DNA of 64,000 bases. Origin: a virus. Taxonomy: Duplodnaviria > Caudoviricetes. The DNA is taken from the IMG/VR virus record IMGVR_UViG_3300037781_000042, positions 96,001-160,000 of that record, one strand, 5' to 3'. The position numbers and the translations under genes are program-made. Below the pieces are notes generated by a model that saw nothing but the letters and a program-made list of their open reading frames with translations, had not been told where the DNA came from and did no database searches. Within the stretch, counting starts at the first letter, position 1, and the number at the start of each line of letters is the position of its first letter. Of this stretch, positions 1 through 64,000 are shown piece after piece.

Positions 1-421
1 ATACTTTGGCAAATTCATCAAATACTAAAACACATTCTCCTAATGAATTTATGACATTAAAAAAACTATCTCCAGAAAAGGCTTGAGTTATTAAAATAAC
101 AGGAAGATTTTTTTCTTCTAAAAAAACATTTGAAATTTTCTTAGCTAAAAGAGATTTACCAGTTCCTTTTAATCCTGTTAATAATATGCCCAAAGAAGAA
201 TCTCTAGATTCATAAGATTTACATATTCTATTTTCTCTGTCCTGTATTGGACCATAGAATTTTTCAGGAAGTTTAAATTTTTGATTTACTATTTTTAAAC
301 AAAACCCTGCTTGAGTTTCTATTATAGTATAAATAAGCGGTTTTAATTTTTTAGACGCGTTTGTAGGGTCTATTTTAGAAATATTTACTATGTCATTATC
401 ATAAATATATGTGATGTCCAA
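1..421 (-). CDS. AAA+ ATPase, N-terminal part (runs off the left edge of the window)
   Basis: Not in the ORF track. Hand translation from TTG at 421 is open to base 1 and reads ...GILLTGLKGTGKSLLAKK (Walker A) ... VLVFDEFAKV (Walker B). Confidence 0.85.
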   Translation of the reverse strand, partial: MDITYIYDNDIVNISKIDPTNASKKLKPLIYTIIETQAGFCLKIVNQKFKLPEKFYGPIQDRENRICKSYESRDSSLGILLTGLKGTGKSLLAKKISNVFLEEKNLPVILITQAFSGDSFFNVINSLGECVLVFDEFAKV

Positions 422-422
422 T

Positions 423-821
423 TTATGCTCCTTGTGATATTAAATATGTGATATAAAAAATAATATTTAGTACTAATGCTACATTGACAGAAATTTTAAT
501 TCTTTTTCCTGCATTTTCTTCTGGAATAAATTTCTTTACATGAGGTGTAATTTTATCTGTAGACATTATATAAAATGAAGATATTGCTAAAAAACATACT
601 CTCCAAATATAAAAATAATCTAATGGCAATTCAGATAAACTATAAAAACTATTTAAAATAATAACTGAACAAATCATAGCACTTGTAATTATAATTGATT
701 TTTTATATTTCTTATCTACCAGTAAAGTTCCAGCATAACCGCCAAAAATATAAGTTAAAGCGCTGCCCGTTCCTAATATAAAAATTATAAATGTTGATAT
801 TAGTATTGATATGAAATCCAT
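423..821 (-). CDS. Small multi-pass membrane protein
   Basis: 132 aa with about 4 hydrophobic segments; directly downstream of promoter-motif copy 1. Confidence 0.6.
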   Translation of the reverse strand: MDFISILISTFIIFILGTGSALTYIFGGYAGTLLVDKKYKKSIIITSAMICSVIILNSFYSLSELPLDYFYIWRVCFLAISSFYIMSTDKITPHVKKFIPEENAGKRIKISVNVALVLNIIFYITYLISQGA

Positions 822-882
822 TTTTCTCTCTAAAGTTAATTGAATATAGTGTAATATAAGAAAAAATTTTTAAATAAAAAAA
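822..882 (-). promoter_or_regulatory. Repeated early-promoter-like motif, copy 1
   Basis: Minus strand TTTTTTATTTAAAAATTTTTTCTTATATTACACTATATTCAATTAAC, lying between the stop at 883 and the ATG at 821. Confidence 0.7.
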
Positions 883-2062
883 TTATTTTACACTTTTAAG
901 TTTTTGAACAGTAAAATTATAGTCTCTAAAAAGTTCTGAAAGTCTTAGCATTGCATTCATAGCAATATTTTGATCTTCTATTTTAGTAGCTCTTTTTAAA
1001 TCTTCTGTAATAGGAGGATATGTAGAAGATCCTTTTTTCCACCATCCTATTTTCTTGTCATCTTTTAAAATCTTAATACAAAACTGTTTTTTCACGTCCA
1101 GTCTTCTCCTAGTCCTCTTTCTTCTAATCGTTTTCTTGTAGGTAAATAAGAAGTTGTATATGATCCGTTCCAGTCTATTCCATTTGTATAACTATCAAAC
1201 ATTTCGGTTTCTCTTTCAGGATCACATTCTTCAAAGTATTCTTCTCTTGAAGAAATTTCTAAATATTTTCCAGTTTCTAATTTTTCCATATTTATAGGAC
1301 GGGTAAATGTTATCCAAATTGATTTATAGGTTGTCGAATCTCCAATAGTAAAATCTAAACCTGCTGTAAGTCCTTTATAAATTGCTTGAACGCTTAATTG
1401 GGAAAGATAACTATCTCTATCTTGCCAATTTGAATGATGTACTACAGCATCTTCGCATATAGAAATTAGTTCTTCTCTCGTGTATTTTTTATTACTCATT
1501 TTCTAATCCTATTAAATAATCATTTCCTAATTCATTTTTTAAAGTTTCTTGTATTTTTAAATATTCTTGTTTTGTATCTTCCAGCATTCGTTTTTTATTT
1601 TCAATTATTTCTTTTAAAATATTCTTAAATTTTTCTTTATTTGTTTGAAAATAAAGTTTGCTTTTTCTTTCTTCTATTTTATTTAGAATTACAGTTTTTC
1701 TCCACTCTCTTTTTATTTCATTAAAAGTTTCTTCTGAAATTTCTATATCTTTTAATGGAGTAGCAAGTACATAAGAATAAATAGAATCTTTAAATGTATG
1801 ATAAAGATCTTGATTTAATATTTCATCATCTACTAATTTTTTAAGATCTCTTTTAGAAAGTTCAAAACTTTTTAGATCAATAAAAATAGAATATTTTTTT
1901 AAATAAAAAATTACACCATCTGAAAGCAAATGATAAATTCTATGTTTAGGTACAATCTTTTCATTTTCTTTGCTTATTATGTATGATACAATGTGATCTA
2001 TCTTTTTATAAAGATTCTCGAAGTCTTTCTTTTCCATATTTATTCCTCATTTGGATTATCTT

Positions 2063-3019
2063 CTAACATAGTTCTTCTCCGGTAGCATCAAGCGAATCGT
2101 TTGGCGCAAGTTGAGTATGTAAGGCTTTTATAGTATTTTCTAAAATATGCCATTTAATATAAATATTATGTGGAACAATATCTAATACTTCTCTTGTTAT
2201 GTCATCCCTAAAAGTATCATTAACTTTTTTAGGAAGTAAAATACTTATAGAAGGTCTTACTAAGATAGTATGAGAAGTATAATAAACATCAACTACACCA
2301 TATTTTTTTAATTCTATTTGTAGTTGTTTATTCAGGTCTTCTTCTAATTTACTATTTTTATCTTCTATGACATCTTTCTTTTCTTCAATAGAAGACTTTC
2401 TTTTTTCATATTCTTCTTTAGAAATTTCTTTTCCTTTATAAGTATACGTTACTTGTAAATCATCCTTTGTGTTTTTATTGTTCAACGCTCCCATTTGATT
2501 GTGTTCTTTTTCTGCTCTTTTAAAAGCTTCATACATTTCTTCAAAACTATATGAACAATCTTTTTTAAAAATACTAAAAGATCCAACACTTCCAATTTTA
2601 GGCATTTCTTTTGAACTTAGTCCCGTTTTCAAAAAATCTACTCCAGAAAAAGATACTTCTGATGAATCGTTTGATGGATGATTATAAACAAAAGAAGAAT
2701 CTATTTGATGAACATCTACTCCCATAGATACTACCGTTTCCCAAACTGTTAAAGAATAGTAAGGAGTTTTTATATTGAACTCTAATTTAGGTTTATCTTC
2801 TAATGCAGTTAAAATCTTATTTGCTGTATCTAAACTTATTTTTAAAGCTCCATTCGTTCGATGATTAAAGGGTTTAACCAATCCTCCGTCAATATTTTCT
2901 GGAAAATTTTTAGATGAATTAATCCATATAAGTATACCTGTTTCAGTATCATATTTTAATTGTATTTTAATGTTTCCATATTTTATAGAAACTAAGCTAT
3001 CTTTAATATCATTTCTCAT
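2063..3019 (-). CDS. Hypothetical protein, local paralog family A (W-x-I-x-I-x-YDE-x5-W N-domain plus second domain)
   Basis: IKIQLKYDTETGILIW and YSFEEMYEAFKRAEKE align by eye with the ORFs at 12197 and 15930. Confidence 0.65.
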   Translation of the reverse strand: MRNDIKDSLVSIKYGNIKIQLKYDTETGILIWINSSKNFPENIDGGLVKPFNHRTNGALKISLDTANKILTALEDKPKLEFNIKTPYYSLTVWETVVSMGVDVHQIDSSFVYNHPSNDSSEVSFSGVDFLKTGLSSKEMPKIGSVGSFSIFKKDCSYSFEEMYEAFKRAEKEHNQMGALNNKNTKDDLQVTYTYKGKEISKEEYEKRKSSIEEKKDVIEDKNSKLEEDLNKQLQIELKKYGVVDVYYTSHTILVRPSISILLPKKVNDTFRDDITREVLDIVPHNIYIKWHILENTIKALHTQLAPNDSLDATGEELC

Positions 3020-3031
3020 TTAATTTTCTCC

Positions 3032-3568
3032 TTATTTGTATACGTAAATATTCTTTTCTTCCTGTATACTTTTTAATGTAATAACATTTGTTTTAGTTCG
3101 GTTATTATATGCATTTTCCCAACATTTATATTTTTGTAAAATTTGAATTAATTCTGATACTCCATATTCAAACAAATGAGGAAATTTATCCAAGTATGCA
3201 TTTATAAAATTTTTAATTTCTTCTGGAACATCTGGATCATCTATATCTTCTTCTGTTATTTCAGAAGATTCAAGAACTTTAAATAAAAGTATAGTTGTTT
3301 TATGATCGTCTATTTTAAATTGTCTTTTAAAATAATCTTCTTTTAATGCTTCATGGATTTCTTCTTCCTTTGGTCCTAAAGGATAAGCTTTCCATTCAAA
3401 TGAATTAATAAAAATTTTTTCTTCTTTAATTAATGAAGTAGCTAAAACATAAACCTGAAAAAACAATTGTATAATTTTTAATCTACTATAATCATTATCT
3501 TCTTTTATAAATCCTTTTAAATATAGTTTTAAAACAAAGTACCTAAATATTTTAAATTTAATTTTCAT
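3032..3568 (-). CDS. Panacea/DUF4065 (SocA/GepA-like) antitoxin-domain protein
   Basis: FEWKAYPLGPKEEEIH resembles the family F-x-AW-x-YGPV motif. SELIQILQKYKCWENAYNNRTKTNVITLKSI resembles the EL-x3-TH-x4-W-x2-A...I-x4-I C-terminal motif. Confidence 0.6.
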   Translation of the reverse strand: MKIKFKIFRYFVLKLYLKGFIKEDNDYSRLKIIQLFFQVYVLATSLIKEEKIFINSFEWKAYPLGPKEEEIHEALKEDYFKRQFKIDDHKTTILLFKVLESSEITEEDIDDPDVPEEIKNFINAYLDKFPHLFEYGVSELIQILQKYKCWENAYNNRTKTNVITLKSIQEEKNIYVYK

Positions 3569-4136
3569 TTGACATAAATCTATTTACCATAATCCAAAAA
3601 ATAAGAATATAAGACATGTCTCCTTTAGAATACAAAGGAATATTTTCTTGTATCTGAGAATATATTTCATTACATTCTTCTTCATAATTTTCTTCTAATT
3701 CATTTCTTAAAGAATAAAAAGTATGATTGTAATTATAAGGAGTAGGGTAGTGATCAAATTTATTTTTAAAATTATATTGTTTGTACTGATCTTCTAAAAA
3801 GGAAACCAACATTTTAATTTTTTCTTCTATAGAGACAGACGAATCTAAAAGAAGTAAATAATTTTCAGGAAATCTAGAAGAAATTATATTTTCAATTTCT
3901 TCTTCAACTTTAAAATGAATTAAAGTATATTTTTCCATTGGCATTTTTATTGCTTCTTTTACTTTAAAAACATCTTTTAAATAAGTAGCAAACTTTTCCA
4001 AAACAACCTCTTTTAATTTTGAATCCATTCTATTTATAAATTCTCTTTTCTCTTTTTCAGATGTATCGTACATATCTCTCCATAAATCTGTTTCTCGAAC
4101 ATCTGATTTCATACAAACAAATTCTGTTTGTTTCAT
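3558..4136 (-). CDS. Hypothetical protein, family B C-terminal module only
   Basis: IENIISSRFPENYLLLL motif shared with the ORFs at 4919, 7101, 8747 and 20777. Confidence 0.5.
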   Translation of the reverse strand: MKQTEFVCMKSDVRETDLWRDMYDTSEKEKREFINRMDSKLKEVVLEKFATYLKDVFKVKEAIKMPMEKYTLIHFKVEEEIENIISSRFPENYLLLLDSSVSIEEKIKMLVSFLEDQYKQYNFKNKFDHYPTPYNYNHTFYSLRNELEENYEEECNEIYSQIQENIPLYSKGDMSYILIFWIMVNRFMSNEN

Positions 4137-4918
4137 TTTAGTACCTTAAATATTTTATACTTTTTAATTCTAGTAGAAGATTATTTTTATGAGATTTTAA
4201 TTTATCTTCTTCTTCCTCATATTGTTTATATCTTTTATTTGCATAAGTATGTGTATGTTTTCTTTCTTCTTTAGAACCTAACAAATATGCCATTCCAAAA
4301 ATTGCGAGATCTTCTTGAAGATCTTCAATCTTTTTATCTGTCTCCTTTATTTCTTTTTTAAGAAATCTTCTTTTTAATATTTTTTGAAGTAAATTCATTT
4401 TTTTAATCTCCTACAAATTTCTTCAAATGCATCAAATACATATAAAAGACGAGAAATGATTTTCCTTATATGAGGAACATCATCATAGTCAATAGACTTT
4501 GGTAATTTTTCAATTAAATGTACTATATAATAACCATCATAAGGTTCATCTACATAGCTTTTGATGTCTTCAAAATATTCTTTTTCTTCTTCTGTTAAAT
4601 CAGGATTTTTTAATTTTTCATCTATTTCTTTTATTGTTTCTTCAGGATCAAATTCTTCTGGTTCTTGGCAAGAATTCATTGTTAATTTTTCTAACCAATA
4701 GTCATCACTTACTCTTCCTTCTGGGTTTGGATAAAAAGATTTGCAAAAAATATAATTTCCGTAAGATCCTGTTACAACTAAAACATCATCAAAATTAGTA
4801 AATTTTATGTTTTGAGAAGTAGTATCAGATTTCTTTAAATGATGAATTATTATGTCCTCAGTCTTTTTAATAATTAAGTCATGTTTGCTCCAGTCTAAGT
4901 TTTTTCTTGATTCTGGTT

Positions 4919-5617
4919 TCATTCCATTTTCTCCCAAACAAAAGATCTTTTGATCATTTTTTCTATTATTTTTCTATTTTCTTGTTCTATGTTCCATCCT
5001 ACAGAATGATGAAAACTTTTATCTTTAAGATATTTTTTATTTCTAATATTCATAAATAATATAAAAGTTTTATTTAAGTTTTTATCATCTAATAATGATT
5101 CTATTAAAGTATTAAATTTGTTTTCATCTTCCATTTGATCTAATAATAAATAGATACTAGGAAAATTTTCACTTATTACATTATTTACTATTACTTCCAT
5201 TTCTAAGAAATTTTCTTCTTTTAAAATATCTTCATCTATTTGTAAACATTCCGTAAACTCTATTTCATTTTCTTTATATTGTTGTTCATTTTCTAACTGT
5301 TCTTGCTTTTCTTCAGCTCTGTTCTTTTTAAAATTCCACCATTTAAATTTTAAATAATCTATAAATGTAAATAAAACAGGAACTCTATCTATTTCTGGAT
5401 AGTCCCTAAAATCCCAACTTCTTATTTTTTTCGGATTCTGTTTATAAATTTCTAAAAATTTTTTAAAAGTAAGCTTATAATATTTTTCTTCTAAAATACT
5501 TTCTTTCGAATCTCTAAAGCCTACTATTAACTCTACTGTTCCAAAAATACTAAAAATAATTACAGTAGCTCCTGCTATTAATGATAAAAATAATAATACA
5601 TCTAAGAAAATATCCAT
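4919..5617 (-). CDS. N-terminally membrane-anchored protein, family B
   Basis: N-terminal TM helix, KYYKLTFKKF, VLFTFIDYLKFKWW and IVNNVISENFPSIYLLL. Confidence 0.65.
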   Translation of the reverse strand: MDIFLDVLLFLSLIAGATVIIFSIFGTVELIVGFRDSKESILEEKYYKLTFKKFLEIYKQNPKKIRSWDFRDYPEIDRVPVLFTFIDYLKFKWWNFKKNRAEEKQEQLENEQQYKENEIEFTECLQIDEDILKEENFLEMEVIVNNVISENFPSIYLLLDQMEDENKFNTLIESLLDDKNLNKTFILFMNIRNKKYLKDKSFHHSVGWNIEQENRKIIEKMIKRSFVWEKME

Positions 5618-6221
5618 ATTTAATCCCCTAATCTGATTGTTGAATTTATAGGATCTTCACATTTTTTATATCCAAGTTCAAGTAAATCTTCTTGTAATCT
5701 ATAAAAAAGATCGTGTTCGTCCATTCCTTTATTTCTATATTTAATAATCAACTGATTGCTATCTCTTTCGAATCTAGTAGTATCCATATCTTCTTTAGTA
5801 CTTTCAAAAAAGCATTCTAACCAACAGCATCTTGATTTATATTCTAATTTAAAAATATTCATCTTTTACCCAAATACTTTTTTCTATATTCTCTTAATTC
5901 TTTAACTTTAATTTTAGGGTCTTTCATTTTTTCTAAATGCTTTTTCTTTGGTGCTTTAATATACATCTTTTAATTCTAAATTTTTAATTTCTAAACATCT
6001 TCTAAGTTCTGCTAATATTTCAATTATATCTTTTCTGAATTCTTTTTCAAAGTAACCCGAAATTTGAAAATCTATTACTTTACAATTTAAGTTTTTTAAA
6101 GTAAGTATTTTATTTTCTTTTAAAGAATCTATAAATGAATTTACTTCTAATTTTATTTGATCTTTTTGGACTTCAGTATTTTTTAAAATTTTTAAAGTAA
6201 ATTCATCTATAGTTGTAGTAA

Positions 6222-6401
6222 TCATTTAAGTAAACCATAAATTATGTAAATTATAACCATTGCTAGAAGAATATAAAATAAAACTATAAAAAATCTATGA
6301 ACTTTATTTTCTTCTGTTTGTGTAAGATCTTCACTTGATCCTTTAATTAATTTAAAACCGTCTTGTCCAAATCCTAAAAACAATAATATATTTCTAATCA
6401 A
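6222..6401 (-). CDS. Small membrane protein (59 aa, TTG start), not in the ORF track
   Basis: Hand translation MIRNILLFLGFGQDGF...FFIVLFYILLAMVIIYIIYGLLK*; its TGA overlaps the next ATG. Confidence 0.5.
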   Translation of the reverse strand: MIRNILLFLGFGQDGFKLIKGSSEDLTQTEENKVHRFFIVLFYILLAMVIIYIIYGLLK

Positions 6402-7100
6402 ATATTGCCTTTTAGTTGTTAATAATCATGTCTTTTACTTCTTTAAATCCGTTATTCCAATATGGAATAAAACGAAGCCAAAGAAGAACTGATATTATAA
6501 GAGATATAATATTTGAAACAAAATTATCTCCTATAAACATTGCTAGTATATTTGATGTAAGTACAAATATTAAAAACAATGACACTGTATAAACTATACC
6601 ATATAGTAAATACATTTTTTGTTTATTCTTCATTTTCTTCTCCTTTAATAGGTAAAAAAGTTAATTTTAAAGCTTTCCAATAAGTAAATGTTTTATAGTC
6701 TTCTTTTAAAGATACTTTGAAATATCCTAAATCAAAACATCCTTCTACTATTTCATCTTTAAATGCCTTAATTGTTTGATTAGATGTTTTAAGTAATTCT
6801 ATTGCTGTTTTATATTGCTTGTATAAATCGTAAAAAATTCCAATAAAAATTAATGATATAGTCGTAAGTCCGATTACGAGAGCTAGAGTTTCTATTTTCA
6901 TTTGCTTTCCATTTCCTCTTTTATTAAATGCAATGCTAATACAAGTCCTTCAGATCTTCCCAAAGATTGAGATTTATCTGTAAAATATGATATTGAATGT
7001 TTTTCATAATTTTCTTCTTTTATCAAATCTCTTTCTTGTCTTTCTTTTTGAATTCTATTAGTTACTTCTTTATAAAGTCTTTCTAATTTTTCTGTTTGGC

Positions 7101-7730
7101 TCATGATATAGTTTCCTTTTTAATAAACATTTGTTTCATTATTTGACGTAAAAGTACTTTAGTAGTTTTAGTAGGTCTAAGACTTCCGCTTGAATGACAT
7201 TTACTTACAAAATCTTTATTAGAAATTAAATTTTCTATTAACTCTTCTTTATTTGTACAATTATCATCTATTAATGCTAAATATAATTCCGGATCATATT
7301 CACTTAATATAAAATTTAAAGATTCTGAAATTTCATCTATACTATCTTTTGATATATCTTTAATATCAAGATTGTATTCTTTTTTCGGTTTTGCTTTTTT
7401 AATCTTATTGCTTTCTTCAACTTCTTTTTGGTTTCTTCTTTTTTCGAACATGTTCCATATTCTAAATTTAATACGTTCAAAATAATTTGTAAATACTACC
7501 GGGTAACCTCCTAGTTCTGGATATATTAAAGTATTGCTTGTATAATATTCAACTTTATATTCTTCTGCTTCTTTTTTAAATTCTTTAAATGTAAAGCTAT
7601 GATATTTTCTCATAGTCAACCATTTTTTATGGTCAAGATAAAAAGGAAGTGTTACAATTAACCACAAGAAAAACATTATTATTATAGCAATAGTTCCTAT
7701 AGTTAAAATAGCTGCAAAAATTTCATTCAT
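7101..7730 (-). CDS. N-terminally membrane-anchored protein, family B
   Basis: TM helix, RKYHSFTFKEF, PVVFTNYFERIKFRIW and LNFILSEYDPELYLAL. Confidence 0.65.
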   Translation of the reverse strand: MNEIFAAILTIGTIAIIIMFFLWLIVTLPFYLDHKKWLTMRKYHSFTFKEFKKEAEEYKVEYYTSNTLIYPELGGYPVVFTNYFERIKFRIWNMFEKRRNQKEVEESNKIKKAKPKKEYNLDIKDISKDSIDEISESLNFILSEYDPELYLALIDDNCTNKEELIENLISNKDFVSKCHSSGSLRPTKTTKVLLRQIMKQMFIKKETIS

Positions 7731-8402
7731 TTAAATTATCTCCTTTTAATCTTAATTAAATCTTTTTTAAATGGAGTAGGATTATCAAAAAAGATAATTG
7801 AATATTCTTGTAAAGGCTTCCAATGATCTCCATATCTTAAATCTTTACATTTGTATTTTCCAAAGCCTTTATATAATTCTATTCCTTTAAGATCTTTTAC
7901 TTCATCTAATACTTCTTCATAAGAAACAAAATCTTTACAGATGTCTTTTTCTATTTCTTTTAAATTATCACATATTTCTTCAAAAGAAATATTAGTTTTT
8001 TCTAAAGAAATTGTGCTTTCTGCGCTAAGCATTCCAAATGTAGGAAAATTAGTAGTGTATAATTGAGTAGGCCTTACATAATCTATTAGACATTTTTCAG
8101 AAACTTTATATTTAAAATCAACTTTCATTTGTAACCCCAAAGAAGTCATTATCAAAAGTTTGACTTTTTATTACTCTATCATTTTCTTTAACTTTTTCTT
8201 TAATAAAATCTACAAAAGAAAACCAATTTTCTGTGGCAACACACGGTCGTGAACCATCTCTCAAAACAGATACAATATCTGCTGCTTTTGCAGAATTATT
8301 AAGTTTCTTTTTCCATTCAGATCCATACAAAATACCAAATGCTTCAGCTAAAGTATCAGTATCTAGATGTGTTGCTTCATATAATAATTTTTTGTTATCC
8401 AT

Positions 8403-8467
8403 TGTATTTTTCTCTAAGTGTTAATTGAATATGATGTAATATAAGAAAAATTTTTTAAATAAAAAAA
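8403..8467 (-). promoter_or_regulatory. Repeated early-promoter-like motif, copy 2
   Basis: Minus strand TTTTTTTATTTAAAAAATTTTTCTTATATTACATCATATTCAATTAACAC. Confidence 0.7.
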
Positions 8468-8473
8468 TATTTT

Positions 8474-8743
8474 TTAAAGTCCTAGGTTAATTGACTCTTC
8501 AGCATAGTTAATAAATTTATCATAGAATTGTTTTTCTATTTTTAGAGATCCAATTTCTCCCTTCTTTAATTCTTTTGACATCTCCCTAGAAATTAAACCT
8601 ATTTCATTTGAATGAACACATATAAAATTTTTAAATGTCTTATTATCTTTCCAATGAATTTGTTGTAACTTATCGTCGTATTTAATTTCTAGTGACCAAT
8701 TTTTTCCTTCTAATTTTTTAAAATCCATAATTAACATATCCAA
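8474..8743 (-). CDS. Hypothetical protein, family A N-domain only
   Basis: GKNWSLEIKYDDKLQQIHW. Confidence 0.55.
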   Translation of the reverse strand: MDMLIMDFKKLEGKNWSLEIKYDDKLQQIHWKDNKTFKNFICVHSNEIGLISREMSKELKKGEIGSLKIEKQFYDKFINYAEESINLGL

Positions 8744-8746
8744 AAA

Positions 8747-9439
8747 TTATAAAAAGGTTTTTTCTAAAAGTTGTTTTACTTTATGAATATTTTTTTGTTT
8801 TGAATTTTCATTCCTACTATTTTTAATTTCAAAATTTTTAAATACTTTATTTTTAGTAAGGTGATCAAAAAGATCATTTTTTATAATAGTATCAAATACT
8901 AATTCTTTTTCTTTTTTTGATAAATTTTGATTTAATTCTAAATATTCTGTTGGATAATGATTACTGATTATAGAATTAAGAATTTTTTCTATCATTAAAA
9001 AATTATCTTCATTTAAAATTTCTTCACTCCAAGTGTTTGGATATTCTTTTTTATTTATTTGTCTATTTATTTTACTTTCTCTAACAGATAAAATTCTATT
9101 ACTTTCTGAAAGGATGTTTTGTTTGAATTTCCAAATTTTAAACATTGCATAACTAATAATACTGTTAAATAGTATTAATCTATGTTTATAATGTACAAAA
9201 TTATAATAATCAGTGAGTGTATAATCTGGGTTAATGTCTTCTTCTGTTGTTATATCATCAGGATTACTTTTATAAATATTTATAAATTCTCTATAAGTAA
9301 ATTTATAGTATTTTTTATAAGTAACCCAATCTTTATGATGTAAATACTCTTTAATTAATTTGTATGATATAGAAAATAAAAGGTAGCTCCAGATACAAAT
9401 TGTAAAAGTTAATAATATGAAATGATAATTGAATTTCAT
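8747..9439 (-). CDS. N-terminally membrane-anchored protein, family B
   Basis: TM helix, KKYYKFTYREF, ILFNSIISYAMFKIW and IEKILNSIISNHYPTEYLEL. Confidence 0.65.
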   Translation of the reverse strand: MKFNYHFILLTFTICIWSYLLFSISYKLIKEYLHHKDWVTYKKYYKFTYREFINIYKSNPDDITTEEDINPDYTLTDYYNFVHYKHRLILFNSIISYAMFKIWKFKQNILSESNRILSVRESKINRQINKKEYPNTWSEEILNEDNFLMIEKILNSIISNHYPTEYLELNQNLSKKEKELVFDTIIKNDLFDHLTKNKVFKNFEIKNSRNENSKQKNIHKVKQLLEKTFL

Positions 9440-12196
9440 TTTATTTTTCTTTTATTTCATTTAAAGATTTATTTGAAGATTCTACTTCCCACGGGCCACC
9501 CGCTATTAAATAAAATTCACCATATTGTATTAGTCTATTAAATTCTTTTTCTTGATCTTTTCCTTTAATAGAATTATAATGAAGTGGTAGAAGATAGCAT
9601 GCAATTTCATTATTATGATATTTTTCATATTTATCAATATCTGTATAATCTTGTGCGGACAATTCATTTATTCCACGTGTAACATAACTTTCATAGGCAT
9701 GTTCTATACGTGAGTTATATTTAATAGGAGCAAAAACGTATTTATTAACCAAATTAAATTTATCTTTTTTTCTTTCTTCTTCTACTTTAAAATTTCCTTC
9801 TTTAAAAATTTTATCAATTTCTTTTTTATCATAGTTATAATCATCGTAGTGGTCATAGTCACCCAGTAAAAAAGATTTTAAAGATAATGAATAAACTAAA
9901 TCATCATAAGGGATTTTTAATTTTGAAATTTTATCTATTTCTAAAGATGGCACTTCTTGGGTATATCTTGCAGATTTATAAAGCCCTAAAAAATATTTGT
10001 TAGATAATTCTGTTAATTTTCTATGAGTAATTATTTTATTTTCGGGACATTTTTCTTTAAAATATTTTAATCCTTCTATCATTATCAAATTTTGTTCTAT
10101 TGTATATTTTTTATTTCTTAAATCGATTAATTCTTCATAATTAAAACTGTCCAAAAAATCATATTTTTTTAATTGATCTAACTTCTTTGATTCATCACCA
10201 GCAGATAATTTTTCTAATTCTTTTTTAAGTTCTTCTTCTTTTGAAATTTCAGAATCCTGATATTCTAATATTTCAGAAGTAATTTCTTTCCTTACATCTT
10301 GTTTAATTATAGATTTTTCTTCTTGTATTTTATTTTTTTCTAAAGTAGTTTTTTCTTCAGCACCTCTTTTTCTACACGATAAACCAAACATCTCTATTCT
10401 CCTATTTTTAAAGGTTTTATATCAGGAAAATTTTCTTCGAACATAGAATTAAATAACTCTTTTCCCTTATCATCAAACTTTAACATTTCAAATAATTCAT
10501 TAAATTTTTCTTTAGTAATTTTATTTCTTTCTTTTACTATACTGGGAGTAATTGTAGTTTTTCCCGGAAGCCAATTAGATTCTATGATTACTCCTTCCCA
10601 TACAATAAAGCTCCATGCTCTTTTTTCTATTACAGGAAACATTTTATCTTTAAATACTTTTCCTAAAGATAGTAAAGTTATTCGAACTTTTTTAATGTCG
10701 TCTTCTTTCATAGAAAAATAATATGTATTTTCAACTTCTTTTAAATCTTGAAAATATTCTTTATATTTATATTCATTTATTCTATCCTGTAAAATAGAAG
10801 TATTATAATTATAAACATCCATAAATTTATCTTTTTGATCCTTTAAAAATTTTGAATTTTCTTCTAAATCATTTAAAGACATTTTATCAATATACTTTTT
10901 TATTTCTTCTTCTGTGTATTTTTCCATTACTCTATTTCCTCTGATTCTCTATGTTTTAAAGCAATATCACTTAATTCGTTTTTAATTTTTCGTAATCGTT
11001 TTTCATTAAAGCTTTTAAATTTACTATCTCTTATATGCTTCTTTTGATATGAAAGATTTTTACAAATATGCGTGTCATGTTGTATTAATTTAACTTCAAT
11101 ATAAAAAGAATCTTCTGAATCAAATTTAGTAATTTCTACATCTTCAAAATCTACTTCTATGCTTCTAGTTTCTTTCATTTCATTTCTCTATCGTATTTAT
11201 GAGTTAATGTTTTAAGAGGATCTATTCCTCCATAATCTTTTAATATTTTATCTACTAAAGAAACTGGAACATGTCCGTAGACTGTTTCTGTAGGATATTC
11301 TGGATCTTCTGCATATTCCATCAATTCTGGAATTTTTATACTTGGATAGCCTATTTCAACTTGAGTATAAAAATCAGCAGCATCTCTCCTAGGATCACAA
11401 TAATGTCCCCAGCTTGCTTGTACACTTAAATTAAGATCGTCAATACAATAAATTCTTGTTTTCATTTGTACAATATCAGAAATATTATATTCTTTATCTT
11501 TTATAAATTCGTTAATTGTCATTATCATCCTTCTTGTTTGTAAATAATTCTATTTCTAAATGAACATATTTATCTATGTTTGAAGATAAAATATTTATTA
11601 ATGAATGACCACCTATTTTAAATTCTTCTTTAGTATACATATAACCAGTTAATTCACTTCCATAAATAGGAACATGTGTTACTTTTGGAGATCCAAAAAT
11701 ATAATTCAAATAATCAAGTTGAATAGTTTCAGGATCTATCTCTTCTTCAGAAATATAATATTTTACGTTAGCATACTTATATTTCCACCCTATTTTTTCT
11801 TCCATTTCTTCAGAAAGAATTACTGTTGAAGTTTCTTCTAAATCTTTTCCTGAAACGGTTTTAGTTCTAGTAGTTGAAATAATTTCAACACATCTATTTT
11901 TTTCTATCTTTCCGTTAAATACTATTAATTTATATTCTTCACCAGTCATGATTTATTTTTATTTATAAATTTTCAAATTTTTTAATTATTGGTTCTATTA
12001 GTTTTCTTTGTTGAATCAATATCTTTTTTTCAACATCACCTAATTCTTGGGTTTCAACATCTGTTACCAGTCTATTATTAATATCATCATATTGATAGAT
12101 AAGAGCATTTTCTATTATGGATGTTTCTAGGTCAGTTAATTCTACTTTTTTAGTCATTTTTTCTTTCCTTTATTACTTCTATTACTTCAGATGTTT

Positions 12197-12934
12197 TCAC
12201 TTAGCCCTCCTTAGTTTGATTAGACCGCGTTCAACAGCTTCTCGCATACTGAAAAATTGTATTGATAATCTTGTCAAAGGGAACCAATCCCAAAACTCTA
12301 ATACATAGCTATATTCATACTTCTTCATAGCTTCATATAACTCCATTTCCTCCAATCCTTCTAACTCTTTAACAACCGTGTCATAAGTTAGTTTGCTTGT
12401 CTGCTGCTCTGCTCTTTCGAGTGCTTTGCAAAGGTCGGTGAAGGTGTAGTTGATTTCGGATTTGTGAATATCGCTCTTTGTGCCACTCATACCGAAATAA
12501 GGATAAATGTTTTCGACAAAAAGTTCTGTTGTTTCTTCTTTATCAATAGAAATATCTCTAGCAAACTCTAGGTCATTGATATTGGTGTTCCACTTAAACC
12601 CCTCTTTAATCCAAATAGTCTCCGCTCCTACTTTGTCTTCAGTTTCCCAAATCTTTATCTTGAAGTTCGGATTATCAAAAGTTCTTTCGGTTATAATCTT
12701 AGGTTTGGTTAGGTTGTCGAGATGCTTAGTAAGATGATTAAATACGTATTGAGAATAAATCAAAGCGTTTTTTCTATCTTGATTCATCTTTGATATTAAT
12801 TGGTCTGCTTCTGAATAGGGGAGGTAATAAGGTATTTCTCCACACCTGTCATTCCAAAGCACCATTCCCATATCCTCATCATATTTAATCTTAATTTCCC
12901 AATCTTCCCCTTTGTAGTGTTTTAGTCTGCTCAT
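12197..12934 (-). CDS. Hypothetical protein, family A (higher-GC copy)
   Basis: GEDWEIKIKYDEDMGMVLW ... FKIKIWE..VGAETIWIKEGF ... EINYTFTDLCKALE. Confidence 0.7.
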   Translation of the reverse strand: MSRLKHYKGEDWEIKIKYDEDMGMVLWNDRCGEIPYYLPYSEADQLISKMNQDRKNALIYSQYVFNHLTKHLDNLTKPKIITERTFDNPNFKIKIWETEDKVGAETIWIKEGFKWNTNINDLEFARDISIDKEETTELFVENIYPYFGMSGTKSDIHKSEINYTFTDLCKALERAEQQTSKLTYDTVVKELEGLEEMELYEAMKKYEYSYVLEFWDWFPLTRLSIQFFSMREAVERGLIKLRRAK

Positions 12935-13089
12935 TTCAAAACCTCATATTTTTGTTTAACTTCTTGCTCGGATAATATAGAGTAATCTTTATAACTATGT
13001 CTTGCTAACATCATCTTTAATTCTTTTGTGAAGTTCCCTTCCCATTTAAAAGCTTCAATTTGTGGGGTGTTTTTCCTAATTAGTTTCAT
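12931..13089 (-). CDS. Small protein (52 aa), shortened paralog of 17533..17784; not in the ORF track
   Basis: Hand translation MKLIRKNTPQIEAFKWEG...LSEQEVKQKYEVLK, compared with MKVIKKKPEEFHAYQWNG...LTEEDFNKYYKK. Confidence 0.5.
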   Translation of the reverse strand: MKLIRKNTPQIEAFKWEGNFTKELKMMLARHSYKDYSILSEQEVKQKYEVLK

Positions 13090-13300
13090 TTTTCATTGTC
13101 ATTAGTTTTCATATACATTCCATAAATTAGTGACCAAAATATAAAAAACGTTAAAGTAATACCACCTATTTTCCATATATTTTCCCATACTGTAAAATCA
13201 AATGTTAAATGGATAAATGAAAAAATCAAGTAGACAATAATAGTTATAGTTATTAAGCCAATTATCCAATTTTTGCTTTTGTGGTATTTTATATTCTTAC

Positions 13301-13639
13301 TCATTTTTCTAGTAACTTTAATTTATTAATAAGGTCTTTATGTTTCTTTCTTTCTAATTTAACAACATCCGCAGGTGCTTTTAAAATAAAAGATTCATTA
13401 TTTAATTTACTTTCTATTTTACTAATATAAGATTTTAATCTTTGTATTTCTTCTTTCTGTCTTTTTAACCATTCTTCTTTTACATCTTTCCCAACAGTCA
13501 TATAAATTACACAATCGCCATCTACTTTTAATAAAATATTTGACTCTAAATCAATATCATCTGTATAAATTATTTCACTTGCTCCAATAATATTTTTCAC
13601 CAAATTTTCATTCTGGTTTATAACTTTATCAAGTCTCAT
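13301..13639 (-). CDS. Stand-alone valyl-tRNA synthetase C-terminal coiled-coil (tRNA-binding arm) domain
   Basis: EWLKRQKEEIQRLKSYISKIESKLNNESFILKAPADVVKLERKK matches the ValRS C-terminal pattern E..RL.KE..KL...I.....KL.N..F..KAP..VV..E..K. Confidence 0.8.
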   Translation of the reverse strand: MRLDKVINQNENLVKNIIGASEIIYTDDIDLESNILLKVDGDCVIYMTVGKDVKEEWLKRQKEEIQRLKSYISKIESKLNNESFILKAPADVVKLERKKHKDLINKLKLLEK

Positions 13640-14054
13640 TATATTTCTCTAATAATAAATTTAATCTTTCTATTTCATCTTCTTCAGCCCTTCTTTTCAA
13701 ATATTCCATTTCCTCTATCTTTTCTTCTCTTTCTATTCTTAATTCGTCTTCTTTTATTCTTTTTAGAATATCCATCTTTTCTTGTTCTTTCTTTTTCCAA
13801 TCTTTAAAATCTGTATACAGATCATCTATACTAACGTTAAAATATTCTTTATTACCCTCTGAATCTACTGGATAATGATCGTACATAAAAGAAAGAATCG
13901 TTTCCTTTCCCTTCTTTTCTACTGTTAGTGGTGCTCCGTATTCCATTTTTTGAACTGCCCAATTGTCCGAATATTTTTCTTTAAGTACTTTAAAGAATTT
14001 ATCGTACATATAATCTAATACTTCTTCTAATTCTTCTTTTTTGAAATGTTTCAT
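13629..14054 (-). CDS. Hypothetical coiled-coil protein, paralog of 14301..14744
   Basis: Shared pattern YDK....LK.KY ... F.V...D....F....K ... LN.L..KY. Confidence 0.55.
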   Translation of the reverse strand: MKHFKKEELEEVLDYMYDKFFKVLKEKYSDNWAVQKMEYGAPLTVEKKGKETILSFMYDHYPVDSEGNKEYFNVSIDDLYTDFKDWKKKEQEKMDILKRIKEDELRIEREEKIEEMEYLKRRAEEDEIERLNLLLEKYNET

Positions 14055-14114
14055 TTTGATTTCACCGTAAGTTTTATTTGAAATGTTTCATTTTGATTTC
14101 ACCGTAAGTTTTAT
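14041..14114. repeat. Perfect 2 x 37 bp tandem duplication
   Basis: ttgaaatgtttcattttgatttcaccgtaagttttat at 14041-14077 and again at 14078-14114. Confidence 0.95.
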
Positions 14115-14300
14115 ACCATATCTTTTATCATTAGGTACCCTACCACAATACACACAATTAATAACCATATCACAGTAGCCAATTCTCCAAATGTTATTAC
14201 ACTAAATGCAACAGCATACGCAAAAATTACTGTCGCAACTGTTACTACTAGTGATAGTCCTAGTGCTTTCCAATTCATTTTTAATTCTCCTTTATTTATG

Positions 14301-14744
14301 TTAAACCTTATCATCTTCATCTAATAAATTAGCAAGTAAATTCGTTTCTTCGGTTTGAGGAATTCCATATTTTTTCATCAATTCATTTAATTGAACAATT
14401 TCAGATCTTTTTACAGCTTCTAAACGTTCTTTTTCTGCTTTTTCTTGAGCTTCTATTTTTCTTTTTTCTTCAAGCTCTTTTTCTTTTTGAAAATCTTCAG
14501 CTGTTTTTTCAAAATCTTCGACCGTAACTTGAAAGGTGTAGTATTCAGTATTTCCACAATAGTAGTCTTCGTGTTGGAATCCATACTGATAATGTTTGTC
14601 TGTAGTGTAATCCTTCCAAATCAATAAAAAATCATCATTTTTATCTATATGATCAGTAAATTTTGAACCATATTTTAATTTACATGCATTCCATACTTTA
14701 TCATACAATTCTTTGGCAATTTTGTCTATTTCTTTTGTGTCCAT
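14301..14744 (-). CDS. Hypothetical coiled-coil protein, paralog of 13629..14054
   Basis: KELYDKVWNACKLKY ... FQVTVEDF ... QLNELMKKY. Confidence 0.55.
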   Translation of the reverse strand: MDTKEIDKIAKELYDKVWNACKLKYGSKFTDHIDKNDDFLLIWKDYTTDKHYQYGFQHEDYYCGNTEYYTFQVTVEDFEKTAEDFQKEKELEEKRKIEAQEKAEKERLEAVKRSEIVQLNELMKKYGIPQTEETNLLANLLDEDDKV

Positions 14745-15346
14745 TTTTTTATCTCCTTTAAAGTATTCATTAACTTAAAAAATTCTTTTTCTTGTTTTTC
14801 AAAATCTTTTTCTATTTCAGTATATTGAATTGAATTTTCTTGTAAGAAATTTTCAATCCTAGAATCAATTTTCATAGAATCTTCTAGTGATTGATTTCTT
14901 CCTATTTCTGAATAAGTTTCAGGATTTCTTTTTACAAAGTAATTAATATTGTTTTTATTTTTAAAAGTTTCAACTAAAAACTTATCATGTAAATCGTGAA
15001 TTGTTTGTAAATATTTCTTTTCTGCTGGAAGAATATTTTCATTTTCTAATTGTCTATCTAATTCTATTTGAGAATAAATAGATCCTAAAAGAATAGGAGA
15101 ATCAGTAACTACATAATCATAATGCATTTCTGCTATTTCTTGATAATAAACCTGTTTAGCAGAAACATAATACTGTTTAGATAAAGCAGTAGAATTATTT
15201 TCAAATGTTTTCTTTTTAGCATATTCATTTACTAATTCAACATTAAATCCATCTAACTTCATTTTATAAAATAACCCTGCAGATGATGTCGATTTTCCTG
15301 CTCCAGGACCTGCAAAGAAATTAATTATTGTTGGTTTCATTTTCAT
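14726..15346 (-). CDS. P-loop nucleotide kinase-like ATPase (AAA_28/NadR-like)
   Basis: IINFFAGPGAGKST Walker A, ELVNEYAK, YDYVVTDSP and a GRNQ lid motif. Confidence 0.75.
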   Translation of the reverse strand: MKMKPTIINFFAGPGAGKSTSSAGLFYKMKLDGFNVELVNEYAKKKTFENNSTALSKQYYVSAKQVYYQEIAEMHYDYVVTDSPILLGSIYSQIELDRQLENENILPAEKKYLQTIHDLHDKFLVETFKNKNNINYFVKRNPETYSEIGRNQSLEDSMKIDSRIENFLQENSIQYTEIEKDFEKQEKEFFKLMNTLKEIKKWTQKK

Positions 15347-15356
15347 TTATATTATT

Positions 15357-15407
15357 AATGTTAATTAAATGTGATGTAATATAAGAAAAATTTTTTAAAT
15401 AAAAAAA
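15357..15407 (-). promoter_or_regulatory. Repeated early-promoter-like motif, copy 3
   Basis: Minus strand TTTTTTTATTTAAAAAATTTTTCTTATATTACATCACATTTAATTAACATT. Confidence 0.7.
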
Positions 15408-15414
15408 TTAATTT

Positions 15415-15455
15415 TAAAATAAAAACAACAAAAGGTATATGTTACTATACCTTTT
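15415..15455 (-). terminator. Intrinsic terminator upstream of promoter copy 3
   Basis: Perfect 10-bp stem aaaaggtata/tatacctttt (15430-15455) with a 6-nt loop, followed on the minus strand by TGTTGTTTTTATTTT. Confidence 0.65.
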
Positions 15456-15929
15456 ATGCTTTAAATTAAATCTGAATCATTTCTGTGATAACCTTAAGTT
15501 ATATAGCAATAGTTTTTAATTTATCGCCGCACATTTTTTGAAGAATTTCATGCGCGTCGTCCATTAAAAATCCATCATATTGTTTTCCTAATACTCTACC
15601 TTCTACTAATTGACTATAGATAATAGGTTCTGGTATTTCAACGTTAAATATTTTTGCTTGATATTTTAAAGATTCTGCTTTCTGTTTAGATGAACAAATA
15701 ATAGGATATTTTCTATCTGCTGATTGTAATACAAGTGCAGACGTTCTTCCAGATGCTCTATTTGTTAATATTGTCATTTTATTCTCCTTTTAATAAATTA
15801 ATTAATAATCTTTGCTTATTGTTTATAAGAAGTAGATTTTTTTCATAATCATTTTCTCCATAGTATTTTCTTCCATATTCAAGTCTTTCAATTCTTTTAT
15901 CTAACTCTTCTAATTCTTTAATATTTTTT

Positions 15930-16619
15930 TCATTTTAAACTATTCTCGTATTCTTGTAGTATGCTATAAAGAACCTCTATAGATGAATAATCTTCAATTA
16001 TTTCTAAAATCTTTATTTTATCTAAAATAAGTTTTTTTAAAACTTCTTCTTTTTTAGTACATGTTTTTTCTTCTATTTCTTCAAGTGCTTCACAAAGCTC
16101 TTTAAACGTATAATCAATTTCATTTGTCCAAATGGCGTCTTTTGAGAATTCCATTCCAAATGCAAATATACAGTCATCACTATAAATAGATGTAACTTCA
16201 TTAGAATTAATTACGATACTGAAATTGTTTTTATTATCATTTTCTGAATTATAATAAAAATCTTCTTTAATCCAAATAGTTTCTATTCCTACAGCATTTA
16301 GATTTTCCCAAACTCTAATATGAAAATTTTCATTGTGAAATACTTTTTCATTTTGAATAATAGAATCTAAAAAATTAACTAGATTTTTATAGGATCTTTT
16401 CGTCGTGGTTGTGCTATTCCAAATAGATTCTATTTGAATACGATTTATAGTAGAAATTAAACTTGAAGTCATTTCTGCGTAATAAGGACTTTCAGATACT
16501 TCGTCTATATAAGATTTTATTTTACCTTTCAATCGTCTATATAGTAAAAGATTGGTATCTTCATCAAATTTAATTTGGATTTCCCATCCATCTTTTTTAT
16601 AAGTTCTTATTTTATTCAT
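15930..16619 (-). CDS. Hypothetical protein, family A
   Basis: DGWEIQIKFDEDTNLLLY ... FHIRVWE..VGIETIWIKEDF ... EIDYTFKELCEALE. Confidence 0.7.
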   Translation of the reverse strand: MNKIRTYKKDGWEIQIKFDEDTNLLLYRRLKGKIKSYIDEVSESPYYAEMTSSLISTINRIQIESIWNSTTTTKRSYKNLVNFLDSIIQNEKVFHNENFHIRVWENLNAVGIETIWIKEDFYYNSENDNKNNFSIVINSNEVTSIYSDDCIFAFGMEFSKDAIWTNEIDYTFKELCEALEEIEEKTCTKKEEVLKKLILDKIKILEIIEDYSSIEVLYSILQEYENSLK

Positions 16620-16942
16620 TTTATTTTTTCTGATTGTTTATGTCTATTGCTAATTATAGCCTTCTTCCTAATAAATTCAGAATCACACTCTTCCAACCCC
16701 TCAAATAACAGAGCTAAATCGTCAAATGTTTCTCTATCCATTTTCATACTATCTTTAGAGTTTTTCCCACTATTTATCTTTACAATCTCATCTGTTTGTA
16801 CAATCATTGAAAACGGAAATATTCGTATACCTTTTGGTATATTACCTCTTCTGTTCCAATGTGCTGTTGATGTTTCTTCATCATACCAGAACTCCATTTG
16901 CCATTCGTATCCCGAAAAAATATTTTTTGTATTATTGCTCAA
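16616..16942 (-). CDS. Hypothetical protein, family A N-domain only
   Basis: GYEWQMEFWYDEETSTAHW. Confidence 0.5.
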   Translation of the reverse strand: MSNNTKNIFSGYEWQMEFWYDEETSTAHWNRRGNIPKGIRIFPFSMIVQTDEIVKINSGKNSKDSMKMDRETFDDLALLFEGLEECDSEFIRKKAIISNRHKQSEKIK

Positions 16943-17770
16943 GACATTTCCTCAAAGTTATCTTTATAATATTGTTCTGCAACTAACCATTGATCTTTAT
17001 GATTTTCGGGATTTCTTGCTATCATATCTCCTAATTTAGGACTTCCGTTTTTTAAATCTGCTTCTGAAATAGAAATTTGTACTGAAAGACTGTTGACATT
17101 ACCAGCTATAAAATCATATAAATTGAAATGATCAATATCATGAATTGTAACGGGTCTCATTTCTGCAACATTAGTTCTTCTATATTTTTTCCAACTCATT
17201 TTTCAAGCTCTTTTAATTTATTTAATTCTTCATTCATTTGATGTAAAATTTTTATTTGATTTCCATTCAATTTATTTTTTCTTTGTTTCAGTTCGTGTAA
17301 TAAATGAACAATAGTTTCACAAATATATTCATCTGTGTAATATGGACTAAAATCATATAAATTAACAGGTTCTATTTTCTCATAACTTGTAAAATTGTTC
17401 CATATCATTTTAAGAGTATTCATCAAGTGCATAGTGTCCATGTCTTTAGGAAATAAAAATTTTCCAGGATTTGTTCTCCATTTAAAATTTTCATTGATTG
17501 GATAATTATTTAAAACTATATCAGTGATCATTTTATTTTTTATAATATTTGTTAAAATCTTCTTCTGTTAATTTTTGACACATTTTATTTCTATCTATTA
17601 ATAAATATTCTCCTTTGTAAATATTTTGCCAATTTACAGAAACGTGGTAATCATCTTTATCAAAATAAACTACTATTCCAGTTTCTTCTCTAACCTTCTT
17701 TGCGTATTCACAATACTCTTCCCATGTACTTCCATTCCATTGATATGCATGAAATTCTTCTGGTTTTTTC

Positions 17771-18361
17771 TTAATTACTTTCATCTATTTCTTCTATTAA
17801 TTCTGGATTTTCAAAACAATTACCTATTACTTCGCAACCTAAATGCTTTAATAGTTCTTCTTCGTCTTTAAAATTATATTCATCTAAAAGATATTGTAAA
17901 TCTCCTTCAGGTCCTAACCACTTATCTATTGACATACCCCATTCATCTAATACTATTTCTCTATCATATTCTAATGCAACATAAAATAAAGAAAATTCTA
18001 GAGTTCCGAAATTATCAACTAATAATATTTCTTCATCTATAAAAGGTTCTAAATATCCTACGCCTCCTAAAGGACCTGGAAATTCTTCTCGGCGTCTATT
18101 GATATGTTTATATCTTATAAAGTCACCGTCATAAATTTTCTGTTGATTTTTATCTTTTAATCTTACATATTGCATGGTAATACATTCTACTTCTCCTGAA
18201 CCATCTTCGTATAATTTTGATTGTAGTTCATAGGATTTATTCCCTTCATCATCATCGTCTGGTGGAGTTACTAATACCCACAATCCATATCTTAAAACAG
18301 GTAACATTAATTTACGTTTAATATCCCATGCTCTAAATTCTAATTCTTTATTTTCTATCAT
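17771..18361 (-). CDS. YopX family protein
   Basis: LEFRAWD ... MQYVRLKDKNQQKIYDGD ... EVIGNCFENPEL, the hallmark YopX motifs. Confidence 0.9.
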   Translation of the reverse strand: MIENKELEFRAWDIKRKLMLPVLRYGLWVLVTPPDDDDEGNKSYELQSKLYEDGSGEVECITMQYVRLKDKNQQKIYDGDFIRYKHINRRREEFPGPLGGVGYLEPFIDEEILLVDNFGTLEFSLFYVALEYDREIVLDEWGMSIDKWLGPEGDLQYLLDEYNFKDEEELLKHLGCEVIGNCFENPELIEEIDESN

Positions 18362-18692
18362 AAATCAGTATTTCCTATAATTTTTCCAGTATCTCTAGTT
18401 TCAGCAGGTTCCTTAGGAAGTCTTTTAAATTCCCAACATTCAAAACCTTCATAAGTTCTTCTTTCTAACCACCAATCTTTTCCTACTACAAGCAAATCTC
18501 TAGAAATTTGAATAGGATAATATCGATCATCATATTCTTGATCTGCTAATTCTTTGAATTTTTCTATGTCTATTTTTACTTGAGGGGTTCCTATCCAAAC
18601 AACATCTTCTAAGGTCAATTTGTATTTATGTAGTGTGTCAACAGTTTCTTTTAAAAAATTTATCAATTTTATTTCTCCTTTAAAAATAAAAA

Positions 18693-18768
18693 TCCTACTT
18701 TATTAATTCAGAGACTCTACTAAAAATCTCTATCTTTGTATGGGGGTTTTCAATTTAATAAAGTAGGA
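18693..18768 (-). ncRNA. Candidate structured intergenic RNA element or large-loop terminator
   Basis: Perfect 14-bp inverted repeat tcctactttattaa (18693-18706) / ttaataaagtagga (18755-18768) enclosing 48 nt that contain a second hairpin; a U-tract follows on the minus strand. Confidence 0.45.
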
Positions 18769-18772
18769 CCAT

Positions 18773-19123
18773 TTAATTATTATCTAACATTGTTTCTATT
18801 GAAACTTTATTTTCTTCTTTTTGTAATTTTTTAATTTTTCTATTATTTTTAAACTTTACCCAAAAATAAAATTTAACATAATTTAAAAAATTAAATTTAA
18901 CATTTATTCCGTTAAGACTAACCATATCATAACCGGGATCTATGTGGTACATCTTTTCATTTTCCCAAAGAATTTTAAATTCTTTAAAAGTCATTTCACA
19001 GTATTTTCTTTTGATTACTCTTTTTCTATAACTAAGGAAATATAATAAAACTCCATCTATAATAAATGAAAATATTAACATTGCTAACAATGTTATTAAA
19101 ATTATTGTTATAACTGTTATCAT
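18773..19123 (-). CDS. Membrane-anchored family B protein, N-terminal half only
   Basis: TM helix, RKYCEMTFKEF and VKFNFLNYVKFYFW; lacks the C-terminal module. Confidence 0.6.
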   Translation of the reverse strand: MITVITIILITLLAMLIFSFIIDGVLLYFLSYRKRVIKRKYCEMTFKEFKILWENEKMYHIDPGYDMVSLNGINVKFNFLNYVKFYFWVKFKNNRKIKKLQKEENKVSIETMLDNN

Positions 19124-20776
19124 ATAAATTCCTTTTAATTAAAATATAAATTTCTTAAAATAAGTAATAACAAATCTTCCCCATAAATTTCATGTTCTTT
19201 TATTATTTCTTTTCCTTCAAAATCTTTTGATATATTTTCAATTAGAGTAAAGATATTTTCTCTTTCTTTTTCTAATTTTTCTTTATATAAAATCTTATGT
19301 AATATTTTTCTTTTAATAGAATTTTCTTTAGAAGTAATTGTTCTATTGTGTAATTTTAAAAATTGTTTGCAATGATGTTCAGCTAAAATATTTTCAATCG
19401 AAGACTCTAAATTATAAAAATATTCTCTGTTTATATCATAGATTTTCTGTATTTCATCTTCTCTAAATCTTACATATAAATCTAATTTTTCTTCAGACAT
19501 TCTTCTGGTATGATGCCACATTTTATTATCAAACAGTTTCTTTTTTGCCTTTCGAATTGCATAATGAGCAGAACCTTTAGAAAAATCTTCATATAAACCA
19601 ACCAAATTTCTAGCCATTACATTCCCTCAAATAATCATTGATAATTATTTCTTTTGCTAATTCTTCTTCAGAATAAAAAGAAAAGATATACTGATTTTTT
19701 TCATTGTAAATATGATTAGCTAAAGCATTTAGCTTTGTTTTTAATTTTACCATACGTTCATCTTGAATATTAAAAGTTTCAAGTTTTTTAGGTATTGCAT
19801 GAGGAACTATTTCGTTTAAAATACTTCTTTTTTCTTCTTTACTTGTAATATTAGACAATTGAATCAGTGTATCGGGAAAAGAATTATATAAAAAATTATC
19901 AAATAACTCTAATAACTCTAAAAAAGGTTTCTTGCTTTGAGAATTAATAAATATTTTAAAAGCTTTTTTCTTTTGTTCATTATATCTTTTATTGTAATTT
20001 AAATGTAATTGTTTTGTTTCTACTAAATTAGAAATAGAATATAAATTATATTTTTTATTCATTTCTGAATTAATGTAGAATTCGGAAAGAAGAACAAATT
20101 CTTTTTTATTTACATTGTATAATTTTGAATCTTTTAAACAATTTAAATTTTTACTTTTTACTACAGAAGCAGTTATTGTTTCTATTTCATGTTGGTGATA
20201 CTCAGATAATGAATTATCTGACTTTTTATACCCATATTCTTCTGTAAGACTATCTTGAAGATATTTAAGATATTCTTCATAAGTACTTTGAGAATGAGTG
20301 TTACAATTAGCCATTATATCATCCCTCAATACTAAACATTTTATTAACTATAATAGTAGGAAAGTTATTTTCATAAGAAATATCAATACCCAAGGCTTTT
20401 ATTTTGTTTTCCGAACGTTCAATAAAATTAAAAAGTTCAGAGAGAGGTTCTAAATTATCAAGAGTATTATATGTAGCATTTAAATAACTAATCATAGATG
20501 TTAGATGTCTTTCTTTGTTAATTCCATTTACTAAATTTAAATACATTTCAGGATATTTTTCTGAAAACAATTTATCTATAGAATCTTTTATTTCTACTAA
20601 AAGCTTAAAATCTTTTTCTTTTAATTTTTGATATTCCTTTTCTTGATTTTTTCTAGAATGTGAAGGATCACTTGTTCCCCATTCTAAATCATCTTCTTCA
20701 ACCCAAAGATGTTCGAAAATATCATCGAATAAATAGTCTTTGTCTGGAATAGATATTTTGCCTATTTGTAAATTTG

Positions 20777-21634
20777 TCATGTAAATACCTTAAAAAATAA
20801 ATCTTCTATTATTATTTCAGTTTCCTTATATTCTTTCCAAATGTTTTTTCTGATTTTTGATATAAGCTCTGAAATGAGTGCTTTTTCTTCTAAATTAAGT
20901 TCTTTTAAAATATCTTCAACGATTTCTTTTTTAGAAGAATCATTTTCATCAAGTAATTCAATGTATCTTTCTGGAAATTTCTTAAACACTATATTGTGCA
21001 AAATATCTTCTAATTTTGTTTTTATTTCAATATCAGAAAAAAGTAAATACATTAATTGTTCTTTTTCAGTAGCATAGAAAGAAAAAATTTCTCTAGGATT
21101 AATATCAATAGGTTTTCCTTCAATATCAAAAATTAAAGGAGAAGTATCTATAAATGGACGATGTGTATGTCTATGAACTTTATTAGTTATAAAATTTATA
21201 TGTTTTCTTTTATGTTCCTTTCCGACTATTCTTCTACCGTCAGTAATTTTAATTTCTTCAATTTCTTCAGTATTTAAAAATACTTCCATGGAAATAGTAA
21301 CATTAGAATAAAAAGAATTATTAATATCTTGTTCTACATTAGAAATTTTAGTTTCTATTTGAAATCCTTCTTCTTTATGAAAACATTTAGAACATAATTT
21401 ATAAAGTTCCTTTATTTTTTCATCTTTATCTGCACTAAAACAAGTAAATGTTGTAAAATAAATAATATCTAAAGAAGTTGATTCATCACTAAAATAAGGT
21501 GCACCTAGATCAAGAAACTTACTCATAAAACCTTTTAGCAAATTAACCACGTCATTAGGTTCTATGTTTACATTTAGTAAAGAGGATTTGCAGCATTCTT
21601 CTGAAGTTCCTATAAACTCTTCAAATGTTATCAT
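20777..21634 (-). CDS. Hypothetical protein with family B C-terminal module
   Basis: LEDILHNIVFKKFPERYIELL; neighbours 19610 (FLYNSFPDTLIQL) and 20319 (LFSEKYPEMYLNL) carry the same motif. Confidence 0.5.
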   Translation of the reverse strand: MITFEEFIGTSEECCKSSLLNVNIEPNDVVNLLKGFMSKFLDLGAPYFSDESTSLDIIYFTTFTCFSADKDEKIKELYKLCSKCFHKEEGFQIETKISNVEQDINNSFYSNVTISMEVFLNTEEIEEIKITDGRRIVGKEHKRKHINFITNKVHRHTHRPFIDTSPLIFDIEGKPIDINPREIFSFYATEKEQLMYLLFSDIEIKTKLEDILHNIVFKKFPERYIELLDENDSSKKEIVEDILKELNLEEKALISELISKIRKNIWKEYKETEIIIEDLFFKVFT

Positions 21635-21652
21635 AAGTGCACCTTTTAGATT

Positions 21653-22333
21653 TTACTTCTTAGCTGAACCTGTTTTCTTTTTTGCAGATTTTTTAATTCT
21701 TTCGAATTCGTCATCTACTTCAGAACTTCCAAGTTCTTCAAATTGTTTTTCAAATGAAGTGTCATCATCAATCATTTCTTCATAGGCATCGGCAATATCT
21801 TGCTCTTTGTTAATATCTTCTTCTAAAGATTTAAAATCAGCAAGTCCTGAATCTCCAATTCCTAAAGATGCTTCATTTAATTCTTTTTGAATTGTTGCGT
21901 GACTCTTTCTAGCTTTCAAACTTTCAACTTGAATTTGCATCGTTTCATACTTACTTTCAAGACGTTCTTTCTGCGCTTTTAGTTTAGTAGAAGCTGTAGT
22001 TGCTTGAGTTAACATCTTTTCATACATCTTTAAATTATTTTGATGTACTAATTTCTTTCTAATTGCCGATTTAGCAAGTTCATCTTCACCTTCTTCAATT
22101 GCTCTTTTAGCTTTTGATTCAAGGTCTTTGATTGTATGTTTTTCTAAATCAACTTTTCTTTCAATTGATTTTTGATTTGCGAGAGCTTTAGCTGTTGCTT
22201 TAATTGATTCAGCAACTTTTTCTTTTACATCTCTCATAGATTGATCTAACATTTTGGAAGTATCTTCCATAGAATCTAAAGCACTGTTAGCTTCTGCTTT
22301 AAACCAGGTTTTTATTCGTTTGAATAGTCCCAT
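21653..22333 (-). CDS. pspA: PspA/IM30 family protein (phage shock protein A-like, bacterial ESCRT-III)
   Basis: MGLFKRIKTWFKAEANSALDSMED..KMLDQSMRD ... A..AI..GEDELAK.A ... E..I...EA.ADA ... VDDEFERIK is the canonical PspA helix pattern. Confidence 0.9.
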   Translation of the reverse strand: MGLFKRIKTWFKAEANSALDSMEDTSKMLDQSMRDVKEKVAESIKATAKALANQKSIERKVDLEKHTIKDLESKAKRAIEEGEDELAKSAIRKKLVHQNNLKMYEKMLTQATTASTKLKAQKERLESKYETMQIQVESLKARKSHATIQKELNEASLGIGDSGLADFKSLEEDINKEQDIADAYEEMIDDDTSFEKQFEELGSSEVDDEFERIKKSAKKKTGSAKK

Positions 22334-22367
22334 ACTATTTTTCTCCTTTTATAGTGAATAAGTTATA

Positions 22368-23177
22368 TTAATTATACTTTCGTTTCTTTGAAAAGTTTTC
22401 TTTAAAAATTTTCTTAAATTTTGAATACGGTGATATTTTCTTTTTAGGTTTTTGATATTTTTCTCTTAAATTAATCTTTCCTTTATTTTTTAAAGAATTT
22501 CTATTTTGGTATCTATCATAATCAAAATCATCAAATAATAGACTTTCTCCAAATTCGTCTTCCCAATTTTCTCCAAAAACTTCATTGTAGTAATCATATA
22601 AATTGAATTGTTGATATGTTTTCTCAGGTGGTTCAATTGTTCCATCTAAGTAAACCAATCTTTCTCTATTATAATCTATTACTTCACATGTATCAGAATA
22701 ATACTCTCTATGAACAAAATTTCTTAATTTTTCCATATCAGTTATATTTTCTTCTACTAATCCTTCTCTTACAAGACCTGCAAATAAATTATTTGAAAGG
22801 TCTATATCTCTTTGGGGAACTTGTATTTTATAACAAGCAGCTTCTCCAACTTCTGATATAAACATTCCAGTAGAAAAACCTTCTAATCTATGTTCAATTA
22901 CCCAATCACTTGCGTGACACCAAATATAAATATTGTTACCTTCTTTTTCTTTTAAAGCCTGAATAAATTCAGGATCTCTAAATAAATTACCCCAACTAAA
23001 TAATCCAAAAGGACTCCCGTGGCCTAACATAATAACTAAATCAGCTTCTTTAATATCCTGAAGTATGTTATTATTATGAGTGTATCTTCTATAAACCTTT
23101 TTATCTGGGAGGTCCTCATAGATAGGTTTTAAGAAATCTGTTGATTTGTCTATTGTATGTAATACTACCGTTTTCAT
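22368..23177 (-). CDS. Conserved phage hypothetical protein
   Basis: VVLH..DKSTDFLKPIY, MLGHGSP.GL, IWCHA and GMFISEV.EA motifs; first gene after promoter copy 4. Confidence 0.5.
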   Translation of the reverse strand: MKTVVLHTIDKSTDFLKPIYEDLPDKKVYRRYTHNNNILQDIKEADLVIMLGHGSPFGLFSWGNLFRDPEFIQALKEKEGNNIYIWCHASDWVIEHRLEGFSTGMFISEVGEAACYKIQVPQRDIDLSNNLFAGLVREGLVEENITDMEKLRNFVHREYYSDTCEVIDYNRERLVYLDGTIEPPEKTYQQFNLYDYYNEVFGENWEDEFGESLLFDDFDYDRYQNRNSLKNKGKINLREKYQKPKKKISPYSKFKKIFKENFSKKRKYN

Positions 23178-23240
23178 TTTATTTTCCTAAATGTTAATTG
23201 AATGTGTTGTAATATAAGAAAAATTTTTTAAATAAAAAAA
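23178..23240 (-). promoter_or_regulatory. Repeated early-promoter-like motif, copy 4
   Basis: Minus strand TTTTTTTATTTAAAAAATTTTTCTTATATTACAACACATTCAATTAACATT. Confidence 0.7.
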
Positions 23241-26200
23241 TTTATTTTTCAATTTTAGATGGATATACTTTAAAACTACAAGAAAGTTTATGTTCCGAAG
23301 GTTTTACAAAAAGCTTTAAAGATATTTGAATAGCTAACCAAAGACATAAAATAATGAGAATAGTTCTAGTAGGTTTTGATCGAAAGAACAGTTTTGATTT
23401 AATTTTAAAATCATTAAATTTACTATGAGAATTTCCATTTCCCATAATTTCTTTTAGAACTCTTTTTAATGAATCTGTGTCTTCTAAATTAAATTCCTCT
23501 TCTTCAGTAAACATACTATTACAATGATTAGTAGACAAATCATTTAAATTTATTTTTAAAGTATGCCATAGCCATGAAAAAGTAATAGTATCTTTATTGT
23601 CAGTCCATACATGGACTAGTGGTTTCTTTAATTTTTCAGGAGAAGCATCAATAATGAGATTTGCTATTTTATCTATTTTTGTGTCATCGCCTACACGTTG
23701 TTTTAGTAATTCAATTTTATCTAAAACGTTTTGAATTTCTTGTTGATTCATTTATCTTCTCCTTCTAATGTTATTCTTTTTTGAGAATGTTCTAAATTAT
23801 AATTTTCATCATCTGTAACAAAGAAGTCTATTTGAGGATAATTTAATTCAAAAACTTTTTTATCCATGAAGTTTTTATATTCTTCATTCTCATCTAACTT
23901 TATTTTTACTATTTTAAAGTAGAATCCATTTACTATAGGAGTAAAAAAACATAATTCATAAATTTCAATATCTTCTTCAGTAAGATCAAATTTTTCTATA
24001 AGTTCATTTTTAAGTTTAAATAATTCTTTCTTTAATTTTTCTACATTTTCTGAGTATTGGACACCCTTATTACTCAAAGCTTTGATTGATTTTTCTAAAG
24101 CTTCATCTAACCTTATATCATATCTCAGTGGTGTCCCCATCGCACAAGAGTTTCTTATTGATTTTAAAATTTCTATTGCTTCTTGATTGTCCATAATATT
24201 CTTTAATTTAGTGATATTCTATACATATAATGAATGTTTCCTTCTTTTATTCCTTGTAAATATTCTTCATAAGTAAAATCAATTCCTAATATAAGAGCTG
24301 ATTTAAAATGTATTTTTGATTCTTCTTTTTCTATAACCATAAAAGCCTTTTAATTGTTAAACACAAAGTATATTTTTTGTACATTTCCATTTAGCATGTG
24401 ATAAAGATATTCTTCTATTGTGAAGTGTATACCATTTATTACTATGGATTTTAATTTGATAAAATTTTCTTTAAAATTTACTTCTTTAAGAACATTCAAA
24501 TCAGATATAGGATTTCCTAAAAGATTCCCGAATACCCAATCTACGATGTCTTCATTACTTATTTCTTCCATATTAATATTATCTGGAACAGTAAATTCAA
24601 AATCGTTAAATGTTATTTCATTAAAAATTAAATTATTTTTCATTTAACTTTTTCTTATTGTATTTGATACTTTTAATTTCTATAGGAGAAGTACTTTTTT
24701 CATAAATCATCCCGATATCACCACAAAATTGTCCAAAATAATAAAATGAATCTACTTCAAATACATGATATTTAGGAAAGTCTTTTTTTAATAAATAAAA
24801 ATCAGGACCCCAAAAACATACATCCATAGTATCTGTCTTTCCATCTATTTCTAAAATAATTTCAGGATCTATCATATAATAACTAGAATCTATATTTTCA
24901 TTATTTTCAGTTGCTTTAACAAATAAAAATGCCATTCCACAAGCAACAAGTACAATTGTACCTATGTAAATAATTAAAAATTTTAGTGGTGAACTATTCA
25001 TTTATTTAACCCTCCTCTTTCTATCCATTTTTGTACATTTTCAGGGCTTCCATGAGAAATTGAAGGAAGCTGATTATAAATATAGGAACAAATTTCAGGA
25101 AGTAAATGCTTATTAATATAATCTGCTTTTCCTACTGCACCCATAAGATTATTTTCCAACACTGCTTGTAAAAAAGATCCTGTAGGTATTCCTTTATCTA
25201 CGTATCTTTGTAAACTTTCTTTTATATTATCAGGTATTTCCATTTTCATCCTCGTGTATTGAATCTTCGTGTAATAATTGACATTCTTCTTCGATAAAAG
25301 GTTCTTCTAATCGATCTAATATTTTAATTAAATCTTTATTTGTTTTTATTCTTTCTTTTAAAAAACGATTTTTTGTTTCTAATGTAGATCTCATACTATT
25401 AATCTCTAACTGCGTTATGTTTTCTATATCAAATACAAATTTTTTAAATTCGTTATTTTTTATGTTATTATTAGATTCGACTTTAATAGTAGATCCCGTA
25501 TAGTATGAAGATACTTGTTGAATAAACCAAAATTCAAGTAACCAAAGTATTTTACGATCATCTGTGTTAAGAGAAATCACGAAGAAATTATCATCTGTAA
25601 AATATGTAGAATAATTTGAAAAAGCTTCTCCTATTTCTTTATCAAATTCTTTTAAAGGAGATAAAGAATCTAATAGTTCTCCTCCTAAAAATATTTGTTG
25701 TACTTCTCCTAAATGATACTCTACATCTAATAAAAAATCAAGATATTTTATTTTCATTTTTTGCGGCCACTTACTAAATACATTCTTTTTCATTTTTAAG
25801 GCTCCAATATTTTTTGTCTATATTCTTCTAACCATTCACTTTTAATTTTTCCTTTTAATCCAGATAAAAGGATATAAGATTTTTTATCATTTAAAGCTTC
25901 TAATGTTTTTAATCCAGCATCTACTAATTCATCATCGTCTTCATTTTCAATAATAAAATTTTCAATAAATGAATAACATGTTGGATGTACTTCTGTCCAT
26001 TCAAATAAACGAAGAACAGTTAAAAATTTAAATTGCCAAAATATATCTTGTTCTAAAGCAGTAGAACACATTAATCCAGTTAATTCTTTATCAGAAAGAA
26101 AATAAGAATATTTTAAAAATATTCTTTCTAAAATATGTTCTTGTTCCGGTAAAGTATTTTTATACTCTTTTAGAAACATTTGTTTCTTTGCAGGTTTATC

Positions 26201-27368
26201 AAAATCGGTAAACTGCTCCATATAAGAAATATAATCTTTTATTTTTTCTTTGTCATTAAAAATAAAACTAAAAGTTTTTTCAATAACAAAATCCCATTCT
26301 GTTTCAATATTTGTTTTAGCATCAGGATTTATTTGTACTATCTTTCCATTTTCTTTAAATGTAAACCTAATAGGTCCATTATGTGAAGTACAATCATCTA
26401 TATGAAATATTTCAAAATCCTTTTTCATTCTATTTTCTCCCTAGTTAATTTAATAGTCTCTAATTCTTCTTCATCTATTTTATAAAAAACAGTTCCTTTC
26501 CTTTCATAAGAAATAATTAAATCTTTAAATGTATCTTCTTTTACATTTGGACCAAATATTACATTTTTAGGTACATACTCTAAATTTACAAATTTTTCTA
26601 CCAATTTATCTATTTTATTTTTATAAAAAAAGTTAGTATTGAAAAAAATATAATCTGGATCATCAGTAATTAATTTATCTAATTTTTCAGGCCAATTGTA
26701 TAAATTTAAATAATCTCCTATTTGAACAAGATTAGCAATATCTGAAAAATCTTCAAAAAGATACTCATTAGGATAAATAGAATCTTCAATATAGTCTCCT
26801 TCCAATATAGCAACTGTAGATTTTTTCATTTTATGTCTGTTCTTTAAAATTAATAATTTTATTCATTTCAGAAATAACCTTTTCTTTCCATTCATTATGA
26901 TATATTCTTTTAAATCCAAAATATCTAGTTCCATTTCCATTTTTAATTTCATCGATTTCTTTTTTAGAATCTTTAATTTCTTTTTTATAATTATCAATTA
27001 TTTTATTTAATTCCTCTATTCTACTATTATCAATCTTCTGCATCTGTTCATCGAAATCATTAATAGCCGTTTGTATAATCTCTTCAATCTTTTTTCTATC
27101 TTTTTCTTTATGATAATAAATTTGTCCGCCATACATTGCACGACCATCTTTTTGAAAAACTATACTATACATATTAGAACCAGATAAAAAGGGATCTAAC
27201 TTTTCTCTATGAGGTGAAAAATACTTCTCATTTGCATCTTTAACAGTAAATTCTTCAATGCATTTATCATAATGATAAGAATTATCAAAATACTGCATCT
27301 TTAAAATTACTACTTTATCGCCAATTTCAAATTTCATTTTTTCCTTTATTGTAATTTCATTTGAAACA

Positions 27369-27398
27369 AATATAAGAAAAATTTTTTAAATAAAAAAA
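27369..27398 (-). promoter_or_regulatory. Repeated early-promoter-like motif, copy 5 (TATATTTG variant)
   Basis: Minus strand TTTTTTTATTTAAAAAATTTTTCTTATATTTG; the upstream T-run doubles as the U-tract of the tmRNA terminator. Confidence 0.65.
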
Positions 27399-27424
27399 TC
27401 CTTACTAAAATTAATTAGTAAGGA
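27392..27424 (-). terminator. Intrinsic terminator after tmRNA
   Basis: Perfect 10-bp stem tccttactaa (27399-27408) / ttagtaagga (27415-27424), followed by TTTTTTTATTT on the minus strand. Confidence 0.85.
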
Positions 27425-27433
27425 CTTAGTTTG

Positions 27434-27789
27434 TGGAGCAGGCGGGGAACGATCCCGCGTCTTTTGCAATCCTATTAATAAATATACTACAAGTTTAGTT
27501 AATTTATAAATTTCCTAAATAGTTAACTAATTAACAAGTACTATTTAGTAGATAATTAAGAATTTCGATTTTGTATCATCATCAACTTCCAAAATCTATT
27601 TCTAAAGTATTTCGACGTTTTTAATTACATTATAGAAAGTATTCATTAAAACGTATTAGCTAGGCTGCTAACGAAGCGTACTGAGTTTCGTCAGTTACTT
27701 AGTATCAGTGTTTATTTAAGTGTCGAGACCTTTACCAACACTACTTGCAATTCATTAAATTGATCCAAAATCGAATCCTAAACTGCCCC
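27434..27789 (-). ncRNA. ssrA: tmRNA (transfer-messenger RNA), tag peptide (A)DETQYASLAA
   Basis: 5' GGGGCAG pairs with 3' CTGCTCC-A, giving G3.U70 and A73 (alanine identity). GGATTCGA follows the 5' stem. T-arm is GCGGG/CCCGC. Resume context AAGTAACT-GAC precedes the tag ORF 27692-27660, which ends LAA-TAG. Confidence 0.95.
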
Positions 27790-27790
27790 A

Positions 27791-28645
27791 TTATTTTAAA
27801 TATGTAATTTTCCCCGTTTCTAAATCTATCTTTAACCTTTGATGTTTTTTAATATTTGAAGGTCGAATATTTCTTTTAGTAAAATAAGAAGTTCCGTTAT
27901 CTAATGAAAATAAATTATCTATAAAAAGTTCTCTATTAGATGGAATAAAAGCAAAATTAGATATTGTATAAAGTGTCCATTCAGTTTCTTCATTTACTTC
28001 AGAAATTTTTTGTATTATTTTTTCTGTATCATCTAAAGAATCGAAAACGTATACTCTGTCTGGATGTTTAAATTTACTATTTTTAGATTTAGGAATTAAT
28101 CCCCTTTTCAATATTTTATTTTCATATCTTGCTGGTGATAAATGATAAAGAGTTTTAGGAATTTTTTCTTTATCAAATATTTTCATAGGATGAATTGGTT
28201 CAAATTGAAATGTTAAAACATATCCATCTTTTATTTTTTCATAATTTAAAATTTTAAATATATCATTTCCGCTTGATGAAGAAAAAAAGTTTTTATCTTT
28301 AATTAATGACCAATTATTACAGATCCACCCATAAGTAGAATTTATTTTTTCATAGACATCTTTAAATAATAAAACATCTTCATTTGATATTTTATCTATA
28401 AATACATCTATTAAAAAACGTTCTTCGTTTATTTTTTTAATATAAATTTTATTTCCAAAGTTTTTATCTAGTAAAGATTTAACAGAATCTTGATGATATG
28501 AAGTAATTAAACCTTCATATAATTTTCTATATTCTTCTTGTTCTTTTTCATAAGAAGGAGAACCAAAATAATAAAGCTCCCTATCTGGTGCAGAACAAAA
28601 TTCTAAAAATTTTTGATAACTATTTTCTGTATTTTCTTTTTCCAT
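27791..28645 (-). CDS. Protein with C-terminal ADP-ribosyltransferase-fold (Tpt1/KptA-like) domain
   Basis: LYHLSPARYENKILKRGLIPKSK...HPDRVYVF...FTKRNIRPSNIK follows the YH-x-(T/S)...I...GL-x-P...V(Y/H)...NIP pattern. Confidence 0.55.
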   Translation of the reverse strand: MEKENTENSYQKFLEFCSAPDRELYYFGSPSYEKEQEEYRKLYEGLITSYHQDSVKSLLDKNFGNKIYIKKINEERFLIDVFIDKISNEDVLLFKDVYEKINSTYGWICNNWSLIKDKNFFSSSSGNDIFKILNYEKIKDGYVLTFQFEPIHPMKIFDKEKIPKTLYHLSPARYENKILKRGLIPKSKNSKFKHPDRVYVFDSLDDTEKIIQKISEVNEETEWTLYTISNFAFIPSNRELFIDNLFSLDNGTSYFTKRNIRPSNIKKHQRLKIDLETGKITYLK

Positions 28646-29105
28646 AAGTTATATATTTTTATTAAAAATTTCAAAGAAATCTTCAAGTATCTTTTCGTTG
28701 CCCATTTTATAATAAATAAGTTTTAATTCTTCGACTGAATTATCTTTTATAGATAATAAACTATTATAACCGCTTTCATTATCATAATAAAAGAATTCAG
28801 CATGAAAGAATAAGTATTTAAAATTCCAACTTATACATATAGAATCATCATCTACTCCATATATTCTAATTTCACCTTCAATTAAATGAAGATAATTTTT
28901 AAAATGTTTTATAAACTCTTTGTATGCATGATTTATCCCTTGCCTTTCAGTTTCACTAGGACTTTTTAGTTTACTAATTTCTTCTTGTATTTTATTTTTT
29001 ACTTCACGTAAAGTCATTTTATATTCCTGCTGTTTTAATTATTTTAACTTAATAAAATTTTTCTTCATATAAAAACTTTTTACATTTTTAAAAGTATTAT
29101 TAAAC

Positions 29106-30815
29106 ATGAAAATTAAATATTCACAAGAAAGATTACATCAAATAATTGATGAATTATTTCCAAATTTAGAATTTAGGAAATATCAAAAAGAAGCAATAGT
29201 AATGATTTTGCAAGCATATCAAAATGACCCAAAATCAAATGTTATTTTAGATGCCCCTACAGGAACTGGAAAATCTATAATAGCTTTAGTTTCTTCTAAA
29301 GTTTTATCTAGTCAATACTTTAAGAAGGAATGTTATATTTTAACTTCTGAAACTTATTTACAGGATCAGTACGAAAAATCTGTTGCACAATTTGATTTTA
29401 AAGCTCCTTCTATAAAAGGAATTGATAGATACAATTGTACTATTAATTTAGATAAAATTTCTTTAGGAGACTGTAAAATAAAAGGAATTACAGGGCAAGC
29501 TTTAAGAAAATTGGATTGCTATTCTACATGTCCTTATTATTCCAGAAGAGATGCTGCTTCAAGATCAAAAATAGCAGTATTGAATTATAATTACTGGATA
29601 ATTCAACAAACTTTTGTAAATGCTACAACCGATCATCCATTATTTACTAAGAGAGATGCAACATTTTTTGATGAAGCTCACAACATAGTTCAAATAGTAA
29701 ATAATCACTTTTCTCCTAGGATAACTGAATCTATTCCAAAAAGAGCAAAAACGATATTAGAATACTATTCTTCTAAAAATTTAATTTCTTCTAAAAGAAA
29801 ATCTGAGCTTTTAAATCATGTATCTAGATTAGTTACTTCTATTTTAGCAGGAATAGATAATAATGATTTTGGAAATTTGGTAGAATTAAAACATACTTTG
29901 AAAGATATTTTAATTCCTTCTGATCAAGTTAGAGGAGCTACTTTATTTGGAACCGATACTCAATTAAATACAGAACAAAGAAAGTGTTTATCAGCAGTAG
30001 ATTTTATAAAGGATGTTCATTGTAAAGTAGAAGATTATATTGATATTATTGCAAAAAACGTAAAAGAACTTTTAGTTAGAACTGAAAAAGAAAATGAAGT
30101 TGCTTATTTTTGTTCAGATGAAAGTTATATGATGGAAAAACAATTTCATAAATATTACAATTTTGGAGTATTTATGAGTGCTACTTTTTTAAATCATGAT
30201 TTCTTTGTAAAATATAGTAATATGAAAAATGTACAAGTAATCAAAATACCAACTACATTTGATTTTTCTAAATCTCCTATTTATTATAGTAAGAAATTTA
30301 ATATGAGTTTCTATAAGAAAAAAGAATCTAGACCTGGACAAGCAGAGAAAATAAATGAAATAGTAAATAAATATGAGTCGGGAATTATTCATACAGGATC
30401 TTATGAAAATGCAAATTATTTAAAAGATACTATTAAAAATAAAAAGATTAAGTATTATAAAAATACGACAGAGAAAAAAGAACTTATAGAAAAATTGAGT
30501 GAGGATAAGAATTTCTTTATTGCCGGTCCAAGTTTATTAGAAGGATTAGATTTAGCAGGAGAAATTTCAAGATGTCAAATATTTATGAAAATTCCTTTTT
30601 TAAATTTAGGAGATAGATTTACAAAGGTACGATTTGACAAAAATAAATTATGGTATGCCTGGGAAACTTCATTAAATTTTGTTCAAGGTATAGGAAGATC
30701 AAATAGATTTGTAGAAGATTATTGTGATACTTATATTTTAGATTCGAGTTTTGAAAGACTAAGACAAGCAAAAATGATACCTGAGTATATAGAAAACAGA
30801 ATTCAAATAATTTAA
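29106..30815 (+). CDS. dinG: DinG/XPD-like SF2 DNA helicase with Fe-S cluster
   Basis: Q motif FRKYQKEA, Walker A DAPTGTGKS, four Cys (NC, DC, DC, CPY), DEAH, MSAT, EGLD and QGIGR. Confidence 0.9.
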   Translation: MKIKYSQERLHQIIDELFPNLEFRKYQKEAIVMILQAYQNDPKSNVILDAPTGTGKSIIALVSSKVLSSQYFKKECYILTSETYLQDQYEKSVAQFDFKAPSIKGIDRYNCTINLDKISLGDCKIKGITGQALRKLDCYSTCPYYSRRDAASRSKIAVLNYNYWIIQQTFVNATTDHPLFTKRDATFFDEAHNIVQIVNNHFSPRITESIPKRAKTILEYYSSKNLISSKRKSELLNHVSRLVTSILAGIDNNDFGNLVELKHTLKDILIPSDQVRGATLFGTDTQLNTEQRKCLSAVDFIKDVHCKVEDYIDIIAKNVKELLVRTEKENEVAYFCSDESYMMEKQFHKYYNFGVFMSATFLNHDFFVKYSNMKNVQVIKIPTTFDFSKSPIYYSKKFNMSFYKKKESRPGQAEKINEIVNKYESGIIHTGSYENANYLKDTIKNKKIKYYKNTTEKKELIEKLSEDKNFFIAGPSLLEGLDLAGEISRCQIFMKIPFLNLGDRFTKVRFDKNKLWYAWETSLNFVQGIGRSNRFVEDYCDTYILDSSFERLRQAKMIPEYIENRIQII

Positions 30816-30831
30816 AAGGAAGAAGATAAGT

Positions 30832-31059
30832 ATGGATATTGTTAAAGTAGATATAGGAACAGAAGAAATTCTTGTTGTTGATGGTGAACCTAGATTTGGA
30901 GCGAACCTACTTGACGGATTTCCTACTGATTTTTTAGGTTTAATAATTTTAGGTTATCAAACAGGTAGAAAAAATCAACCTTTAAGATATAAAGAATTGG
31001 AATTTGGGGGCCATGAAGATTTTAAAAAATGGTTAGAAAAAACAAAAGGGAGAGTTTAA
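30832..31059 (+). CDS. Small acidic hypothetical protein, family C
   Basis: ILVVDGE...GYQTGRKNQPL resembles LLLIDGE...SYEAGVRKEPL in 31387..31656. Confidence 0.45.
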   Translation: MDIVKVDIGTEEILVVDGEPRFGANLLDGFPTDFLGLIILGYQTGRKNQPLRYKELEFGGHEDFKKWLEKTKGRV

Positions 31060-31060
31060 A

Positions 31061-31390
31061 ATGAAAGGATTTTTATCAATATCAGTAATTGGGATTATAG
31101 CAGTAGTTCTACTTGGAGCGTATTATTATTCAACGGTTGAATTTGTTGAATTAAAAGTAAATGATAAAGAAATAACAGTATCTGGAAATCATGAAAATAC
31201 TTCAAGTAAATATTTAATATTCACAGATGATGAAGTTTTTGAAAATACCGATAGTTGGTTGTTTTTAAAATTCAATAGTTCTGATATTCAAAATAAATTG
31301 AAACCAAATAAAAAGTATGTTGTAAAAGTGGTTGGATGGAGAATTCCGTTTTTATCAATGTACAGAAATGTATTGGAGGTACACAAATGA
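31061..31390 (+). CDS. Signal-anchored small phage protein
   Basis: Hydrophobic N-terminus, then V.DKE...KYLIFTD.EVFENTDSW.FLKFNSSD...GWRIPFLSMYRN. Confidence 0.55.
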   Translation: MKGFLSISVIGIIAVVLLGAYYYSTVEFVELKVNDKEITVSGNHENTSSKYLIFTDDEVFENTDSWLFLKFNSSDIQNKLKPNKKYVVKVVGWRIPFLSMYRNVLEVHK

Positions 31391-31656
31391 AAATACAAAA
31401 TGTAACCATAGAACCTAATGAATGGGGAGAAGGAGAAAGATTTCTATTATTAATTGACGGGGAAGAAGTTTTATCAGCAGGAAGCGGAGAACCTGAAGAT
31501 AATAGTTTAGGAAGAGATTTATCTTTTGTTTATAAAATTTCAGAATTTATGAAATCTTCATACGAAGCAGGAGTAAGAAAAGAACCTTTGAACGTTGAAA
31601 ATCTATCGTTTGATGATTGGGAACAATATGAGAACTGGAAAGGAAATGGAAAATAA
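31387..31656 (+). CDS. Small acidic hypothetical protein, family C (start revised from 31336)
   Basis: The ATG at 31387 overlaps the previous TGA; contains GEPEDNSLGRDL. Confidence 0.55.
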   Translation: MKIQNVTIEPNEWGEGERFLLLIDGEEVLSAGSGEPEDNSLGRDLSFVYKISEFMKSSYEAGVRKEPLNVENLSFDDWEQYENWKGNGK

Positions 31657-32901
31657 TTTTGAAAGAATTACCGTAAAGCTTATTTTAGGAACATTATTAA
31701 TTTTTGTTTTAACTTATGCTTTTTTAGTAAAATATTTCAGTGTCACTGAAATGTGGATAACATCATTTATAGTAACATCTATTATTGTATATTTAGAAGA
31801 AAGGAAAAAATGAATAGTATTTTAAAAACAACTATTAAAGAAGAAGGAAATATAGTCCAAATCATAGTTTATGTAGACTATAAAGAAGTATGTAACCTAG
31901 ACGGAGAAGATTTAGGAAATTGGGACTGCGAAATTAACAATTTAACAGAATTATTTAAAATTGACTTTGATTCTTATGTAGAAATAGAATTTGAATCTAT
32001 AGAAGAATTTGAAGAATGGAAAAAATTAAAGGAAATAAAATGAACAACTTTTTAACACAATTAGGAAAAATATTAATATACAGTGGAATATTTATATTAT
32101 TATTACTTCCTTTTCCTGAAATTACAAGCGTGCTATGGAAACATATTTCAATGGCATTAATATTAGGAATTTTTGCAACAGGACTTGATCCACTTGGGAT
32201 AGGTTAAAATGGAAATAACAATTAGAGATGCTTTTTATTTAGTAGGTGGAGTAATAGTTGGAATTTTTTTAAATTCTTTATTAGAATATATTACTTCATT
32301 TTTTACTAGAAAGAAAAAAATTGAAATAATTTCATTAGAAAGAAACAAAGATCATTCTCCAATAGAATGGATAGCAGAATTAGAAAACGGAAAGATGTTA
32401 GGAATTTTGTATATGTCAGGATGTTTAGTTGGAACTATAAGTAAAAAGAAAACTTCTGATTATTTAGACATTTATAAAAAAGGAAATTTTTCTTTTTGTG
32501 ATGTTTTTCATGATGACTATAAATGTTTACCGGCAATAGAAAAATTTTTAAAACAACATAATTTTATAATAAAGGAAATAGAATGAAAAAAGAAACGAAA
32601 AATAAAATAGTAGAATTTTTAACAGACTTTGGCATAGATGCTGTATTAATATTCATTTATGTTCTAATTTTTAAATATTGCCTGTCATATTTTGATTTAA
32701 TGTTTACAGAAGATCAACAAGCAGTAATAGTAGGTATATTAACTTTTTTCGCAGTATTTTTATCAAAAATTATTTTTGATGATAGTTTAAAAAATATTAA
32801 CAATAATATTTATATAGATGACGATGTCTTAGAAAAAATGAACGAGGCATACGAAAAAAGAAAAGCAAATCAAGAAAAATAAATAAAATTTTCTTAAATT
32901 T

Positions 32902-32950
32902 AAATCCTAATCATTAAATATATAGTTTATATCAATGATTAGGATTTTTG
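32902..32950 (+). promoter_or_regulatory. 14-bp hairpin (terminator/RBS-sequestering) with the late-promoter-like motif in its loop
   Basis: aaatcctaatcatt (32902-32915) / aatgattaggattt (32934-32947), loop aaatatatagtttatatc, ATG at 32952. Confidence 0.7.
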
Positions 32951-32951
32951 T

Positions 32952-33311
32952 ATGTATTTAGATTTCAAAAAGTTTTGTTTACAAGAAGATAGTTCAGCTG
33001 TTGCTTTTATGGGACCGGAAACAGACGGTTCTATTGTGTATCAAAGTTGGCACACCCCTTCCTTTCAAGTTGCGATTTTAAGTAGAGAAAGAGCAGCACA
33101 AATCTATGAGCCTAAATCAAATTTAAAACCAAGTCCTACTATAATTAAAAAAGGAGATGAAGTTGAAGTTTTTGATATGAACAAAAAGAAAAACATTCAT
33201 GGTAAGTTTATAACAGGAATAAAAGATCCTGAAGGAAATTATAAAACGGTTACTTTAAATGTAGATGGTAAGATAATTAAATTAGAAACTTCAGAAATAG
33301 AAAAAGCTTAA
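32952..33311 (+). CDS. Hypothetical late-region protein with possible cleavable leader
   Basis: MYLDFKKFCLQE N-terminus; first gene after the hairpin. Confidence 0.45.
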   Translation: MYLDFKKFCLQEDSSAVAFMGPETDGSIVYQSWHTPSFQVAILSRERAAQIYEPKSNLKPSPTIIKKGDEVEVFDMNKKKNIHGKFITGIKDPEGNYKTVTLNVDGKIIKLETSEIEKA

Positions 33312-33320
33312 GAATAACAA

Positions 33321-33797
33321 ATGACATTAAATTTAAATTGTGCTCCTACGGGAACTACAGATGGAAATAAGATAATTATAAGAGACGATCATTTTACTGT
33401 AATTAAAAATGGTAAAACAGTTACTACTGTTTCTTTAAAAGATTGTGTATGGGTTGCAGACAATGTTGTAAGTTATACAATTGATCTTCCTAAAAATTCA
33501 GCAGTTACTTTAGATTCTTCTACTATTTCTTCTGAAACAGATGAAGGAATGATTATGTTTGCTGTAATGGCTAAAAATTCAGTCTTTGCCGAAAAGGATT
33601 ATGAAAATGATAAATTATTTTATACAAGAGATAGTGATGATCCAACTCCGTTAGGACAGTTAAATGTAATTTCTGGAAGTACTGTAAATAGAATTACGGG
33701 AGTTTTTAAATTTTTTAACGGAACTCCTAATGCTGTTATTGATGATATAAATGATGGTCAATATGATGCTACTCTAGATATTTTAATAGCACTTTAA
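33321..33797 (+). CDS. Probable virion structural protein (beta-rich, acidic)
   Basis: Composition (T/D/N/V-rich) and position in the late module. Confidence 0.45.
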   Translation: MTLNLNCAPTGTTDGNKIIIRDDHFTVIKNGKTVTTVSLKDCVWVADNVVSYTIDLPKNSAVTLDSSTISSETDEGMIMFAVMAKNSVFAEKDYENDKLFYTRDSDDPTPLGQLNVISGSTVNRITGVFKFFNGTPNAVIDDINDGQYDATLDILIAL

Positions 33798-33819
33798 AAA
33801 TAGAAAAATAAAAATATAA

Positions 33820-36726
33820 ATGAGCTTATTAGTAGATATAAAGAAAAGAATTGAATTACTTTTAACAGGAATTAGACCTAACATTCCAGATGCCGGAACA
33901 AATCATATTGACGATCCAGGAGATTGGACAGTTGATAGTATTTATAAAGGCGAACTTGCTATTAATGCAGATACTGGGGAACTATTTACTTCTGACGGAA
34001 TTCAGCCTATTAATCTTTCTACAATAGATGGAATTTTAGAAGGTTTAGAAATTTCAACTTCTGGAGCATCTTTAAGAGAGATAAACATTTCAGCAGGTAC
34101 TTTTAGAATAAATGGAAGAGTTTATAAACATGATGGTACTTTAGATGTTGATGATGCAACTATAACAGTTCCAGAAAATATAGAGATTTATCCAAGATTA
34201 GATGCAGTTGCTGTAAAAGGAGATATGACATTTGAATCAGGAGGATTTTATGGAGCAGAATTTAAAGTGTTTAAAGGAAACATTGCTTCTGATATTCCTG
34301 TTCCTTCTGTAGATGATGGATATTTATTTTTAGGTTTTGTATTAGTAATGCCTAATCAAACGGTAAGTGATGTTCTTAGACCTTTACCAGTAACAACACT
34401 TTATGGATATAATATTCCTTTAAATATTAATCCTTTAAAATTTGAAAAAGATTTAACTACTAGAATATTACAATGGGAAACTGATACTTTGTATTTAGAA
34501 AATCAAGTAGTTGAACACGATAATAATTTATATCAAGCAGCTTATACTCATGTATCTGATGGAACTTCTTTATCTACAGATTTTGCTGCAGATAAATTAG
34601 TATCTATGGGAGCAGTAACTGCTTCTAATATAAGTAGATTTTCTCACATAGGAAGTACTCCTACTTCGGGAAACTTTGTAGATCATTTCTTTGATCATTG
34701 GAATACTGATACTAGAATATTAGATGCATTTCAAGATATATCGGCTTTCATAAATTCATTTGCCCCTACTAAACCTGTAAATATAGATAATGCTAATTTG
34801 CAATTAGTTACTGAACATAATAAGGCAGGATTTACAGAAGCGGCTTATGCAGTAGATGATAATTATAGTAATAATATAGTTAGAGATAATACAACAGTAG
34901 AAGCTGAAGTAGAAGAAAAGTTTACTCCTTATGATTCAGGAGCCTTGAAATCGTATTTATTTACACCTTTAACTTCTTATTCAACCGATAATTTAAACTT
35001 AGATCCACCTCCATCTACTTTACCTAATACTGTTATTATAACAGATGCAGAAACAAAATTAGATTTTACTGTAGTTAGAGACGATCATTATGGAACACAA
35101 CAAGGATATAAAGGTTTTTATAATTCAATAGATGCTAATTTAGTAACAGTTGAAACTTTAACTCCTAGTGAAGATTCTTATAAATTAAATATTACTCACT
35201 TAAGTTCTGCTGATGCAACAGAAGTAGAATTTTATGTAGAATCTGTAAGAACTCCAAGTATTGCAAACGTAGAAAACTTTATAGCAGTTTCAAATGATAC
35301 AGATTTAAAATATTTAAGCGGTGTCCCTGTATTAAAAGAAGGAGACCATATTGAATTTGATTATGAAATTCATGATGCTGTTAGATATTTTTATAATCAC
35401 GAAAAAATTACAGAGGTTTCTTCTGATATAATGGAAGAAGCATTAGTTATAGATTTTGGAGATACTGGGTATTTTGATCCTGGATCTTTACCTCCTTTAA
35501 CTTTACCAGCAGGCCCTACAGAAGACGGTCCGGTAATCGAAACTGCAAACGTTGCTTGTTTAATTGCTGAAGATGCAATATCTTCTTCTCCTAGTTTTGT
35601 GATTAAAGCTTATAATGCTTTAGCAGATTCTGTAACTCATAATACTGGCGGAACAGGATTCTTAGTTGATGATGTTACAGTAGAGGAAGGTGTTAGATTA
35701 ACTTCTGGTGTAGGTGATTTTCCAGCAGGTTCTCCTGGAGTAGATTGGGGAGTATTGTATGATGAAGCACAAACACAAGTAAATATATTAGGAAATAAAG
35801 AACTTCAATTATTTGGAGGAAAATATTTTTATCCACAAGTAGATTATACGGCATTTACGGGAGTTACTCATGATGGATCTCCGGTAGCATATCCAGATTA
35901 TTCTAATAGTGATACGGATTATAGATGGACAACCTTTAATTTAGGAACTCTTGAGGCTAAGAAACATTTTAACTTAGAAATAAGAGACACTACGGGAATT
36001 TTATATGATTTAACTGATGGTGTAACTGTTACTCCTGATTTTAAAATGTATATTATGATTTATAACCCATTAAATCCTGCTTATGGAACAGGTTGGTTAG
36101 ATTTAAATAAAGCTTATAATTCTACTTTAATAGAAAATCCTACAGGAGACGGGGATCCTGCACTAGATTTAGGGTGGATGGAAGGAAATGCTAATTATAG
36201 AAGAGCTAGTTTTGGAACAATAGAAAGAACAGGTATAATTTATGTAAGAATAGGAACTTCTTCTAAAAGCATTTCATTTAAAGATGTAGTAGAAACTGAT
36301 GCTACTCCTGAATTAAATGATGCAGGTTGGGACGAATATAACTTAGGAGAAATTGTTGGAGAATCTTATGTAATTTTGTCTATTAACGGAACAGATAATT
36401 CTTTATTGGATGACTTTTTAAATGGAACAACAATGACTTCTAATTTTGATATGCAAGTAAGAGTATTAAATACTGATAATGCAAGTTTAGGAACTGATTG
36501 GATAGATGCAAATGAAGCATATCCTGCAAATGCATTTATTCCAGAAGAATACCAAGATCCTGCATTAGATTTAACTTATTATGATGACGGAGAAACTAAT
36601 CCAGATATTAGAAAAATAACATTTGGTCCAACTACAAGAACAGGACAATTACAAGTAAGGCTAAAAATAAATGGAGATCAACATTATGACGATGTTACAG
36701 TTATAAGTCCTTCATATTTAGCTTAA
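33820..36726 (+). CDS. Large virion structural protein (968 aa) with a carbohydrate-binding-like motif and a duplicated C-terminal domain
   Basis: WETDTLYLENQVVEHDNNLYQA...H resembles CBM5/12 (ChiC-BD). Two ~134-aa repeats share W..NLG...GT.W.D.N.AY...DPALDL...R..FG...RTG...VR. Confidence 0.55.
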   Translation: MSLLVDIKKRIELLLTGIRPNIPDAGTNHIDDPGDWTVDSIYKGELAINADTGELFTSDGIQPINLSTIDGILEGLEISTSGASLREINISAGTFRINGRVYKHDGTLDVDDATITVPENIEIYPRLDAVAVKGDMTFESGGFYGAEFKVFKGNIASDIPVPSVDDGYLFLGFVLVMPNQTVSDVLRPLPVTTLYGYNIPLNINPLKFEKDLTTRILQWETDTLYLENQVVEHDNNLYQAAYTHVSDGTSLSTDFAADKLVSMGAVTASNISRFSHIGSTPTSGNFVDHFFDHWNTDTRILDAFQDISAFINSFAPTKPVNIDNANLQLVTEHNKAGFTEAAYAVDDNYSNNIVRDNTTVEAEVEEKFTPYDSGALKSYLFTPLTSYSTDNLNLDPPPSTLPNTVIITDAETKLDFTVVRDDHYGTQQGYKGFYNSIDANLVTVETLTPSEDSYKLNITHLSSADATEVEFYVESVRTPSIANVENFIAVSNDTDLKYLSGVPVLKEGDHIEFDYEIHDAVRYFYNHEKITEVSSDIMEEALVIDFGDTGYFDPGSLPPLTLPAGPTEDGPVIETANVACLIAEDAISSSPSFVIKAYNALADSVTHNTGGTGFLVDDVTVEEGVRLTSGVGDFPAGSPGVDWGVLYDEAQTQVNILGNKELQLFGGKYFYPQVDYTAFTGVTHDGSPVAYPDYSNSDTDYRWTTFNLGTLEAKKHFNLEIRDTTGILYDLTDGVTVTPDFKMYIMIYNPLNPAYGTGWLDLNKAYNSTLIENPTGDGDPALDLGWMEGNANYRRASFGTIERTGIIYVRIGTSSKSISFKDVVETDATPELNDAGWDEYNLGEIVGESYVILSINGTDNSLLDDFLNGTTMTSNFDMQVRVLNTDNASLGTDWIDANEAYPANAFIPEEYQDPALDLTYYDDGETNPDIRKITFGPTTRTGQLQVRLKINGDQHYDDVTVISPSYLA

Positions 36727-36744
36727 AATTAAATAAATAGATAT

Positions 36745-36972
36745 ATGCATAAAGAAAAAAGAATAATAGAAAGTTTTATAGAATTTAATAAAATAAATGA
36801 AAATGTCGACAGTGATATAGAAAAGTTAAAGAAATTTAATACTCGCGAAAAGCGATATGAATTTATAAAAGATTTTTCTAAAGATAGATTAATAAATATA
36901 GCAGATAAACTTGATATAGATTATGAAGATCATGATGATTTAGAATCTAGAGTATTAAATTGCTTCGATTAG
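36745..36972 (+). CDS. Small protein with capsid-targeting-like leader
   Basis: MHKEKRIIESFIEFNKINE. Confidence 0.5.
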   Translation: MHKEKRIIESFIEFNKINENVDSDIEKLKKFNTREKRYEFIKDFSKDRLINIADKLDIDYEDHDDLESRVLNCFD

Positions 36973-36984
36973 GAAAAGTATTTA

Positions 36985-37425
36985 ATGAAAATTATGAATA
37001 AGAATGAAACAAAAAGAGGATCAGAAGAAAACGAAAAAGGTCCAAGAGCAATTGATATAGAAGGAACCGGAATATTTCTATCTTATCAAATGCTAATATT
37101 ATTAATTGGTGGTTTAGTATCATTAGGAATAACTATAAGTGTTTGGAATTCTTACGATGGGAGTATTCAATCAAATAAGACTGAAATTTCTCAAATAAAA
37201 CGTGAAATGAATGAAAGATTTAAAACTTTAGATAGAAAAATAGATCATAAATATTTAGAAACTATACATAAAGTAGATGAAAAATATGAAATTATAGAAA
37301 GAAGAGTAGATAAAAACAATCTTAGATTTAAAGATTGGATAAAGAAAAATTCTGAAACTATAGATGAAATTCAATTGGACAACATTGAATTATTTTACAC
37401 AAAACAAGATAAAAATAAAAAATAA
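36985..37425 (+). CDS. Single-TM protein with coiled-coil tail (holin/spanin-like possible)
   Basis: One hydrophobic helix (MLILLIGGLVSLGITISVW) followed by a charged coiled coil. Confidence 0.35.
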   Translation: MKIMNKNETKRGSEENEKGPRAIDIEGTGIFLSYQMLILLIGGLVSLGITISVWNSYDGSIQSNKTEISQIKREMNERFKTLDRKIDHKYLETIHKVDEKYEIIERRVDKNNLRFKDWIKKNSETIDEIQLDNIELFYTKQDKNKK

Positions 37426-37439
37426 AAAAGAGAAAAATT

Positions 37440-37910
37440 ATGGAAAGAAAAAATTTAATGAATTTCGAAAACTTTAGAAATCATTTAAACGAAAATGAAG
37501 AAGGTACATTAGAAATAAATAATGTAGAAGAAGAAACTGAAGAAGAGTCTAAAGAAGATAAAAAGAAAGACAAAAAGAAAAAAGACAAGAAAGAAGATAA
37601 AAAATCTGATGGAGAAATAGCATCTGATGTTATGGAAGATGTAATGGAAGACATAGAAAAGAAATTTTCTTCTGATGCTACTTTAACATTTACTTCAAAA
37701 GAAATTACTTTAACTGTACCTGGAGAAGAAGAATCTTATTCATCTACTCAAAAATTAGATGATGATAAAGATATGGAGAAAGTAGTTAAAGAAATGATTA
37801 AAGATATTGAATCTCAAATGGAAGAAGAACCTTCTAAAGAACCAGAAGAAGGAGAAGATCCATCTACAGGAGATGATATTGATTTATCTAAGTTTTTAGA
37901 TGAAGAATAA
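37440..37910 (+). CDS. Highly charged protein with capsid-targeting-like leader (prohead-core-like)
   Basis: MERKNLMNFENFRNHLNE followed by E/K/D-rich low-complexity tracts. Confidence 0.5.
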   Translation: MERKNLMNFENFRNHLNENEEGTLEINNVEEETEEESKEDKKKDKKKKDKKEDKKSDGEIASDVMEDVMEDIEKKFSSDATLTFTSKEITLTVPGEEESYSSTQKLDDDKDMEKVVKEMIKDIESQMEEEPSKEPEEGEDPSTGDDIDLSKFLDEE

Positions 37911-37929
37911 AATTATAAATAGAAAAATA

Positions 37930-38226
37930 ATGAAAAAAGAAAATAGAATAGTAGAAAATTTTGAAAAATTTTCTAAAATAAATGAAGATAGAACCGATGA
38001 AATAACCCCAGGAAAAAAATATACTACATCAGATTATGTTTACGCAGTATCTTTAGATAATGTAGCAGATCAAAATTATGAAGTAACTATCGATAATGGG
38101 GAAGAATTTACAGTACTTCCTAAAGAAGAATGGTATTCTGAAAGGACTATTGCGGTAGATTATTATGGAAATAAAGTATTTGTAGATGGTAATTTTATTA
38201 AATATGAATGCTGGGAAAACAATTAG
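37930..38226 (+). CDS. Small protein with capsid-targeting-like leader (start revised from 37900)
   Basis: MKKENRIVENFEKFSKINE. Confidence 0.5.
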   Translation: MKKENRIVENFEKFSKINEDRTDEITPGKKYTTSDYVYAVSLDNVADQNYEVTIDNGEEFTVLPKEEWYSERTIAVDYYGNKVFVDGNFIKYECWENN

Positions 38227-38249
38227 AAAAATATAATATGAAAAACGAA

Positions 38250-38759
38250 ATGAAAAAAGAACAAAAACAAAGAATAGTAGAAACCTTTAAAGGATTTAAT
38301 GAAGCATTTGATCCTTTTCGCCGCACAAAAATGTATACAAATGCAGACAAAAAACGAGAAAGAGAAGAATTTAGTAAATATGATATTAATTCTATAAAAG
38401 AAAAATTGGAAAAAAATATAAGTTTTCTAAATTCACAAATTTCTAAAGTATTGGAAGCAGATGTTAGATTTATAGTTGAATACGACCCAGAAAAATTTGA
38501 ATTTTTACTTACTTCTAACAATCTTTTAACTTCTATGGATACTATAGGATATAATGTAAAAATGGTACTATTTGGTCATCTAAGTGCATTAGAATCAGGA
38601 TTTTTATTTTTTGAAACAAAAATAAATTATAACTTAGGAGAAGGAATAGAAACTAATTATTTAGAAGCTTTTCCAGGATTAGAAAGATTTATTGCATTTG
38701 GAGTTAATACTGAAACATGGAAATTCGAAAATGTTGATATTGAAGCAATAGATAAATAA
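38250..38759 (+). CDS. Protein with capsid-targeting-like leader (start uncertain: 38208, 38238 or 38250)
   Basis: MKKEQKQRIVETFKGFNE. Confidence 0.45.
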   Translation: MKKEQKQRIVETFKGFNEAFDPFRRTKMYTNADKKREREEFSKYDINSIKEKLEKNISFLNSQISKVLEADVRFIVEYDPEKFEFLLTSNNLLTSMDTIGYNVKMVLFGHLSALESGFLFFETKINYNLGEGIETNYLEAFPGLERFIAFGVNTETWKFENVDIEAIDK

Positions 38760-38792
38760 CAAAGAAAATATAAATATAAATTTAATTTATTT

Positions 38793-38828
38793 AAAAGTCA
38801 AAAGAAGTTTTACTTTTTTGACTTTTTT
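38793..38828 (+). terminator. Intrinsic terminator before tail sheath 1
   Basis: aaaagtcaaaagaagt-ttt-acttttttgactttt hairpin (one bulge) plus a T-run, followed by AAATATATAG at about 38837. Confidence 0.7.
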
Positions 38829-38881
38829 GCTTTTTTAAATATATAGACTATAAAGAAAATATAAATTTAAAATAAAAGACA

Positions 38882-41800
38882 ATGGCAAATAACAGATACT
38901 TAGATTTATCACAGTATAAAGCCCCAGGGATATATTTTGAAGAATATGAAGGAGCTCCGGTAACGCAGGTAGATACTACTATTCTTAGATTAGTTCCAGG
39001 CTTTTCTAGAAAAGGAATTTATAATAAGCCAATCTTAGTTAATTCTAAAAACGAAGCAATTCAAATATTTGGAGATATTGATCCATTTTTAGAAAAAAGA
39101 GGTTCGTTTTTCCACAGATCATTATTTACTGCATTAGAAGCTGGACCTGTTTTAGCTTTAGCATTAATGCCAGTAAACAATGGAACAGATTTAGATTTTC
39201 CAAGAGATGAAGTAGAATATCAATCATTTTCATTAGATACAAAAGAGAAAAATTCTAAAGTATCTAGTGCATTATATTCTGCATTTTTTAATAAAGAAAG
39301 ATTTTGGGAACTAGATTTAGAAAACTTTGATGGTATTATAGAATTTAATGCAACAACTTCAGGAAAATTATTATCAGTAGCAAATTTAGGAACTAAGCAA
39401 GTTTCTTTAATTACTAGAAAAACTAATGTTAAAGGTTTTGATATAACTGCAAGAAAATTCTTTGGACAAAATAATGTTCCAGATTATTTACAAGATTTTG
39501 ATATATTGAATGATTATTTCTTAGAAGTAATTATAATTGAAGGAGATTGGAATGATTATGAGAAATTATCAATTGATCCAATTTATTCAAAATACTTTAC
39601 TAAGGACGGTTTAATTAAATCAAAATTAAATGACTTCTTAGCTGAAGATGGAGTAGATTATGTTCAAAATTATACAGGATCTGTGATTCCTGATTTAATT
39701 GACGGTAACGGTAAAAACTGGTCATTAGATGCAATAATGAATCAAGGAATAACAATAACAGGATTGTTTACTTCTATTAATAGAGAAGTTCTAGAAAATT
39801 GGGAAAATAAAGCTGATTCAGTTTCTGATCTTGATTTAGTAGGTCACTCATTAATTAATCAAACAGCTTCTGGTTCTGCAGTAAAAGAATTAGATTTCTT
39901 ATCATATAAAGCAAACTTCAATACTTCTAAAACTTATCCTTCTTCTGAAAACGGAGAAGATTTATCTACAAAAGTAGGTAATATAACTTTAGATGGTGTT
40001 ACTTTACAATCTAAAGCAATTGAAGGTTATGGATTATTGAATAATAGGTTAAGAATAATAAAGCCTACAGATGCTACCCAGTTAGCTACTTATAATACTT
40101 TAAAGCAAGCAGCTACTGAAAAAACAGCTGTATTTGCAGGACATAATGATACAACAGATACTGCTTCTGAAATTTATTTTGGTGTTGTAGATGCTTACGA
40201 AATAAATGAAGTAAATTCTTTAGGAGACAATGAAATAGTTCTTTATGTAGATTTAAAGAATTCTGGAAAATCTGCTGAAGCTGATACGGTTTATACGTTT
40301 GATGAAACTGATTTGGATGCAAATTCAATCAATTTAACTTCATATACAGTATATGGTGCTGAAGTTGGTAGACAAATTTATTTCAAACCTAAAACTTCTG
40401 CTTCTACAGGATATTATGCAACTATTTCATCATTAACATTAGATGATCCAGGAGATGAATGTGCTATCGTAGTAACAGGATTACCTGATACAATGACTAA
40501 TTTAGGAATTGGAAACTCTACTCACGATGTTGTAGTAAGTAATTTAAATCCTTGTCAAGCTATAAATAGTGGTTTAACTTGGACTGTTAGATATTCAGCT
40601 GCTCCTAATTTAACTATTTTAGATGAAGCAGGAACTGATTATTTAGAAGTTTATTCAGGATCAGATCTTTACAAAGATATTGAATCTGGTTTAATTAAGA
40701 ATGGACAAGTTACTGGAGATACTGAATATTTGAAAATTGAAAAAGCGCAAGATTCTGTAGGAATTGATATTTATAATGTTAAGTTCTTTACAAATGAAAG
40801 TTTATCAATCAATTCAGCAACAGATGCTCCGGCTGAAGATGCTACATTCACAACTCCATTTACGACTACGGATATAGTACAAACGGTTCCTATCGTAACA
40901 AATTCATTATCAGCAGATACAAAATCTGTTAAAATAACGAATGCTAATTTAGGAGATACTAAAGTAGGGGATTATATTGCAACTTCAATAACTGAAGGTT
41001 TAACTACTAAATATTATGCGGCTAAGATTATTTCAATGGTAAGTAATGGAGATGGTACTAAAACTGTAACGTCTGCAGCTTCAATTACTACATTTGATGT
41101 ATCTTCTGTTGATAACGTTTACATTTTATCTGCAGTTGAAGACTTTGCAACTAATTATACTTTTGCTACTTTAAGTGGATTTACAGTAAACGATTATCAC
41201 CTACCAGGTAATTTCTTAAATAGACAATCTCAATTAGAGAAAATTATTAAAGTAATGGGACCAGGAACAAATATCTACAAAGCTCTTGCTGATAATGAAA
41301 CAATGAGATTTAGATATATTGTTGATACATTCAGTGGAGGTGTTTCTGCAGAATGTTATCCTAAAAACTTAATTACTAGATTAGCTAAAGATAAATTAAG
41401 ATGTTTAGCTATAATGAATACTCCTTCTTGGAAAGAATTGAAAGAGTCTACTGATCCTAGGTTCTCTGATTTACCGTCAGAAGTTGATCCTAGACCACCA
41501 ATTAAAGTTCAATATATTAAAGAAGGTGGTAACTTAAGTTTAGGACCAAGTGTTAGATTCTCGCTTCCTTCAGAAGAAAATGGTTCAAGACATTGTGGTT
41601 TCTTCGGAACATATCCATTAGTTAGATATAATAAGAAAAATATTGCAGTTCCGCCTGCAGCTGGAATTTCAAATAGATTTGTTTCTAAGCATTTTGATGG
41701 AACTAAGTTTAATGCAGTTGCTGGTAAATATGGAGGATTCTCTGTAACTGGAGCAACAGGAGCATTAGAGCATGATTTTACTTTTGAAGATAGAGAGTTT

Positions 41801-42238
41801 TTAGCTGAGTTAGGTTGGAATCCGATTGTTTGGAGAGAAAATCAAGGTTATGTAATATTTGATAACTTGATGGCATACCAAGAACAATTATCTGCATTTA
41901 ACTACTTATCAACTAGAGATTTATTAATTACTATTGAAGATGGTATAGATTCAATCTTACAATCTTACTTATGGGATAATAATACAGATTTCTTAAGAGA
42001 AGAAGTTTCTGCTAGATTAAGAGCATTCTTAAATCAAGTTAAAGTTGCTGGAGGTTTAACTGACTATAAAGTAACAATGACAAGTGCTAATAACACAAAT
42101 GAAACAATAACTGCAGGATTTGGTATAATTGATATTGATGTAGAACCTACATTCCCAATATCTAAATACTTGAATAGAATTACTGTTCATAATGCTGGAG
42201 GCGTTGGAGAATTGCAACAATCTGGTTTTAGCGGTTAA
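38882..42238 (+). CDS. Contractile tail sheath protein 1 (T4 gp18-like)
   Basis: N-terminal YKAPGIYFEE...GFSRKG..NKP.LV. C-terminal NPIVW...G.VIF...LS.RDLLI.IE..I...L..Y.WD.N....R......AFL..V...GG..DY.V...NN......G....I.VEP. Confidence 0.92.
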   Translation: MANNRYLDLSQYKAPGIYFEEYEGAPVTQVDTTILRLVPGFSRKGIYNKPILVNSKNEAIQIFGDIDPFLEKRGSFFHRSLFTALEAGPVLALALMPVNNGTDLDFPRDEVEYQSFSLDTKEKNSKVSSALYSAFFNKERFWELDLENFDGIIEFNATTSGKLLSVANLGTKQVSLITRKTNVKGFDITARKFFGQNNVPDYLQDFDILNDYFLEVIIIEGDWNDYEKLSIDPIYSKYFTKDGLIKSKLNDFLAEDGVDYVQNYTGSVIPDLIDGNGKNWSLDAIMNQGITITGLFTSINREVLENWENKADSVSDLDLVGHSLINQTASGSAVKELDFLSYKANFNTSKTYPSSENGEDLSTKVGNITLDGVTLQSKAIEGYGLLNNRLRIIKPTDATQLATYNTLKQAATEKTAVFAGHNDTTDTASEIYFGVVDAYEINEVNSLGDNEIVLYVDLKNSGKSAEADTVYTFDETDLDANSINLTSYTVYGAEVGRQIYFKPKTSASTGYYATISSLTLDDPGDECAIVVTGLPDTMTNLGIGNSTHDVVVSNLNPCQAINSGLTWTVRYSAAPNLTILDEAGTDYLEVYSGSDLYKDIESGLIKNGQVTGDTEYLKIEKAQDSVGIDIYNVKFFTNESLSINSATDAPAEDATFTTPFTTTDIVQTVPIVTNSLSADTKSVKITNANLGDTKVGDYIATSITEGLTTKYYAAKIISMVSNGDGTKTVTSAASITTFDVSSVDNVYILSAVEDFATNYTFATLSGFTVNDYHLPGNFLNRQSQLEKIIKVMGPGTNIYKALADNETMRFRYIVDTFSGGVSAECYPKNLITRLAKDKLRCLAIMNTPSWKELKESTDPRFSDLPSEVDPRPPIKVQYIKEGGNLSLGPSVRFSLPSEENGSRHCGFFGTYPLVRYNKKNIAVPPAAGISNRFVSKHFDGTKFNAVAGKYGGFSVTGATGALEHDFTFEDREFLAELGWNPIVWRENQGYVIFDNLMAYQEQLSAFNYLSTRDLLITIEDGIDSILQSYLWDNNTDFLREEVSARLRAFLNQVKVAGGLTDYKVTMTSANNTNETITAGFGIIDIDVEPTFPISKYLNRITVHNAGGVGELQQSGFSG

Positions 42239-42263
42239 AATATATAAATTATAAAATTAAAAC

Positions 42264-42290
42264 GGAGGTCGAAAGGCCTCCTTACTTTTT
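42264..42290 (+). terminator. Intrinsic terminator after tail sheath 1
   Basis: ggaggtc-GAAA-ggcctcc hairpin (42264-42281) followed by ttacttttt. Confidence 0.75.
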
Positions 42291-42316
42291 AAATAAAAAC
42301 AAATAAGAAAAACAAA

Positions 42317-42547
42317 ATGAAAAAAGAACAAAGAATAGTAGAAAGTTTTGAAGATTTTCAAAATCCTGAAGCAGCTCCAGTAGAAAATAAAATTTCTCCA
42401 GAAGCAAAAGAAAGAATGGAAAGTTTCGCAGATGCTGAAAATTTAACAGCTCTTGTTGATAGTGTAAGATTATTTGCTTCTGAAATGATGAACGACGGTT
42501 TTGAAAAAGAAGATGTAATGGAATACATTGAATCTATAATTGATTAA
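42317..42547 (+). CDS. Small acidic protein with capsid-targeting-like leader
   Basis: MKKEQRIVESFEDF; internal RMESF. Confidence 0.5.
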   Translation: MKKEQRIVESFEDFQNPEAAPVENKISPEAKERMESFADAENLTALVDSVRLFASEMMNDGFEKEDVMEYIESIID

Positions 42548-42560
42548 ATACTAAAAAACT

Positions 42561-43037
42561 ATGAAAAAAGAACAAAAAATAGTCGAAAGTTTTCAAGATT
42601 ATTTCAAAAATAAAGAAGAAAACGTAAGTAAAATTCAAGAAGAAAAAAATTACGATCTTGATTCAAAAACAGGTCAATTAGAATTTTTAAATAACGAAAT
42701 GGATGCTCTTGAAAAAGAACTTGAATTTGAAAAAGATCCTGCGAAAAGAAAAGAGATTGAACAAGAAATGGAAGAAGTTGGTCAATCTATTAGAGATTTA
42801 GAAAATGAAGAAGACGAAAGTGTAGTAGAAAGTTTTGCTCCTCAAATAGATAAAAGACTTGAAAAAAGACAAAAGAAATCTTTAGAATTAAAAGAATATA
42901 AAGAACAGGCAATGACAATTATCCAAGGCAGAGATTATGATCTTTATGATTTCGAAGATAAAATGTATGATGCTTTTATGAGAGGAGATGATCCTAAACA
43001 ATTTGCTAGAGATTATGTATTAGATAACGAGTTATAA
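42561..43037 (+). CDS. Acidic coiled-coil protein with capsid-targeting-like leader
   Basis: MKKEQKIVESFQDYF; internal IQEE and VVESF. Confidence 0.5.
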   Translation: MKKEQKIVESFQDYFKNKEENVSKIQEEKNYDLDSKTGQLEFLNNEMDALEKELEFEKDPAKRKEIEQEMEEVGQSIRDLENEEDESVVESFAPQIDKRLEKRQKKSLELKEYKEQAMTIIQGRDYDLYDFEDKMYDAFMRGDDPKQFARDYVLDNEL

Positions 43038-43038
43038 A

Positions 43039-43479
43039 ATGAAATTAGATTTTTTTACTAATATGGAAAATACTGTAGAAAAGTTTTTAGAGCCACAATA
43101 TAATAATTTATTCGATATAGATTTATTTACAAATAATTCTAAGATAAATGATGAAATTTTTATAGAGCTTTTAAATGAGTCTGTAGTATCCGTAGATTTA
43201 GAACTTAAGAAATATAGATTTCATACAGAAATTTGTTTAAATGAAGGAACTAAATATATTTTAGAATTGTTTCATAACTTAAAACATAGATTTCCAAATC
43301 CTAAAGTAACACTATCTTTATTTAATAGAATTCATGAACCTTCTATTTCTATTGATTTTACAGAAGTTCAATTAGATGATATTGAATTTTTAAAATTTGA
43401 TTATAATGATAATTCTTTAACTAGGTTAAATTTAGTTTGGGGATTTAGAAAATACAAATTACGTTTACATAATGACTAA
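43039..43479 (+). CDS. Possible tail-tube-like protein
   Basis: EPQYNNLFDI N-terminal motif and L.F.Y......L.L.W.F C-terminus resemble gp19-type tubes; located between two sheath genes. Confidence 0.4.
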   Translation: MKLDFFTNMENTVEKFLEPQYNNLFDIDLFTNNSKINDEIFIELLNESVVSVDLELKKYRFHTEICLNEGTKYILELFHNLKHRFPNPKVTLSLFNRIHEPSISIDFTEVQLDDIEFLKFDYNDNSLTRLNLVWGFRKYKLRLHND

Positions 43480-43946
43480 ATTATATGAAAGCTTTGATGA
43501 ATATTCTTCTTATGCTGGAGAAGTAGAAGTAAATACTGATTTAGAAGATGGTATTTACAAAGGAACTATTTCAGGATGGATAGTTACTGTAGAAGGACAA
43601 GATTATAGAAGTACAACAGGCGGAGTTAGATGCAGTGGGTGTCCTATTGAAGCCTTTGTTAAAAATAATGTTTTAAGATTTAAACAATTAAGGTAAAGAA
43701 AAGCTTATGGAAAAGAAAGATAGATTATATGAATCGTATAACAGTTTTTGTACACCTCCTAATATAAATACGTTCACTACAGAACAAAAAGATGGAACAT
43801 ATTCAGGATATGTTTATGGAGATAAATTGTATCTCCAAGGATGGGATAAAATAGAAGAATATTCTTTAATGACAAATAGAAGAATTAAAGGAAAGAAAAA
43901 AATAATAGTTGAAGTAAAAGACGGTTCATTTACTTACAATGTATAA
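43472..43946 (+). CDS. Two small tandem paralogs (43472..43696 and 43707..43946) with LYES(F/Y) leaders
   Basis: MTKLYESFDEY...DGIYKGTISG versus MEKKDRLYESYNSF...DGTYSGYVYG. Confidence 0.45.
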
Positions 43947-44418
43947 AAATAAGATGGAACAGAAACCAGTAAAATTATTTGAAGCTTGGAGAAAATTTAA
44001 TGAAGATAACAATCAAATGTCTCCAGAAGAAATGTTATCTCAGATTATAATAGATAAAGGATATGATGAAGCTATTGAGGTAATAGAAGAAAATCCTAAA
44101 CAATACTTAAGTGATTCTGCTGTAAGATTTGTTTCTGATTATCATGTATCAGAATGGGAAATCACTAAAGAATATCAAGAAAAATATTCTATTCCAGTTG
44201 AAAGATATTCTGAAATTTTACAAAGACTAGATGATTTAGTTGAAAATGAAATGAATAAACCTAAAGAAGGAGAATGGTTTAATGAAAAGGTTAAAGATGT
44301 TTTAGGAACTGATGTAATTAAATTAGAAGAACATTATTTAGATAAAGTAGTTTTTGATGATTACAATCATTTAAAATACATCTTAGAAAGAAGAAAGAAA
44401 CAAAGCATTCATTTATAA
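43939..44418 (+). CDS. Protein with capsid-targeting-like leader
   Basis: KPVKLFEAWRKFNE near the N-terminus. Confidence 0.45.
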   Translation: MYKNKMEQKPVKLFEAWRKFNEDNNQMSPEEMLSQIIIDKGYDEAIEVIEENPKQYLSDSAVRFVSDYHVSEWEITKEYQEKYSIPVERYSEILQRLDDLVENEMNKPKEGEWFNEKVKDVLGTDVIKLEEHYLDKVVFDDYNHLKYILERRKKQSIHL

Positions 44419-44441
44419 AAATAAATTACAAATAAACTTTT

Positions 44442-44471
44442 AAAAGAGACTTAGAAATAGGTCTCTTTTTT
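44442..44471 (+). terminator. Intrinsic terminator before tail sheath 2
   Basis: aaaagagactta-GAAA-taggtctctttt plus a T-run, followed by GAATATATAC at about 44475. Confidence 0.8.
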
Positions 44472-44511
44472 ATTGAATATATACATTATGTACTAAACAG
44501 TAAACCTAATT

Positions 44512-47500
44512 ATGGCAGTAAATATAAATCTTTTTGATATTAAAAAACCCGGCGTAACTATAATTGAAACAAGCGCAAATGATCAAGAATTACTTCAAAG
44601 TAATCGATTATCAGAAGAGCGTTTAGTAGTTGGTTTTTCAAGGGTGGGAACATTTAATAAAGTAGTAAGAATAGAAAACGTAGAACAAAGAAGAAGAGTT
44701 TTTGGAGAAATTGATTCGTTTTTAGAAAAAAGAGGATCTTATTTCCATAGATTTATAGATATTTGTTTACAAGAAGGTCCTGTTCTAGCACTAAATTTAT
44801 TAGCTTTAGATAATAGTGATGATGGAGATAAAGTAGAATTTAATTCATTTTCAACTACCCCGCAAACAGAAAATCCTAATAAAATAAAAGAACTTTATGC
44901 TGCATTTTATTCTAAAGAAAGAATGTGGGAACCTTCAGAATCAAACTTTAAAGCTATTATTGATAGTAATATAGAAACAAAAGATTCTATTTTATCATTT
45001 GTAAATTTAAGTCAATCTCAATATTCTATATTGATCAAAAAAGCAGATTCTACTAGAGAGTTTGATGTATATGCGCACGAATATTTTGGAAAAGAAAATG
45101 TTCCTCCATATATGAATCCTTTAGATAAAATTTCAGATTATTTTGTAGATGTAAAGATAATTAAAGGAGACTTCACTGATTATCAAAGTTTGTCTACTGA
45201 TGCTGTTTATTCAAAATATTTTAGCACTAACGGGTTAAATAAAGATTCAGTTTCTTCTTTAGAAGGTTCATCAGATTTTGATGTTGTTCTTTCTGTTACT
45301 GGATCAATAGTTCCTGACATTTTAGATGGGTCGGGAATTTCTTATTCTATTGATAATATCATCAACAACTATTTATCTACTGTTGGTTTATTTTGTACTA
45401 TTAACGATGATTATTTATTGTCTTTATCAGAAGAAGATTTTTCTGTAATTGATATGTTAGGTCATAGTTTAGTAGATGAAAATTTAGATATAGAATCTAT
45501 AGACTTTTTATCTTATAAATTTAGTTTATTAGAGAATATAATTTATACACAAAAAACTACATTTACAGAAGATAACGTTCCTTTAGCAGACGGATCTGAT
45601 CATTATCAGAATTCTGTAGGAAAAGGAGAAAATGGATTATTTTCTAATAGAGTAACTGTAGATGGAACAGATGTTCAGGCAAACATAATTCCAGAAACTT
45701 CTTTAATAAAATTAGATAATGGAGCTAAGTATGCAACAATTAAAAATTATAGTACAAGTTCTGGAAATACTATAATTACCTATACACATCCAGATAAAGC
45801 AGGGGAAGGAACTTTTAATTATTTAGTTGATTCTGTTGATGCAGCAAATAGTAATGTTGTAATAAAAGGAGTTCATGGAGATCTTGATTTAGGAATGACA
45901 AATGAAGATTTCTATTTAACGAACGGAATTTCTAAATATTATTTTGAACTTTCTGGATTTGATGTAGATGGAACAAATAACATAACGACATTTACAGTAG
46001 CAGATAATACAAATTTATCTAACATTGATACTAATTATAAAGCTACTTGGTCAGCAGGATATAAAATTTTAGAAGTAGATTCAGCAAATAGTAAAGTAAC
46101 GATTGACGGTTATTGGGATTTTGATACTATAAGTTCTAACTTAACTGCTAATACAGTTTATTTAAAAACTAATTCAGGAACTACTGGAACTATGGCTTTT
46201 TCTGGTCATACAATTGATGATAATGGAGATACTGTAGTAACAATAACTGCTGCTTCTACAGAATTGGCAAATGGAACAACATTTAATTTAGTGAGTTTAG
46301 GAGAATTGGATGAGCTTGCAACAAATCCTTATTATGTTACTTTTGGTTTTGATTCAATAACTAGACCAAATATTTCAGCAAATAATGTTCAACTTGTATA
46401 TGAACCAGACGTTGTAAAAATAGATGGTGATAAATTAGTTGCTTATAAGAGTTCTCAAGCTTATGTTGATTGGGAGTCTGGTAAACTTGCTCAAGGAGAT
46501 GTTTATTATAAAGAAATTACTGGTCCTACAGATAAAGCATATTATGTTTCAATTGAAAAATTATTAGATAATGATGGAGTAGAAAGAATAGTAATTGATA
46601 ATTATACTGATACAGATTTATCTGTAAAAGATTCAGAAGTAATGGCATTAGGAAATAAAAAGAAAGTAGGAGATACTTACGAAGCAGTTTCTCCTTCAGA
46701 AATTGCATTTTCTTCTAGAATAGGAAATATTAATGAAAAGATTTTAATTGAACAAACATTTGATTCTGGAACAAGAATAAGATTAACTTCTACAGAAGCA
46801 GATAAATTAAAAGTAGGAGATTTATTAAATACTCAAGTAAATGTAGAAGGAATAACTAAAAATTATTTAACTCCTATTTTAACTAAAAGAAAAGTAGTAG
46901 TTTCTGAAGTAATTTATTATGATATTACTTTAGTAAGAGCTCCTAAAATATTTTTAATTTCAAGTAGTTATTATATTGAAAAATACAAAACATTTAACGA
47001 CTTCACTGATTCATTTAATTTAATTACTTTAGGTGGATTTAAAATGGGCGAATACCATTTACCTGGAAGCTTTTTAAATAAATCAAGCCAATTAGAAAAA
47101 ATATTAGGAGTCATTACAGATACTAATTTAGAAGATTCTTTAATAGATAGAAACATTATAGATTTTAGATACTTAGTAGATTCGTTTGAATCTTTAATAA
47201 CAAATGAACTTTATCCTAAAACAATTTTATCTAATTTATGTAGTAAACAAGGAAGATCGATTGCACTTTTAAATGGACCAAGTATAGAAGCATTTACTAA
47301 TTCAGTTGCTCCTGGACCAATTTTTTCAAGCGCTGCTAACAATAGAGTATTTGATGCTATTTATGTAGCTGAAGGTGGAAATGATGATTTAAACCCAGAT
47401 TATAAATATTCACATCCTTCTGTTTCAAATGGAGCAAAACATTCAACTGTAGTTGGACCTTATGTTACTTATGTTAAAAACAATGGTCAAAGAATTAAAC

Positions 47501-48075
47501 TTCCTGCTGGAGCACATGCTTCAAATTTATTTGTTTCTAAAAATAGAACAGGAGATAGATTTAAACCTGCTGCAGGAACATCTAGAGGATTTATTAGAGA
47601 TCCTAGAGTAGTAGGAGTAGAATATATTTCTGAAAATGATGTTCAATATTTTACTGAAATAGGATATAATCCATTTATAGATAAAAGTGGATATGGAATA
47701 ATAATGTACGGAAATCAAACAAATTATTTAAAAGTTTCTCCTTTAGCAAATTTACATGTAAGAGACATGTTATGTACAGTTGAGAGATTAATTGAATATG
47801 TTCTACAAAGATATATTTTCGATAATAATACTCCTAGAACAAGATTTCAAATATTCGAAGATGTAGATGCTTTATTATTTCCTTTAAAAGATGAAGGAGC
47901 ATTTACAGATTATTCAATTAAAATAGATTCTAGTAATAACAATGGATCTGTTTTAGATGGATCTTATGGTATAATAGAAATTGAAATTTTCCCTACGTCT
48001 GCAATAAGAAGCTTTATTTGTGAACTTAATGTAAAGAAAGGAAGTGGTATAGAAGTTTCAGGATTTAATATTTAA
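44512..48075 (+). CDS. Contractile tail sheath protein 2 (T4 gp18-like)
   Basis: KKPGVTIIE...VVGFSRVG.FNK.V; C-terminal GYNPFI..G....GNQT....L..L.VR......E..I...L..YIFDNN....R. Shares FLEKRGS.FHR and FRY.VD with sheath 1. Confidence 0.92.
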   Translation: MAVNINLFDIKKPGVTIIETSANDQELLQSNRLSEERLVVGFSRVGTFNKVVRIENVEQRRRVFGEIDSFLEKRGSYFHRFIDICLQEGPVLALNLLALDNSDDGDKVEFNSFSTTPQTENPNKIKELYAAFYSKERMWEPSESNFKAIIDSNIETKDSILSFVNLSQSQYSILIKKADSTREFDVYAHEYFGKENVPPYMNPLDKISDYFVDVKIIKGDFTDYQSLSTDAVYSKYFSTNGLNKDSVSSLEGSSDFDVVLSVTGSIVPDILDGSGISYSIDNIINNYLSTVGLFCTINDDYLLSLSEEDFSVIDMLGHSLVDENLDIESIDFLSYKFSLLENIIYTQKTTFTEDNVPLADGSDHYQNSVGKGENGLFSNRVTVDGTDVQANIIPETSLIKLDNGAKYATIKNYSTSSGNTIITYTHPDKAGEGTFNYLVDSVDAANSNVVIKGVHGDLDLGMTNEDFYLTNGISKYYFELSGFDVDGTNNITTFTVADNTNLSNIDTNYKATWSAGYKILEVDSANSKVTIDGYWDFDTISSNLTANTVYLKTNSGTTGTMAFSGHTIDDNGDTVVTITAASTELANGTTFNLVSLGELDELATNPYYVTFGFDSITRPNISANNVQLVYEPDVVKIDGDKLVAYKSSQAYVDWESGKLAQGDVYYKEITGPTDKAYYVSIEKLLDNDGVERIVIDNYTDTDLSVKDSEVMALGNKKKVGDTYEAVSPSEIAFSSRIGNINEKILIEQTFDSGTRIRLTSTEADKLKVGDLLNTQVNVEGITKNYLTPILTKRKVVVSEVIYYDITLVRAPKIFLISSSYYIEKYKTFNDFTDSFNLITLGGFKMGEYHLPGSFLNKSSQLEKILGVITDTNLEDSLIDRNIIDFRYLVDSFESLITNELYPKTILSNLCSKQGRSIALLNGPSIEAFTNSVAPGPIFSSAANNRVFDAIYVAEGGNDDLNPDYKYSHPSVSNGAKHSTVVGPYVTYVKNNGQRIKLPAGAHASNLFVSKNRTGDRFKPAAGTSRGFIRDPRVVGVEYISENDVQYFTEIGYNPFIDKSGYGIIMYGNQTNYLKVSPLANLHVRDMLCTVERLIEYVLQRYIFDNNTPRTRFQIFEDVDALLFPLKDEGAFTDYSIKIDSSNNNGSVLDGSYGIIEIEIFPTSAIRSFICELNVKKGSGIEVSGFNI

Positions 48076-48077
48076 AA

Positions 48078-48956
48078 ATGAATAAAGAAAAGCAACAAAA
48101 AGAAAATTATAATCAAAGTCTTAGAGGAAAGGATTGGTTAGGTATAGTTGTTGATATAGAAGATCCTTTACAAAGAGGAAGAGCTAAGATAAGAATATTT
48201 GAAAGATTTGATCAAAGAGCTCCTATTGACGATAAAGGAACTTATCCCGACGAACCTTTAAAACTAGAAGATTATCTAGATGAATCACATTTTTTACTTC
48301 CTAATAAAGCTTTGCCTTGGATGTTTCAAGTAAATTCTCAAATATTTGCAGGAGGCGAAAATCCAGGATCAGGTTCTTTTTGTACTCCTAAGTTAGGATC
48401 TTTGGTAAAAGTTAATTTTGTAAACGATGACATTTATTCCGGAGAATATCATACTGTTCATAAATTAAATGAAAAGATGATGGGAATAATTACTCGTGAA
48501 GATGGTGATTATGTAAATGCAAATGTTACTTTCTTTGATGAAGATGAAGATTATTGGATGCTTTATACAAAATCTATAGGACTTCAAGTATATCATAAAG
48601 GAAGTCAAATAGTAATTCGCCCAGACTCTTCTATATTCATAGAACATAAAGATACGGAATCTATGATAGAATTAAAAGGTCCTGATATTAAGATAATATC
48701 AAATAGAGATATTGACATAACTTCAGAAAATAGAATAACTGTTAATTCAAGTATAGTTAAAATAAATGGAGACAATACTTATTTAGGAAGCTCTCCTACT
48801 TTTTCTGCTGTTCATGGAGAACCTTTAATGAAATTACTTAAAGCTATGGCAGTAAATATAGACGGAAAAATGTTTGCTACCCCTGGCGTTACCACTACTG
48901 CCGTAGATGCAGCAGAAAATTTAATACTAGCACAAACCGTAAAAGTTGGATCATAA
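48078..48956 (+). CDS. Baseplate hub/spike, T4 gp5 N-terminal OB-fold / gpV-like, no lysozyme domain
   Basis: WLGIVVDIEDPLQRGRAKIRIF...LPW...GSF.TPKLGS.V.V.F..DDIYS..Y, followed by a beta-helix-like tail. Confidence 0.85.
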   Translation: MNKEKQQKENYNQSLRGKDWLGIVVDIEDPLQRGRAKIRIFERFDQRAPIDDKGTYPDEPLKLEDYLDESHFLLPNKALPWMFQVNSQIFAGGENPGSGSFCTPKLGSLVKVNFVNDDIYSGEYHTVHKLNEKMMGIITREDGDYVNANVTFFDEDEDYWMLYTKSIGLQVYHKGSQIVIRPDSSIFIEHKDTESMIELKGPDIKIISNRDIDITSENRITVNSSIVKINGDNTYLGSSPTFSAVHGEPLMKLLKAMAVNIDGKMFATPGVTTTAVDAAENLILAQTVKVGS

Positions 48957-49795
48957 TGAATAAAGAATTTAAGACATATAAAGAGTTTTTAAATGAGAGT
49001 CAGGAACTAGATCAATCTATATTTCCATTAGAAGAACCTGAAGAAGTAAAAGCGTTTATAGAAAAACATCTTGTAAATAAAAAATATAATGAAGAATATA
49101 GATTAACAGGAGATTGGAAAGTAGACGAAGAAGGATATTTTAGCACTCCTGGAAATTTAAATATATCTTCTATGAGAGCAGTTAAGAAAAAAATTCCATT
49201 TAAAATAAAAAATATAGGAGGAAATTTTAATTGTAGTCATAATGCTTTATATGATTTAGAAGGTCTTGAGAAGTTAGAACAAGTTGGTGGAAATTTTAAT
49301 TGCGGTTGGAACAATTTACACAATTTAAAAGAATTAAAAAATCTCGAATCAGTAGGGGGTTATTTTGAATGTCAGAGTAATAATAAATTAACTAGTTTAG
49401 AAGGGTTAAAAAAGCTTCAATTTGTTGGAAAAGAATTGCATTATTCATTATATTATTATTTTAATATAGTACATCTAGCACGAAATCATAGGAAGTTTAT
49501 TTATTATTTTAGTACCTTAATGTTCCCACAATTACATTCAAGGGTAAAAGTTTCTATTAAAAATCATTCATCATATTATGATACTTCATACGAAGATGGA
49601 ATAAAAACTTTTGTATCTTTGACACAAAACGAACAAAAGAAAATAATAACTGCTTTAAGTGAAGTAGATCTTCAAGCATATAGAAAACTTCTTTCTTATG
49701 CTGAAGAAAATAATATTAAGTTACCTTTAGATAAAGAAGTTTACAAATGGAATAAAGAAGCTAAAGATTTAGATGATACTGGATTAGAATTTTAA
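48956..49795 (+). CDS. Capped LRR protein (type I) with capsid-targeting-like leader
   Basis: MNKEFKTYKEFLNE; about 3.5 repeats of (V/I)GGxFxCxxNxLxxLxGLxxL; N- and C-caps shared with 54827..55732. Confidence 0.85.
   Translation: MNKEFKTYKEFLNESQELDQSIFPLEEPEEVKAFIEKHLVNKKYNEEYRLTGDWKVDEEGYFSTPGNLNISSMRAVKKKIPFKIKNIGGNFNCSHNALYDLEGLEKLEQVGGNFNCGWNNLHNLKELKNLESVGGYFECQSNNKLTSLEGLKKLQFVGKELHYSLYYYFNIVHLARNHRKFIYYFSTLMFPQLHSRVKVSIKNHSSYYDTSYEDGIKTFVSLTQNEQKKIITALSEVDLQAYRKLLSYAEENNIKLPLDKEVYKWNKEAKDLDDTGLEF
49681..49795. repeat. Long imperfect inverted repeat, left arm (partner 54827-54941)
   Basis: The 3' ends of the two type I LRR genes match at about 105 of 115 nt by eye, including a 29-nt perfect run aaatggaataaagaagctaaagatttaga. 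Confidence 0.85.
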
Positions 49796-49830
49796 TTTTT
49801 TATTTTAAAAATTTTTACTATATTAAAAAT
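49796..49830 (+). promoter_or_regulatory. Early-promoter-like motif, copy 6 (plus strand, diverged)
   Basis: TTTTTTATTTTAAAAATTTTTACTATATTAAAA, then AAGGAG and a TTG start at 49846. Confidence 0.55.
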
Positions 49831-49845
49831 AAAAAGGAGTAAAAA

Positions 49846-50436
49846 TTGAATATTTTTTATTTAGATGAAGATATAGATAAAATAGTAGATTATCATTGCG
49901 ACAAACATGTTGTTAAAATGACAGTAGAATCTATTCAAATGCTAGCTACTGCATATTACATCCAACACGGATACGGAAAAATGTTTAAGAAACTTACAGA
50001 AGAAGAAATTTCTTTTATGAAAAATGAAGTATTTGTAGATTTTCCAAGAGAAGAAATTTATAGAACTTCTCATCCATATCACCCTTCTACTCAATGGGCC
50101 GCACAATCTATAAATAATTGGAATTGGCTTCTACAATTAGGAATGAAACTATCAGCTGAATTTACAAAAAGATACGGAAAAGAACATGCTACAAATCCTA
50201 GATTTGAATGGATGAAAAATAATCCTCCTACAAATCTTCCAGACATTCCATGGACTCCGCCGCCTCTTGCCATGCCTGACATATATAAGCTAGAAAATGT
50301 GGTAGAATCATACAGAAATTTCTACATTCATGATAAACCATTTGCTACATGGGACAGATTAAATAATAAACCAGAATGGTTTGAAAAAGGTGACTTCAGA
50401 ATATGTACAGGGAGTGCAGAGGAGCATCAGGTTTAA
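49846..50436 (+). CDS. Pyrimidine-dimer DNA glycosylase-like protein (DenV/Pyr_excise family)
   Basis: MNIFYLD...HCDKHVVKM..E..QML.TA...HP...W....NW.WL...L..E...RYGK.H...P.AMPD.Y.....V.SYR.FY...K. Confidence 0.8.
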   Translation: MNIFYLDEDIDKIVDYHCDKHVVKMTVESIQMLATAYYIQHGYGKMFKKLTEEEISFMKNEVFVDFPREEIYRTSHPYHPSTQWAAQSINNWNWLLQLGMKLSAEFTKRYGKEHATNPRFEWMKNNPPTNLPDIPWTPPPLAMPDIYKLENVVESYRNFYIHDKPFATWDRLNNKPEWFEKGDFRICTGSAEEHQV

Positions 50437-50462
50437 TTTTAAATTAAAAGATATAGGTAACT

Positions 50463-51059
50463 ATGCCATACAATAAAAGCTTCTTAGGGGATAAAGAGAC
50501 ACGTCGAGGATATACTACAACTAGTAACTTGGTGATGTTAAATTTTCAGCCTTTATATCAGGATATGTTTGTTTTTGATCCTGATCATTTAAGTGATTAT
50601 GTTCAAGATTATACTAATATTTTGTATTTGTATGAAGAGGAAAATTCTGCTTTTGATGTATATCAGATACAGGCTTTTTTAGAAGATACTTGTGGAATAG
50701 ATGATGTCGACTTTTTAAAGGTTCAGACTAAGAGTAAAGAAGAAGGATTCTTTTTAGACTTTAAAGATTTGGATGTTAATGAACTTGAGTTAGTAAAGTT
50801 TATTAGATATATGGATTCAAATGAAAAAGAATTAGATACTTTAACATTTGATGAGTATAAGAAATTAGGACTTTCCAAAGAGTTAAGTTTTGGAAAACTA
50901 CAAGAGCAAAATTTTTATATTCCTGATATTTATAGACATTTTGAATATGATAAGTTTACTTTTATAGGTGGACCAGAAGAAGATTCTTTATGGGAATTTA
51001 AGATTATGTTTGATGCTTTAAAATTGAAGTATGAATTAGATTATGATTTTATCTTTTAG
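50463..51059 (+). CDS. Acidic hypothetical protein
   Basis: Open 198-aa D/E/F-rich ORF; no recognised motif. Confidence 0.5.
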   Translation: MPYNKSFLGDKETRRGYTTTSNLVMLNFQPLYQDMFVFDPDHLSDYVQDYTNILYLYEEENSAFDVYQIQAFLEDTCGIDDVDFLKVQTKSKEEGFFLDFKDLDVNELELVKFIRYMDSNEKELDTLTFDEYKKLGLSKELSFGKLQEQNFYIPDIYRHFEYDKFTFIGGPEEDSLWEFKIMFDALKLKYELDYDFIF

Positions 51060-51073
51060 AGGATATATAGTTT

Positions 51074-51760
51074 ATGAGTAGTACTGCACATATAGAAAAT
51101 CCAAATGATCCTGGATTTATTTGTAAACCTGAATTAACTGTATCTGGATTAGCAGAAGGAAAGATATTATTAGATGAAATCCTTTTAGTTTCAGAAGGAT
51201 ATGTTAAAAGAGATTCTATATTAAAAATATCTTTAACTGAATCTTATTTACAAGAAAATGATACTTATACATTTAATGCTCAAGATGTTTATAAATTTAT
51301 TTTAGGAGATAATGTTCAATCTTACTATTTAGAAAAAATAGAAGAGGTTGGAGATGTTACTGTTATTCATGTTTATGGAAAAACAGTTGAATTAGAAAAA
51401 ATATTTGGAACTTTAGAAGCTAAATCTTTATCTGAAGTTTATTTAGAAATTTCTGGTGAATTACAATTAACAGCTCCTTTAACGTGTCAATTAAGCAATC
51501 AGGATCCCGAAATTAGAGGAGTAACTTCTACTTCTGTAATATTTGATTCAAATGAATTAAATTCAAATTTTAGTAAAATAAGAGTTAGATATAAAAAAAT
51601 AAATGATTCAACTTGGTTATTTGCTGAATCATCTACTAGTGGATCTTTAACTTTATCTAATCTAGAAGAAAATGAAATTTATATTGCTTCTTATATGAAG
51701 TATTGTTCTTCTACTGATTGGTCTTTTTATTCTAAAAATTTATCATTCAAAACTTTTTAG
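51074..51760 (+). CDS. Protein with a C-terminal fibronectin type III-like domain
   Basis: VTSTSVIF...IRVRYKK...TW.....LTLSNLEENEIY......S...YS....FKT follows the FN3 pattern. Confidence 0.6.
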   Translation: MSSTAHIENPNDPGFICKPELTVSGLAEGKILLDEILLVSEGYVKRDSILKISLTESYLQENDTYTFNAQDVYKFILGDNVQSYYLEKIEEVGDVTVIHVYGKTVELEKIFGTLEAKSLSEVYLEISGELQLTAPLTCQLSNQDPEIRGVTSTSVIFDSNELNSNFSKIRVRYKKINDSTWLFAESSTSGSLTLSNLEENEIYIASYMKYCSSTDWSFYSKNLSFKTF

Positions 51761-52174
51761 TTCTGGACAATATTTGATAAATTCTAAATTGTCTAATTCT
51801 TTTAATTCCTTTTTACATTCTTTTATTTCTGTAGAAACTATCATAAATTTTTCAATTTTTTCAGAATATTTCTCTTCTATAAATCTCTGTAAATTTTCAA
51901 CTAAAGAAGTATGAATTACAGGAACTTTATAAACAAAGTATTTAGACTTAGAACTTTTAAAACTATTTTGAATTTTCTTAGTTAAAAAACAATTAAAATG
52001 AAAATCTGTATATTCAGGATCTCCTAAATCATGACTATTTTCATAATCTTTTCTAAGAATTTCTACATCTAAAAATTTATAATAAAATGGATCTAAGATG
52101 TCTTTTAAATCTTTTTCTATTTCAGTAGTTAAAATAAAATTCATTTATAATAAGTGGTTAATTAAAGTAACAGA

Positions 52175-53659
52175 TTATATATTGACACTAGATTTACGCA
52201 ATTCTTTTATTTGTTCTTCTAAATCACCTGGATTTTCTTCTACATTAATTCTACGAGCTTTAGGTAAAAAGTCTAATTTTTCTATTTCATTATAACTTAT
52301 ATCTAACATACCCGTTATTTCTTTTTGTAATCCTTCAATAGAAGTAAGTTGATTTCCAAATAATATTATATTTCCTTTTACTAGAGGAATTTCTTTTAAA
52401 GTTTTAAGTTTTGTTCTTTGAGCAAATAAAGACCCATTTACTTTTTTAATATCTTCGAACTTTTCTATTTTAGTAAATCCTACAGTTAAATCTCCATCTA
52501 CAATTTCTGGTCCACCTTTTAAAGAAGTTAAGTACTTATTATTTGAAAGATACAAATCTCCTACTTCCTGTGGGCAATGAAGTAAATTTATAATTTCAGT
52601 ATTTTGACAATCTAAATCTCCTACTTTTACTGGAATTCCTTCTAAAGTCTTTAATGGATTATAAGAACAGTCGTATTCGCGACCTACCTGTTTTGGTCCA
52701 TCTACCAAACTAGGCAAATTGTTATAAGAACAATCAAAAATTCCTTCTACTATTTCTGGAGATCCTTCTAAATTTTCTAATTTATTATTAGAGCAATTGA
52801 AATTTTCTGTAATTTTTCTGAATCTAATTCCTATATCTAATAAACTATTTAAATTTCTTCTAAATAAGTTTATGCTTCCATCATAATCATAAGTTCCATC
52901 TCCATTATCAGTTAACTTATCTTCATTAATTCCATATTTTGTAAGTGTACGATGTAATTGAGCTTGAGGAGAAGTTAATTCTCTAGGCATAAAAATATTT
53001 TCATCAAGTCCTAACTCGTTCATAACATAATGCATTCCTATTTCTGTATCATTTGCATTATAAACAAGTCTTCTTTCATCTTCATAAACAGCTACTGCAA
53101 TTTTGGAATAAGTTTTACTGTGTGATCTATTTTTATCTATAATGTAATAAAGAGTTACTCCTTGATTATAAACATAACTTTTAAAATAATTATCTTTTTT
53201 AGCAGCAGTACACCATCTAGTTCCTGATCCGTATTTACAACTAGATTCTATCGTTTGCGGAACAATAATTAAAAAATCATCATTATCTAATATTACTTCT
53301 ACCTCAGAAGTTTCTTTCTTTTCTTTATCTATTTCCTTTTTTCTTTTAAGTGCTTGTGTAATAAGCGAATCAAATTCTTCATAAGAAAGTCTTTGAATAT
53401 CTGCATTTATTAGATTTCTATTTTCTAATTCATGATAAGTCTCTATAGCAGAAGAAAGTTCAAATGGTTCTACTTTATCTTTTAAATGAAATTCAATTAA
53501 TTTTTCTACATATTTAAAATTAGGACTTGGATCCATCTTTACAAACTCGTCAAACGTTTCCTTATCTATTTTATTTGTATTTAAAAATCTTCTTTTAGCA
53601 CTTGCTTTAGATTCATTTAAACTTAAAAAGTCTCTATAATTTAAAAATTCTTTATTCAT
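52175..53659 (-). CDS. GSGTxWC-domain plus LRR protein (type II) with capsid-targeting-like leader
   Basis: MNKEFLNYRDFLSLNE-SKASAKRRF; DP.P..KY.EK; SCKYGSGTRWCT...YF..Y....LYYII; about 9 C-terminal LRRs (FxCSxNxLxxLxGxP). Confidence 0.8.
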   Translation of the reverse strand: MNKEFLNYRDFLSLNESKASAKRRFLNTNKIDKETFDEFVKMDPSPNFKYVEKLIEFHLKDKVEPFELSSAIETYHELENRNLINADIQRLSYEEFDSLITQALKRKKEIDKEKKETSEVEVILDNDDFLIIVPQTIESSCKYGSGTRWCTAAKKDNYFKSYVYNQGVTLYYIIDKNRSHSKTYSKIAVAVYEDERRLVYNANDTEIGMHYVMNELGLDENIFMPRELTSPQAQLHRTLTKYGINEDKLTDNGDGTYDYDGSINLFRRNLNSLLDIGIRFRKITENFNCSNNKLENLEGSPEIVEGIFDCSYNNLPSLVDGPKQVGREYDCSYNPLKTLEGIPVKVGDLDCQNTEIINLLHCPQEVGDLYLSNNKYLTSLKGGPEIVDGDLTVGFTKIEKFEDIKKVNGSLFAQRTKLKTLKEIPLVKGNIILFGNQLTSIEGLQKEITGMLDISYNEIEKLDFLPKARRINVEENPGDLEEQIKELRKSSVNI

Positions 53660-54816
53660 TATTCTATTATTCTTGGTGGTCTGTTTGAAATTACTTCTAA
53701 TAAACCTAATTCTAACTCATCTCTTTTATTTGATTCTGGATTTATATTTTTAGGAGCTTCTGGAATTCTCCTATCTGGATTTACTTCTAAATTTCCTAAA
53801 TCCAGTTGTTCTCTTCTAGCACTCGAAACATTTAATTCTCCTAAATCTAATTGTTCTCTTTCTGAACTTTCTGCATTTATATTATCAGGAAGTCTAATTT
53901 CTCTTTTAAGTTTTGCTTCTTCAGCAGATTCTTCTTCAATATTTGAAATTTTTATTTTATTTGAATCTTTAAAATCTTGATAATCTTCTTCCTTAGGTCT
54001 TCTTTCGTTTCCTTGTTCTGCATATAAACCAGTTTTAGGTCTAACGAAATTAGTTAAGAAATTAAAGTCTTGTCTATTATCATCACTAAAGTAGCCTGTT
54101 CCTCCATATCCAAATAATTCTTTAGTAGGCAAATTATAAACTTCTAAAATTCTTCTAGGAATAATTTCAAATGTATGTTTTATATCATCTTCGGTTCCTT
54201 CATTAGTAATAGAAGATGCAAGTCCCGAATAATCATCAAAAACAAATTCACAATCTCTAAGCTTTAAAACAATTACTCCTTGAGAATCATCATCATATTC
54301 TAATTTATTTCCATTTCTCTTAAGTAGTATTCTAGGATCTATAAGATAAATAGACATATCAAAAAATCTTAAATTTTTAACTAAAACGTCTCTCATATAT
54401 TTTTTATCTTGAACTGTTGATCTATAAGCTTCCATTAAAGATAAAAATTTCATATCGACAGATTCTCTAGAAGATACCGTAAAAGAAGTTCCTTCAGGAA
54501 GTCTTGGACCTTCGTTATTTAAAGTTAAAAGATCATTTACTCCTGAAAGTTGAGTAAACCACCAAGGTTCTTCAATAGAAAATTTTCTTAATAAATTAAC
54601 AAAATAATCTAATTTTTGAACTCTTAAATCGTCTCCTCTTGAAGATAGAAAATCTCTAGCACCTCCTGAAAGTAATCCAGGTTCTAAAGATTCGTCAGGA
54701 GAAATTCTAGGAAAAAATTCAAAACGCAAACCAAATGTTAAATATAATGGATCTTGAACTCCATCTACACTTCTATTTATAAATCTATTTCTATAATTAT
54801 CGTACTTATTTATCAT
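53659..54816 (-). CDS. Probable tail tube/baseplate-initiator-fold protein with C-terminal low-complexity repeats
   Basis: DPLYLTF.L.F...PWWF..LSG...ES.DM...L...YR....D....R..L..NLR.F.M.IY pattern typical of large-phage tail modules; repeated REQLDLG.L.V in the tail. Confidence 0.4.
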   Translation of the reverse strand: MINKYDNYRNRFINRSVDGVQDPLYLTFGLRFEFFPRISPDESLEPGLLSGGARDFLSSRGDDLRVQKLDYFVNLLRKFSIEEPWWFTQLSGVNDLLTLNNEGPRLPEGTSFTVSSRESVDMKFLSLMEAYRSTVQDKKYMRDVLVKNLRFFDMSIYLIDPRILLKRNGNKLEYDDDSQGVIVLKLRDCEFVFDDYSGLASSITNEGTEDDIKHTFEIIPRRILEVYNLPTKELFGYGGTGYFSDDNRQDFNFLTNFVRPKTGLYAEQGNERRPKEEDYQDFKDSNKIKISNIEEESAEEAKLKREIRLPDNINAESSEREQLDLGELNVSSARREQLDLGNLEVNPDRRIPEAPKNINPESNKRDELELGLLEVISNRPPRIIE

Positions 54817-54826
54817 TTGTATCTAT

Positions 54827-55732
54827 TTAAAATTCTAATCCTGTATCTTCTAAATCTTTAGCTTCTTTATTCCATTTATAAACTTCTTGATTTATAGATA
54901 ATTTAATATTATTTTCTTCTGAATAAGAAAGAAGTTTTCTACATGAGGGTAGATCCCAATCCATTAAATCTTCTATAATCTTCTTTTGTTCTTCTTCTGG
55001 TAAAGATACTAGATATTTTATTGAATCTTCGTATTTTTCTTGAGGTTCAACTTCTATATTTCCTTTAACTTCAAAAGTAAATTTTTTAGAAAGTATATTG
55101 TTACGATGACACCGGAAATCGCCACCTACAGACTTAAGATTTTCAAGACCTTTCAAACTGGTTAACTTGTTACCATGGCACGCAAAAGTACCATCTACAA
55201 ACTTAAGACTTTGAAAACCTTCTAAACTAGTTAACTTATTATAATGCAACCATAAATCCTCTCCTACAGACTTAAGATTCTCAAGCCCTTTTAAACCGGT
55301 TAATTTGTTATTATCACACCTGAAAGAGCCACCTACAAACTCAAGATTCTTAAGACCTTCTAAAGTAGTTAACTGGTTTTTAGAACATAAAAAATAATCA
55401 CGTACAGACTTAAGACTTTCTAAACCTTCTAAACTAGTTAATTTGTTATTAGAACAATCGAAATCGCCACCTACAGACTTAATTCTAAAAGGTAACTTAG
55501 TTAACTTCATTTCACTTAAATTTATATCCCCTGTACAAGAGACATACCCTTCTTCACCTATTGTCCAAGCACCAGATAAACGATGCTTCCTAGTTGGAGT
55601 CTTTTTCCCTTCTAGGTTTTCTTGGATCCATTTTTTAACTTCTCCAGGATCTTCTAAAGGAAACCTAGATTGATCGAAACCTTTGCTTTCGTTTATAAAC
55701 TCTGTATAATTTTTTATCTGTTTAGTTATCAA
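54827..55732 (-). CDS. Capped LRR protein (type I) with capsid-targeting-like leader
   Basis: MITKQIKNYTEFINE; 5.5 regular 22-aa LRRs (66-nt DNA period); C-cap RKLLSY.EENNIKL....VYKWNKEAKDL.DTGLEF shared with 48956..49795. Confidence 0.9.
   Translation of the reverse strand: MITKQIKNYTEFINESKGFDQSRFPLEDPGEVKKWIQENLEGKKTPTRKHRLSGAWTIGEEGYVSCTGDINLSEMKLTKLPFRIKSVGGDFDCSNNKLTSLEGLESLKSVRDYFLCSKNQLTTLEGLKNLEFVGGSFRCDNNKLTGLKGLENLKSVGEDLWLHYNKLTSLEGFQSLKFVDGTFACHGNKLTSLKGLENLKSVGGDFRCHRNNILSKKFTFEVKGNIEVEPQEKYEDSIKYLVSLPEEEQKKIIEDLMDWDLPSCRKLLSYSEENNIKLSINQEVYKWNKEAKDLEDTGLEF
55100..55480 (-). repeat. Coding tandem repeat with 66-nt period (LRR modules)
   Basis: Recurrent ctacagacttaag / ctacaaact(t/c)aag and gttaa(c/t)tt motifs every 66 nt. 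Confidence 0.9.
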
Positions 55733-56161
55733 TTTTCTTTATTTTTGTTTTTTACATTTGCTAACTTCTTTTTAGTTAGTATCAATTTCATCATCATTGC
55801 AAGCAATAATGAATTTTCTTCTCTATTTAATACATAAGCAAAATTTTCTTTTAAAGACCACTTACTGATAAATTCTCTCATATTTAAAGAAGATACATCA
55901 ATTGCAATTGCATCTATTTCTCTAGTAACTTCTTCTGCTCCAAAAGAACCATCGTTATTAAAGCTTCCTAAAAAACTTATTCTTTTAGAATCTACTTCTA
56001 GTTCTAATTCGTCTAAAATTTCTGCTAAAACGTCGTGAGTTTCATCTTGAGGCTCTACTATAAAAGGTCTATTATTTAAAACATTTTCAGAATAATAAAC
56101 TCCTAACTGCCCTTCCTTTGTCATAGTATACAAAAGAAATCCCATTTTAGTATATTCAATA

Positions 56162-57394
56162 TTATTTGGCATTAATACTCCCTAATACTGGAGCCCATCT
56201 TCTCTGTAAAAAATCATACATAGAAGTTTTCTCCTTGTTATTTTTCCAAGTTAACTTTTTCCTTAAAGTAACTCCTTTTAAATCATCAATTGCATCTTTA
56301 CCCAAAGAAGGATTGTTTTCTATTGTCAAGGTACCTGAAATGTTTTTCGGTAAACCTTTTAAACTTGTTAATTTTTTATTTCCTTCTATTTTAAAACTTT
56401 CAACACCTTTAAATTCTGAAAAATCTACGCTTTCTAAAGATTCTAGATCTGTATCAGAAATAACAATTGCTCCTGTTATTTTAAAATCTATATTCTTCAT
56501 TCTAGAAAAATCGATATAAGGAATATCAGAATTTACATAAAAATCTTTAAAATGAATCTGTTCAACGTTTTTTTCAACATTATGTCCTATTTTAGGATTA
56601 TGATTGTGAACTAAAATTTTTCTGCTTTCTCCTTCTGGTTCAGGTTTTTCTAAAAGCTTTTTAATTTTATCTGGTAAAGCATTCCACCAAATTCTTCTTT
56701 CTTCATTCATTCCAGTATCTAAAATAGGATTAAATGAAGAATCAGGTGCGTCCCAAAAATTAGAAAGCTGTCCACTATAATTTACTTGGGCAGCAACCTT
56801 ATATAAAGGATTTTTATCTTCACTCGAAACGGGTTGACTATCAAAAGCTTTGTTTGTTATAACATAAAAATGTTGTCCTTGTCTCCAAAAATAATCGTTC
56901 CAGTGTACTGGAGTTAAAAACGTAATACACCATTTAGTTCCTGATCCTATCTTTTTTGCTCCTGTCCAATTAAATACTAAATGACATCTCCAAGCATCGT
57001 CATCATAAACCATTACACTATTTTCAGAAATTTCTTTTTTCTTCTTTTGTGTATTAGAAATCTTTCCTCTAGCATCTATAATAACTTTTTCAAAGTCATC
57101 TATTTCAGAATATCTTTGAATGTCTTTATCGTTTCCACTTATTATATTTCTATTTGTTTTTTCGTGAAACTCTTCTATTAAATGACTAAGAGCCATTATT
57201 CTTTCCAGTTCCATGATTTGAGAATAATTTTCATGATCTTTCATTTGAAGAAAGAAGTCACACATTTTCTCAATATATTTTTTATTATTTGTTGGATCTG
57301 CAGATAAAAGCTGTGTAAAAGTAGAACTGTTGATTCTTCCAGTTTCTACAAATCTTTGTTCTGCTTGTTTTTTACCTTCATTAAGATGTTGCAT
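56162..57394 (-). CDS. GSGTxWC-domain plus short LRR protein (type II), paralog of 52175..53659
   Basis: MQHLNE-GKKQAEQRF; ADP...KKYIEK; KIGSGTKWCI; HFYVI; KVAA; C-terminal KKLTSLKGLPKNISG.L.I.NN. Confidence 0.8.
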   Translation of the reverse strand: MQHLNEGKKQAEQRFVETGRINSSTFTQLLSADPTNNKKYIEKMCDFFLQMKDHENYSQIMELERIMALSHLIEEFHEKTNRNIISGNDKDIQRYSEIDDFEKVIIDARGKISNTQKKKKEISENSVMVYDDDAWRCHLVFNWTGAKKIGSGTKWCITFLTPVHWNDYFWRQGQHFYVITNKAFDSQPVSSEDKNPLYKVAAQVNYSGQLSNFWDAPDSSFNPILDTGMNEERRIWWNALPDKIKKLLEKPEPEGESRKILVHNHNPKIGHNVEKNVEQIHFKDFYVNSDIPYIDFSRMKNIDFKITGAIVISDTDLESLESVDFSEFKGVESFKIEGNKKLTSLKGLPKNISGTLTIENNPSLGKDAIDDLKGVTLRKKLTWKNNKEKTSMYDFLQRRWAPVLGSINAK

Positions 57395-57433
57395 TCTTAT
57401 TTGTTTTTATTTCTTTTAGTATAGTATATATTT

Positions 57434-58102
57434 CTATTGTTTTACGTACCTGTCTAAGTATTCATAACAACATTTTAAAAACCATTCAAAAGTATCTGTT
57501 CCTTTAAATAATTTTAAATAAACATTCCATATTTGACCTTTAACATGATCTACAGGTTCTACTTCTTGTAAAGTTCTTTCTATTTTTTCTTTATTCCACT
57601 TCAATTGATTTTGGAACTTATTCATTTGTTCATTTGCATAAGCTCTTATTTCTTCAAAAGTAGAAAAATATTTAATATCATCTTCTAAATCAGAGCCTTC
57701 CATAAAAGGTCTTTTAGGATTTAAAGAATCTTGTTGATGTGTCATTTCATGAACTAAAGAATCTTCTAATCTAGACATCCAATTATCCCATTTAGTATCA
57801 TTTTCTTTTATAGAAAGAACATCTGGCTGTAGTAAAATATGTACTTGTTCATCTTTAGAATTATGAAATGCTGGACTTCCTTCTAATTCTGGAAAATCTT
57901 TGTAAGTATGAAATACTACGTCATATTTTTTAGTTACCATTGTTAAATATTCAGCAAGCTCCTCTAAAGAAGTTACTTTAGATTGAATAAAATCTTTAGA
58001 TCTAGCAACGTCTTTTTTAATTAATTCAATAGCATCCCATGGGATTGATGTTGATACTTTTTCATTTATAAATTCTTTATATGTCTTAAATTCTTTATTC
58101 AT
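57434..58102 (-). CDS. HExxH zinc metalloprotease-like (SprT/zincin) protein with capsid-targeting-like leader
   Basis: MNKEFKTYKEFINE; LVHEMTHQQD; downstream YFSTFEEIRAYANE supplies a plausible third ligand. Confidence 0.7.
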   Translation of the reverse strand: MNKEFKTYKEFINEKVSTSIPWDAIELIKKDVARSKDFIQSKVTSLEELAEYLTMVTKKYDVVFHTYKDFPELEGSPAFHNSKDEQVHILLQPDVLSIKENDTKWDNWMSRLEDSLVHEMTHQQDSLNPKRPFMEGSDLEDDIKYFSTFEEIRAYANEQMNKFQNQLKWNKEKIERTLQEVEPVDHVKGQIWNVYLKLFKGTDTFEWFLKCCYEYLDRYVKQ

Positions 58103-58469
58103 TATGGTGTATAATTTTCTAATGGTACTGTTAAATCAATTTTATCTCCATTAAAAGTAAAACATAAAAGATATTCAGGAGTAGTATTTACATTAGCAAC
58201 AAAATAATTTACGAATATGTTTGAAGAAAAATCTACTAATACATTGGCGTCCGAAGTTCCTAAATCGGAATGTGTATACACTTCTAAATTATCTACAAAT
58301 TTCTTTATTACTATTGTTTGATCATCATAATCTAAAGTGTCTTCCAAAAGTATATCAGAAACTTGTTCTAAAGGATATTTCATTACAGGAAATACATCTT
58401 CCTTTAAATACGTTATTACTATAGGATCTAAAATTTTCATATAACTTATATATCCTTAATATATAGTTT

Positions 58470-60443
58470 ATGAAAGATTCTCCTTGTAAAGATTGTAGTT
58501 GCGAGACTATTTATAGAAAAATTGAACGTCCTAAAACATACCAATTCGGGGTAGATAGTGACCAATGGATAAAATATTATGTTCCTGTAGATGATTATGC
58601 GGATGTAGCTGGTGCTGATTATTTTACATCTTATGAGGACATGGAAACAGATTACAATTCTACTGCTTTAGTAGCCTCTTTAGCAACTAAATTTTTATCT
58701 AATGGTCCGGGGTTTGATCCTTGGCACGATACTATAGAAGAAGCTGTAACATATTTAGATAGTTTTGATTATACGTTTGGAGGTTCATTTCCAGCAAATT
58801 CTTTTTATTGGACAATTATTTATGTAACTAATCCTAATTATGGAAAAGAATTACAATATGATTCTTCAGTATTAAGTTGGCCAATAAATCAAGATGCTAT
58901 TTGTTATGACGAATTAAAAGATCCTTTTTGGAAAATTAAATTTCCTATATGTGGATCGAATGGAAAAAAAGACAAAGACAATACTTTTAAATTTAAAGAT
59001 TGTGGTATCTGGAACGTAGAATATAGACTAAGACTTCGTCCTTTAGTATTTTTTGGTTGGCCAGAAGATGGAGATACTTGTGCAGATCATTGGTTAGAAT
59101 CGGGAGAAGAAGTAGATAATACTGAAAATAGAACTAAGCTATGGAATACGTATAGATTTTATAGTGCTATGAAAGAACAGGCAGGAGCAAAATATTTAGG
59201 AATGACTAAGCTTAGATTAGAAACTGGAATATTTAATGAAGATAGTCAAACACAAAAACCTATAGTTTGGTCAGAAGGAAAATATCCTCAGCCAGTAATT
59301 AAATATAAAGACTATTGGGATTCAAATTATGAAAATGGTAAATATCTTTATTATAAGGAATGCTCGCCTACTCAATGGGAAGGAATGCATCCTCATTTAA
59401 TATCTTCTGATATGGAAGAAACTGAAGTAGTTTATAAACAATTTAACTACAGTTTTACTTCAGGTTCTGTAAGTGAAGGATTATTTGAAGTAACTACAAA
59501 TGATTTTGATAATCCTGGCGATATTATTCTTTCTAAAAAATCACAACTAAAAGGAGATCAATATAATACAGCAGACATTCCTTTAAAATATAGGTTAGAT
59601 GAACCTGATAGATTTTTCAGTAACTGTTTAGAAAATCAATATGCTTCTCCAACAGGAGATGTTGAAATTGTACAAAGAGCTTTTATAAATGGTGAATGGA
59701 AAAAACTTCGTAAAGTTAGTTATAGTTTAATAGAAGTCGTAGAAAATCCTACTTCAGTTACTTTAGATGTAGATGTAGGAACAGTTATTAATTATGATGT
59801 AGGTAACATTGAAGATACTGATACATTTTATAATGGAACTACGTATAAAACAAAATATGAAATTTTAGTAAGTATAGAAAAAGTAACTAAATCTGTTCCT
59901 AAAATGGATTATGCAAACGTTACTATAGGAAATGTTACTGAATTAACAGATGATTTTGTTTATGAATTGGAAGGATTTACTCATGTAGATATGGATAAAC
60001 AAAAAGAAATTTCTATTTATCTTAAAGCTTTACCAGATTCTCCTAGCGGGCATCCTTTAGAACATGATACTGGATTTACAATGCCAGGTATTTCTTCTAT
60101 ACAACCAACTAAAAATGGATCTGACCCTGCAATTATAAATGAATCAGATACCATGCCTGAAAAATATTGGCCTTGGGGTGTACTTTCTGCAGATGAAAGA
60201 ACAGGCTATCAAGAACAATTTAAAAAAGTATACGAACCTTTACTTCCTATTCGTCCTGATCTTATTGATTTTGATGCTACTGGAACTGGGATAATAGATA
60301 ATGTTAGAGCAGGGCAAGCATATAGATGGGGTCACGTTCTTTCTGATGAAAATTGGATAGGAAGAAAAAATCCTTTCTGGTATATTATGATAGAAGAAGG
60401 ATGGATTAGATTAACTAAAACATGCGAAGGTTGTTGTGATTAA
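58470..60443 (+). CDS. Large hypothetical, probable virion protein with Cys-rich termini
   Basis: 657 aa; begins CKDCSC and ends CEGCCD; preceded by the ATATATAGTTT motif. Confidence 0.45.
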   Translation: MKDSPCKDCSCETIYRKIERPKTYQFGVDSDQWIKYYVPVDDYADVAGADYFTSYEDMETDYNSTALVASLATKFLSNGPGFDPWHDTIEEAVTYLDSFDYTFGGSFPANSFYWTIIYVTNPNYGKELQYDSSVLSWPINQDAICYDELKDPFWKIKFPICGSNGKKDKDNTFKFKDCGIWNVEYRLRLRPLVFFGWPEDGDTCADHWLESGEEVDNTENRTKLWNTYRFYSAMKEQAGAKYLGMTKLRLETGIFNEDSQTQKPIVWSEGKYPQPVIKYKDYWDSNYENGKYLYYKECSPTQWEGMHPHLISSDMEETEVVYKQFNYSFTSGSVSEGLFEVTTNDFDNPGDIILSKKSQLKGDQYNTADIPLKYRLDEPDRFFSNCLENQYASPTGDVEIVQRAFINGEWKKLRKVSYSLIEVVENPTSVTLDVDVGTVINYDVGNIEDTDTFYNGTTYKTKYEILVSIEKVTKSVPKMDYANVTIGNVTELTDDFVYELEGFTHVDMDKQKEISIYLKALPDSPSGHPLEHDTGFTMPGISSIQPTKNGSDPAIINESDTMPEKYWPWGVLSADERTGYQEQFKKVYEPLLPIRPDLIDFDATGTGIIDNVRAGQAYRWGHVLSDENWIGRKNPFWYIMIEEGWIRLTKTCEGCCD

Positions 60444-61372
60444 GCAGAACCAAATTTGTTAGGATCTAAACTTTTAAAATAATCTAAAGATTGCATTTCT
60501 ACCTTTTCAGGATCAAATTTAATATAAGGATCTTTTTCAGGTTCTGGAGCAGATGCTAAAGTTATAGTTTTTTGTTGATTTGTATTTCCTAAAATCTCTT
60601 CTTTTTTAACAGAAGCTAAATTAGCAGATCCTTTTAATGTAGTAGCTAAAGTAGCTATAGTTTTTTCTACATCTTTTAAAGGTTTAATTTTTCCTTTTCT
60701 TATCTCATTTTCTAATCTTTTAGCAGATCTTTTTCTAGCAGTCCCTTCTGATTCTCCTGTTCCAAAACCTACAACTCTATTTACATAATCTATATCAGTA
60801 AGTCTTTCTTTTTTAGCTCTTTCAAAATATTTTACTGCTATATCAAAAGCATATTCAGGATCAGCTGCTAACTCAGGATTATTTACTAAATCAACTCCTA
60901 ATTGCTTAGATGCTTTAGTATAATTGTGTTTTCCTGTAAGTTGAATTAAGCCACCTCCTCTATATTTATAACCATCTTCAAATTTGTCATTTCCTAAATC
61001 TTTTCTTTTTCCATAAAGAACTCCAAATAAATATTCTGGTCCTTTTTTTATAGCTGCTTGTGCATGTTGAATAGTAGGAAATTTAACTGCATTTTTTCTT
61101 TTACTCTTTTGCTGTTCTTTAGGGCCCCAAAGTTCCATTAATCTTTCAGCAGAATAATTAGTTAATTCTCTTTTAGGAATAAAACCGGATTCATGCTTTA
61201 TTTGTGCTAAAATGTTAGCTTGTGCTTTAGGATCTGTTATCCCTGCTTCAATTAATTTACTAAGTAAGATGTTCTTATTTAATTGCACTAACTTTTCTTG
61301 ATCAGATTTTGCAACCTTTCTCCAATTAAAAGTATCTTCGTTTAATTTATAATCTGTGTATTTTATAATCAT
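60440..61372 (-). CDS. Glycoside hydrolase family 19 (chitinase/endolysin-like) with cleavable leader
   Basis: ANILAQIKHESGF...LYG...LGN....DGYKYRGGGLIQLTGKHNY...LG.DLV.NPEL; N-terminus MIIKYTDYKLNE. Confidence 0.9.
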   Translation of the reverse strand: MIIKYTDYKLNEDTFNWRKVAKSDQEKLVQLNKNILLSKLIEAGITDPKAQANILAQIKHESGFIPKRELTNYSAERLMELWGPKEQQKSKRKNAVKFPTIQHAQAAIKKGPEYLFGVLYGKRKDLGNDKFEDGYKYRGGGLIQLTGKHNYTKASKQLGVDLVNNPELAADPEYAFDIAVKYFERAKKERLTDIDYVNRVVGFGTGESEGTARKRSAKRLENEIRKGKIKPLKDVEKTIATLATTLKGSANLASVKKEEILGNTNQQKTITLASAPEPEKDPYIKFDPEKVEMQSLDYFKSLDPNKFGSA

Positions 61373-61378
61373 ATTTTT

Positions 61379-61741
61379 TTATTTTACACCTACATCTAAA
61401 TATCTTTGTCCATTAATATAAACCGTTAATAATGCTATATCTCTTACTTGAGCTTGAAAGAACTGTAATTCATAATCTATATCAAACTTAGAATCATCAT
61501 AAACTAAAAATTGTCCAGTCTGATATTTAATGTTATTCAAAATAGTATATTTATTGTAATTCGTCTCAAATATCAAGCGTTCAAGATTAAGCCCCAGAGA
61601 AATTGCCTTTAAGACATCACCTTGATTTGTGAAAAAGAGCATCTTCAATTGTGATAGAAGTTGCTCTAATTCATCTCTTTCATCTACTCTTGTAGAGTCA
61701 AATGTAATATCATTATTTCCTTTAAAATAAAAATCTTTCAC
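61379..61741 (-). CDS. Baseplate wedge subunit, T4 gp25/gpW-like
   Basis: LLSQLKMLFFTNQGDVL....LGLNLERLIFE follows the I..IL.T..GE....P.FG..L...LFE pattern. Confidence 0.7.
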   Translation of the reverse strand: MKDFYFKGNNDITFDSTRVDERDELEQLLSQLKMLFFTNQGDVLKAISLGLNLERLIFETNYNKYTILNNIKYQTGQFLVYDDSKFDIDYELQFFQAQVRDIALLTVYINGQRYLDVGVK

Positions 61742-61752
61742 GAAAAATTATT

Positions 61753-63747
61753 TTATTTTATTTTATTTAATATTCCTAAGCCAGTTTCATCTGCAAATCT
61801 ATTTACAAGCTGTTTGAACGTTTTAATTTTTTTAGAATCTATTTCTGCTTCTAATTTTGGGATAGCAGCTTCAATTTTTGCGATATCTGCAGGAGGAGCT
61901 AATTTAATTACATCTGGTGATATTGAACCATTTAAAATTTCTTTTAACTGTTTTTGAGAAAATTTGTATTTTGAAATAACTTTTATTTGTAACCCATTAA
62001 AATAAGATTGTACCTGTTTAAAAGCTTCTCTTGTCCAATCTGAAATTCCTTCATTCATTTTATTATACTCCGTAAAATTTTTAAATCTTTTATTTTGATT
62101 ACTTTCGTTCATAACATCTTTTTTATTTTCTCTGAAATTTCTAAAAGATGATATTGTAGATTCTTCTAACATACTATCGGGAACTATGTATTTTTGATTT
62201 GTTGCTGTTGATGATTGTGCCATAGTAGTACCTTTAAATTCTCCAGGTCCTGTAAATTCTCGGGAAGGTTTTCCACTAGAATCTATAATACCTAAATCTT
62301 TTACTTTTTTATTAATTTGTTGTAATTCTGCTTCAGTTTCTTTTTTAGCTAATCCTACAAGTTTTTCAAATTCTTCTGCTTCTTGTTGTTTTGCAAAAAG
62401 CTCTTGATACGCAGGAATCATTTCAACTATATTTTTAATATACTTAACTATCGCTCCTACTAATTTTAATAAAGTTTGAGGAAATATTTCAATTGCAGAA
62501 AATACTTCTTCTATTAAATTATCAATTCCATCTACATATCCTCCCATAGTAGACATTACTTTTTCTTTCATTTGCGAAGTAGCATTACTTAATTTAGCAG
62601 AAATACTTTTAACAATATTTTCTAATCCAGTAAGAAAATCTAAAATAGAATAAGCTTTTCCTTTTTCTAATCCAGTTACTGATTTTTTACCTAAATTTTT
62701 GCCTGTAAAATAAACTAACATTGCAGCTAGAAAATGTTGACCAAAATGTATAGTAGCATGTTTATTAATAGAAATCATAAAAGCCTTTTTAAAACTTCTT
62801 TGAGCTATTCCAACCATTATTTTACTAAAAACTTCTTTTAAAGACATTGAAACTTGTCTTGCTACAGTTTCAGCAGCTTTCTTATATCCTGGGCCACCAA
62901 GTAAACCAAATGGAGCAACAGTAATACTTACCACCCCCATCAAGGCGTGCATCGTACCGTTTGAAAATACATCAATAGGATGTCCTAATCCTTTGTCAGC
63001 TTCTAATAATAAAGATTCATTTGCTCCTTTATAAAATTCATAGCTTCCATCTTCTTTTCTTACTACTCCATATTGTTTTCCTGATTTAATATCTTTTACG
63101 GCAAGAACTCCATCTATCTTAGTTTTCTTTGCTTTATTAGAATCAAATTCAATATCACCTAATTTTTGAATATTTTCTTCTCCACCAGAACCGTCGAATC
63201 TTTTAGCAGTTTCCTCTAAAGAACCCATATCTTTAGAAGCTTCTAAACATTCAAAAATTCCACCTGCAAGTAATCCTACTCCTCCAAGAAGAGCTAAAGT
63301 AATACTTACTGGTTTTAAAACTGGTAGAAAACTAGAAGCAAGAGCAAAAAATTCACAAAGAGCGCCAACACTTAAAAGAACTCCAGAAGCATTTCCTCTT
63401 CCAATAGCTTTTAAATTATCTACAATATGTCCAGCTGCACCTGCTGCATAACTAGGTAATTCTTTAACTGCTCCCCAAAGATCATTCCAAAAACCAGAAT
63501 CTTCATTAATAGATTCTTTTTCTAATAAAGTATTTGAAATTAGAGCTACGTTACCTCCTCCAAATACTAAAGTTTTTCCTTTTCCTGTATCGTATTTGTA
63601 AAGTTGATCTTTTGATTCTACTATCCATTTACAATTTTCTACTAAATGACTTTGTTCATCTTGAGATGATTCAAAAATCATTTTTAAGTTTTCAACAGAT
63701 TCAGAATATTGTTTTTGTCTTTCTTCTAAATTTATAAAGTTATTCAT
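61753..63747 (-). CDS. Large protein with Gly-rich hydrophobic helices and multiple (I/L/M)xE sites; candidate ejected membrane protein
   Basis: VLLSVGALCEFFALASSFLPVLKPVSITLALLGGVGLLAGGIF and ALMGVVSITVAPFGLLGG; internal SINE-D, LLLE-A, VMNE-S and KMNE-G. Confidence 0.5.
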   Translation of the reverse strand: MNNFINLEERQKQYSESVENLKMIFESSQDEQSHLVENCKWIVESKDQLYKYDTGKGKTLVFGGGNVALISNTLLEKESINEDSGFWNDLWGAVKELPSYAAGAAGHIVDNLKAIGRGNASGVLLSVGALCEFFALASSFLPVLKPVSITLALLGGVGLLAGGIFECLEASKDMGSLEETAKRFDGSGGEENIQKLGDIEFDSNKAKKTKIDGVLAVKDIKSGKQYGVVRKEDGSYEFYKGANESLLLEADKGLGHPIDVFSNGTMHALMGVVSITVAPFGLLGGPGYKKAAETVARQVSMSLKEVFSKIMVGIAQRSFKKAFMISINKHATIHFGQHFLAAMLVYFTGKNLGKKSVTGLEKGKAYSILDFLTGLENIVKSISAKLSNATSQMKEKVMSTMGGYVDGIDNLIEEVFSAIEIFPQTLLKLVGAIVKYIKNIVEMIPAYQELFAKQQEAEEFEKLVGLAKKETEAELQQINKKVKDLGIIDSSGKPSREFTGPGEFKGTTMAQSSTATNQKYIVPDSMLEESTISSFRNFRENKKDVMNESNQNKRFKNFTEYNKMNEGISDWTREAFKQVQSYFNGLQIKVISKYKFSQKQLKEILNGSISPDVIKLAPPADIAKIEAAIPKLEAEIDSKKIKTFKQLVNRFADETGLGILNKIK

Positions 63748-63756
63748 TTTTTCTTT

Positions 63757-64000
63757 TTACGTTTCTTTTTTCTTAAATATTTTGATTTAACTCCTTTTTT
63801 AGTACCATTCATAAGATTAGAAAAAGATTGAATTAATTTTTGAGGGTCTCCGTCCTTTAAATTTTTAGTAAGCATTCTTTCAAGTTCTTTTTTTCCTTCT
63901 TCGCTTGAAAATTTTTCATTAATTTTTTCTAAATCTAAATTTTCAGGATCTAAAGCAAATTGTTTTTGAACCTCTTCAGCTACTTCTTCTGCAGATTCAA
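63757..64000 (-). CDS. C-terminal end of an unknown acidic protein (partial)
   Basis: Hand translation ESAEEVAEEVQKQF...KINEKF...KKET* is open from the right edge to the TAA at 63757-63759. Confidence 0.6.

What the first reader, a model, noticed from the sequence alone, without database searches (positions are those of the whole stretch)
13301..13639. Stand-alone ValRS C-terminal tRNA-binding arm encoded by the phage
Seen: a 112-aa ORF with its own ATG, corresponding to only the last ~110 residues of ValRS; no catalytic domain is nearby. Established: this coiled coil contacts the tRNA elbow, and T4 modifies host ValRS with its Vs (tau) peptide. Inference: a captured domain repurposed as a tRNA shield, a decoy or a modulator of host ValRS or ribosomes. 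It fits with the tmRNA as a translation-control theme.
Basis: partly seen in the sequence, partly recalled or inferred. Interest (0 to 1): 0.6.

Follow-up and report, generated by a model that had tools for sequence, protein, structure and literature searches.

The report
Free-standing ValRS tRNA arm in phages
A 212-kb pond phage carries an intact small gene for only the tRNA-gripping arm of valyl-tRNA synthetase, with no enzyme body found; such arm-only genes recur under selection in several large-phage lineages, so this is probably an undescribed viral tRNA-binding protein whose job is untested.

Summary
Observation confirmed. Window 13301-13639 (minus strand) encodes 112 aa matching the last ~105 residues of ValRS (Pfam PF10458, 43.6 bits; model rmsd 1.8 A on the 1GAX arm). 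No synthetase core was found in the 212-kb record (82% complete). The gene is codon-ameliorated and under purifying selection (dN/dS 0.21). It is not a one-off: stand-alone arms occur in about seven phage families (dN/dS 0.04-0.36 where measurable), including a curated complete 735-kb phage and two CheckV-complete phages, none with a ValRS core hit. A motif scan gave 9 stand-alone arms among 16 real viral hits and 0 of 80 cellular hits. Some jumbo phages graft the same arm onto GluRS, so it behaves as a portable module and is not tied to phage tRNA-Val. Best reading: a non-catalytic tRNA-elbow binder that keeps host tRNA usable. Binding, expression and purpose are untested, and one origin versus several is unresolved. 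There is no homology to T4 Vs. I found no paper describing the family; databases auto-label or mislabel it. This scan noted ValRS and SerRS arms earlier in other phages.

The parts
13301..13639 (-). Stand-alone ValRS C-terminal gene, 112 aa (P0001)
   Evidence: dN/dS 0.21 against the syntenic relative P0002
13496..13639 (-). Residues 1-48: remnant of the ValRS pre-arm junction region (two short helices and a beta-hairpin in the model); more diverged than the arm
13304..13495 (-). Residues 49-112: antiparallel coiled-coil tRNA-binding arm (PF10458)
   Evidence: model residues 49-112 align to 1gax_A 793-856, rmsd 1.8 A, Z 7.7
13343..13408 (-). Residues 78-99: hairpin tip motif (K78, L79, N81, F84, K87, A88, P89, V92, V93, E96, K99), the part best conserved in phage and cellular copies
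13629..13639 (-). 11-nt overlap of the start with the end of the upstream 141-aa ORF (13629-14054), consistent with translational coupling
   Evidence: the same arrangement in relative L002
13301..13304 (-). 4-nt stop/start overlap with the downstream 72-aa ORF (13086-13304)
27433..27789 (-). Context only: phage tmRNA, a tRNA-like RNA and so a possible ligand; not linked to the arm gene

Best explanation
The gene is a domesticated piece of a bacterial valS. It makes a small non-catalytic protein that keeps the tRNA-contacting coiled-coil arm of ValRS and has lost the catalytic, editing and anticodon-reading domains. SHOWN: origin, intact frame, selection, recurrence across phages, no synthetase core found in carriers, best conservation at the hairpin tip, and reuse of the arm on phage GluRS. 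INFERRED: it is expressed with its co-oriented accessory-gene array and binds the D/T-loop elbow of tRNAs and tRNA-like RNAs with little amino-acid specificity, because the valine identity elements are read by domains it lacks. Most likely purpose (inferred): keeping the host tRNA pool usable during infection, by stabilising or covering the elbow against tRNA-directed defence or decay, possibly while phage repair enzymes act on the tRNA. I put 'binds tRNA-like RNA' at about 0.65 and this protective purpose at about 0.4.
For: Selection: dN/dS 0.21, p 2e-4 for this gene; 0.04, 0.05, 0.15, 0.35 and 0.36 in five pairs from two other families. Codon use is like resident genes (CAI rank 55 of 103, GC3 0.126 vs median 0.129). 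Recurrence: 9 stand-alone arms and 3 GluRS fusions among 16 real viral motif hits, against 0 stand-alone among 80 cellular hits. No ValRS core hit in the complete 735-kb phage (its one PF00133 hit reads as LeuRS) and no PF08264 in two CheckV-100% and one 90% carriers. The arm is the only part common to all copies: one lineage starts at the arm itself (L040) and the GluRS fusions carry the arm only. Basic residues at the positions of T. thermophilus R818 and R843 are kept here (K74, K99) and in 13 and 15 of 17 phage copies; these positions were not in the search pattern. The window arm has net charge +6, pI 8.6. Three near-complete carriers encode tRNAs but no tRNA-Val and the window record has no canonical tRNA, so it is not a helper for a phage tRNA-Val. 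The genome encodes a CCA-adding-type enzyme and an RNA ligase. The PARIS nuclease AriB needs D-loop U16 for efficient cleavage (PMC12409363).
Against: No binding, expression or phenotype data. In ValRS the arm is an auxiliary contact, so the isolated monomer may bind weakly (inference). Most other phage copies are acidic overall (pI about 5, arm net charge -4 to +3). Two arm positions that are basic in 94-97% of cellular ValRS (804, 841) are basic in only 6 and 5 of 17 phage copies, though both are kept in this gene. Tip conservation in the IMG/VR set is partly imposed by my search pattern. No conserved gene neighbourhood: only 1 of about 10 contexts has RNA-repair neighbours. The role of R818 and R843 as tRNA contacts is from my memory of Fukai et al. 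2003, which I could not retrieve.
Confidence: 0.42

Rival explanations
1. Adaptor in trans: the arm binds tRNA elbows and also docks on a phage or host enzyme (RNA ligase, CCA-adding enzyme, synthetase, modification enzyme), aiming it at tRNA; the GluRS fusion is the covalent version.
For: Arm fused to phage GluRS in three IMG/VR contigs and one ENA contig, where the nearest Atlas clusters are 505-511-aa Bacteroidota GluRS without it. P0096 overlaps the start of an RNA ligase gene followed by an HD plus AAA_33 gene. The window genome has a ligase and a CCA-adding-type enzyme.
Against: Neighbours differ in every lineage. In this genome the repair genes are about 100 kb away. The region N-terminal to the arm, which would be the docking surface, is not conserved between lineages.
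Confidence: 0.17
2. Competitor or modulator of host ValRS (T4 Vs-like outcome): it competes for tRNA-Val or docks on ValRS, changing valylation and so the stringent response or translation.
For: T4 keeps a ValRS modifier whose loss impairs plaque formation in minimal medium (PMC13716836), so ValRS is a real phage target. The captured piece comes from ValRS.
Against: No homology to Vs. The domains that read valine identity are absent, so tRNA-Val specificity is not expected. The arm also serves on GluRS. A phage without a detected ValRS of its own gains little from inhibiting the host enzyme.
Confidence: 0.13
3. Protein decoy or mimic: the arm imitates a host ValRS surface recognised by a defence sensor, toxin or protease, and RNA binding is irrelevant.
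For: It sits in fast-turnover small-ORF arrays of the kind that often hold anti-defence genes. Many copies are acidic. The surface tip is what is conserved.
Against: I know of no defence system that senses or attacks the ValRS arm. The GluRS fusion is better explained by tRNA binding.
Confidence: 0.12
4. Other nucleic-acid binding (DNA, rRNA or ribosome), like the structurally similar Uup C-terminal hairpin.
For: The Uup C-terminal domain (2lw1) scores Z 6.7, within 1 of 1gax; helical hairpins are generic.
Against: The sequence is ValRS-specific; no PF16326 hit at E up to 1; 11% identity to 2lw1.
Confidence: 0.08
5. Neutral, recently captured host fragment, or one half of a split phage ValRS.
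For: The window record is only 82% complete. The selection estimate for this gene rests on 13 synonymous and 13 non-synonymous changes.
Against: At most about 37% identity over the full length to cellular ValRS pieces, codon use ameliorated, dN/dS well below 1 in six pairs, complete carriers show no core.
Confidence: 0.05

Closest known systems
C-terminal coiled-coil tRNA-binding arm of bacterial valyl-tRNA synthetase (Pfam PF10458; T. thermophilus ValRS-tRNA complexes 1GAX, 1IVS)
   Same: Homologous sequence above the Pfam cut-off; same hairpin (rmsd 1.8 A over 64 residues); same tip motif; preceded by part of the junction region.
   Different: Own gene with its own start; no catalytic, editing or anticodon-binding domain found in the record; phage-borne; junction part eroded.
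UniProt A0A7M1S176, 136 aa, crAss-like phage cr114_1 (Suoliviridae), automatic name 'Valyl-tRNA synthetase tRNA-binding arm domain-containing protein'
   Same: Top BFVD fold match (E 2.4e-3, prob 1.00); a short viral protein with the same domain label.
   Different: 20% identity; an automatic label only. I could not retrieve its genome context or find a paper on it.
Free-standing synthetase-derived RNA-binding domains: Trbp111 (PMC11286949) and the KTSC domain of some jumbo phages (PMC7824862)
   Same: A non-catalytic domain otherwise appended to an aminoacyl-tRNA synthetase, encoded alone; KTSC shows that phages carry such domains.
   Different: Different folds. Trbp111 is a cellular OB-fold dimer that binds the tRNA 3' end, not the elbow.
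Phage T4 Vs (tau peptide), modifier of host ValRS
   Same: Small phage protein connected to ValRS; vs is needed in minimal medium (PMC13716836).
   Different: No detectable homology. Vs binds the enzyme, whereas this protein is a piece of the enzyme that normally touches tRNA.
Uup (ABC-F) C-terminal DNA-binding hairpin, PDB 2lw1
   Same: Similar two-helix hairpin (Z 6.7).
   Different: 11% identity; no PF16326 hit; lacks the ValRS sequence match.

Membership tests
Valyl-tRNA synthetase (class Ia) | Rossmann catalytic domain (PF00133) | tested here: not met
   Absent from the 112-aa ORF and from the 212-kb record
Valyl-tRNA synthetase (class Ia) | Anticodon-binding helical bundle (PF08264) | tested here: not met
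ValRS tRNA-binding arm domain (PF10458) | Profile score above the curated cut-off | tested here: met
   43.6 bits vs 25.9
ValRS tRNA-binding arm domain (PF10458) | Antiparallel coiled-coil hairpin with the conserved tip motif | tested here: met
   Model pLDDT 91.5; top match 1gax_A 793-856, rmsd 1.8 A; tip residues kept
ValRS tRNA-binding arm domain (PF10458) | Binds the tRNA elbow | not testable with these tools
   No protein-RNA prediction or assay available
Split (two-gene) aminoacyl-tRNA synthetase | Partner gene with the remaining domains in the same genome | tested here: inconclusive
   None in this 82%-complete record; none detected in complete carriers W01, G004, G006, which argues against it for the group
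T4 Vs-type ValRS modifier | Sequence homology to Vs | tested here: not met
   The only PHROG hit at E up to 0.01 is the ValRS-length family 12710
T4 Vs-type ValRS modifier | Binds host ValRS and changes its properties | not tested
Trbp111-type free-standing tRNA-binding proteins | OB fold that binds the 3' CA end | tested here: not met
   The protein is a helical hairpin of PF10458 type
Trbp111-type free-standing tRNA-binding proteins | Stand-alone homolog of a synthetase-appended domain (works-like criterion) | tested here: met
Uup/ABC-F C-terminal domain (PF16326) | Profile match | tested here: not met
   No hit at E up to 1; only a generic structural likeness

The most novel reading that the evidence does not exclude
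Large phages repeatedly cut the elbow-gripping arm out of host ValRS and use it as a general tRNA clamp: free, to protect or triage host tRNAs against tRNA-targeting immunity, and fused, to upgrade their own enzymes such as GluRS. With the SerRS and PheRS arm cases noted elsewhere in this scan (not checked by me), this would be an unrecognised class of phage counter-defence or translation-control proteins built from synthetase RNA-binding modules.
Probability: 0.3. Interest if true: 0.82.

Novelty: new variant of a known kind. Interest (0 to 1): 0.62.

Why it matters
tRNA is a common target of anti-phage defence, and the known phage answers are replacement tRNAs, repair enzymes and direct inhibitors. 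A small non-enzymatic tRNA-elbow binder would be a different kind of answer, and it is cheap to test (100-130 aa, several natural variants). It also gives a second handle on why phages touch ValRS, a question still open for T4 vs. The GluRS-arm fusion is a natural swap of a tRNA-binding module between synthetases. In practice, JGI labels several of these 103-144-aa proteins 'valyl-tRNA synthetase', so counts of phage-encoded synthetases may be inflated.

Tried and rejected
Homodimer prediction: no answer, score 0.00, neither support nor evidence against. Word-index searches for longer homologs and close viral relatives found nothing, which is weak evidence. Promoter scan: 92 sites against 80.7 +/- 7.9 expected, uninformative. 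Tree of 106 arms (99 columns): phage copies fall in 5-6 places, but one origin is not rejected (p-AU 0.27), so 'independent captures' is not claimed. Host from the arm tree: unresolved; nearest rows are Ignavibacteriota and Rhodothermota without support. Weak hints for a Bacteroidota host come from the CCA-adding-type enzyme and the capsid protein. Hits in Listeria, Staphylococcus, Enterococcus and faecal 'phage' records were set aside as probable host valS: one (MT835486) was checked and is a ValRS fragment; the rest were not checked. Three short cellular frames (L074, L131, L136) lie in interrupted, probably frameshifted full valS genes and were rejected as stand-alone. Most of the 150 representative hits look like contig-edge ValRS fragments; I checked context only for those reported. 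Link to phage tRNA-Val rejected. Fukai et al. 2003 and Olson and Marchin 1984 could not be retrieved. Seven literature searches found no description of a stand-alone ValRS arm; the library lacks most subscription papers. One search was an uninformative search.

Full report
OBSERVATION. The ORF is real and lies on the minus strand at 13301-13639: ATG, 112 aa, TGA. It sits in a long co-oriented array of small ORFs, overlapping its upstream neighbour by 11 nt and its downstream neighbour by 4 nt. Pfam PF10458 matches residues 55-111 at 43.6 bits against a cut-off of 25.9. The N-terminal half is also ValRS-derived: PHROG 12710 covers residues 9-106 at profile positions 796-894 of 903, many ValRS C-terminal fragments align over residues 5-111, and a full ValRS aligns with its residues 797-900 to almost the whole ORF and nowhere else in the genome. 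The record is a 211,581-base linear virus contig, 27% GC, 82% complete by CheckV, from pond metagenomes. It has no PF00133, PF08264, PF00749 or PF00587 match and no canonical tRNA by ARAGORN.

STRUCTURE. AlphaFold2 with 91 sequences gives pLDDT 91.5: two short helices, a beta-hairpin, then helices 51-79, 82-87 and 90-111. The top Foldseek match in the PDB is ValRS 1gax_A (prob 0.99, E 0.029). VIA-align places residues 49-112 on 1gax 793-856 at rmsd 1.8 A, Z 7.7, but generic hairpins score within 1 Z, so the sequence evidence carries the assignment. On the ungapped alignment to 1gax, K74 and K99 correspond to R818 and R843. From memory (Fukai et al. 2003, not retrievable here) these are the tRNA phosphate contacts, and the arm touches the D/T-loop corner.

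IS IT A WORKING GENE? A syntenic relative (P0002, 89% identical, Logan contig L002) keeps the frame, length and neighbours. There are 13 synonymous changes in 64 sites and 13 non-synonymous in 272: dN/dS 0.21, Fisher p 2e-4, while eleven neighbours range from 0.05 to 1.03. Codon use is typical of the genome (CAI rank 55 of 103 small ORFs), and full-length identity to cellular ValRS pieces is about 37% at most, so the capture is old. Expression was not observable.

IT IS A RECURRENT PHAGE GENE. The 735-kb phage LR756501 carries a stand-alone 125-131-aa arm gene between unrelated ORFs. The 735-kb genome of that study was curated to completion (PMC7162821). Its single PF00133 hit is a 508-aa protein that reads as LeuRS by its N-terminal motif (my reading), and it has no PF08264. 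Six relatives of that protein were found (P0044, P0082, P0152-P0155); the four whose context I fetched lie in phage-like small-ORF arrays. P0096 lies in a replication region and overlaps an RNA ligase gene followed by an HD plus AAA_33 gene. A degenerate motif scan of IMG/VR gave 19 hits: 3 chance, 4 ValRS proper (full-length or cut by the contig edge), 9 stand-alone arms and 3 GluRS fusions. A similar but stricter scan of cellular genomes gave 80 hits and no true stand-alone gene (Fisher p 9e-9, with the caveat that the patterns differ and the hits are not independent). Two CheckV-100% carriers and one at 90% lack PF08264. One 103-aa family has 30 cluster members, on contigs up to 326 kb, next to T4-like genes. 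Pairwise dN/dS is 0.04 (p 2e-6), 0.05 (p 2e-13), 0.15, 0.35 and 0.36. The top BFVD match is a 136-aa protein of the crAss-like phage cr114_1 with an automatic arm label. Grouping by sequence, shared extensions and shared neighbours gives about seven families, 25-46% identical to P0001 over the aligned part. Their N-terminal boundaries differ, from 18 to 126 residues before the tip. The free tree scatters them in 5-6 places, but a single origin is not rejected (p-AU 0.27), so I do not claim independent captures.

WHAT IS CONSERVED. Against a profile of cellular ValRS ends, the phage arms score 38-68 bits and the upstream parts -2 to 3 bits (cellular medians 74 and 12, self-included). One lineage begins at the arm itself (L040). 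K822, L823, F828, A832, P833 and E840 (1gax numbering) are kept in essentially all 17 stand-alone copies; part of this is imposed by the search pattern for the IMG/VR set, but not for the copies found by profile search. Positions 818 and 843, outside the pattern, are K or R in 13 and 15 of 17, whereas positions 804 and 841, nearly always basic in cells, are often lost. This fits selection on the hairpin tip rather than on packing against the rest of the enzyme (inference).

THE GLURS FUSION. L036, L042, L051 and L217 encode 595-600-aa proteins with PF00749, PF19269 and a C-terminal PF10458, among intein-bearing DNA polymerase B and homing-endonuclease genes. The nearest Atlas clusters are 505-511-aa Bacteroidota GluRS without the arm. 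Phages therefore move the arm onto a synthetase for another tRNA, which is the best indirect evidence that it works as a portable, amino-acid-blind tRNA grip. Three near-complete stand-alone carriers encode tRNA-Glu, Asn, Met and Thr but no tRNA-Val.

GENOMIC SETTING. This phage is T4-like, with a capsid protein 36% identical to those of Lak phages. It encodes a CCA-adding-type nucleotidyltransferase and an RNA ligase about 100 kb from the arm gene, a tmRNA and a tRNA-like RNA without a normal anticodon arm. A Bacteroidota host is weakly suggested.

MECHANISM. Shown: origin, selection, recurrence, no core detected, tip conservation, reuse on GluRS. Inferred: expression with the accessory array, binding to tRNA elbows (about 0.65), and a role in keeping host tRNA usable (0.42). 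Covering the elbow would not block an anticodon-loop cut directly, but AriB of the PARIS system depends on D-loop U16 (PMC12409363), so occlusion of the corner could matter. Rivals: adaptor for repair or charging enzymes (0.17), Vs-like modulator of ValRS (0.13; T4 vs is needed in minimal medium, PMC13716836), protein decoy (0.12), other nucleic-acid binding (0.08), neutral or split enzyme (0.05). Against the best reading: the isolated arm may bind weakly, many copies are acidic overall, and neighbourhoods are not conserved.

COMPARISON AND NOVELTY. It is a member of the PF10458 domain family but not a ValRS, not a Vs homolog and not a Trbp111 homolog. It works, by inference, like free-standing synthetase-derived RNA-binding domains such as Trbp111 (PMC11286949, which binds the 3' end) and phage KTSC (PMC7824862). 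I found no paper on stand-alone ValRS arms or on GluRS-arm fusions; databases carry automatic or wrong labels. Earlier notes of this scan report a ValRS arm, an S4-ValRS-arm fusion, SerRS arms and a PheRS arm in other phages; I did not check them and do not count them as evidence.

VERDICT. Real, selected, recurrent and apparently undescribed; function untested. New variant of a known kind; interest 0.62.

Noticed in passing
L036:735-2522, L042:10430-12232, L051:1570-3363, L217:8001-9800: Jumbo-phage GluRS with the ValRS arm fused at the C-terminus. Two copies begin with a short sequence loosely resembling the capsid-targeting-like N-termini found on about a dozen ORFs of the window genome, so they may be packaged in the virion (untested).
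   Followed up: partly
L012:6001-8336: Stand-alone arm gene overlapping an RNA ligase gene followed by an HD plus AAA_33 (kinase-phosphatase-like) gene, an apparent RNA-repair module.
   Followed up: partly
window 14037-14110: 37-nt tandem duplication (97% identical) covering the start of the 141-aa ORF upstream of the arm gene.
   Followed up: no
window 12197-12934, 15930-16619, 8474-8743, 16616-16942: ORFs sharing a similar N-terminal motif and, for the first two, a DNA repeat (family D1): a probable paralog family with no informative Pfam or PHROG hit for the two tested.
   Followed up: no
L056:13338-13465 (genome 70338-70465), minus strand: tRNA-like RNA (RF00005, 35 bits) with a long insert in place of a normal anticodon arm; the only tRNA-like gene I saw besides the tmRNA, and a candidate ligand for the arm.
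   Followed up: partly
window 27433-27789: tmRNA whose T-loop departs from the consensus.
   Followed up: no
L020:1189-2715 (LR756501): 508-aa LeuRS-like protein of the 735-kb phage, without PF08264, lying next to tRNA genes.
   Followed up: partly
L014:4776-5462 and L040:10006-10455: Two stand-alone arm proteins share an extra C-terminal domain of about 80 aa with no Pfam match (35% identity over 138 columns).
   Followed up: no
L015/L013 (IMG/VR 3300028283_000002): A 94% relative of the 735-kb phage's arm gene has an altered reading frame in its last codons, after the arm.
   Followed up: no
phage records OR846930, OR848267, OR849909, OR846605, MT835486: GenBank 'phage' records with ValRS C-terminal matches that are probably host valS contamination; only MT835486 was checked.
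   Followed up: partly

Follow-up and report, generated by a model that had tools for sequence, protein, structure and literature searches.

A T4-like leader on the late proteins of a jumbo phage

Two to three dozen late proteins of an uncultured jumbo phage (IMG/VR contig, 211,581 bp, 27% GC) carry a common short N-terminal peptide ahead of bodies that are mostly unrelated, and it is very probable that this peptide is a capsid-targeting propeptide of the phage T4 type, working by the mechanism proposed below. The 276 ORFs of the genome were scanned over their first 30 residues with a strict regular expression, [FYW]xx[FYW].{0,6}[LIVMF]NE, in which two aromatic residues three positions apart are followed by Φ-N-E. 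The motif occurred in 21 ORFs, as against about 1.0 expected from the rate inside proteins (7-9 matches per ~61,000 aa), an N-terminal enrichment of about 20-fold. Use of a profile raised the count of tagged genes to about 28. A second pattern, [FYW]xx[FYW][LIVM]xE, set beforehand from T4 mutagenesis, returned 10 N-terminal matches in this genome, 9 in scaffold repeats and 18 elsewhere, and its N-terminal enrichment was also significant.

The leaders are 12-21 residues long and have the form M-(K/N)-K-E..., followed by the two aromatics and Φ-N-E. The aromatic pair is built into the strict pattern, hence its presence in 21/21 strict members, and is visible in the 19 aligned leaders. Asn13 and Glu14 are invariant in the alignment and preceded by L/I/V/M/F, Asn being strongly preferred at P2 of the predicted cut.

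Starts of the type M-K/N-K-E are frequent across this AT-rich genome, and are of no weight alone. Together with five MNKEFKTYKEF leaders that are near-identical in DNA and could spread by recombination, they would fit a motif with no targeting role, left behind by paralogy or cassette recombination, or selected because an A-rich 5' coding region aids translation initiation. We consider this extremely unlikely, as the bodies are unrelated, leader variants that diverge in sequence conform to one residue pattern, the DNA upstream differs between tagged genes, orthologues from other phages retain the junction behind a leader of different sequence, and the motif is confined to late-type transcription units.

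Tagged genes in the window

The window, i.e., the whole stretch of 64,000 nucleotides under analysis, holds all 16 of the N-termini quoted by the first-pass annotation, each at its stated position, about 10 of them strong members (strict regex or leader-HMM E<0.01) and 6 weak; about 16 further tagged genes lie outside it. They are listed below, with ↓ marking the predicted cut.

32952..33311, plus strand: ORFan, 119 aa; MYLDFKKFCLQE↓, match at pattern level only; directly after a late-type promoter motif
36745..36972, plus strand: ORFan, 75 aa; leader MHKEKRIIESFIEFNKINE↓ (HMM 3e-7); strong
37440..37910, plus strand: acidic/Lys-rich low-complexity protein of gp67-like composition; leader ...MNFENFRNHLNE↓; likely start 37458; net charge -28; strong
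37930..38226, plus strand: ORFan, 98 aa; leader MKKENRIVENFEKFSKINE↓ (HMM 3e-7); longest ORF from 37900; strong
38250..38759, plus strand: ORFan, 169 aa; leader MKKEQKQRIVETFKGFNE↓ (E 0.006); longest ORF from 38208; strong
42317..42547, plus strand: ORFan, 76 aa; MKKEQRIVESFEDFQNPE↓, leader-like without x-N-E (E 4e-4); late-type motif 78 nt upstream
42561..43037, plus strand: ORFan, 158 aa; MKKEQKIVESFQDYFKNKE; weak (E 0.024)
43472..43696, plus strand: ORFan, 74 aa; MTKLYESFDE; weak (E 0.012)
43707..43946, plus strand: ORFan, 79 aa; MEKKDRLYESY; weakest member (E 0.26); possible paralogue of 43472
43954..44418, plus strand: ORFan, 154 aa; leader MEQKPVKLFEAWRKFNE↓ (HMM 6e-7); longest ORF from 43939; strong
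48956..49795, plus strand: LRR protein of family A, 279 aa; leader MNKEFKTYKEFLNE↓ at nt 48956-48997 (HMM 8e-7); weak LRR/Recep_L matches; strong
52175..53659, minus strand: helical-domain and LRR protein of family B, 494 aa; leader MNKEFLNYRDFLSLNE↓; strong
54827..55732, minus strand: LRR protein of family A, 301 aa, TTG start; leader (M)ITKQIKNYTEFINE↓; LRR_4 above cut-off; strong
56162..57394, minus strand: family B paralogue, 410 aa; 6-residue remnant MQHLNE↓ only, with the cut site and without the aromatic pair; directly after a late-type promoter motif; weak, pattern level
57434..58102, minus strand: HEMTH-motif protein, candidate zincin, 222 aa; leader MNKEFKTYKEFINE↓; strong
60440..61372, minus strand: GH19 (lysozyme/chitinase-like) protein, 310 aa; leader MIIKYTDYKLNE↓; Pfam GH19 2e-8; strong

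At 37440, 37900, 38208 and 43939 the longest ORF begins a few residues ahead of the motif, and translation probably starts from a Met closer to it. Tagged genes often stand amid tail genes, which include two sheaths and a gp5-like hub.

Late-type promoter-like motifs precede the tagged genes

Two promoter-like classes were distinguished, one represented in the window by the following element.

38838..38845, plus strand: late-type promoter-like motif AATATATA(G), ahead of tail sheath 1

This motif stands before sheath 2 (44476) as well, and before the plus-strand ORFs at 32952 and 42317 and the minus-strand ones at 57394 and 52144; it is the one found ahead of the capsid, protease and sheath genes. 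The other class, TTATATTACA, was taken as early, late and early being inferred from the genes preceded. Among assignable genes, 31 tagged ones were late-type and none fell in the other class, vs 88 and 121 for untagged genes (Fisher P = 3.7e-11), in keeping with the initial remark that the motif went unnoticed on early genes. Tagged genes thus make up about a quarter of the late-type genes (31/119).

The leader is a separable module

After removal of the leader, eight tagged proteins formed one LRR/helical superfamily and the rest were singletons (blastp, 1e-3); phmmer on the leader-stripped bodies added marginal pairs only. The description of the bodies as largely unrelated therefore holds. 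In two families, untagged homologues start exactly at the predicted cut. Family B has four leaderless paralogues in tandem, an array placed behind the other promoter-like class. Their start, M-SLK..., falls exactly on P1' of LNE↓SKA..., that is, on predicted mature residue 1 of the 53659 minus-strand protein. In the nucleotidyltransferase family the leaders differ in length and sequence and all end in ...E↓GG(N)A(F), while one homologue starts M↓GGKA, with no leader. The four closest homologues of the GH19 protein carry leaders of their own, and distant GH19 proteins have none.

This boundary bears on a different function for the N-terminus, which would stay uncut and dock the proteins on another virion part (baseplate, tail or head fibres, for example), like the shared anchors of multiple receptor-binding proteins. 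Many tagged genes do lie amid those of the tail, and LRR domains could bind surfaces. Such a role is nevertheless very unlikely: the tag always closes with a protease-type Φ-x-E, which the scaffold and the propeptide of the capsid protein have too; the untagged homologues begin exactly past that Glu; many tagged proteins are merely ORFans of 56-150 aa; two tagged proteins of phage PAU were labelled internal capsid proteins by their depositors; and the tag hardly differs from the head-targeting sequence that experiments have defined in T4.

Nature of the cargo

The enzymatic cargo claimed at the outset (LRRs, protease, hydrolase) was confirmed in part. LRR_4 and GH19 exceed the Pfam cut-offs, and a Pol-beta-type nucleotidyltransferase can be added, supported by a fold model (AF2, pLDDT 89.5, with values <50 at residues 1-15 only) and invariant catalytic residues. 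The protease did not go beyond its HExxH motif (HEMTH, 57434-58102) and weak fold leads, i.e., ArdC/DarA-type zincin matches at TM <0.5 and nothing stronger; Atlas structural matches to relatives of this protein start at residue 18-19, past the leader. Most tagged proteins are ORFans, the majority of these with no Pfam or PHROGs match, and are thus candidates for anti-defence or take-over functions.

The predicted mature cargo has a median pI of 5.0, with a pI >8.5 in only 4/32 proteins. Many of these have a net charge of -10 to -34, and many of the small tagged proteins are strongly acidic. The internal proteins of T4 are basic, and an acidic protein suits packed DNA poorly, so that the acidic cargo counts against head packaging of the T4 type. 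The small acidic proteins may instead be prohead-core components similar to T4 gp67/gp68, rather than delivered effectors. In its general form this explanation holds that the tag does target the prohead, but that the tagged proteins are mainly core or scaffold accessories, degraded or expelled on packaging, with no injected arsenal. It would account for most small tagged proteins being very acidic ORFans, for the gp67-like Glu/Asp/Lys low complexity of the 37440 protein and for the further Φ-N-E sites found inside several tagged proteins. We judge it improbable for the set as a whole, since the larger tagged proteins are predicted folded enzymes or binding modules (GH19, LRR, and a nucleotidyltransferase with intact catalytic motif) and the leaderless copies of one family behind the other promoter class point to a role in the infected cell.

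Prohead protease, scaffold and capsid protein

The gp21-like gene that the first-pass annotation had proposed to locate was found in the genome (Peptidase_S77, PF03420, E 3e-16, above cut-off). The protein shares 30% identity with T4 gp21, retains the catalytic His-Pro and Ser-Ser-Arg motifs and has at its N-terminus ...FLIE↓S, resembling T4 LIE-9. In a fusion of 655 aa, the protease domain (residues 1 to about 200) is joined to a scaffold made up of 14-residue repeats (Y-S-E-Y-L/V/I-A-E) that fit the T4 tag pattern. Φ-N-E density is high in the protease-scaffold proteins, this one having 7 Φ-N-E sites in addition to 9-11 (L/V/I)-A-E repeats. Tag-like scaffold repeats are present in six further relatives and are conserved across the clade. 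The major capsid protein belongs to the Gp23 family and has a Φ-x-E site in its propeptide, with W20 and E26 (Φ-x-E↓S/T/A) invariant in 4/4 phages.

A profile HMM of nine scaffold repeats retrieved no leader, its best match being unrelated (E 0.18); detectable homology between tag and scaffold was therefore dropped, and their likeness is at the level of pattern only. Scaffold-repeat residues 340-480 were also modelled in complex with residues 1-40 of the 48956 protein; the score of 0.00, obtained without controls, speaks neither for nor against an interaction.

Conservation in related phages

Relatives carry tags specific to their lineage: MKT(L/I)xxLYE(A/S)KLNE↓ in PAU, MK(N/T)FFxF(I/V)NE↓ in MA9V-1, and MKH(I/V)xxF(D/E)xF(I/L)NE↓ or ...FIAE↓ in IMG/VR relatives. 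In a relative of 238 kb, 20 genes are tagged. PAU and MA9V-1 are cultivable, on Sphingobacterium HER1398 and Chryseobacterium indologenes MA9, respectively. PAU gp142 and gp154 (GenBank JQ362498), which bear the depositors' label "internal capsid protein", have N-termini MK(S/T)(L/I)xxLYE(N/A)KLNE↓A, alike in architecture and with the same L-N-E cut site; their label lends indirect support to a place of the tagged proteins in the head. PAU (capsid protein 32% identical) differs in having about 10 tagged genes, Leu-Tyr in place of the aromatic-aromatic pair, and protease and scaffold as separate genes. The phage collection held no near-identical phage, and a single-sequence search of IMG/VR with the capsid protein gave no close relative (nearest 39% identical). 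A six-frame search of related contigs with a 19-position leader alignment gave 1-3 matches, the method being too insensitive. We found in the literature no proteome of the virions of either PAU or MA9V-1 (for the latter, the paper gives an SDS-PAGE gel only) and no paper on such tags in the PAU-like clade or published analysis of the PAU tagged genes.

Comparison with T4 and other packaging systems

In T4, the capsid-targeting sequence (CTS) of IPI, IPII and IPIII is removed by the prohead protease gp21 (Mullaney and Black 1996, reviewed in PMC9026906 and PMC3012670), with residues 4 and 7 (Tyr4, Phe7) serving in targeting and residues 8 and 10 in processing (PMC9026906). Comparison of the sequences showed that T4 IPII and IPIII start MKTYQEFIAE↓A and IPI starts MKTFKEF...ITE↓A; run through the same pipeline, T4 yielded four N-termini, IPII and IPIII among them. 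The likeness to the IPIII tag noted previously was upheld: in both phages a 10-20-residue N-terminal peptide has two aromatics three apart and then (L/I)-x-E, the positions conserved here are the T4 targeting and processing residues, and the cores are near-identical (KTYKEF-L-N-E here, KTYQEF-I-A-E in T4). One peptide is placed on unrelated bodies in both, and both genomes encode a protease of the gp21 family and a capsid protein of the gp23 family. The 6-residue MQHLNE↓ remnant on the 57394 minus-strand protein can be likened to T4 Alt, from which just 6 residues are removed, at ITE-6 (PMC5694885).

The two systems differ in the number of tagged genes (21-32 here vs about 4 in T4), in the preference for Asn at P2, in the fusion of the protease to a scaffold of tag-like repeats, in the leaderless copies of one cargo family behind another promoter class, and in the host, here probably Bacteroidota. 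The cargo is mostly acidic, with LRR, GH19, nucleotidyltransferase and HExxH proteins, whereas that of T4 is small, basic and DNA-associated. The tag is T4-like; the cargo is without homology to IPI-III.

CTS-like leaders on diverse ORFs are also known from the hypervariable internal-protein loci of T-even phages (PMC3012670, ref. 23; PMC9026906, section 3.1). The conserved leader on diverse proteins is common to both, and near-identical leader DNA could aid cassette exchange; the tagged genes described here are far more numerous, span the whole late region and belong to a genome distantly related to the T-evens. In phiKZ, 201phi2-1 and SPN3US, a gp21-related protease cuts many head-internal proteins behind Glu; propeptides are believed to direct proteins into the prohead, and a large cargo is ejected into the host (PMC5694885, PMC10052503). 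Glu-specific cutting by a gp21-related protease is likewise predicted here. The phiKZ-like motif is (S/A/G)-x-E and the propeptides are mostly >100 residues (PMC5694885), with no common short tag and no recognised gp22-like scaffold, in contrast to P3 = L/I/V/M/F and leaders of 12-21 aa in our phage.

Proposed mechanism and implications

On the preferred reading, a T4-type capsid-targeting propeptide, the tagged proteins would be made late, alongside the head proteins, and their tags would dock on a prohead core built by the protease-scaffold fusion with its tag-pattern repeats. The gp21-family serine protease would then cut after Glu, freeing mature cargo within the head, trimming the capsid protein and chopping the scaffold, so that mature cargo would be expected in virions. 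By analogy with T4, part of the cargo would probably exit with the DNA at infection, the candidates being the LRR proteins, the GH19 wall hydrolase, the Pol-beta-type nucleotidyltransferase and the HExxH protein; those tagged proteins that are small and very acidic may belong to the core instead and be degraded or expelled. The system would represent a several-fold enlarged version of the mechanism known in T4.

A bolder generalisation, which we put forward tentatively and with some doubt, is that PAU-like Bacteroidota jumbo phages use tag-addressed delivery in general: the products of 31/119 late-type genes would enter the head by means of a one-repeat scaffold mimic, to be set free by the fused protease; the LRR, nucleotidyltransferase, GH19 and HExxH proteins, at the least, would be injected pre-made, and leaderless copies would be expressed later from the other promoter class. 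If so, the T4 targeting sequence would work through co-assembly with scaffold repeats; the tag-like repeats do hint at a mode of tag recognition.

If the tags act as in T4, an ancient sorting signal reaches through the T4 superfamily as far as the jumbo phages of Bacteroidota, there enlarged five- to eight-fold. From sequence alone, the tags also point out proteins of uncultured phages that are candidates for head packaging and possibly injection. One family, present in both tagged (late-type) and untagged (other class) copies, provides a natural control for the contribution of packaging. A short tag with its matching protease could serve protein packaging in Bacteroidota phages.

Finally, one leader-like segment lies inside a protein.

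62050..62112, minus strand: internal leader-like segment MNESNQNKRFKNFTEYNKMNE↓ (E 5e-5), residues 546-566 of the 664-aa ORF 61753-63747

It may mark a point of internal or C-terminal processing, or else a nested start. The 664-aa ORF, on the minus strand, has Gly/Ala-rich membrane-like stretches.

Leader-bearing genes and their enrichment

The source contig (211,581 bp, 27% GC, rated 82% complete by CheckV in its IMG/VR virus record) is a single contig of which the window represents bases 96,001-160,000, and its 276 ORFs, called by a simple longest-ORF, non-overlap rule, were used throughout. The first-pass annotation had assigned to about 16 window genes a capsid-targeting leader resembling that of the T4 internal proteins. 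The leader pattern comprises two aromatic residues three apart followed by Φ-N-E, with a predicted cut (↓) after Glu. All 16 quoted N-termini were found in place, that of ORF 55732 (minus strand) with a TTG start codon; in ORFs 37440, 37900, 38208 and 43939 the longest frame begins a few residues ahead of the motif, and translation more likely starts at a nearer Met, leaving a short intergenic gap.

The pattern [FYW]xx[FYW].{0,6}[LIVMF]NE occurred within the first 30 residues of 21 of the 276 ORFs against about 1 expected, and just 7-9 times elsewhere in approximately 61,000 residues, so that the anticipated excess at N-termini was borne out. A profile built from these 21 strict members raised the number of N-termini to about 28 and also gave one clear internal site. 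To guard against circularity, a pattern preset from T4 mutagenesis, [FYW]xx[FYW][LIVM]xE, was also used, matching 10 N-termini, 9 positions within the scaffold protein and 18 elsewhere; T4 run through the same pipeline as a control returned four N-termini, including IPII and IPIII. Among the 16 proposed members, 10 are strong, 42317 is intermediate and five are weak (42561, 43472, 43707, 32952 and the six-residue MQHLNE); about 16 more tagged genes sit outside the window.

The IPIII leader cited in the first-pass annotation, MKTYQEFIAE, agrees with the T4 sequences, in which MKTYQEFIAE↓A opens both IPII and IPIII, and MKTFKEF...ITE↓A opens IPI; the commonest leader in the present genome is MNKEF-KTYKEF-LNE↓S. 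Amber-suppressor scanning in T4 assigned targeting to residues 4 and 7 and processing to residues 8 and 10 (PMC9026906), the same positions that are conserved in the present leaders. T4 Alt, from which only six residues are removed, at ITE-6 (PMC5694885), provides a precedent for the short MQHLNE↓ of the 57394 (minus) protein.

Three further ORFs carry leader-like segments. In T4 (AF158101), the control scan also matched a 54-aa ORF at 18966-19130 (minus) that begins with the CTS-like MKTFKEFIKE↓D and is not one of the three named internal proteins. About 5 kb past the window end, a 195-aa ORF (genome 164857-165444, plus) contains a complete leader (MNKENKIIESFDEFQNEKVNE) from an internal Met at residue 114, which points either to a fusion of two genes or to a start called wrongly. 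A 664-aa ORF (window 61753-63747, minus), with no Pfam or PHROG match, shows Gly/Ala-rich membrane-like stretches and a leader-like segment at aa 546-566, and is a possible ejection or membrane-inserting protein that would be processed internally or near its C-terminus.

The leader as a separable module

The bodies behind the leaders had been described as largely unrelated, and this holds outside one superfamily of eight proteins, consisting of four LRR proteins (family A) and four proteins with a helical domain (family B): all other leader-stripped proteins were singletons at blastp 1e-3, and permissive phmmer searches added marginal pairs only. No shared DNA was found upstream of the tagged genes and the leader variants differ in sequence yet keep the residue pattern, indicating conservation at the protein level.

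Comparison of three independent families shows the putative tag to be a separable module ending at the predicted cut. Family B includes four tandem leaderless paralogues outside the window (genome 176,447-182,882), whose starts (M-SLKSARKKYL...) align with the residues after the cut in the tagged copies (LNE↓SKASAKRRFL...). The second family is that of a 301-aa protein (genome 17,787) with 20 homologues in public metagenomes, whose leaders vary in length and sequence and nearly all finish ...E↓GG(N)A(F), one homologue beginning M↓GGKA. Its AlphaFold2 model, calculated on the homologue alignment, gave a mean pLDDT of 89.5, with values below 50 only at leader residues 1-15, and the predicted body is well supported as a Pol-beta-type nucleotidyltransferase (Foldseek match to Pol beta/lambda, E 1e-5; G56, S57, D67, D69 and D131 invariant). 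Finally, each of the four closest homologues of the GH19 protein (60440-61372) carries its own leader, e.g., ...KFINE↓ or ...FTLNE↓, and more distant GH19 proteins start right at the catalytic domain without one.

Protease, scaffold and capsid

The gp21-like protease gene that the first-pass annotation had proposed to look for was located about 35 kb upstream of the window:

Genome 58,895-60,862: protease-scaffold fusion, 655 aa, N-terminal part Peptidase_S77 (E 3e-16, above the curated cut-off)

The protease part shares 30% identity with T4 gp21 and retains the His-Pro and Ser-Ser-Arg motifs, in which the catalytic His and Ser of gp21 are located. The capsid gene, encoding a major capsid protein of the T4 Gp23 family, lies directly downstream. 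Protease and scaffold are likewise fused in PTm1 (565 aa) and MA9V-1 (1,347 aa), whereas they are separate genes in PAU.

Residues 290-475 of the fusion consist of a 14-residue tandem repeat, I-(E/Q)-Y-S-E-Y-(L/V/I)-A-E-N-V-N-K-(N/A), in nine exact-register and two degenerate copies, every one of which fits the T4 tag pattern with (L/V/I)-A-E at its end. Six IMG/VR relatives have protease-scaffold fusions with 2-10 copies each of the same kind of repeat, Y-(S/T/A)-(E/N)-Y-(L/I/V)-(A/S)-E, again spaced by 14 residues; the repeat is therefore long established in the clade and no single accident. In length, the tag roughly equals a single repeat unit. The tag is proposed to join the prohead core by co-assembly with the scaffold repeats, after which the protease would cleave both. 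A profile of the repeats retrieved none of the leaders, and their likeness is therefore at the level of pattern only.

Candidate cleavage sites are also present in the protease and capsid proteins. The protease N-terminus carries ...FLIE↓S, resembling LIE-9 of T4 gp21 (PMC9026906). Alignment of the capsid protein with those of PAU, PTm1 and MA9V-1 showed Trp20 and Glu26 to be invariant, the Glu26 contexts in the four phages being VLKE↓T, KLNE↓S, QITE↓S and FINE↓A, and further Φ-N-E sites lie immediately ahead of a conserved Gly-rich segment. Φ-N-E is about 4-fold over-represented in the protease-scaffold protein and very dense in its MA9V-1 counterpart. These sites make a Φ-x-E specificity, with Asn favoured at P2, plausible for the clade protease, matching the (L/I)-x-E of T4.

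Promoter-like classes

Two promoter-like motifs were recognized over the whole genome. The first, AATATATA(G/A), has 37 sites over both strands, 33 of them no more than 100 nt ahead of an ORF, and precedes, among others, the protease-scaffold, capsid protein, both tail sheaths and very large fibre-like proteins. The second, (C/T)TTATATTACA...ATTCAATTAAC, also written TTTTCTTATATTACA-N5-ATTCAATTAAC, has 12 sites and precedes small-ORF blocks and the leaderless family B array. Examples of motif sites in the window are:

32917, 38838, 42239, 44476 and 58458, plus strand
57432 and 52183, minus strand

With each ORF assigned to the nearest upstream motif on the same strand, tagged genes were divided 31 to 0 between the first and second class and other genes 88 to 121 (Fisher P = 3.7e-11), classes that we infer to be late and early from the genes that each motif precedes. 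The earlier remark that the motif was not noticed on early genes is in line with this split, and about one in four ORFs of the late-type units bears the tag. This distribution fits packaging, which needs synthesis during prohead assembly; copies made at other times need no tag.

The two very large tail sheath paralogues (window 38882-42238 and 44512-48075, plus; 1,118 and 1,187 aa; phrog_34521, 9e-91 and 2e-75) are separated by 2 kb; each follows its own late-type motif, and small tagged ORFans lie between them. Most genes lack a Shine-Dalgarno sequence, and AAGGAGAA is enriched upstream of a subset.

Leaders in related phages

Among cultured phages, those most closely related are Sphingomonas phage PAU, Chryseobacterium phages MA9V-1 and MA9V-2 and Tenacibaculum phage PTm1, which, like Lak megaphages and other huge uncultured phages, show 29-37% identity; the capsid protein is at most 39% identical to those of the nearest IMG/VR contigs. 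As the PAU host is actually a Sphingobacterium (PMC3738902), the present phage likely infects a member of the Bacteroidota.

In PAU, about 10 genes, clustered round the portal, protease, scaffold and capsid genes, begin MK(T/S)(L/I)xxLYE(A/S/N)KLNE↓, and two of these, gp142 and gp154, are annotated by the depositors as 'internal capsid protein'. About 6 MA9V-1 genes begin MK(N/T)FFxF(I/V)NE↓. In the capsid gene neighbourhoods of the 60 IMG/VR loci, many ORFs begin MKH(I/V)xxF(D/E)xF(I/L)NE↓ or even ...KFIAE↓; one 238-kb relative, scanned as a whole contig, has 20 strict members, and on another contig that carries the nucleotidyltransferase, neighbouring genes bear such leaders. The system is therefore a property of the clade as a whole, with the tag number of the present genome at its high end.

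Nature of the predicted cargo

Since every sequence-level test run agrees, the leader is probably a T4-type head-targeting and cleavage tag placed on a much enlarged, partly enzymatic cargo, a reading in which the first-pass annotation is supported by the enrichment, modular junction, protease, capsid sites, late-type context and relatives. The mechanism is a known one, varied, rather than new in kind; a literature search found no publication describing such tags in this clade. Injection of at least part of the predicted cargo has about an even chance. The cited activity of a T4 internal protein, inhibition of GmrSD by IPI*, agrees with the literature (PMC3012670).

As for the enzymes, the LRR and hydrolase assignments stood, with LRR_4 and GH19 above Pfam thresholds, while the proposed protease, a 222-aa protein (57434-58102) of a phage-only family, showed an HEMTH motif and fold matches to ArdC/DarA-type zincins with TM below 0.5, which provide a lead only. 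The remaining tagged proteins are mostly ORFans. The predicted mature cargo is mostly acidic (median pI 5.0), whereas T4 internal proteins are basic. Some tagged proteins are probably core components, degraded or expelled, rather than delivered effectors, because the 37440 protein is Glu/Asp/Lys-rich, similar in composition to T4 gp67.

Two other genes deserve mention. Upstream of the protease gene and behind a late-type motif, lies a 1,842-aa protein (genome 53285-58813) in which collagen-like GNQGNQGWQG repeats extend over hundreds of residues. It is a possible head or tail fibre; the related phages PTm1 and PAU have unusual fibres. A 407-aa ORF (genome 76901-78124, plus), starting MKQNKAYKLRIYPNKEQ..., resembles, as judged by eye, a TnpB/OrfB-type transposon protein.

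What the first reader, a model, noticed from the sequence alone, without database searches (positions are those of the whole stretch)
48956..55732. Pair of LRR proteins with constant caps and variable LRR cassettes (VLR-like architecture)
Seen: 48956..49795 and 54827..55732 share an N-cap (DQS.FPLE.P.EVK..I...L..KK...RL.G.W...EEGY.S..G..N.S.M...K.PF.IK) and a near-identical C-cap (...RKLLSY.EENNIKL....VYKWNKEAKDL.DTGLEF). Between the caps they differ in repeat number (about 3.5 versus 5.5). Within the 22-aa repeats the framework N.LT.L.GL..L..V is fixed, while the strand positions vary in every repeat (GGDFDCSN, RDYFLCSK, GGSFRCDN, GEDLWLHY, DGTFACHG, GGDFRCHR). Established: LRR ligand specificity lies on the concave-strand residues, and lamprey VLRs use constant caps plus swapped LRR modules. 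Inference: an evolvable binder scaffold carrying a capsid-targeting leader, possibly an injected anti-defence or host-takeover protein diversified by repeat recombination.
Basis: partly seen in the sequence, partly recalled or inferred. Interest (0 to 1): 0.8.

Follow-up and report, generated by a model that had tools for sequence, protein, structure and literature searches.

The report
Capsid-tagged LRR binder family in phage
An uncultured 212-kb pond phage distantly related to T4 encodes a small family of leucine-rich-repeat binding proteins that each start with a T4-like "load me into the head, then cut me off" tag, so they are probably carried in the virus particle and delivered into the host, although no experiment has shown this.

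Summary
The two genes (48956-49795 +, 54827-55732 -) are paralogues (45% identity, E 3e-77). The repeat unit is 23 aa (69 nt), not 22. There are four copies in the genome, not two, and more in related pond phages. The 279-aa copy has a 43-aa non-LRR stretch in place of its last repeats.

The 14-15-aa leader matches the T4 capsid targeting sequence at all four residues that matter in T4. It sits at the N-terminus of at least ten otherwise unrelated proteins. The genome also encodes a gp21-type head protease fused to a scaffold, and a gp23-type capsid protein.

Variation is inherited, not programmed. One ortholog pair differs by an exact two-repeat deletion between 25-nt direct repeats. A sister strain carries two extra whole LRR genes whose homology breakpoints lie inside leaders. 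I found no reverse transcriptase and no silent donor cassettes, and the array is identical in contigs from four pond samples. The VLR comparison is therefore only architectural.

Packaging, cleavage, ejection and the binding target are all inferred.

The scan has reported leader-tagged LRR families before on other phage genomes (e1-3538374, e1-1970592, e1-5360239, e1-1970591, e1-1096413), and has reported the leader set in this genome.

The parts
48956..49795 (+). Family-A LRR gene, 279 aa: leader, helix, LRR N-cap, 3 units plus a stub, 43-aa non-LRR replacement, C-terminal helical domain ending DTGLEF. Its start overlaps the stop of the hub-like gene.
   Evidence: AF2 pLDDT 80.9
48956..48997 (+). 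Leader MNKEFKTYKEFLNE (predicted cut after E14). Its first 41 nt are 95% identical to the leaders of unrelated genes at G000 17139 and 154102.
49217..49441 (+). LRR units 1-3 plus the stub of unit 4 (residues 88-162)
49442..49570 (+). In-frame 43-aa Tyr/Phe-rich segment that replaces the last repeats. It has no relative in the genome and is predicted helical (pLDDT about 73-75).
49571..49792 (+). C-terminal helical domain. The last ~40 codons are 85-90% nt-identical to the 54827 copy and to P0004, with 28 of 31 identical residues using the same codon. This points to a recent recombination tract.
54827..55732 (-). Family-A LRR gene, 301 aa, TTG start overlapping the stop of the upstream gene: leader, helix, LRR N-cap, 5 units plus a terminal unit, four-helix C domain ending DTGLEF
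   Evidence: LRR_4 28.5 bits, cut-off 27; AF2 pLDDT 86.5, pTM 0.81
55688..55732 (-). Leader M(TTG)ITKQIKNYTEFINE, predicted cut after E15; disordered in the model (pLDDT under 50 for residues 1-16)
55088..55471 (-). Array of 69-nt LRR units (residues 88-215); the 138-nt super-period scores higher than 69 nt
54830..55087 (-). Family-specific C-terminal domain (helices 234-295). Outside this family it has no detectable relative among 1.84 billion representative proteins.
52175..53659 (-). Same operon: 494-aa protein with the same type of leader (MNKEFLNYRDFLSLNE), an uncharacterised GSGTRWC domain and C-terminal LRRs (second LRR family)
57434..58102 (-). Same operon: 222-aa protein with an identical-type leader (MNKEFKTYKEFINE) and an HEMTH (HExxH-like) motif, otherwise unrelated
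56162..57394 (-). 410-aa member of the second LRR family. It starts MQHLNE|G, so it has only the cut-site end of a leader.
48078..48956 (+). gp5-like baseplate hub protein, immediately upstream of the 279-aa LRR gene; it follows the second tail-sheath paralogue

Best explanation
These are members of a multigene family of head-packaged cargo proteins whose body is a leucine-rich-repeat binder.

Proposed mechanism:
1. The protein is made late, together with virion genes.
2. Its N-terminal 14-15 residues act like the T4 capsid targeting sequence and take it into the scaffolding core of the prohead.
3. The gp21-type protease cuts after [LI]-N-E. This leaves a 29-33 kDa acidic protein (LRR solenoid plus helical C domain) inside the head.
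4. The mature protein leaves with the DNA at infection, and its concave face binds a host protein. A defence component is one possible target.

Diversity is inherited and arises in three ways: point divergence on the concave face, gain or loss of whole 23-aa units by recombination between units, and gain or loss of whole genes by recombination within the leader-coding DNA.

Shown: the sequence features, the T4-type head genes, the predicted fold, the repeat indel and the cassette junctions.
Inferred: targeting, cleavage, ejection, binding and any role against defence.
For: 1. Leader match to T4. T4 ipII and ipIII both start MKTYQEFIAE. Here the leader reads ..KTYKEFLNE|S. T4 residues 4 and 7 matter for targeting and residues 8 and 10 for processing (PMC9026906). 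The equivalents here are Y, F, L/I and E.

2. Position specificity. A strict leader motif occurs 9 times in the six-frame translation of 211 kb. Eight of these lie 6-8 residues after the start of an ORF of 220 aa or more. Carriers are otherwise unrelated: family A, the GSGTRWC-LRR family, an HExxH protein, a weak Pol-beta-like NTase and a 215-aa protein.

3. T4-type head genes. The genome encodes Peptidase_S77 (56.3 bits, cut-off 27), fused to a scaffold-like region, and a Gp23 capsid protein (100 bits).

4. Cut-site motif. [LIVMF]NE[SAGKM] occurs 5 times in the protease-scaffold protein, against 0.53 expected from the genome average. Eleven of 52 genome-wide hits lie in the first 18 residues of a protein.

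5. Structure. AF2 leaves the leader disordered and folds residues 17-220 as an LRR solenoid (pLDDT over 90). Foldseek returns only LRR proteins.

6. Gene context. The genes are packed into operons with virion genes or other leader genes, with overlapping stops and starts.

7. Cassette behaviour. L026 and L027 (two samples) carry two extra family-A genes at a locus whose flanks are 92-96% identical in DNA to G000. The homology breaks lie inside leaders, and the leaders at L026:2127-2168 and L026:2966-3007 are identical. This resembles the T-even ip genes, which share only the CTS (PMC3012670).

8. Concave-face divergence. pN/pS is about 0.7-1.3 at concave positions, against 0.23-0.43 at framework positions.
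Against: - There is no proteomic, expression or cleavage evidence for this phage.
- The leader match is short (9-10 residues).
- The mature proteins are acidic and about 30 kDa, whereas T4 IPII and IPIII are, as I recall, small and basic. T4's CTS does load unrelated proteins such as GFP (PMC9026906).
- An LRR protein of Vibrio phage SRILMA lacks any leader and sits beside a DnaB-like helicase gene, so LRR modules in phages are not always cargo.
- The 54827 protein is identical on 7 contigs, its 90% cluster has one member, and four pond samples show no variant. There is therefore no sign of fast turnover on that scale.
- The concave positions were chosen from the same data and are near saturation, so pN/pS near 1 cannot separate relaxed constraint from diversifying selection.
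Confidence: 0.5

Rival explanations
1. External virion protein for host recognition. In this reading the conserved ends dock the protein on the tail or a fibre, and the variable LRR binds a cell-surface receptor. The paralogues would then give several receptor specificities.
For: The 279-aa gene is translationally coupled to a gp5-like hub gene downstream of two sheath genes. Two other copies directly follow large ORFs (797 and 747 aa) on the same strand. In phage Goslar, LRR or beta-helix domains on virion fibre proteins are proposed as host-recognition parts (bioRxiv 10.64898/2026.04.21.720040). Constant ends with a variable middle would fit a docking-plus-binding design.
Against: The same leader sits on an NTase-like protein, an HExxH protein and other unrelated proteins, which makes little sense for fibres. 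The leader ends in the protease-type site and is disordered in the model. Family-A genes sit in unrelated contexts in L014 and L026, with no conserved linkage to tail genes. The model contains no oligomerising fibre-like segment.
Confidence: 0.12
2. Intracellular host-takeover or regulatory binders that are never packaged. The shared 5' end would be kept for translation or mRNA reasons, or only because it acts as a recombination joint.
For: The leader DNA is 95% identical between unrelated genes. It demonstrably marks recombination junctions. LRR genes without leaders exist in phages and in this operon (56162-57394).
Against: The conserved positions are the amino-acid positions that matter in T4 (Y, F, I/L, E). 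Leaders differ at synonymous and neutral positions while keeping them, for example MKKEFLGYQEFINE and MNKIVKGYTEFLNE. A gp21-type protease and a matching motif in its scaffold part are present.
Confidence: 0.15
3. Prohead-core accessory proteins. They would be loaded by the leader but act only in assembly, and would then be degraded or expelled on maturation with no role after ejection.
For: The leader resembles the repeated Y-S-E-Y-[IL]-A-E-N units of the protease-scaffold protein, so co-assembly with the core is plausible.
Against: A family of variable binders with strain-level gain and loss is not what an assembly factor looks like. No further [LIVMF]NE[SAGKM] site occurs in any of the four family-A bodies in this genome, so complete degradation is not predicted.
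Confidence: 0.08
4. Programmed hypervariation: VLR-like cassette assembly or a diversity-generating retroelement acting on the LRR array.
For: Only the architecture: constant ends, variable unit number, variable concave residues.
Against: No RVT_1 match in the record. There is no near-identical template copy. Every LRR match lies in a long open frame. Contigs from four samples are identical across the array.
Confidence: 0.02

Closest known systems
Phage T4 internal proteins IPI, IPII, IPIII (and Alt) with the capsid targeting sequence MKTYQEFIAE, cut by prohead protease gp21 (Mullaney and Black 1996, as reviewed in PMC9026906, PMC3012670, PMC5694885)
   Same: A short N-terminal propeptide with the same key residues, ending in hydrophobic-x-Glu. 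It is carried by otherwise unrelated proteins. A gp21-type protease, a scaffold and a gp23-type capsid protein are present. The genes vary between strains while the tag stays constant.
   Different: The tag has 4 extra N-terminal residues and N at P2. The cargo is a 30-kDa acidic LRR solenoid with an orphan helical C domain, not a small basic protein. There are at least ten tagged genes here. Nothing has been shown experimentally.
T4 IPI*, an injected inhibitor of the GmrSD restriction enzyme (PMC3012670)
   Same: It is the model for what a CTS-loaded, ejected protein can do: bind and block a host defence protein.
   Different: No sequence or fold relation. No target is known here.
Injected bacterial LRR effectors (Shigella IpaH, Salmonella SspH1 LRR domains), which appear among the Foldseek hits
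   Same: An LRR domain serves as the target-binding part of a protein delivered into another cell. The fold is similar (E about 2e-3).
   Different: Those are delivered by type III secretion and are fused to an E3 ligase. Here delivery would be by the phage head, and no enzyme domain is present.
Lamprey and hagfish variable lymphocyte receptors
   Same: An LRR solenoid with variable unit number and variable concave residues. A hagfish VLR is the top Foldseek hit, but only at E 2.8e-4 and TM 0.33-0.36, alongside generic LRRs.
   Different: There is no incomplete germline gene, no donor cassettes, no somatic assembly, and no LRRNT/LRRCT disulfide caps. Variation here is inherited between paralogues and strains.
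Expanded LRR gene families of uncultured phages and giant viruses
   Same: The 23-aa unit and its N-cap hairpin have more than 3,600 metagenomic relatives, many on contigs over 100 kb. Many of these start with short tags such as MKHIKLFES or MKTFRLQES. BFVD hits include 'Leucine-rich repeat [uncultured Caudovirales phage]'.
   Different: The N-terminal helix and the C-terminal domain ending DTGLEF are confined to this small clade.

Membership tests
T4-type CTS-bearing head cargo (internal proteins) | N-terminal 10-20-residue propeptide resembling MKTYQEFIAE, with aromatic residues at the positions that matter for targeting | tested here: met
   KTYKEFLNE against KTYQEFIAE. The T4 sequence was confirmed in ipII and ipIII. 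Leaders are listed.
T4-type CTS-bearing head cargo (internal proteins) | Propeptide ends in a site for the head protease (cut after Glu, hydrophobic at P3) | tested here: met
   All leaders end in [LIV]-N-E followed by S, K or G. The same motif is about 9-fold enriched in the protease-scaffold protein. This is sequence evidence only.
T4-type CTS-bearing head cargo (internal proteins) | Phage encodes a gp21-family protease, a scaffold and a gp23-type capsid protein | tested here: met
   PF03420 56.3 bits (cut-off 27) and PF07068 100 bits (cut-off 24.4)
T4-type CTS-bearing head cargo (internal proteins) | Protein present in mature heads with its propeptide removed, and ejected on infection | not testable with these tools
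   The phage is uncultured. No RNA run is listed and no proteome is available.
Leucine-rich repeat proteins | Tandem LxxLxLxxNxL units forming a solenoid with an Asn ladder | tested here: met
   N9, L11 and L20 are invariant in 22 units. LRR_4 scores 28.5 bits against a cut-off of 27 for the 301-aa copy. The AF2 solenoid has pLDDT over 90. Foldseek returns LRR hits only. The 279-aa copy reaches no LRR family of Pfam: its best match, Recep_L_domain at 21.7 bits, falls just under the 21.8 cut-off.
VLR-type assembled receptors | Incomplete gene completed from flanking silent LRR cassettes; many variants within a population | tested here: not met
   The genes are complete. All 13 LRR matches in the genome lie in open frames of 270 aa or more. 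Four samples give identical contigs.
Diversity-generating retroelement targets | Reverse transcriptase plus a template repeat near-identical to the variable region | tested here: not met
   No RVT_1 match (the record is 82% complete). blastn finds no template-like copy.

The most novel reading that the evidence does not exclude
The 42-nt leader may do two jobs. It would be the address tag for head loading, and also a portable homology patch that lets co-occurring phages insert, delete and swap whole cargo genes in frame. In that reading, the LRR family is an inherited, recombining repertoire of injected binders, each aimed at a different host defence protein.
Probability: 0.25. Interest if true: 0.75.

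Novelty: new variant of a known kind. Interest (0 to 1): 0.55.

Why it matters
T4's internal proteins are the textbook case of phage proteins injected with the DNA to disarm host defences, but only a few small proteins have been studied. If LRR solenoids, the classic evolvable binder scaffold, are loaded by the same tag, then environmental T4 relatives may carry whole sets of injectable binders. That would give candidates for new anti-defence proteins. The leader-bounded cassettes would also show how such sets are reshuffled. The idea is directly testable, because the tag is close enough to T4's to be tried in T4 itself.

Tried and rejected
- Complex prediction of the leader (alignment A2, residues 1-45) with the scaffold part of the protease-scaffold protein (residues 232-500): no verdict (score 0.06, mark 0.32).
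- The look-up of sequencing runs: no RNA holder listed.
- The protein-atlas search on the C domain: no usable hit.
- phmmer of the C domain against 1.84 billion representatives: only two family members found.
- hhalign of the family-A C domain against the C domain of LRR families that also end in DL.D.G[FL]: probability 1.2%, so the similar tails are not evidence of homology.
- The odd 43-aa segment of the 279-aa copy is not a frameshifted or inverted LRR and has no relative in the genome.
- The search for related loci in IMG/VR found only one further family-A locus, the same contig as L015.
- tblastn against cultured phages gave only LRR-module hits, in a Vibrio phage and in huge uncultured phages, none with the caps.
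- In read laying, the joints at 55375/55458 and 55512/55603 and the variant letters near 49758 and 55633-55676 come from short contigs of paralogues or of a related phage, which map onto the shared caps or, for the joints, onto similar repeat units. They are not alleles of these genes, and neither joint is a multiple of 69 nt.
- The Repoila et al. 1994 paper on ip gene polymorphism is not held, and Petrov 2010 has no text on internal proteins. The idea that the CTS-coding DNA mediates ip gene exchange in T-even phages therefore rests on my memory.
- Literature searches found no description of CTS-tagged LRR proteins.


Full report
What is there. The window is bases 96001-160000 of a 211,581-bp IMG/VR phage record (27% GC, estimated 82% complete). 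The two ORFs of the finding are real: 48956-49795 (+, 279 aa) and 54827-55732 (-, 301 aa, TTG start). They align over their whole length at 45% identity, E 3e-77. The 301-aa copy passes Pfam LRR_4 (28.5 bits against a cut-off of 27). The 279-aa copy reaches no LRR family of Pfam: its best match, Recep_L_domain at 21.7 bits, is just under the 21.8 cut-off. Tandem Repeats Finder gives a 69-nt period (23 aa, not 22) at 55115-55482. A 138-nt super-period scores higher, which suggests growth in two-unit steps.

A family, not a pair. A search of the whole record finds four full-length paralogues. The other two are at G000 170179-170973 (264 aa) and 205420-206262 (280 aa), both outside the window. 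All share the same layout:
- a 14-15-aa leader;
- a conserved stretch (DQSRFPLEDPEEVK..WI);
- the LRR N-cap hairpin;
- 3 to 5 full 23-aa units plus a terminal unit;
- an ~85-aa C-terminal region, its helical domain ending in the invariant DTGLEF.

The 279-aa copy is aberrant. After three units and a stub, residues 163-205 are unrelated to the other copies at nucleotide level (31-48% identity). This stretch is not a frameshifted or inverted repeat and has no relative in the genome. AF2 predicts helices there at pLDDT about 73-75.

Over 22 units from six family members, entropy is 2.2-3.2 bits at unit positions 2, 3, 5, 7, 8 and 10. It is 0-1.6 bits elsewhere, and N9, L11 and L20 are invariant. 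In the model, F4 and position 5 lie in the short inner strand, so these variable positions are the concave face. Every LRR family shows this pattern.

The 'constant caps' are also less special than they look. For most pairs, the N-domain, the LRR region and the C-domain have similar identity. Only the leader region and the last ~40 residues stand out.

Structure. The 301-aa protein folds with mean pLDDT 86.5 and pTM 0.81. Residues 1-16 are disordered, residues 17-220 form a capped LRR solenoid (pLDDT over 90), and helices span 234-295. Foldseek against PDB and BFVD returns only LRR proteins at weak E-values. These include VLRs, Leptospira LRRs, SDS22, IpaH/SspH1 LRR domains and internalins, plus LRR proteins of uncultured phages and giant viruses. 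The hagfish VLR at rank 1 (E 2.8e-4, TM 0.33-0.36) is a generic LRR match.

The leader. T4 ipII and ipIII both begin MKTYQEFIAE, which I confirmed in the T4 record. In T4, residues 4 and 7 of this capsid targeting sequence matter for targeting and residues 8 and 10 for processing. The tag loads unrelated proteins into the head (PMC9026906; PMC5694885).

The leader here, MNKEFKTYKEFLNE|S, has Y, F, L/I and E at the equivalent positions. A strict form of the motif occurs nine times in the six-frame translation of the genome. Eight of those lie 6-8 residues after the start of an ORF of 220 aa or more. A relaxed search brings the total to about ten.

The carriers are otherwise unrelated:
- the four family-A proteins;
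- two proteins with an uncharacterised GSGTRWC domain plus LRRs (window 52175-53659 and G000 162367-163989);
- a 222-aa protein with an HEMTH motif (57434-58102);
- a weak Pol-beta-type nucleotidyltransferase (G000 17787-18692; PF14792, E 0.0017, below cut-off);
- a 215-aa protein (G000 17139-17786).

The genome encodes a Peptidase_S77 (gp21-type) protease fused to a scaffold-like region, and next to it a Gp23-type capsid protein. The capsid protein's nearest cultured relatives, at about 36% identity, include Lak phages, T4-like cyanophages and PAU-like phages of Bacteroidota.

The motif [LIVMF]NE[SAGKM] occurs five times in the protease-scaffold protein, against 0.53 expected. Eleven of the 52 genome-wide occurrences lie in the first 18 residues of a protein. 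The scaffold part also carries about 14 Y-S-E-Y-[IL]-A-E-N units that resemble the leader. All of this fits a T4-type load-and-trim tag, but it is sequence evidence only.

How the family varies.

(a) Unit number. P0004 (280 aa, identical on seven contigs) and P0003 (234 aa, from a different sample) have identical gene sequences apart from an in-frame 138-nt deletion of exactly two units. The deletion is bounded by a 25-nt perfect direct repeat. The downstream DNA differs at 15 of 1349 positions, so the two come from different strains. Assembly collapse cannot be fully excluded.

(b) Whole genes. Contigs L026 and L027, from two samples, match G000 16442-18609 at 85-96% DNA identity. They contain two extra intact family-A genes: L026:698-1477 (260 aa) and L026:2127-2963 (P0005, 278 aa). 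Each lies directly in front of a leader-bearing gene. Homology with G000 breaks inside the leaders. In L026, the leader of P0005 and the leader of the following NTase-like gene are identical (L026:2127-2168 and 2966-3007), whereas G000 has a different leader on that gene. The leader DNA therefore acts as the joint at which whole cargo genes are gained or lost in frame.

(c) Mosaicism. The 5' third of the 279-aa gene is closest to the 205420 copy (73-86% nt). Its last ~40 codons are 85-90% identical to the 54827 copy and to P0004, with 28 of 31 identical residues using the same codon. The LRR region shows about 50% same-codon use.

(d) Point divergence. pN/pS is 0.7-1.3 at concave positions, against 0.23-0.43 at framework positions and 0.33-0.74 in the end domains. 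The concave class was defined from the same data and is near saturation, so this does not prove diversifying selection.

What it is not. There is no reverse transcriptase in the record and no template-like copy of the array. Every LRR match in the genome lies in a long open frame. Contigs from four pond metagenomes are identical across the 54827 gene. For example, a 2468-nt contig covering 53207-55674 has no differences, and there are no 69-nt-multiple indels. Contigs break at the caps, where paralogues share sequence. The 54827 protein is identical on seven contigs, and its 90% cluster has one member. Variation is therefore inherited and slow on this scale, not programmed. The VLR comparison holds for architecture only.

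Distribution. The 23-aa unit with its N-cap hairpin has more than 3,600 relatives in metagenomes, many on phage-sized contigs. Many begin with short tags such as MKHIKLFES, MKYLKLFESF or MKTFRLQES, which also end in hydrophobic-x-Glu. In contrast, the family-A N-terminal stretch and C domain are confined to a few pond phages. The C domain finds only family members among 1.84 billion representatives. It shows no profile similarity to the C domains of other LRR families that end in a similar DL.D.G[FL] tail. Family-A genes sit in unrelated contexts:
- after a hub-like gene;
- inside an operon of leader genes;
- after large ORFs;
- in L014, next to a MoxR-type ATPase and a vWA/DUF2201 gene.

This argues for a mobile cargo cassette rather than a fixed structural part.

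Verdict. The most likely reading (about 0.5) is a family of head-loaded, protease-trimmed LRR binders that are delivered with the DNA, that is, a new kind of cargo for the known T4 CTS mechanism. The main rivals are external host-recognition proteins (LRR domains are proposed for that role in phage Goslar), unpackaged intracellular binders, and assembly-only core proteins.

I found no paper describing CTS-tagged LRR proteins. Earlier agents of this scan have reported the leader set of this genome and similar leader-tagged LRR families in other phage genomes. I verified the leader, the protease and the repeat array independently. The repeat-unit deletion, the leader-bounded cassettes at this locus and the orphan C domain are new in this report, as far as I can see.

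Noticed in passing
window 38882-42238 and 44512-48075 (+): Two very large tail-sheath paralogues (1118 and 1187 aa). Both match PHROG 34521 'tail sheath' only in their C-terminal ~350 residues (E 9e-91 and 2e-75), so each carries a long extra N-terminal part.
   Followed up: partly
G000 58895-60862 (outside the window; L034:3896-5863): The gp21-type protease is fused to a scaffold-like region with about 14 Y-S-E-Y-[IL]-A-E-N units. The units resemble both the cargo leader and the T4 CTS, so the leader may mimic a scaffold repeat.
   Followed up: partly
window 54830-54850 and 49772-49792; also P0022, P0041, P0053 and others: The extreme C-terminus DTGLEF is invariant in every family-A member examined here (the 8 rows of alignment A2, plus L026:698-1477 and P0009). 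Other LRR families with unrelated C domains end in a similar DL.D.G[FL]. No partner or function is known.
   Followed up: partly
window 57434-58102 (-): A leader-tagged 222-aa protein with an HEMTH (HExxH-like) motif. It may be a packaged metallopeptidase. It has no Pfam or PHROG match.
   Followed up: no
window 56162-57394 (-): A 410-aa member of the GSGT[RK]WC-LRR family starts MQHLNE|G. It keeps only the cut-site end of a leader, unlike its tagged paralogue at 52175-53659.
   Followed up: no
window 60440-61372 (-): A 310-aa protein with a Glyco_hydro_19 (chitinase class I / lysozyme-like) domain, E 2e-8; probably a cell-wall hydrolase.
   Followed up: no
L014:10001-14641: In a different pond phage, the family-A gene (P0004) is followed by a 253-aa gene, a MoxR-type AAA ATPase (PHROG 1297) and a vWA/DUF2201 protein (PHROG 1314). 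The same neighbourhood was noted by the scan in another genome (e1-5375554).
   Followed up: no
L036:10001-10783 and 19157-19939: An 86-kb metagenomic contig carries two 260-aa LRR genes about 9 kb apart. The first of them (P0024) starts MKHIKKYKLFES; the start of the second was not read. Multi-copy LRR genes therefore occur well beyond this phage.
   Followed up: no

Follow-up and report, generated by a model that had tools for sequence, protein, structure and literature searches.

A near-identical gene start on unrelated genes of an AT-rich jumbo phage: probably a capsid targeting peptide and not a mobile DNA cassette

Several genes in a 64,000-nt stretch of phage DNA (the window; part of the IMG/VR record IMGVR_UViG_3300037781_000042) begin with almost the same DNA and encode otherwise unrelated proteins. 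The complete record comprises 211,581 bp with 27% GC and stems from an uncultured phage (a 212-kb jumbo phage); positions are given in window numbering unless followed by "of the record". An earlier note had explained the common start by a movable DNA cassette, a leader grafted by recombination onto unrelated reading frames. This raises the question whether the identity lies in the DNA itself or in the peptide that it encodes. The answer which we favor, with a probability of about 70%, is that the 5′ DNA common to these genes codes for a capsid targeting sequence (CTS) of the T4 type, a 14-residue propeptide M-N-K-E-F-K-T-Y-K-E-F-[LIV]-N-E. Selection would thus act on the peptide, and the joins between leader and cargo would be old or occasional events and not the work of an active DNA cassette.

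Copies, extent and flanks of the leader

The window contains two exact copies of the 29-mer ATGAATAAAGAATTTAAGACATATAAAGA, one at 48956-48984 on the plus strand and one at 58074-58102 on the minus strand, and the shuffled window contains none. The exact run is even longer than the 29 nt originally described, as it includes four more nucleotides upstream (CATA) and thereby reaches 33 nt; over the 42-nt leader both genes are 93% identical. The gene starting at 53659 on the minus strand has its first 15 nt (53645-53659) in common with these two leaders, 0.28 matches to this 15-mer being expected by chance. In the 78 nt following the leaders of 48956 and 58102, identity drops to 0.33, close to the genome background of 0.30 ± 0.06, and hence does stop at the Glu codon after which cleavage had been predicted. 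The genes starting at 48956 and 58102 are also unrelated, as had been claimed: BLAST searches with the leader-less proteins revealed no other similarity between the LRR and the HExxH protein, nor any similarity among the HExxH protein, the LRR families and the products of genes 17139 and 17787 of the record.

When the leader was compared with the whole genome, as had been proposed, five copies with at most one mismatch were obtained, every one of them located at a gene start. Approximately ten genes of the record begin with M-N-K-x-x-K-x-Y-x-E-F-[LIV]-N-E, with their cargo belonging to at least five unrelated families. Further leader versions of this genome vary at positions 2-9 (MNKIVKGYTEF, MKKEFLGYQEF, ITKQIKNYTEF). 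The tagged genes are spread over 190 kb of the record. Features of the window are compiled in Table 1.

Table 1. Leaders, cargo genes and neighboring genes in the window.
Feature	Position	Strand	Remarks
gp5-like baseplate hub gene	48078..48956	+	Stop codon overlaps start of the leader gene at 48956
Leader, 42 nt	48956..48997	+	Encodes MNKEFKTYKEFLNE; ATG overlaps TAA stop of upstream gp5-like gene (TAATG)
Leader plus LRR cargo gene, 279 aa	48956..49795	+	One of four LRR paralogues in the genome
Leader plus 494-aa cargo	52175..53659	-	N-domain with G-x-G-T-x-W-C-T-A motif, then LRRs
Looser 16-codon leader	53612..53659	-	MNKEFLNYRDFLSLNE; first 15 nt as in leaders of 48956 and 58102
LRR paralogue, 301 aa	54827..55732	-	45-55% identity to the other three LRR genes
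Diverged leader, TTG start	55688..55732	-	ITKQIKNYTEFINE; start overlaps upstream stop (TTGA)
Paralogue of the 494-aa gene	56162..57394	-	Only a 6-residue N-terminus (MQHLNE) ahead of the conserved body
Leader plus HExxH cargo gene, 222 aa	57434..58102	-	H118, E119, H122 and E151 invariant in family
Leader, 42 nt	58061..58102	-	Encodes MNKEFKTYKEFINE; ATG overlaps TAA stop of upstream 112-aa gene
GH19/endolysin-like gene	60440..61372	-	N-terminus MIIKYTDYKLNE loosely leader-like; uncertain member of the tagged set

Upstream of the start codons, blastn-short detected neither homology nor a collinear match between leader genes. The 60 nt upstream of 48956 and 58102 exhibited an ungapped identity of 0.50 against the background of 0.30 ± 0.06, a single outlier in 28 pairs; BLAST did not support homology in this region and the value was treated as chance. 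Apart from this one weak outlier, the leader flanks were at background identity on both the upstream and the downstream side, with no conserved boundary or recombination site. Orphan copies, partial copies and copies outside genes were absent from the record: everything with up to three mismatches lay at a gene start, and a six-frame motif scan of the record yielded no additional copies. A scan for sigma-70 promoters and terminators between 48 and 62 kb returned fewer sites than shuffles did and was uninformative.

A peptide resembling a capsid targeting sequence

The leaders comprise 14-16 codons counted from the start codon and thus form the extreme N-terminus of their proteins. The protease gp21 cleaves after L/I-x-E, and every tight leader ends in [LIV]-N-E, which fits the gp21-type motif [LI]-x-Glu. 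The record itself encodes the corresponding head proteins: a Peptidase_S77 match (gp21, PF03420; 56.3 bits, above the cut-off) lies within a 661-aa frame which runs on into about 11 scaffold-like Y-S-E-Y-[LIV]-A-E repeats resembling the leader core, and a Gp23 capsid match (PF07068; 100 bits) is found just downstream of this protease-scaffold frame. The leader stretch K-T-Y-K-E-F-[LI]-N-E corresponds to K-T-Y-Q-E-F-I-A-E of T4, and its core Y-x-E-F-[LIV]-x-E matches the T4 CTS, MKTYQEFIAE, which receives a single cut by gp21 (PMC8442874; PMC5694885). Another contig, G001, carries MKTYREFIKE.

Head packaging, cleavage behind the Glu and the docking partner are inferred. Most likely, the leader would attach its protein to the scaffold core of the prohead and would then be removed after its final Glu by the phage's gp21-family head protease, with the cargo staying inside the capsid and traveling with the DNA. 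The leader-cargo combinations would go back to gene fusions and duplications that are old or occasional and have mainly been passed on along with the cargo. The leader DNA would be nearly identical because an identical peptide is encoded under strong codon bias at 27% GC, and the identity would end at the Glu because the function of the peptide ends there.

Codon usage, homologues and leader dialects

In this genome the preferred codons for Asn, Lys, Glu, Phe and Tyr account for 83-91% of usage. Among the five tight leaders, 98 of 122 codon pairs were identical, with 90.3 ± 7.9 predicted by codon bias (p = 0.19), and among eight leaders 203 of 265 against a predicted 199 (p = 0.41); a further plain identity test gave p = 0.09. 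Synonymous differences were present at five of 12 codons. Protein constraint together with AT-biased codon use, the very explanation that the earlier note had named as the alternative to its cassette, therefore essentially accounts for the identity. A bias this strong leaves codon tests little power for single pairs, e.g., the genes 17139 and 154102 of the record, which match at 41 of 42 nt. More generally, nucleotide identity over a short conserved peptide adds almost no information in genomes with extreme codon bias, and relatives with balanced codon use are better suited to this question.

A rarity-weighted test revealed the only DNA-level hint of a common origin, and a weak one. Two less-common codons were shared by leaders above expectation: Lys-6 is encoded by AAG, a minor codon (15% usage), in three families, and Thr-7 by ACA in all five. 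For triples with one leader per family p was 0.004, 0.06 and 0.04, or 0.006, 0.11 and 0.08 with 5′-end codon usage; after correction for the 12 examined codons, p for the shared minor codon is estimated at about 0.04. AAG and ACA are also present in the leader of the LRR gene of the otherwise unrelated G001. The shared minor codons are not explained by codon context, which was tested for Thr before Tyr, Lys before Thr and Glu before Phe. An older common origin of the leaders at the DNA level is thus possible.

Homologues show that the leader is a module. The LRR character of the 48956 product is weak in Pfam and well supported by its homologues. The HExxH motif and E151 are invariant across seven family members and the product of 57434..58102 is, for this reason, probably a zincin-type metallopeptidase. 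A search for cargo domains without the leader, which had also been suggested, was successful: for three cargo families, homologues elsewhere either lack a leader or carry a different one, and leader and cargo are therefore separable. An HExxH orthologue from another phage (P0001, 69% identical) carries another leader version, MKVKRYNEFINE, which differs in the N-terminal half; the HExxH copy of the present genome is identical in its leader to members of other families, and more distant HExxH relatives have yet other leaders. LRR paralogues share 14 of 14 leader residues, with only 42-55% identity in the remaining sequence. Within one LRR subfamily, leader types group according to the cargo tree (five changes versus 10.9 with shuffled labels). 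For gene 17139 of the record an 82%-identical orthologue exists.

These comparisons involve distant relatives only. Exact and degenerate leader patterns retrieved a single other contig from IMG/VR, G001, which has nothing in common with this genome except the leader-plus-LRR gene (61% amino acid identity). Locus searches with single proteins, HExxH or gp5-like, retrieved no relatives; the HExxH alignment, used as a profile, led to one distant contig with untagged neighbors, and tblastn of the HExxH protein against GenBank phages gave no match.

Taken together, one part of the cassette idea stands: the leader is a separable module carried by at least five unrelated families. The DNA identity does not, on the other hand, support a mobile or recently grafted cassette, given the codon statistics, the lack of significant homology outside the 42 coding nt, the lack of orphan copies and an LRR-subfamily leader type which mostly follows the cargo tree. 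The tag can rather be regarded as a peptide-level address shared by unrelated genes, its near-identical DNA being mostly a consequence of an identical peptide in an AT-rich genome.

Other phages use their own variants of the peptide for unrelated cargo on the same contig (MNKHIK[LI]Y in L018 and L019; MNK[KV]VKSY in L012, L014 and L015). Contigs with 45% and 52% GC encode the same peptide class with other codons, e.g., AAC AAG CAC ATC ... TAC ... TTC. On the 52% GC contig, where both Glu codons are equally used, the leader Glu codons are random (eight of 20 identical pairs, ten expected). Codon identity among the L018 leaders amounted to 63 of 79, against 46-47 from contig-average usage (p about 0.001-0.002). 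This excess was gone when the usage of its two most biased genes was applied, and its unbiased Glu codons are random; it was consequently read as codon preference and not as copying, although some doubt comes from the Lys codons, which were identical in 10 of 10 pairs (p = 0.03). Each phage genome seems to keep its own dialect across unrelated cargo (MNKEFKTY here), with orthologous cargo carrying the dialect of its host phage. If the dialects were maintained by short DNA exchanges between leaders and not by selection alone, the leader would be an exchangeable coding module, which we regard as unlikely. The 9-kb block of cargo genes between 48956 and 58102 could in that case also be rearranged through the 33-nt inverted copies at these two positions.

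The same evidence bears on a weaker and older form of the cassette idea, namely that the exact MNKEFKTYKEF version was copied within this lineage from one family, probably LRR, to others, recently enough for minor codons to be still shared. Possible routes are replacement of the cargo behind a resident leader, illegitimate recombination and short-tract conversion. Such copying would explain the occurrence of AAG and ACA in three unrelated families and in G001, with which only the leader-plus-LRR gene is shared, as well as the version on the HExxH copy, which equals that of the LRR genes and of 17139: the mismatch with its closest orthologue is not predicted by pure vertical descent. The other leaders of distant HExxH relatives and the contig-specific dialects spanning unrelated cargo point in the same direction. 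Nevertheless, plain codon identity does not exceed expectation, five synonymous sites differ, flanking homology and orphan or partial copies are lacking in the record, leader type mostly tracks cargo phylogeny, 42 nt is very short for a conversion bounded on both sides, and the corrected p of the shared minor codon is only about 0.04. We thus consider such copying rather unlikely.

It is very unlikely that unrelated leaders were instead driven independently, with no DNA transfer, to a genome-specific optimum by one partner, i.e., the scaffold repeat and the protease. Genome-specific dialects, the likeness of the scaffold repeats to the leader core and the largely randomized synonymous sites agree with such convergence. 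However, 11 consecutive identical residues in three families is much, since leaders differing at positions 2-9 are evidently tolerated, and the shared minor codons do not fit either. Hardly probable at all is a role outside the head, in tail or baseplate targeting or as an RNA-level context for translation start. The tagged cluster does sit between tail sheath, gp5-like hub and lysozyme genes, and of the four leader genes in the window starting on the stop codon of the preceding gene, three have the same TAATG overlap. Yet, it is the peptide and not the RNA that is conserved across 27-52% GC, and the T4 CTS match, the scaffold-repeat likeness and the terminal protease motif all point to the head.

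Under the capsid-targeting reading, the tag marks proteins (LRR, zincin-like HExxH and others) which are probably loaded in the head and delivered with the DNA, and candidate injected effectors can be listed cheaply by means of it. Had the leader been a mobile DNA cassette, a dedicated mechanism of cargo recruitment would have been implied; the evidence requires none.

Comparison with known phage systems

The closest parallel in peptide sequence is the T4 CTS, likewise a short N-terminal tag on unrelated proteins with the core Y-x-E-F-[LIV]-x-E and an [LIV]-x-Glu end, and, as described above, a gp21-family protease and a gp23-type capsid protein accompany the tag here. In contrast to T4, the leader has 14 residues instead of ten, an added M-N-K-E-F start and N-E in place of A-E at the predicted cut site. 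It is carried by about ten genes (tight class) or more, many of them translationally coupled in operons, whereas T4 has two small ip loci. The cargo here includes LRR and zincin-like proteins, whose packaging is predicted.

The hypervariable ip loci of T-even phages similarly contain many unrelated genes for injected proteins that have only the leader in common, with new cargo repeatedly appearing behind the same tag (Repoila et al., 1994; Comeau et al., 2007, as relayed in PMC2839356; PMC12373910). Their shuffling has been ascribed to promoter and stem-loop elements which border whole genes and restrict these to two loci (PMC2839356); the leader described here, by contrast, has no conserved flanks. 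PeSLs of T4-type phages are mobile non-coding promoter-terminator units whose DNA identity goes beyond any coding explanation (Arbiol et al., 2010, PMC2839356). They illustrate what a true movable cassette looks like in such genomes, and the present genome has a dispersed intergenic repeat of its own (35-61 nt) of that general kind. Unlike a PeSL, the leader is coding, it runs exactly from the ATG to the Glu codon, and peptide and codon bias account for most of its identity.

In the giant phage SPN3US, the processed head proteins gp53 and gp54 have 15 identical N-terminal residues at an overall identity of 34% (PMC5694885). As in the present case, a propeptide stays identical while the bodies diverge, which is read as a constraint of assembly or maturation. 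Gp53 and gp54 are, however, paralogues with a phiKZ-type cut motif (A/S-x-E), whereas the tag of the phage studied here is also found on non-homologous bodies.

Tagged genes and codon usage

The motif M-N-K-x-x-K-x-Y-x-E-F-[LIV]-N-E opens approximately ten genes of the 211,581-bp IMG/VR phage record (27.3% GC), four of them in the window, which covers its bases 96001-160000. After removal of the leader (the 42-nt gene start encoding the 14-residue tag), BLAST grouped the remaining cargo into an LRR family of four genes (pairwise identity 42-55%) and a family of three genes in which LRRs follow a W-C-T-A N-domain, with the HExxH protein and two adjacent genes (17139 and 17787 of the record) matching nothing else in the set. 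H118, E119, H122 and E151 are invariant across the HExxH family. As TM-scores to ArdC-, DarA- and SprT-type zincin domains stayed below 0.5, this weak structural likeness is a lead only.

The earlier note had described an identical 29 nt at the starts of the LRR gene and the HExxH gene, 15 nt of it at a third gene and a loss of identity at the Glu codon, all of which was confirmed. The 29-mer yielded 0 matches in shuffles and the exact run even comprises 33 nt, as the CATA preceding the ATG is common to both genes. Identity is 93% across the 42-nt leader and drops in the following 78 nt to 0.33, the level of the genome background (0.30 ± 0.06). The whole record contains five copies with at most one mismatch, every one at a gene start.

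The codon bias of this genome is extreme: AAT accounts for 0.83 of Asn, AAA for 0.84 of Lys, GAA for 0.91 of Glu, TTT for 0.87 of Phe and TAT for 0.87 of Tyr codons, and any two identical peptides have a probability of 0.06 of sharing eight consecutive identical codons. In simulations, identical codon pairs numbered 98/122 for five tight leaders (expected 90.3 ± 7.9; p = 0.19), 32/36 for one leader per cargo family (26.8 ± 3.2; p = 0.09) and 203/265 for eight leaders (199 ± 14; p = 0.41). Synonymous differences occur at five sites (AAG/AAA, GAA/GAG twice, TTT/TTC, AAT/AAC). On plain codon identity and these synonymous differences, the likeness of the leader DNA is essentially what protein constraint and AT-biased codon use give, the outcome that the earlier note had named as refuting its cassette idea. 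A more sensitive statistic weighted for rare codons revealed excess sharing, originating from AAG at Lys-6 (three families) and ACA at Thr-7 (all five), with p = 0.004, 0.06 and 0.04 for triples with one leader per family and p = 0.006, 0.11 and 0.08 using 5′-end codon usage. Codon context was tested as a cause and fails to account for the AAG/ACA sharing. The excess is interpreted as a faint sign that the leader DNAs share a common origin, rather than as evidence that they were copied recently.

Features in the window, the whole record and a related contig (window positions unless marked)
Feature	Position	Strand	Remark
Leader gene, LRR	48956-49795	+	MNKEFKTYKEFLNE
Leader gene, HExxH	58102	-	MNKEFKTYKEFINE
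Leader gene	53659	-	MNKEFLNYRDFLSLNE
Leader gene	55732	-	ITKQIKNYTEFINE; TTG start
Exact 29-mer	48956-48984	+	
Exact 29-mer	58074-58102	-	
Common 15 nt	53645-53659	-	
Odd non-LRR stretch	49400-49600		residues ~165-200 of the LRR gene
Tail-sheath paralogues	38882-42238; 44512-48075		1118 and 1187 aa
Run of small genes	42317-44418		MKKEQ[RK]IVESF[EQ]D[FY], M..LYESF...
GH19/endolysin-like gene	60440-61372		N-terminus loosely tag-like (MIIKYTDYKLNE)
Intergenic repeat	8419-8468; 15372-15411; 23192-23241		
Intergenic repeat (record)	7912; 70912; 88922; 182915		
Collagen-like repeat DNA (record)	41.6-43 kb; 53.8-55.3 kb		outside the window
Array of tagged genes (contig L018)	6345-12509		

The non-LRR stretch, where three paralogues are regular, may be an old compensated frameshift.

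Inheritance of leader and cargo

The modularity of leader and cargo is real. Homologues of the LRR cargo include leaderless proteins of bacteria that carry signal peptides and type IX secretion sorting domains. At the N-terminus of one phage LRR subfamily, the leader is of the F-I-N-E-S type, of the K-L-F-E-N-F type or missing. Members in the same state group together on the cargo tree (5 changes versus 10.9 for shuffled labels; 0/200 shuffles as low), so leader and cargo have for the most part been passed on together. Caulobacter phage CcrBL9 gp486 has the W-C-T-A domain but no leader, and the cargo of gene 17139 has the leaderless database homologues P0129 and P0131, with the caveat that metagenome gene calls may misplace start codons. 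More distant HExxH members carry other leaders; as an orthologue at 69% identity has the different leader MKVKRYNEFINE, the HExxH leader in this lineage has either been exchanged for another or come to resemble the local dialect by convergence.

The phage contig IMGVR_UViG_3300037590_000072 (G001, also L021/L022; 32 kb, 27% GC) overlaps with this genome only in the leader-plus-LRR gene (61% aa, identical leader including AAG and ACA), which suggests horizontal transfer of the whole tagged gene. Its remaining tagged genes have the leaders MKTYREFIKE, MKSRYLNFKKFINE and MNKPVKNYTTFINE; the last opens a 518-aa gene adjoining a 471-aa neighbour, and from its sequence the 518-aa product is taken to be a putative ATPase.

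Boundaries of the leader and dispersed repeats

Leader homology runs from the ATG, or from 4 nt before it, as far as the Glu codon; upstream, blastn-short found no collinear homology, and the whole record holds no orphan or partial leader copies. All four window leader genes start on the preceding gene's stop codon (TAATG or TTGA) and are therefore parts of operons, not self-contained units. The earlier proposal of a movable cassette grafted onto unrelated ORFs by recombination is partly supported on the evolutionary level, given that leaders can be separated from their cargo, and is not supported as a mechanism at the DNA level.

A dispersed exact non-coding repeat of 35-61 nt (...TGTAATATAAGAAAAATTTTTTAAATAAAAAAAT...) lies between genes, and at two of its sites a hairpin and a T-run come after it; none of its three window copies adjoins a leader gene. 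In this genome it is the true candidate for a movable DNA cassette, having the look of a regulatory unit of promoter and terminator. Collagen-like G-x-x repeat DNA (GGTAACCAAGGATGGCAAGG...) is common to two distant genes, with exact repeats of up to 59 nt.

The tag peptide and probable T4-type head loading

The degenerate pattern M-N-K-x4-Y-x-E-F-x-N-E was found in nine metagenome contigs of 27-52% GC. Contigs of 45-52% GC encode the same peptide class in C-ending codons, which places selection on the peptide. In the tandem array of L018 (SXGQ01886508.1, 52% GC), seven consecutive tagged genes carry unrelated cargo; among their leaders the two unbiased Glu codons are random (8/20 pairs identical versus 10 expected), and everywhere else the preferred codon is used. 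Upstream of most of these genes stands an A-rich GATAAA(T/C)A-like motif that may be a late promoter. The tag follows dialects by contig: MNKEFKTY here, MNKHIK[LI]Y in L018 and L019, and MNK[KV]VKSY in L012, L014 and L015.

Both the leader core Y-x-E-F-[LIV]-x-E and the terminal [LIV]-x-Glu correspond to MKTYQEFIAE, the T4 capsid targeting sequence, a tag which the T4 head protease removes by a single cut and which alone loads foreign proteins into the head (PMC8442874, PMC5694885, PMC3012670). This genome has a gp21-family protease match (PF03420, 56 bits) within a 661-aa frame that runs on into about eleven Y-S-E-Y-[LIV]-A-E repeats, similar to the leader core, and directly downstream lies a gp23-type capsid gene. 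Judged from these sequence features together, the leader is read as a T4-type head-loading propeptide, which would be packaged and cleaved. It is a new addition to the T4-type capsid-address tags.

The small genes between the two very long tail-sheath paralogues, which match tail-sheath PHROGs at their C-terminal ends, carry a second N-terminal motif that may be another tag class, and the GH19/endolysin-like protein may be a packaged lysozyme.

The internal proteins of T-even phages are highly diverse and have only the leader in common (PMC3012670, PMC12373910). Promoter and stem-loop elements on either side of complete genes, and not the leader, have been held responsible for shuffling them (PMC2839356). 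The 35-61-nt repeat of this genome looks like a counterpart of the PeSLs found in T4-type phages.
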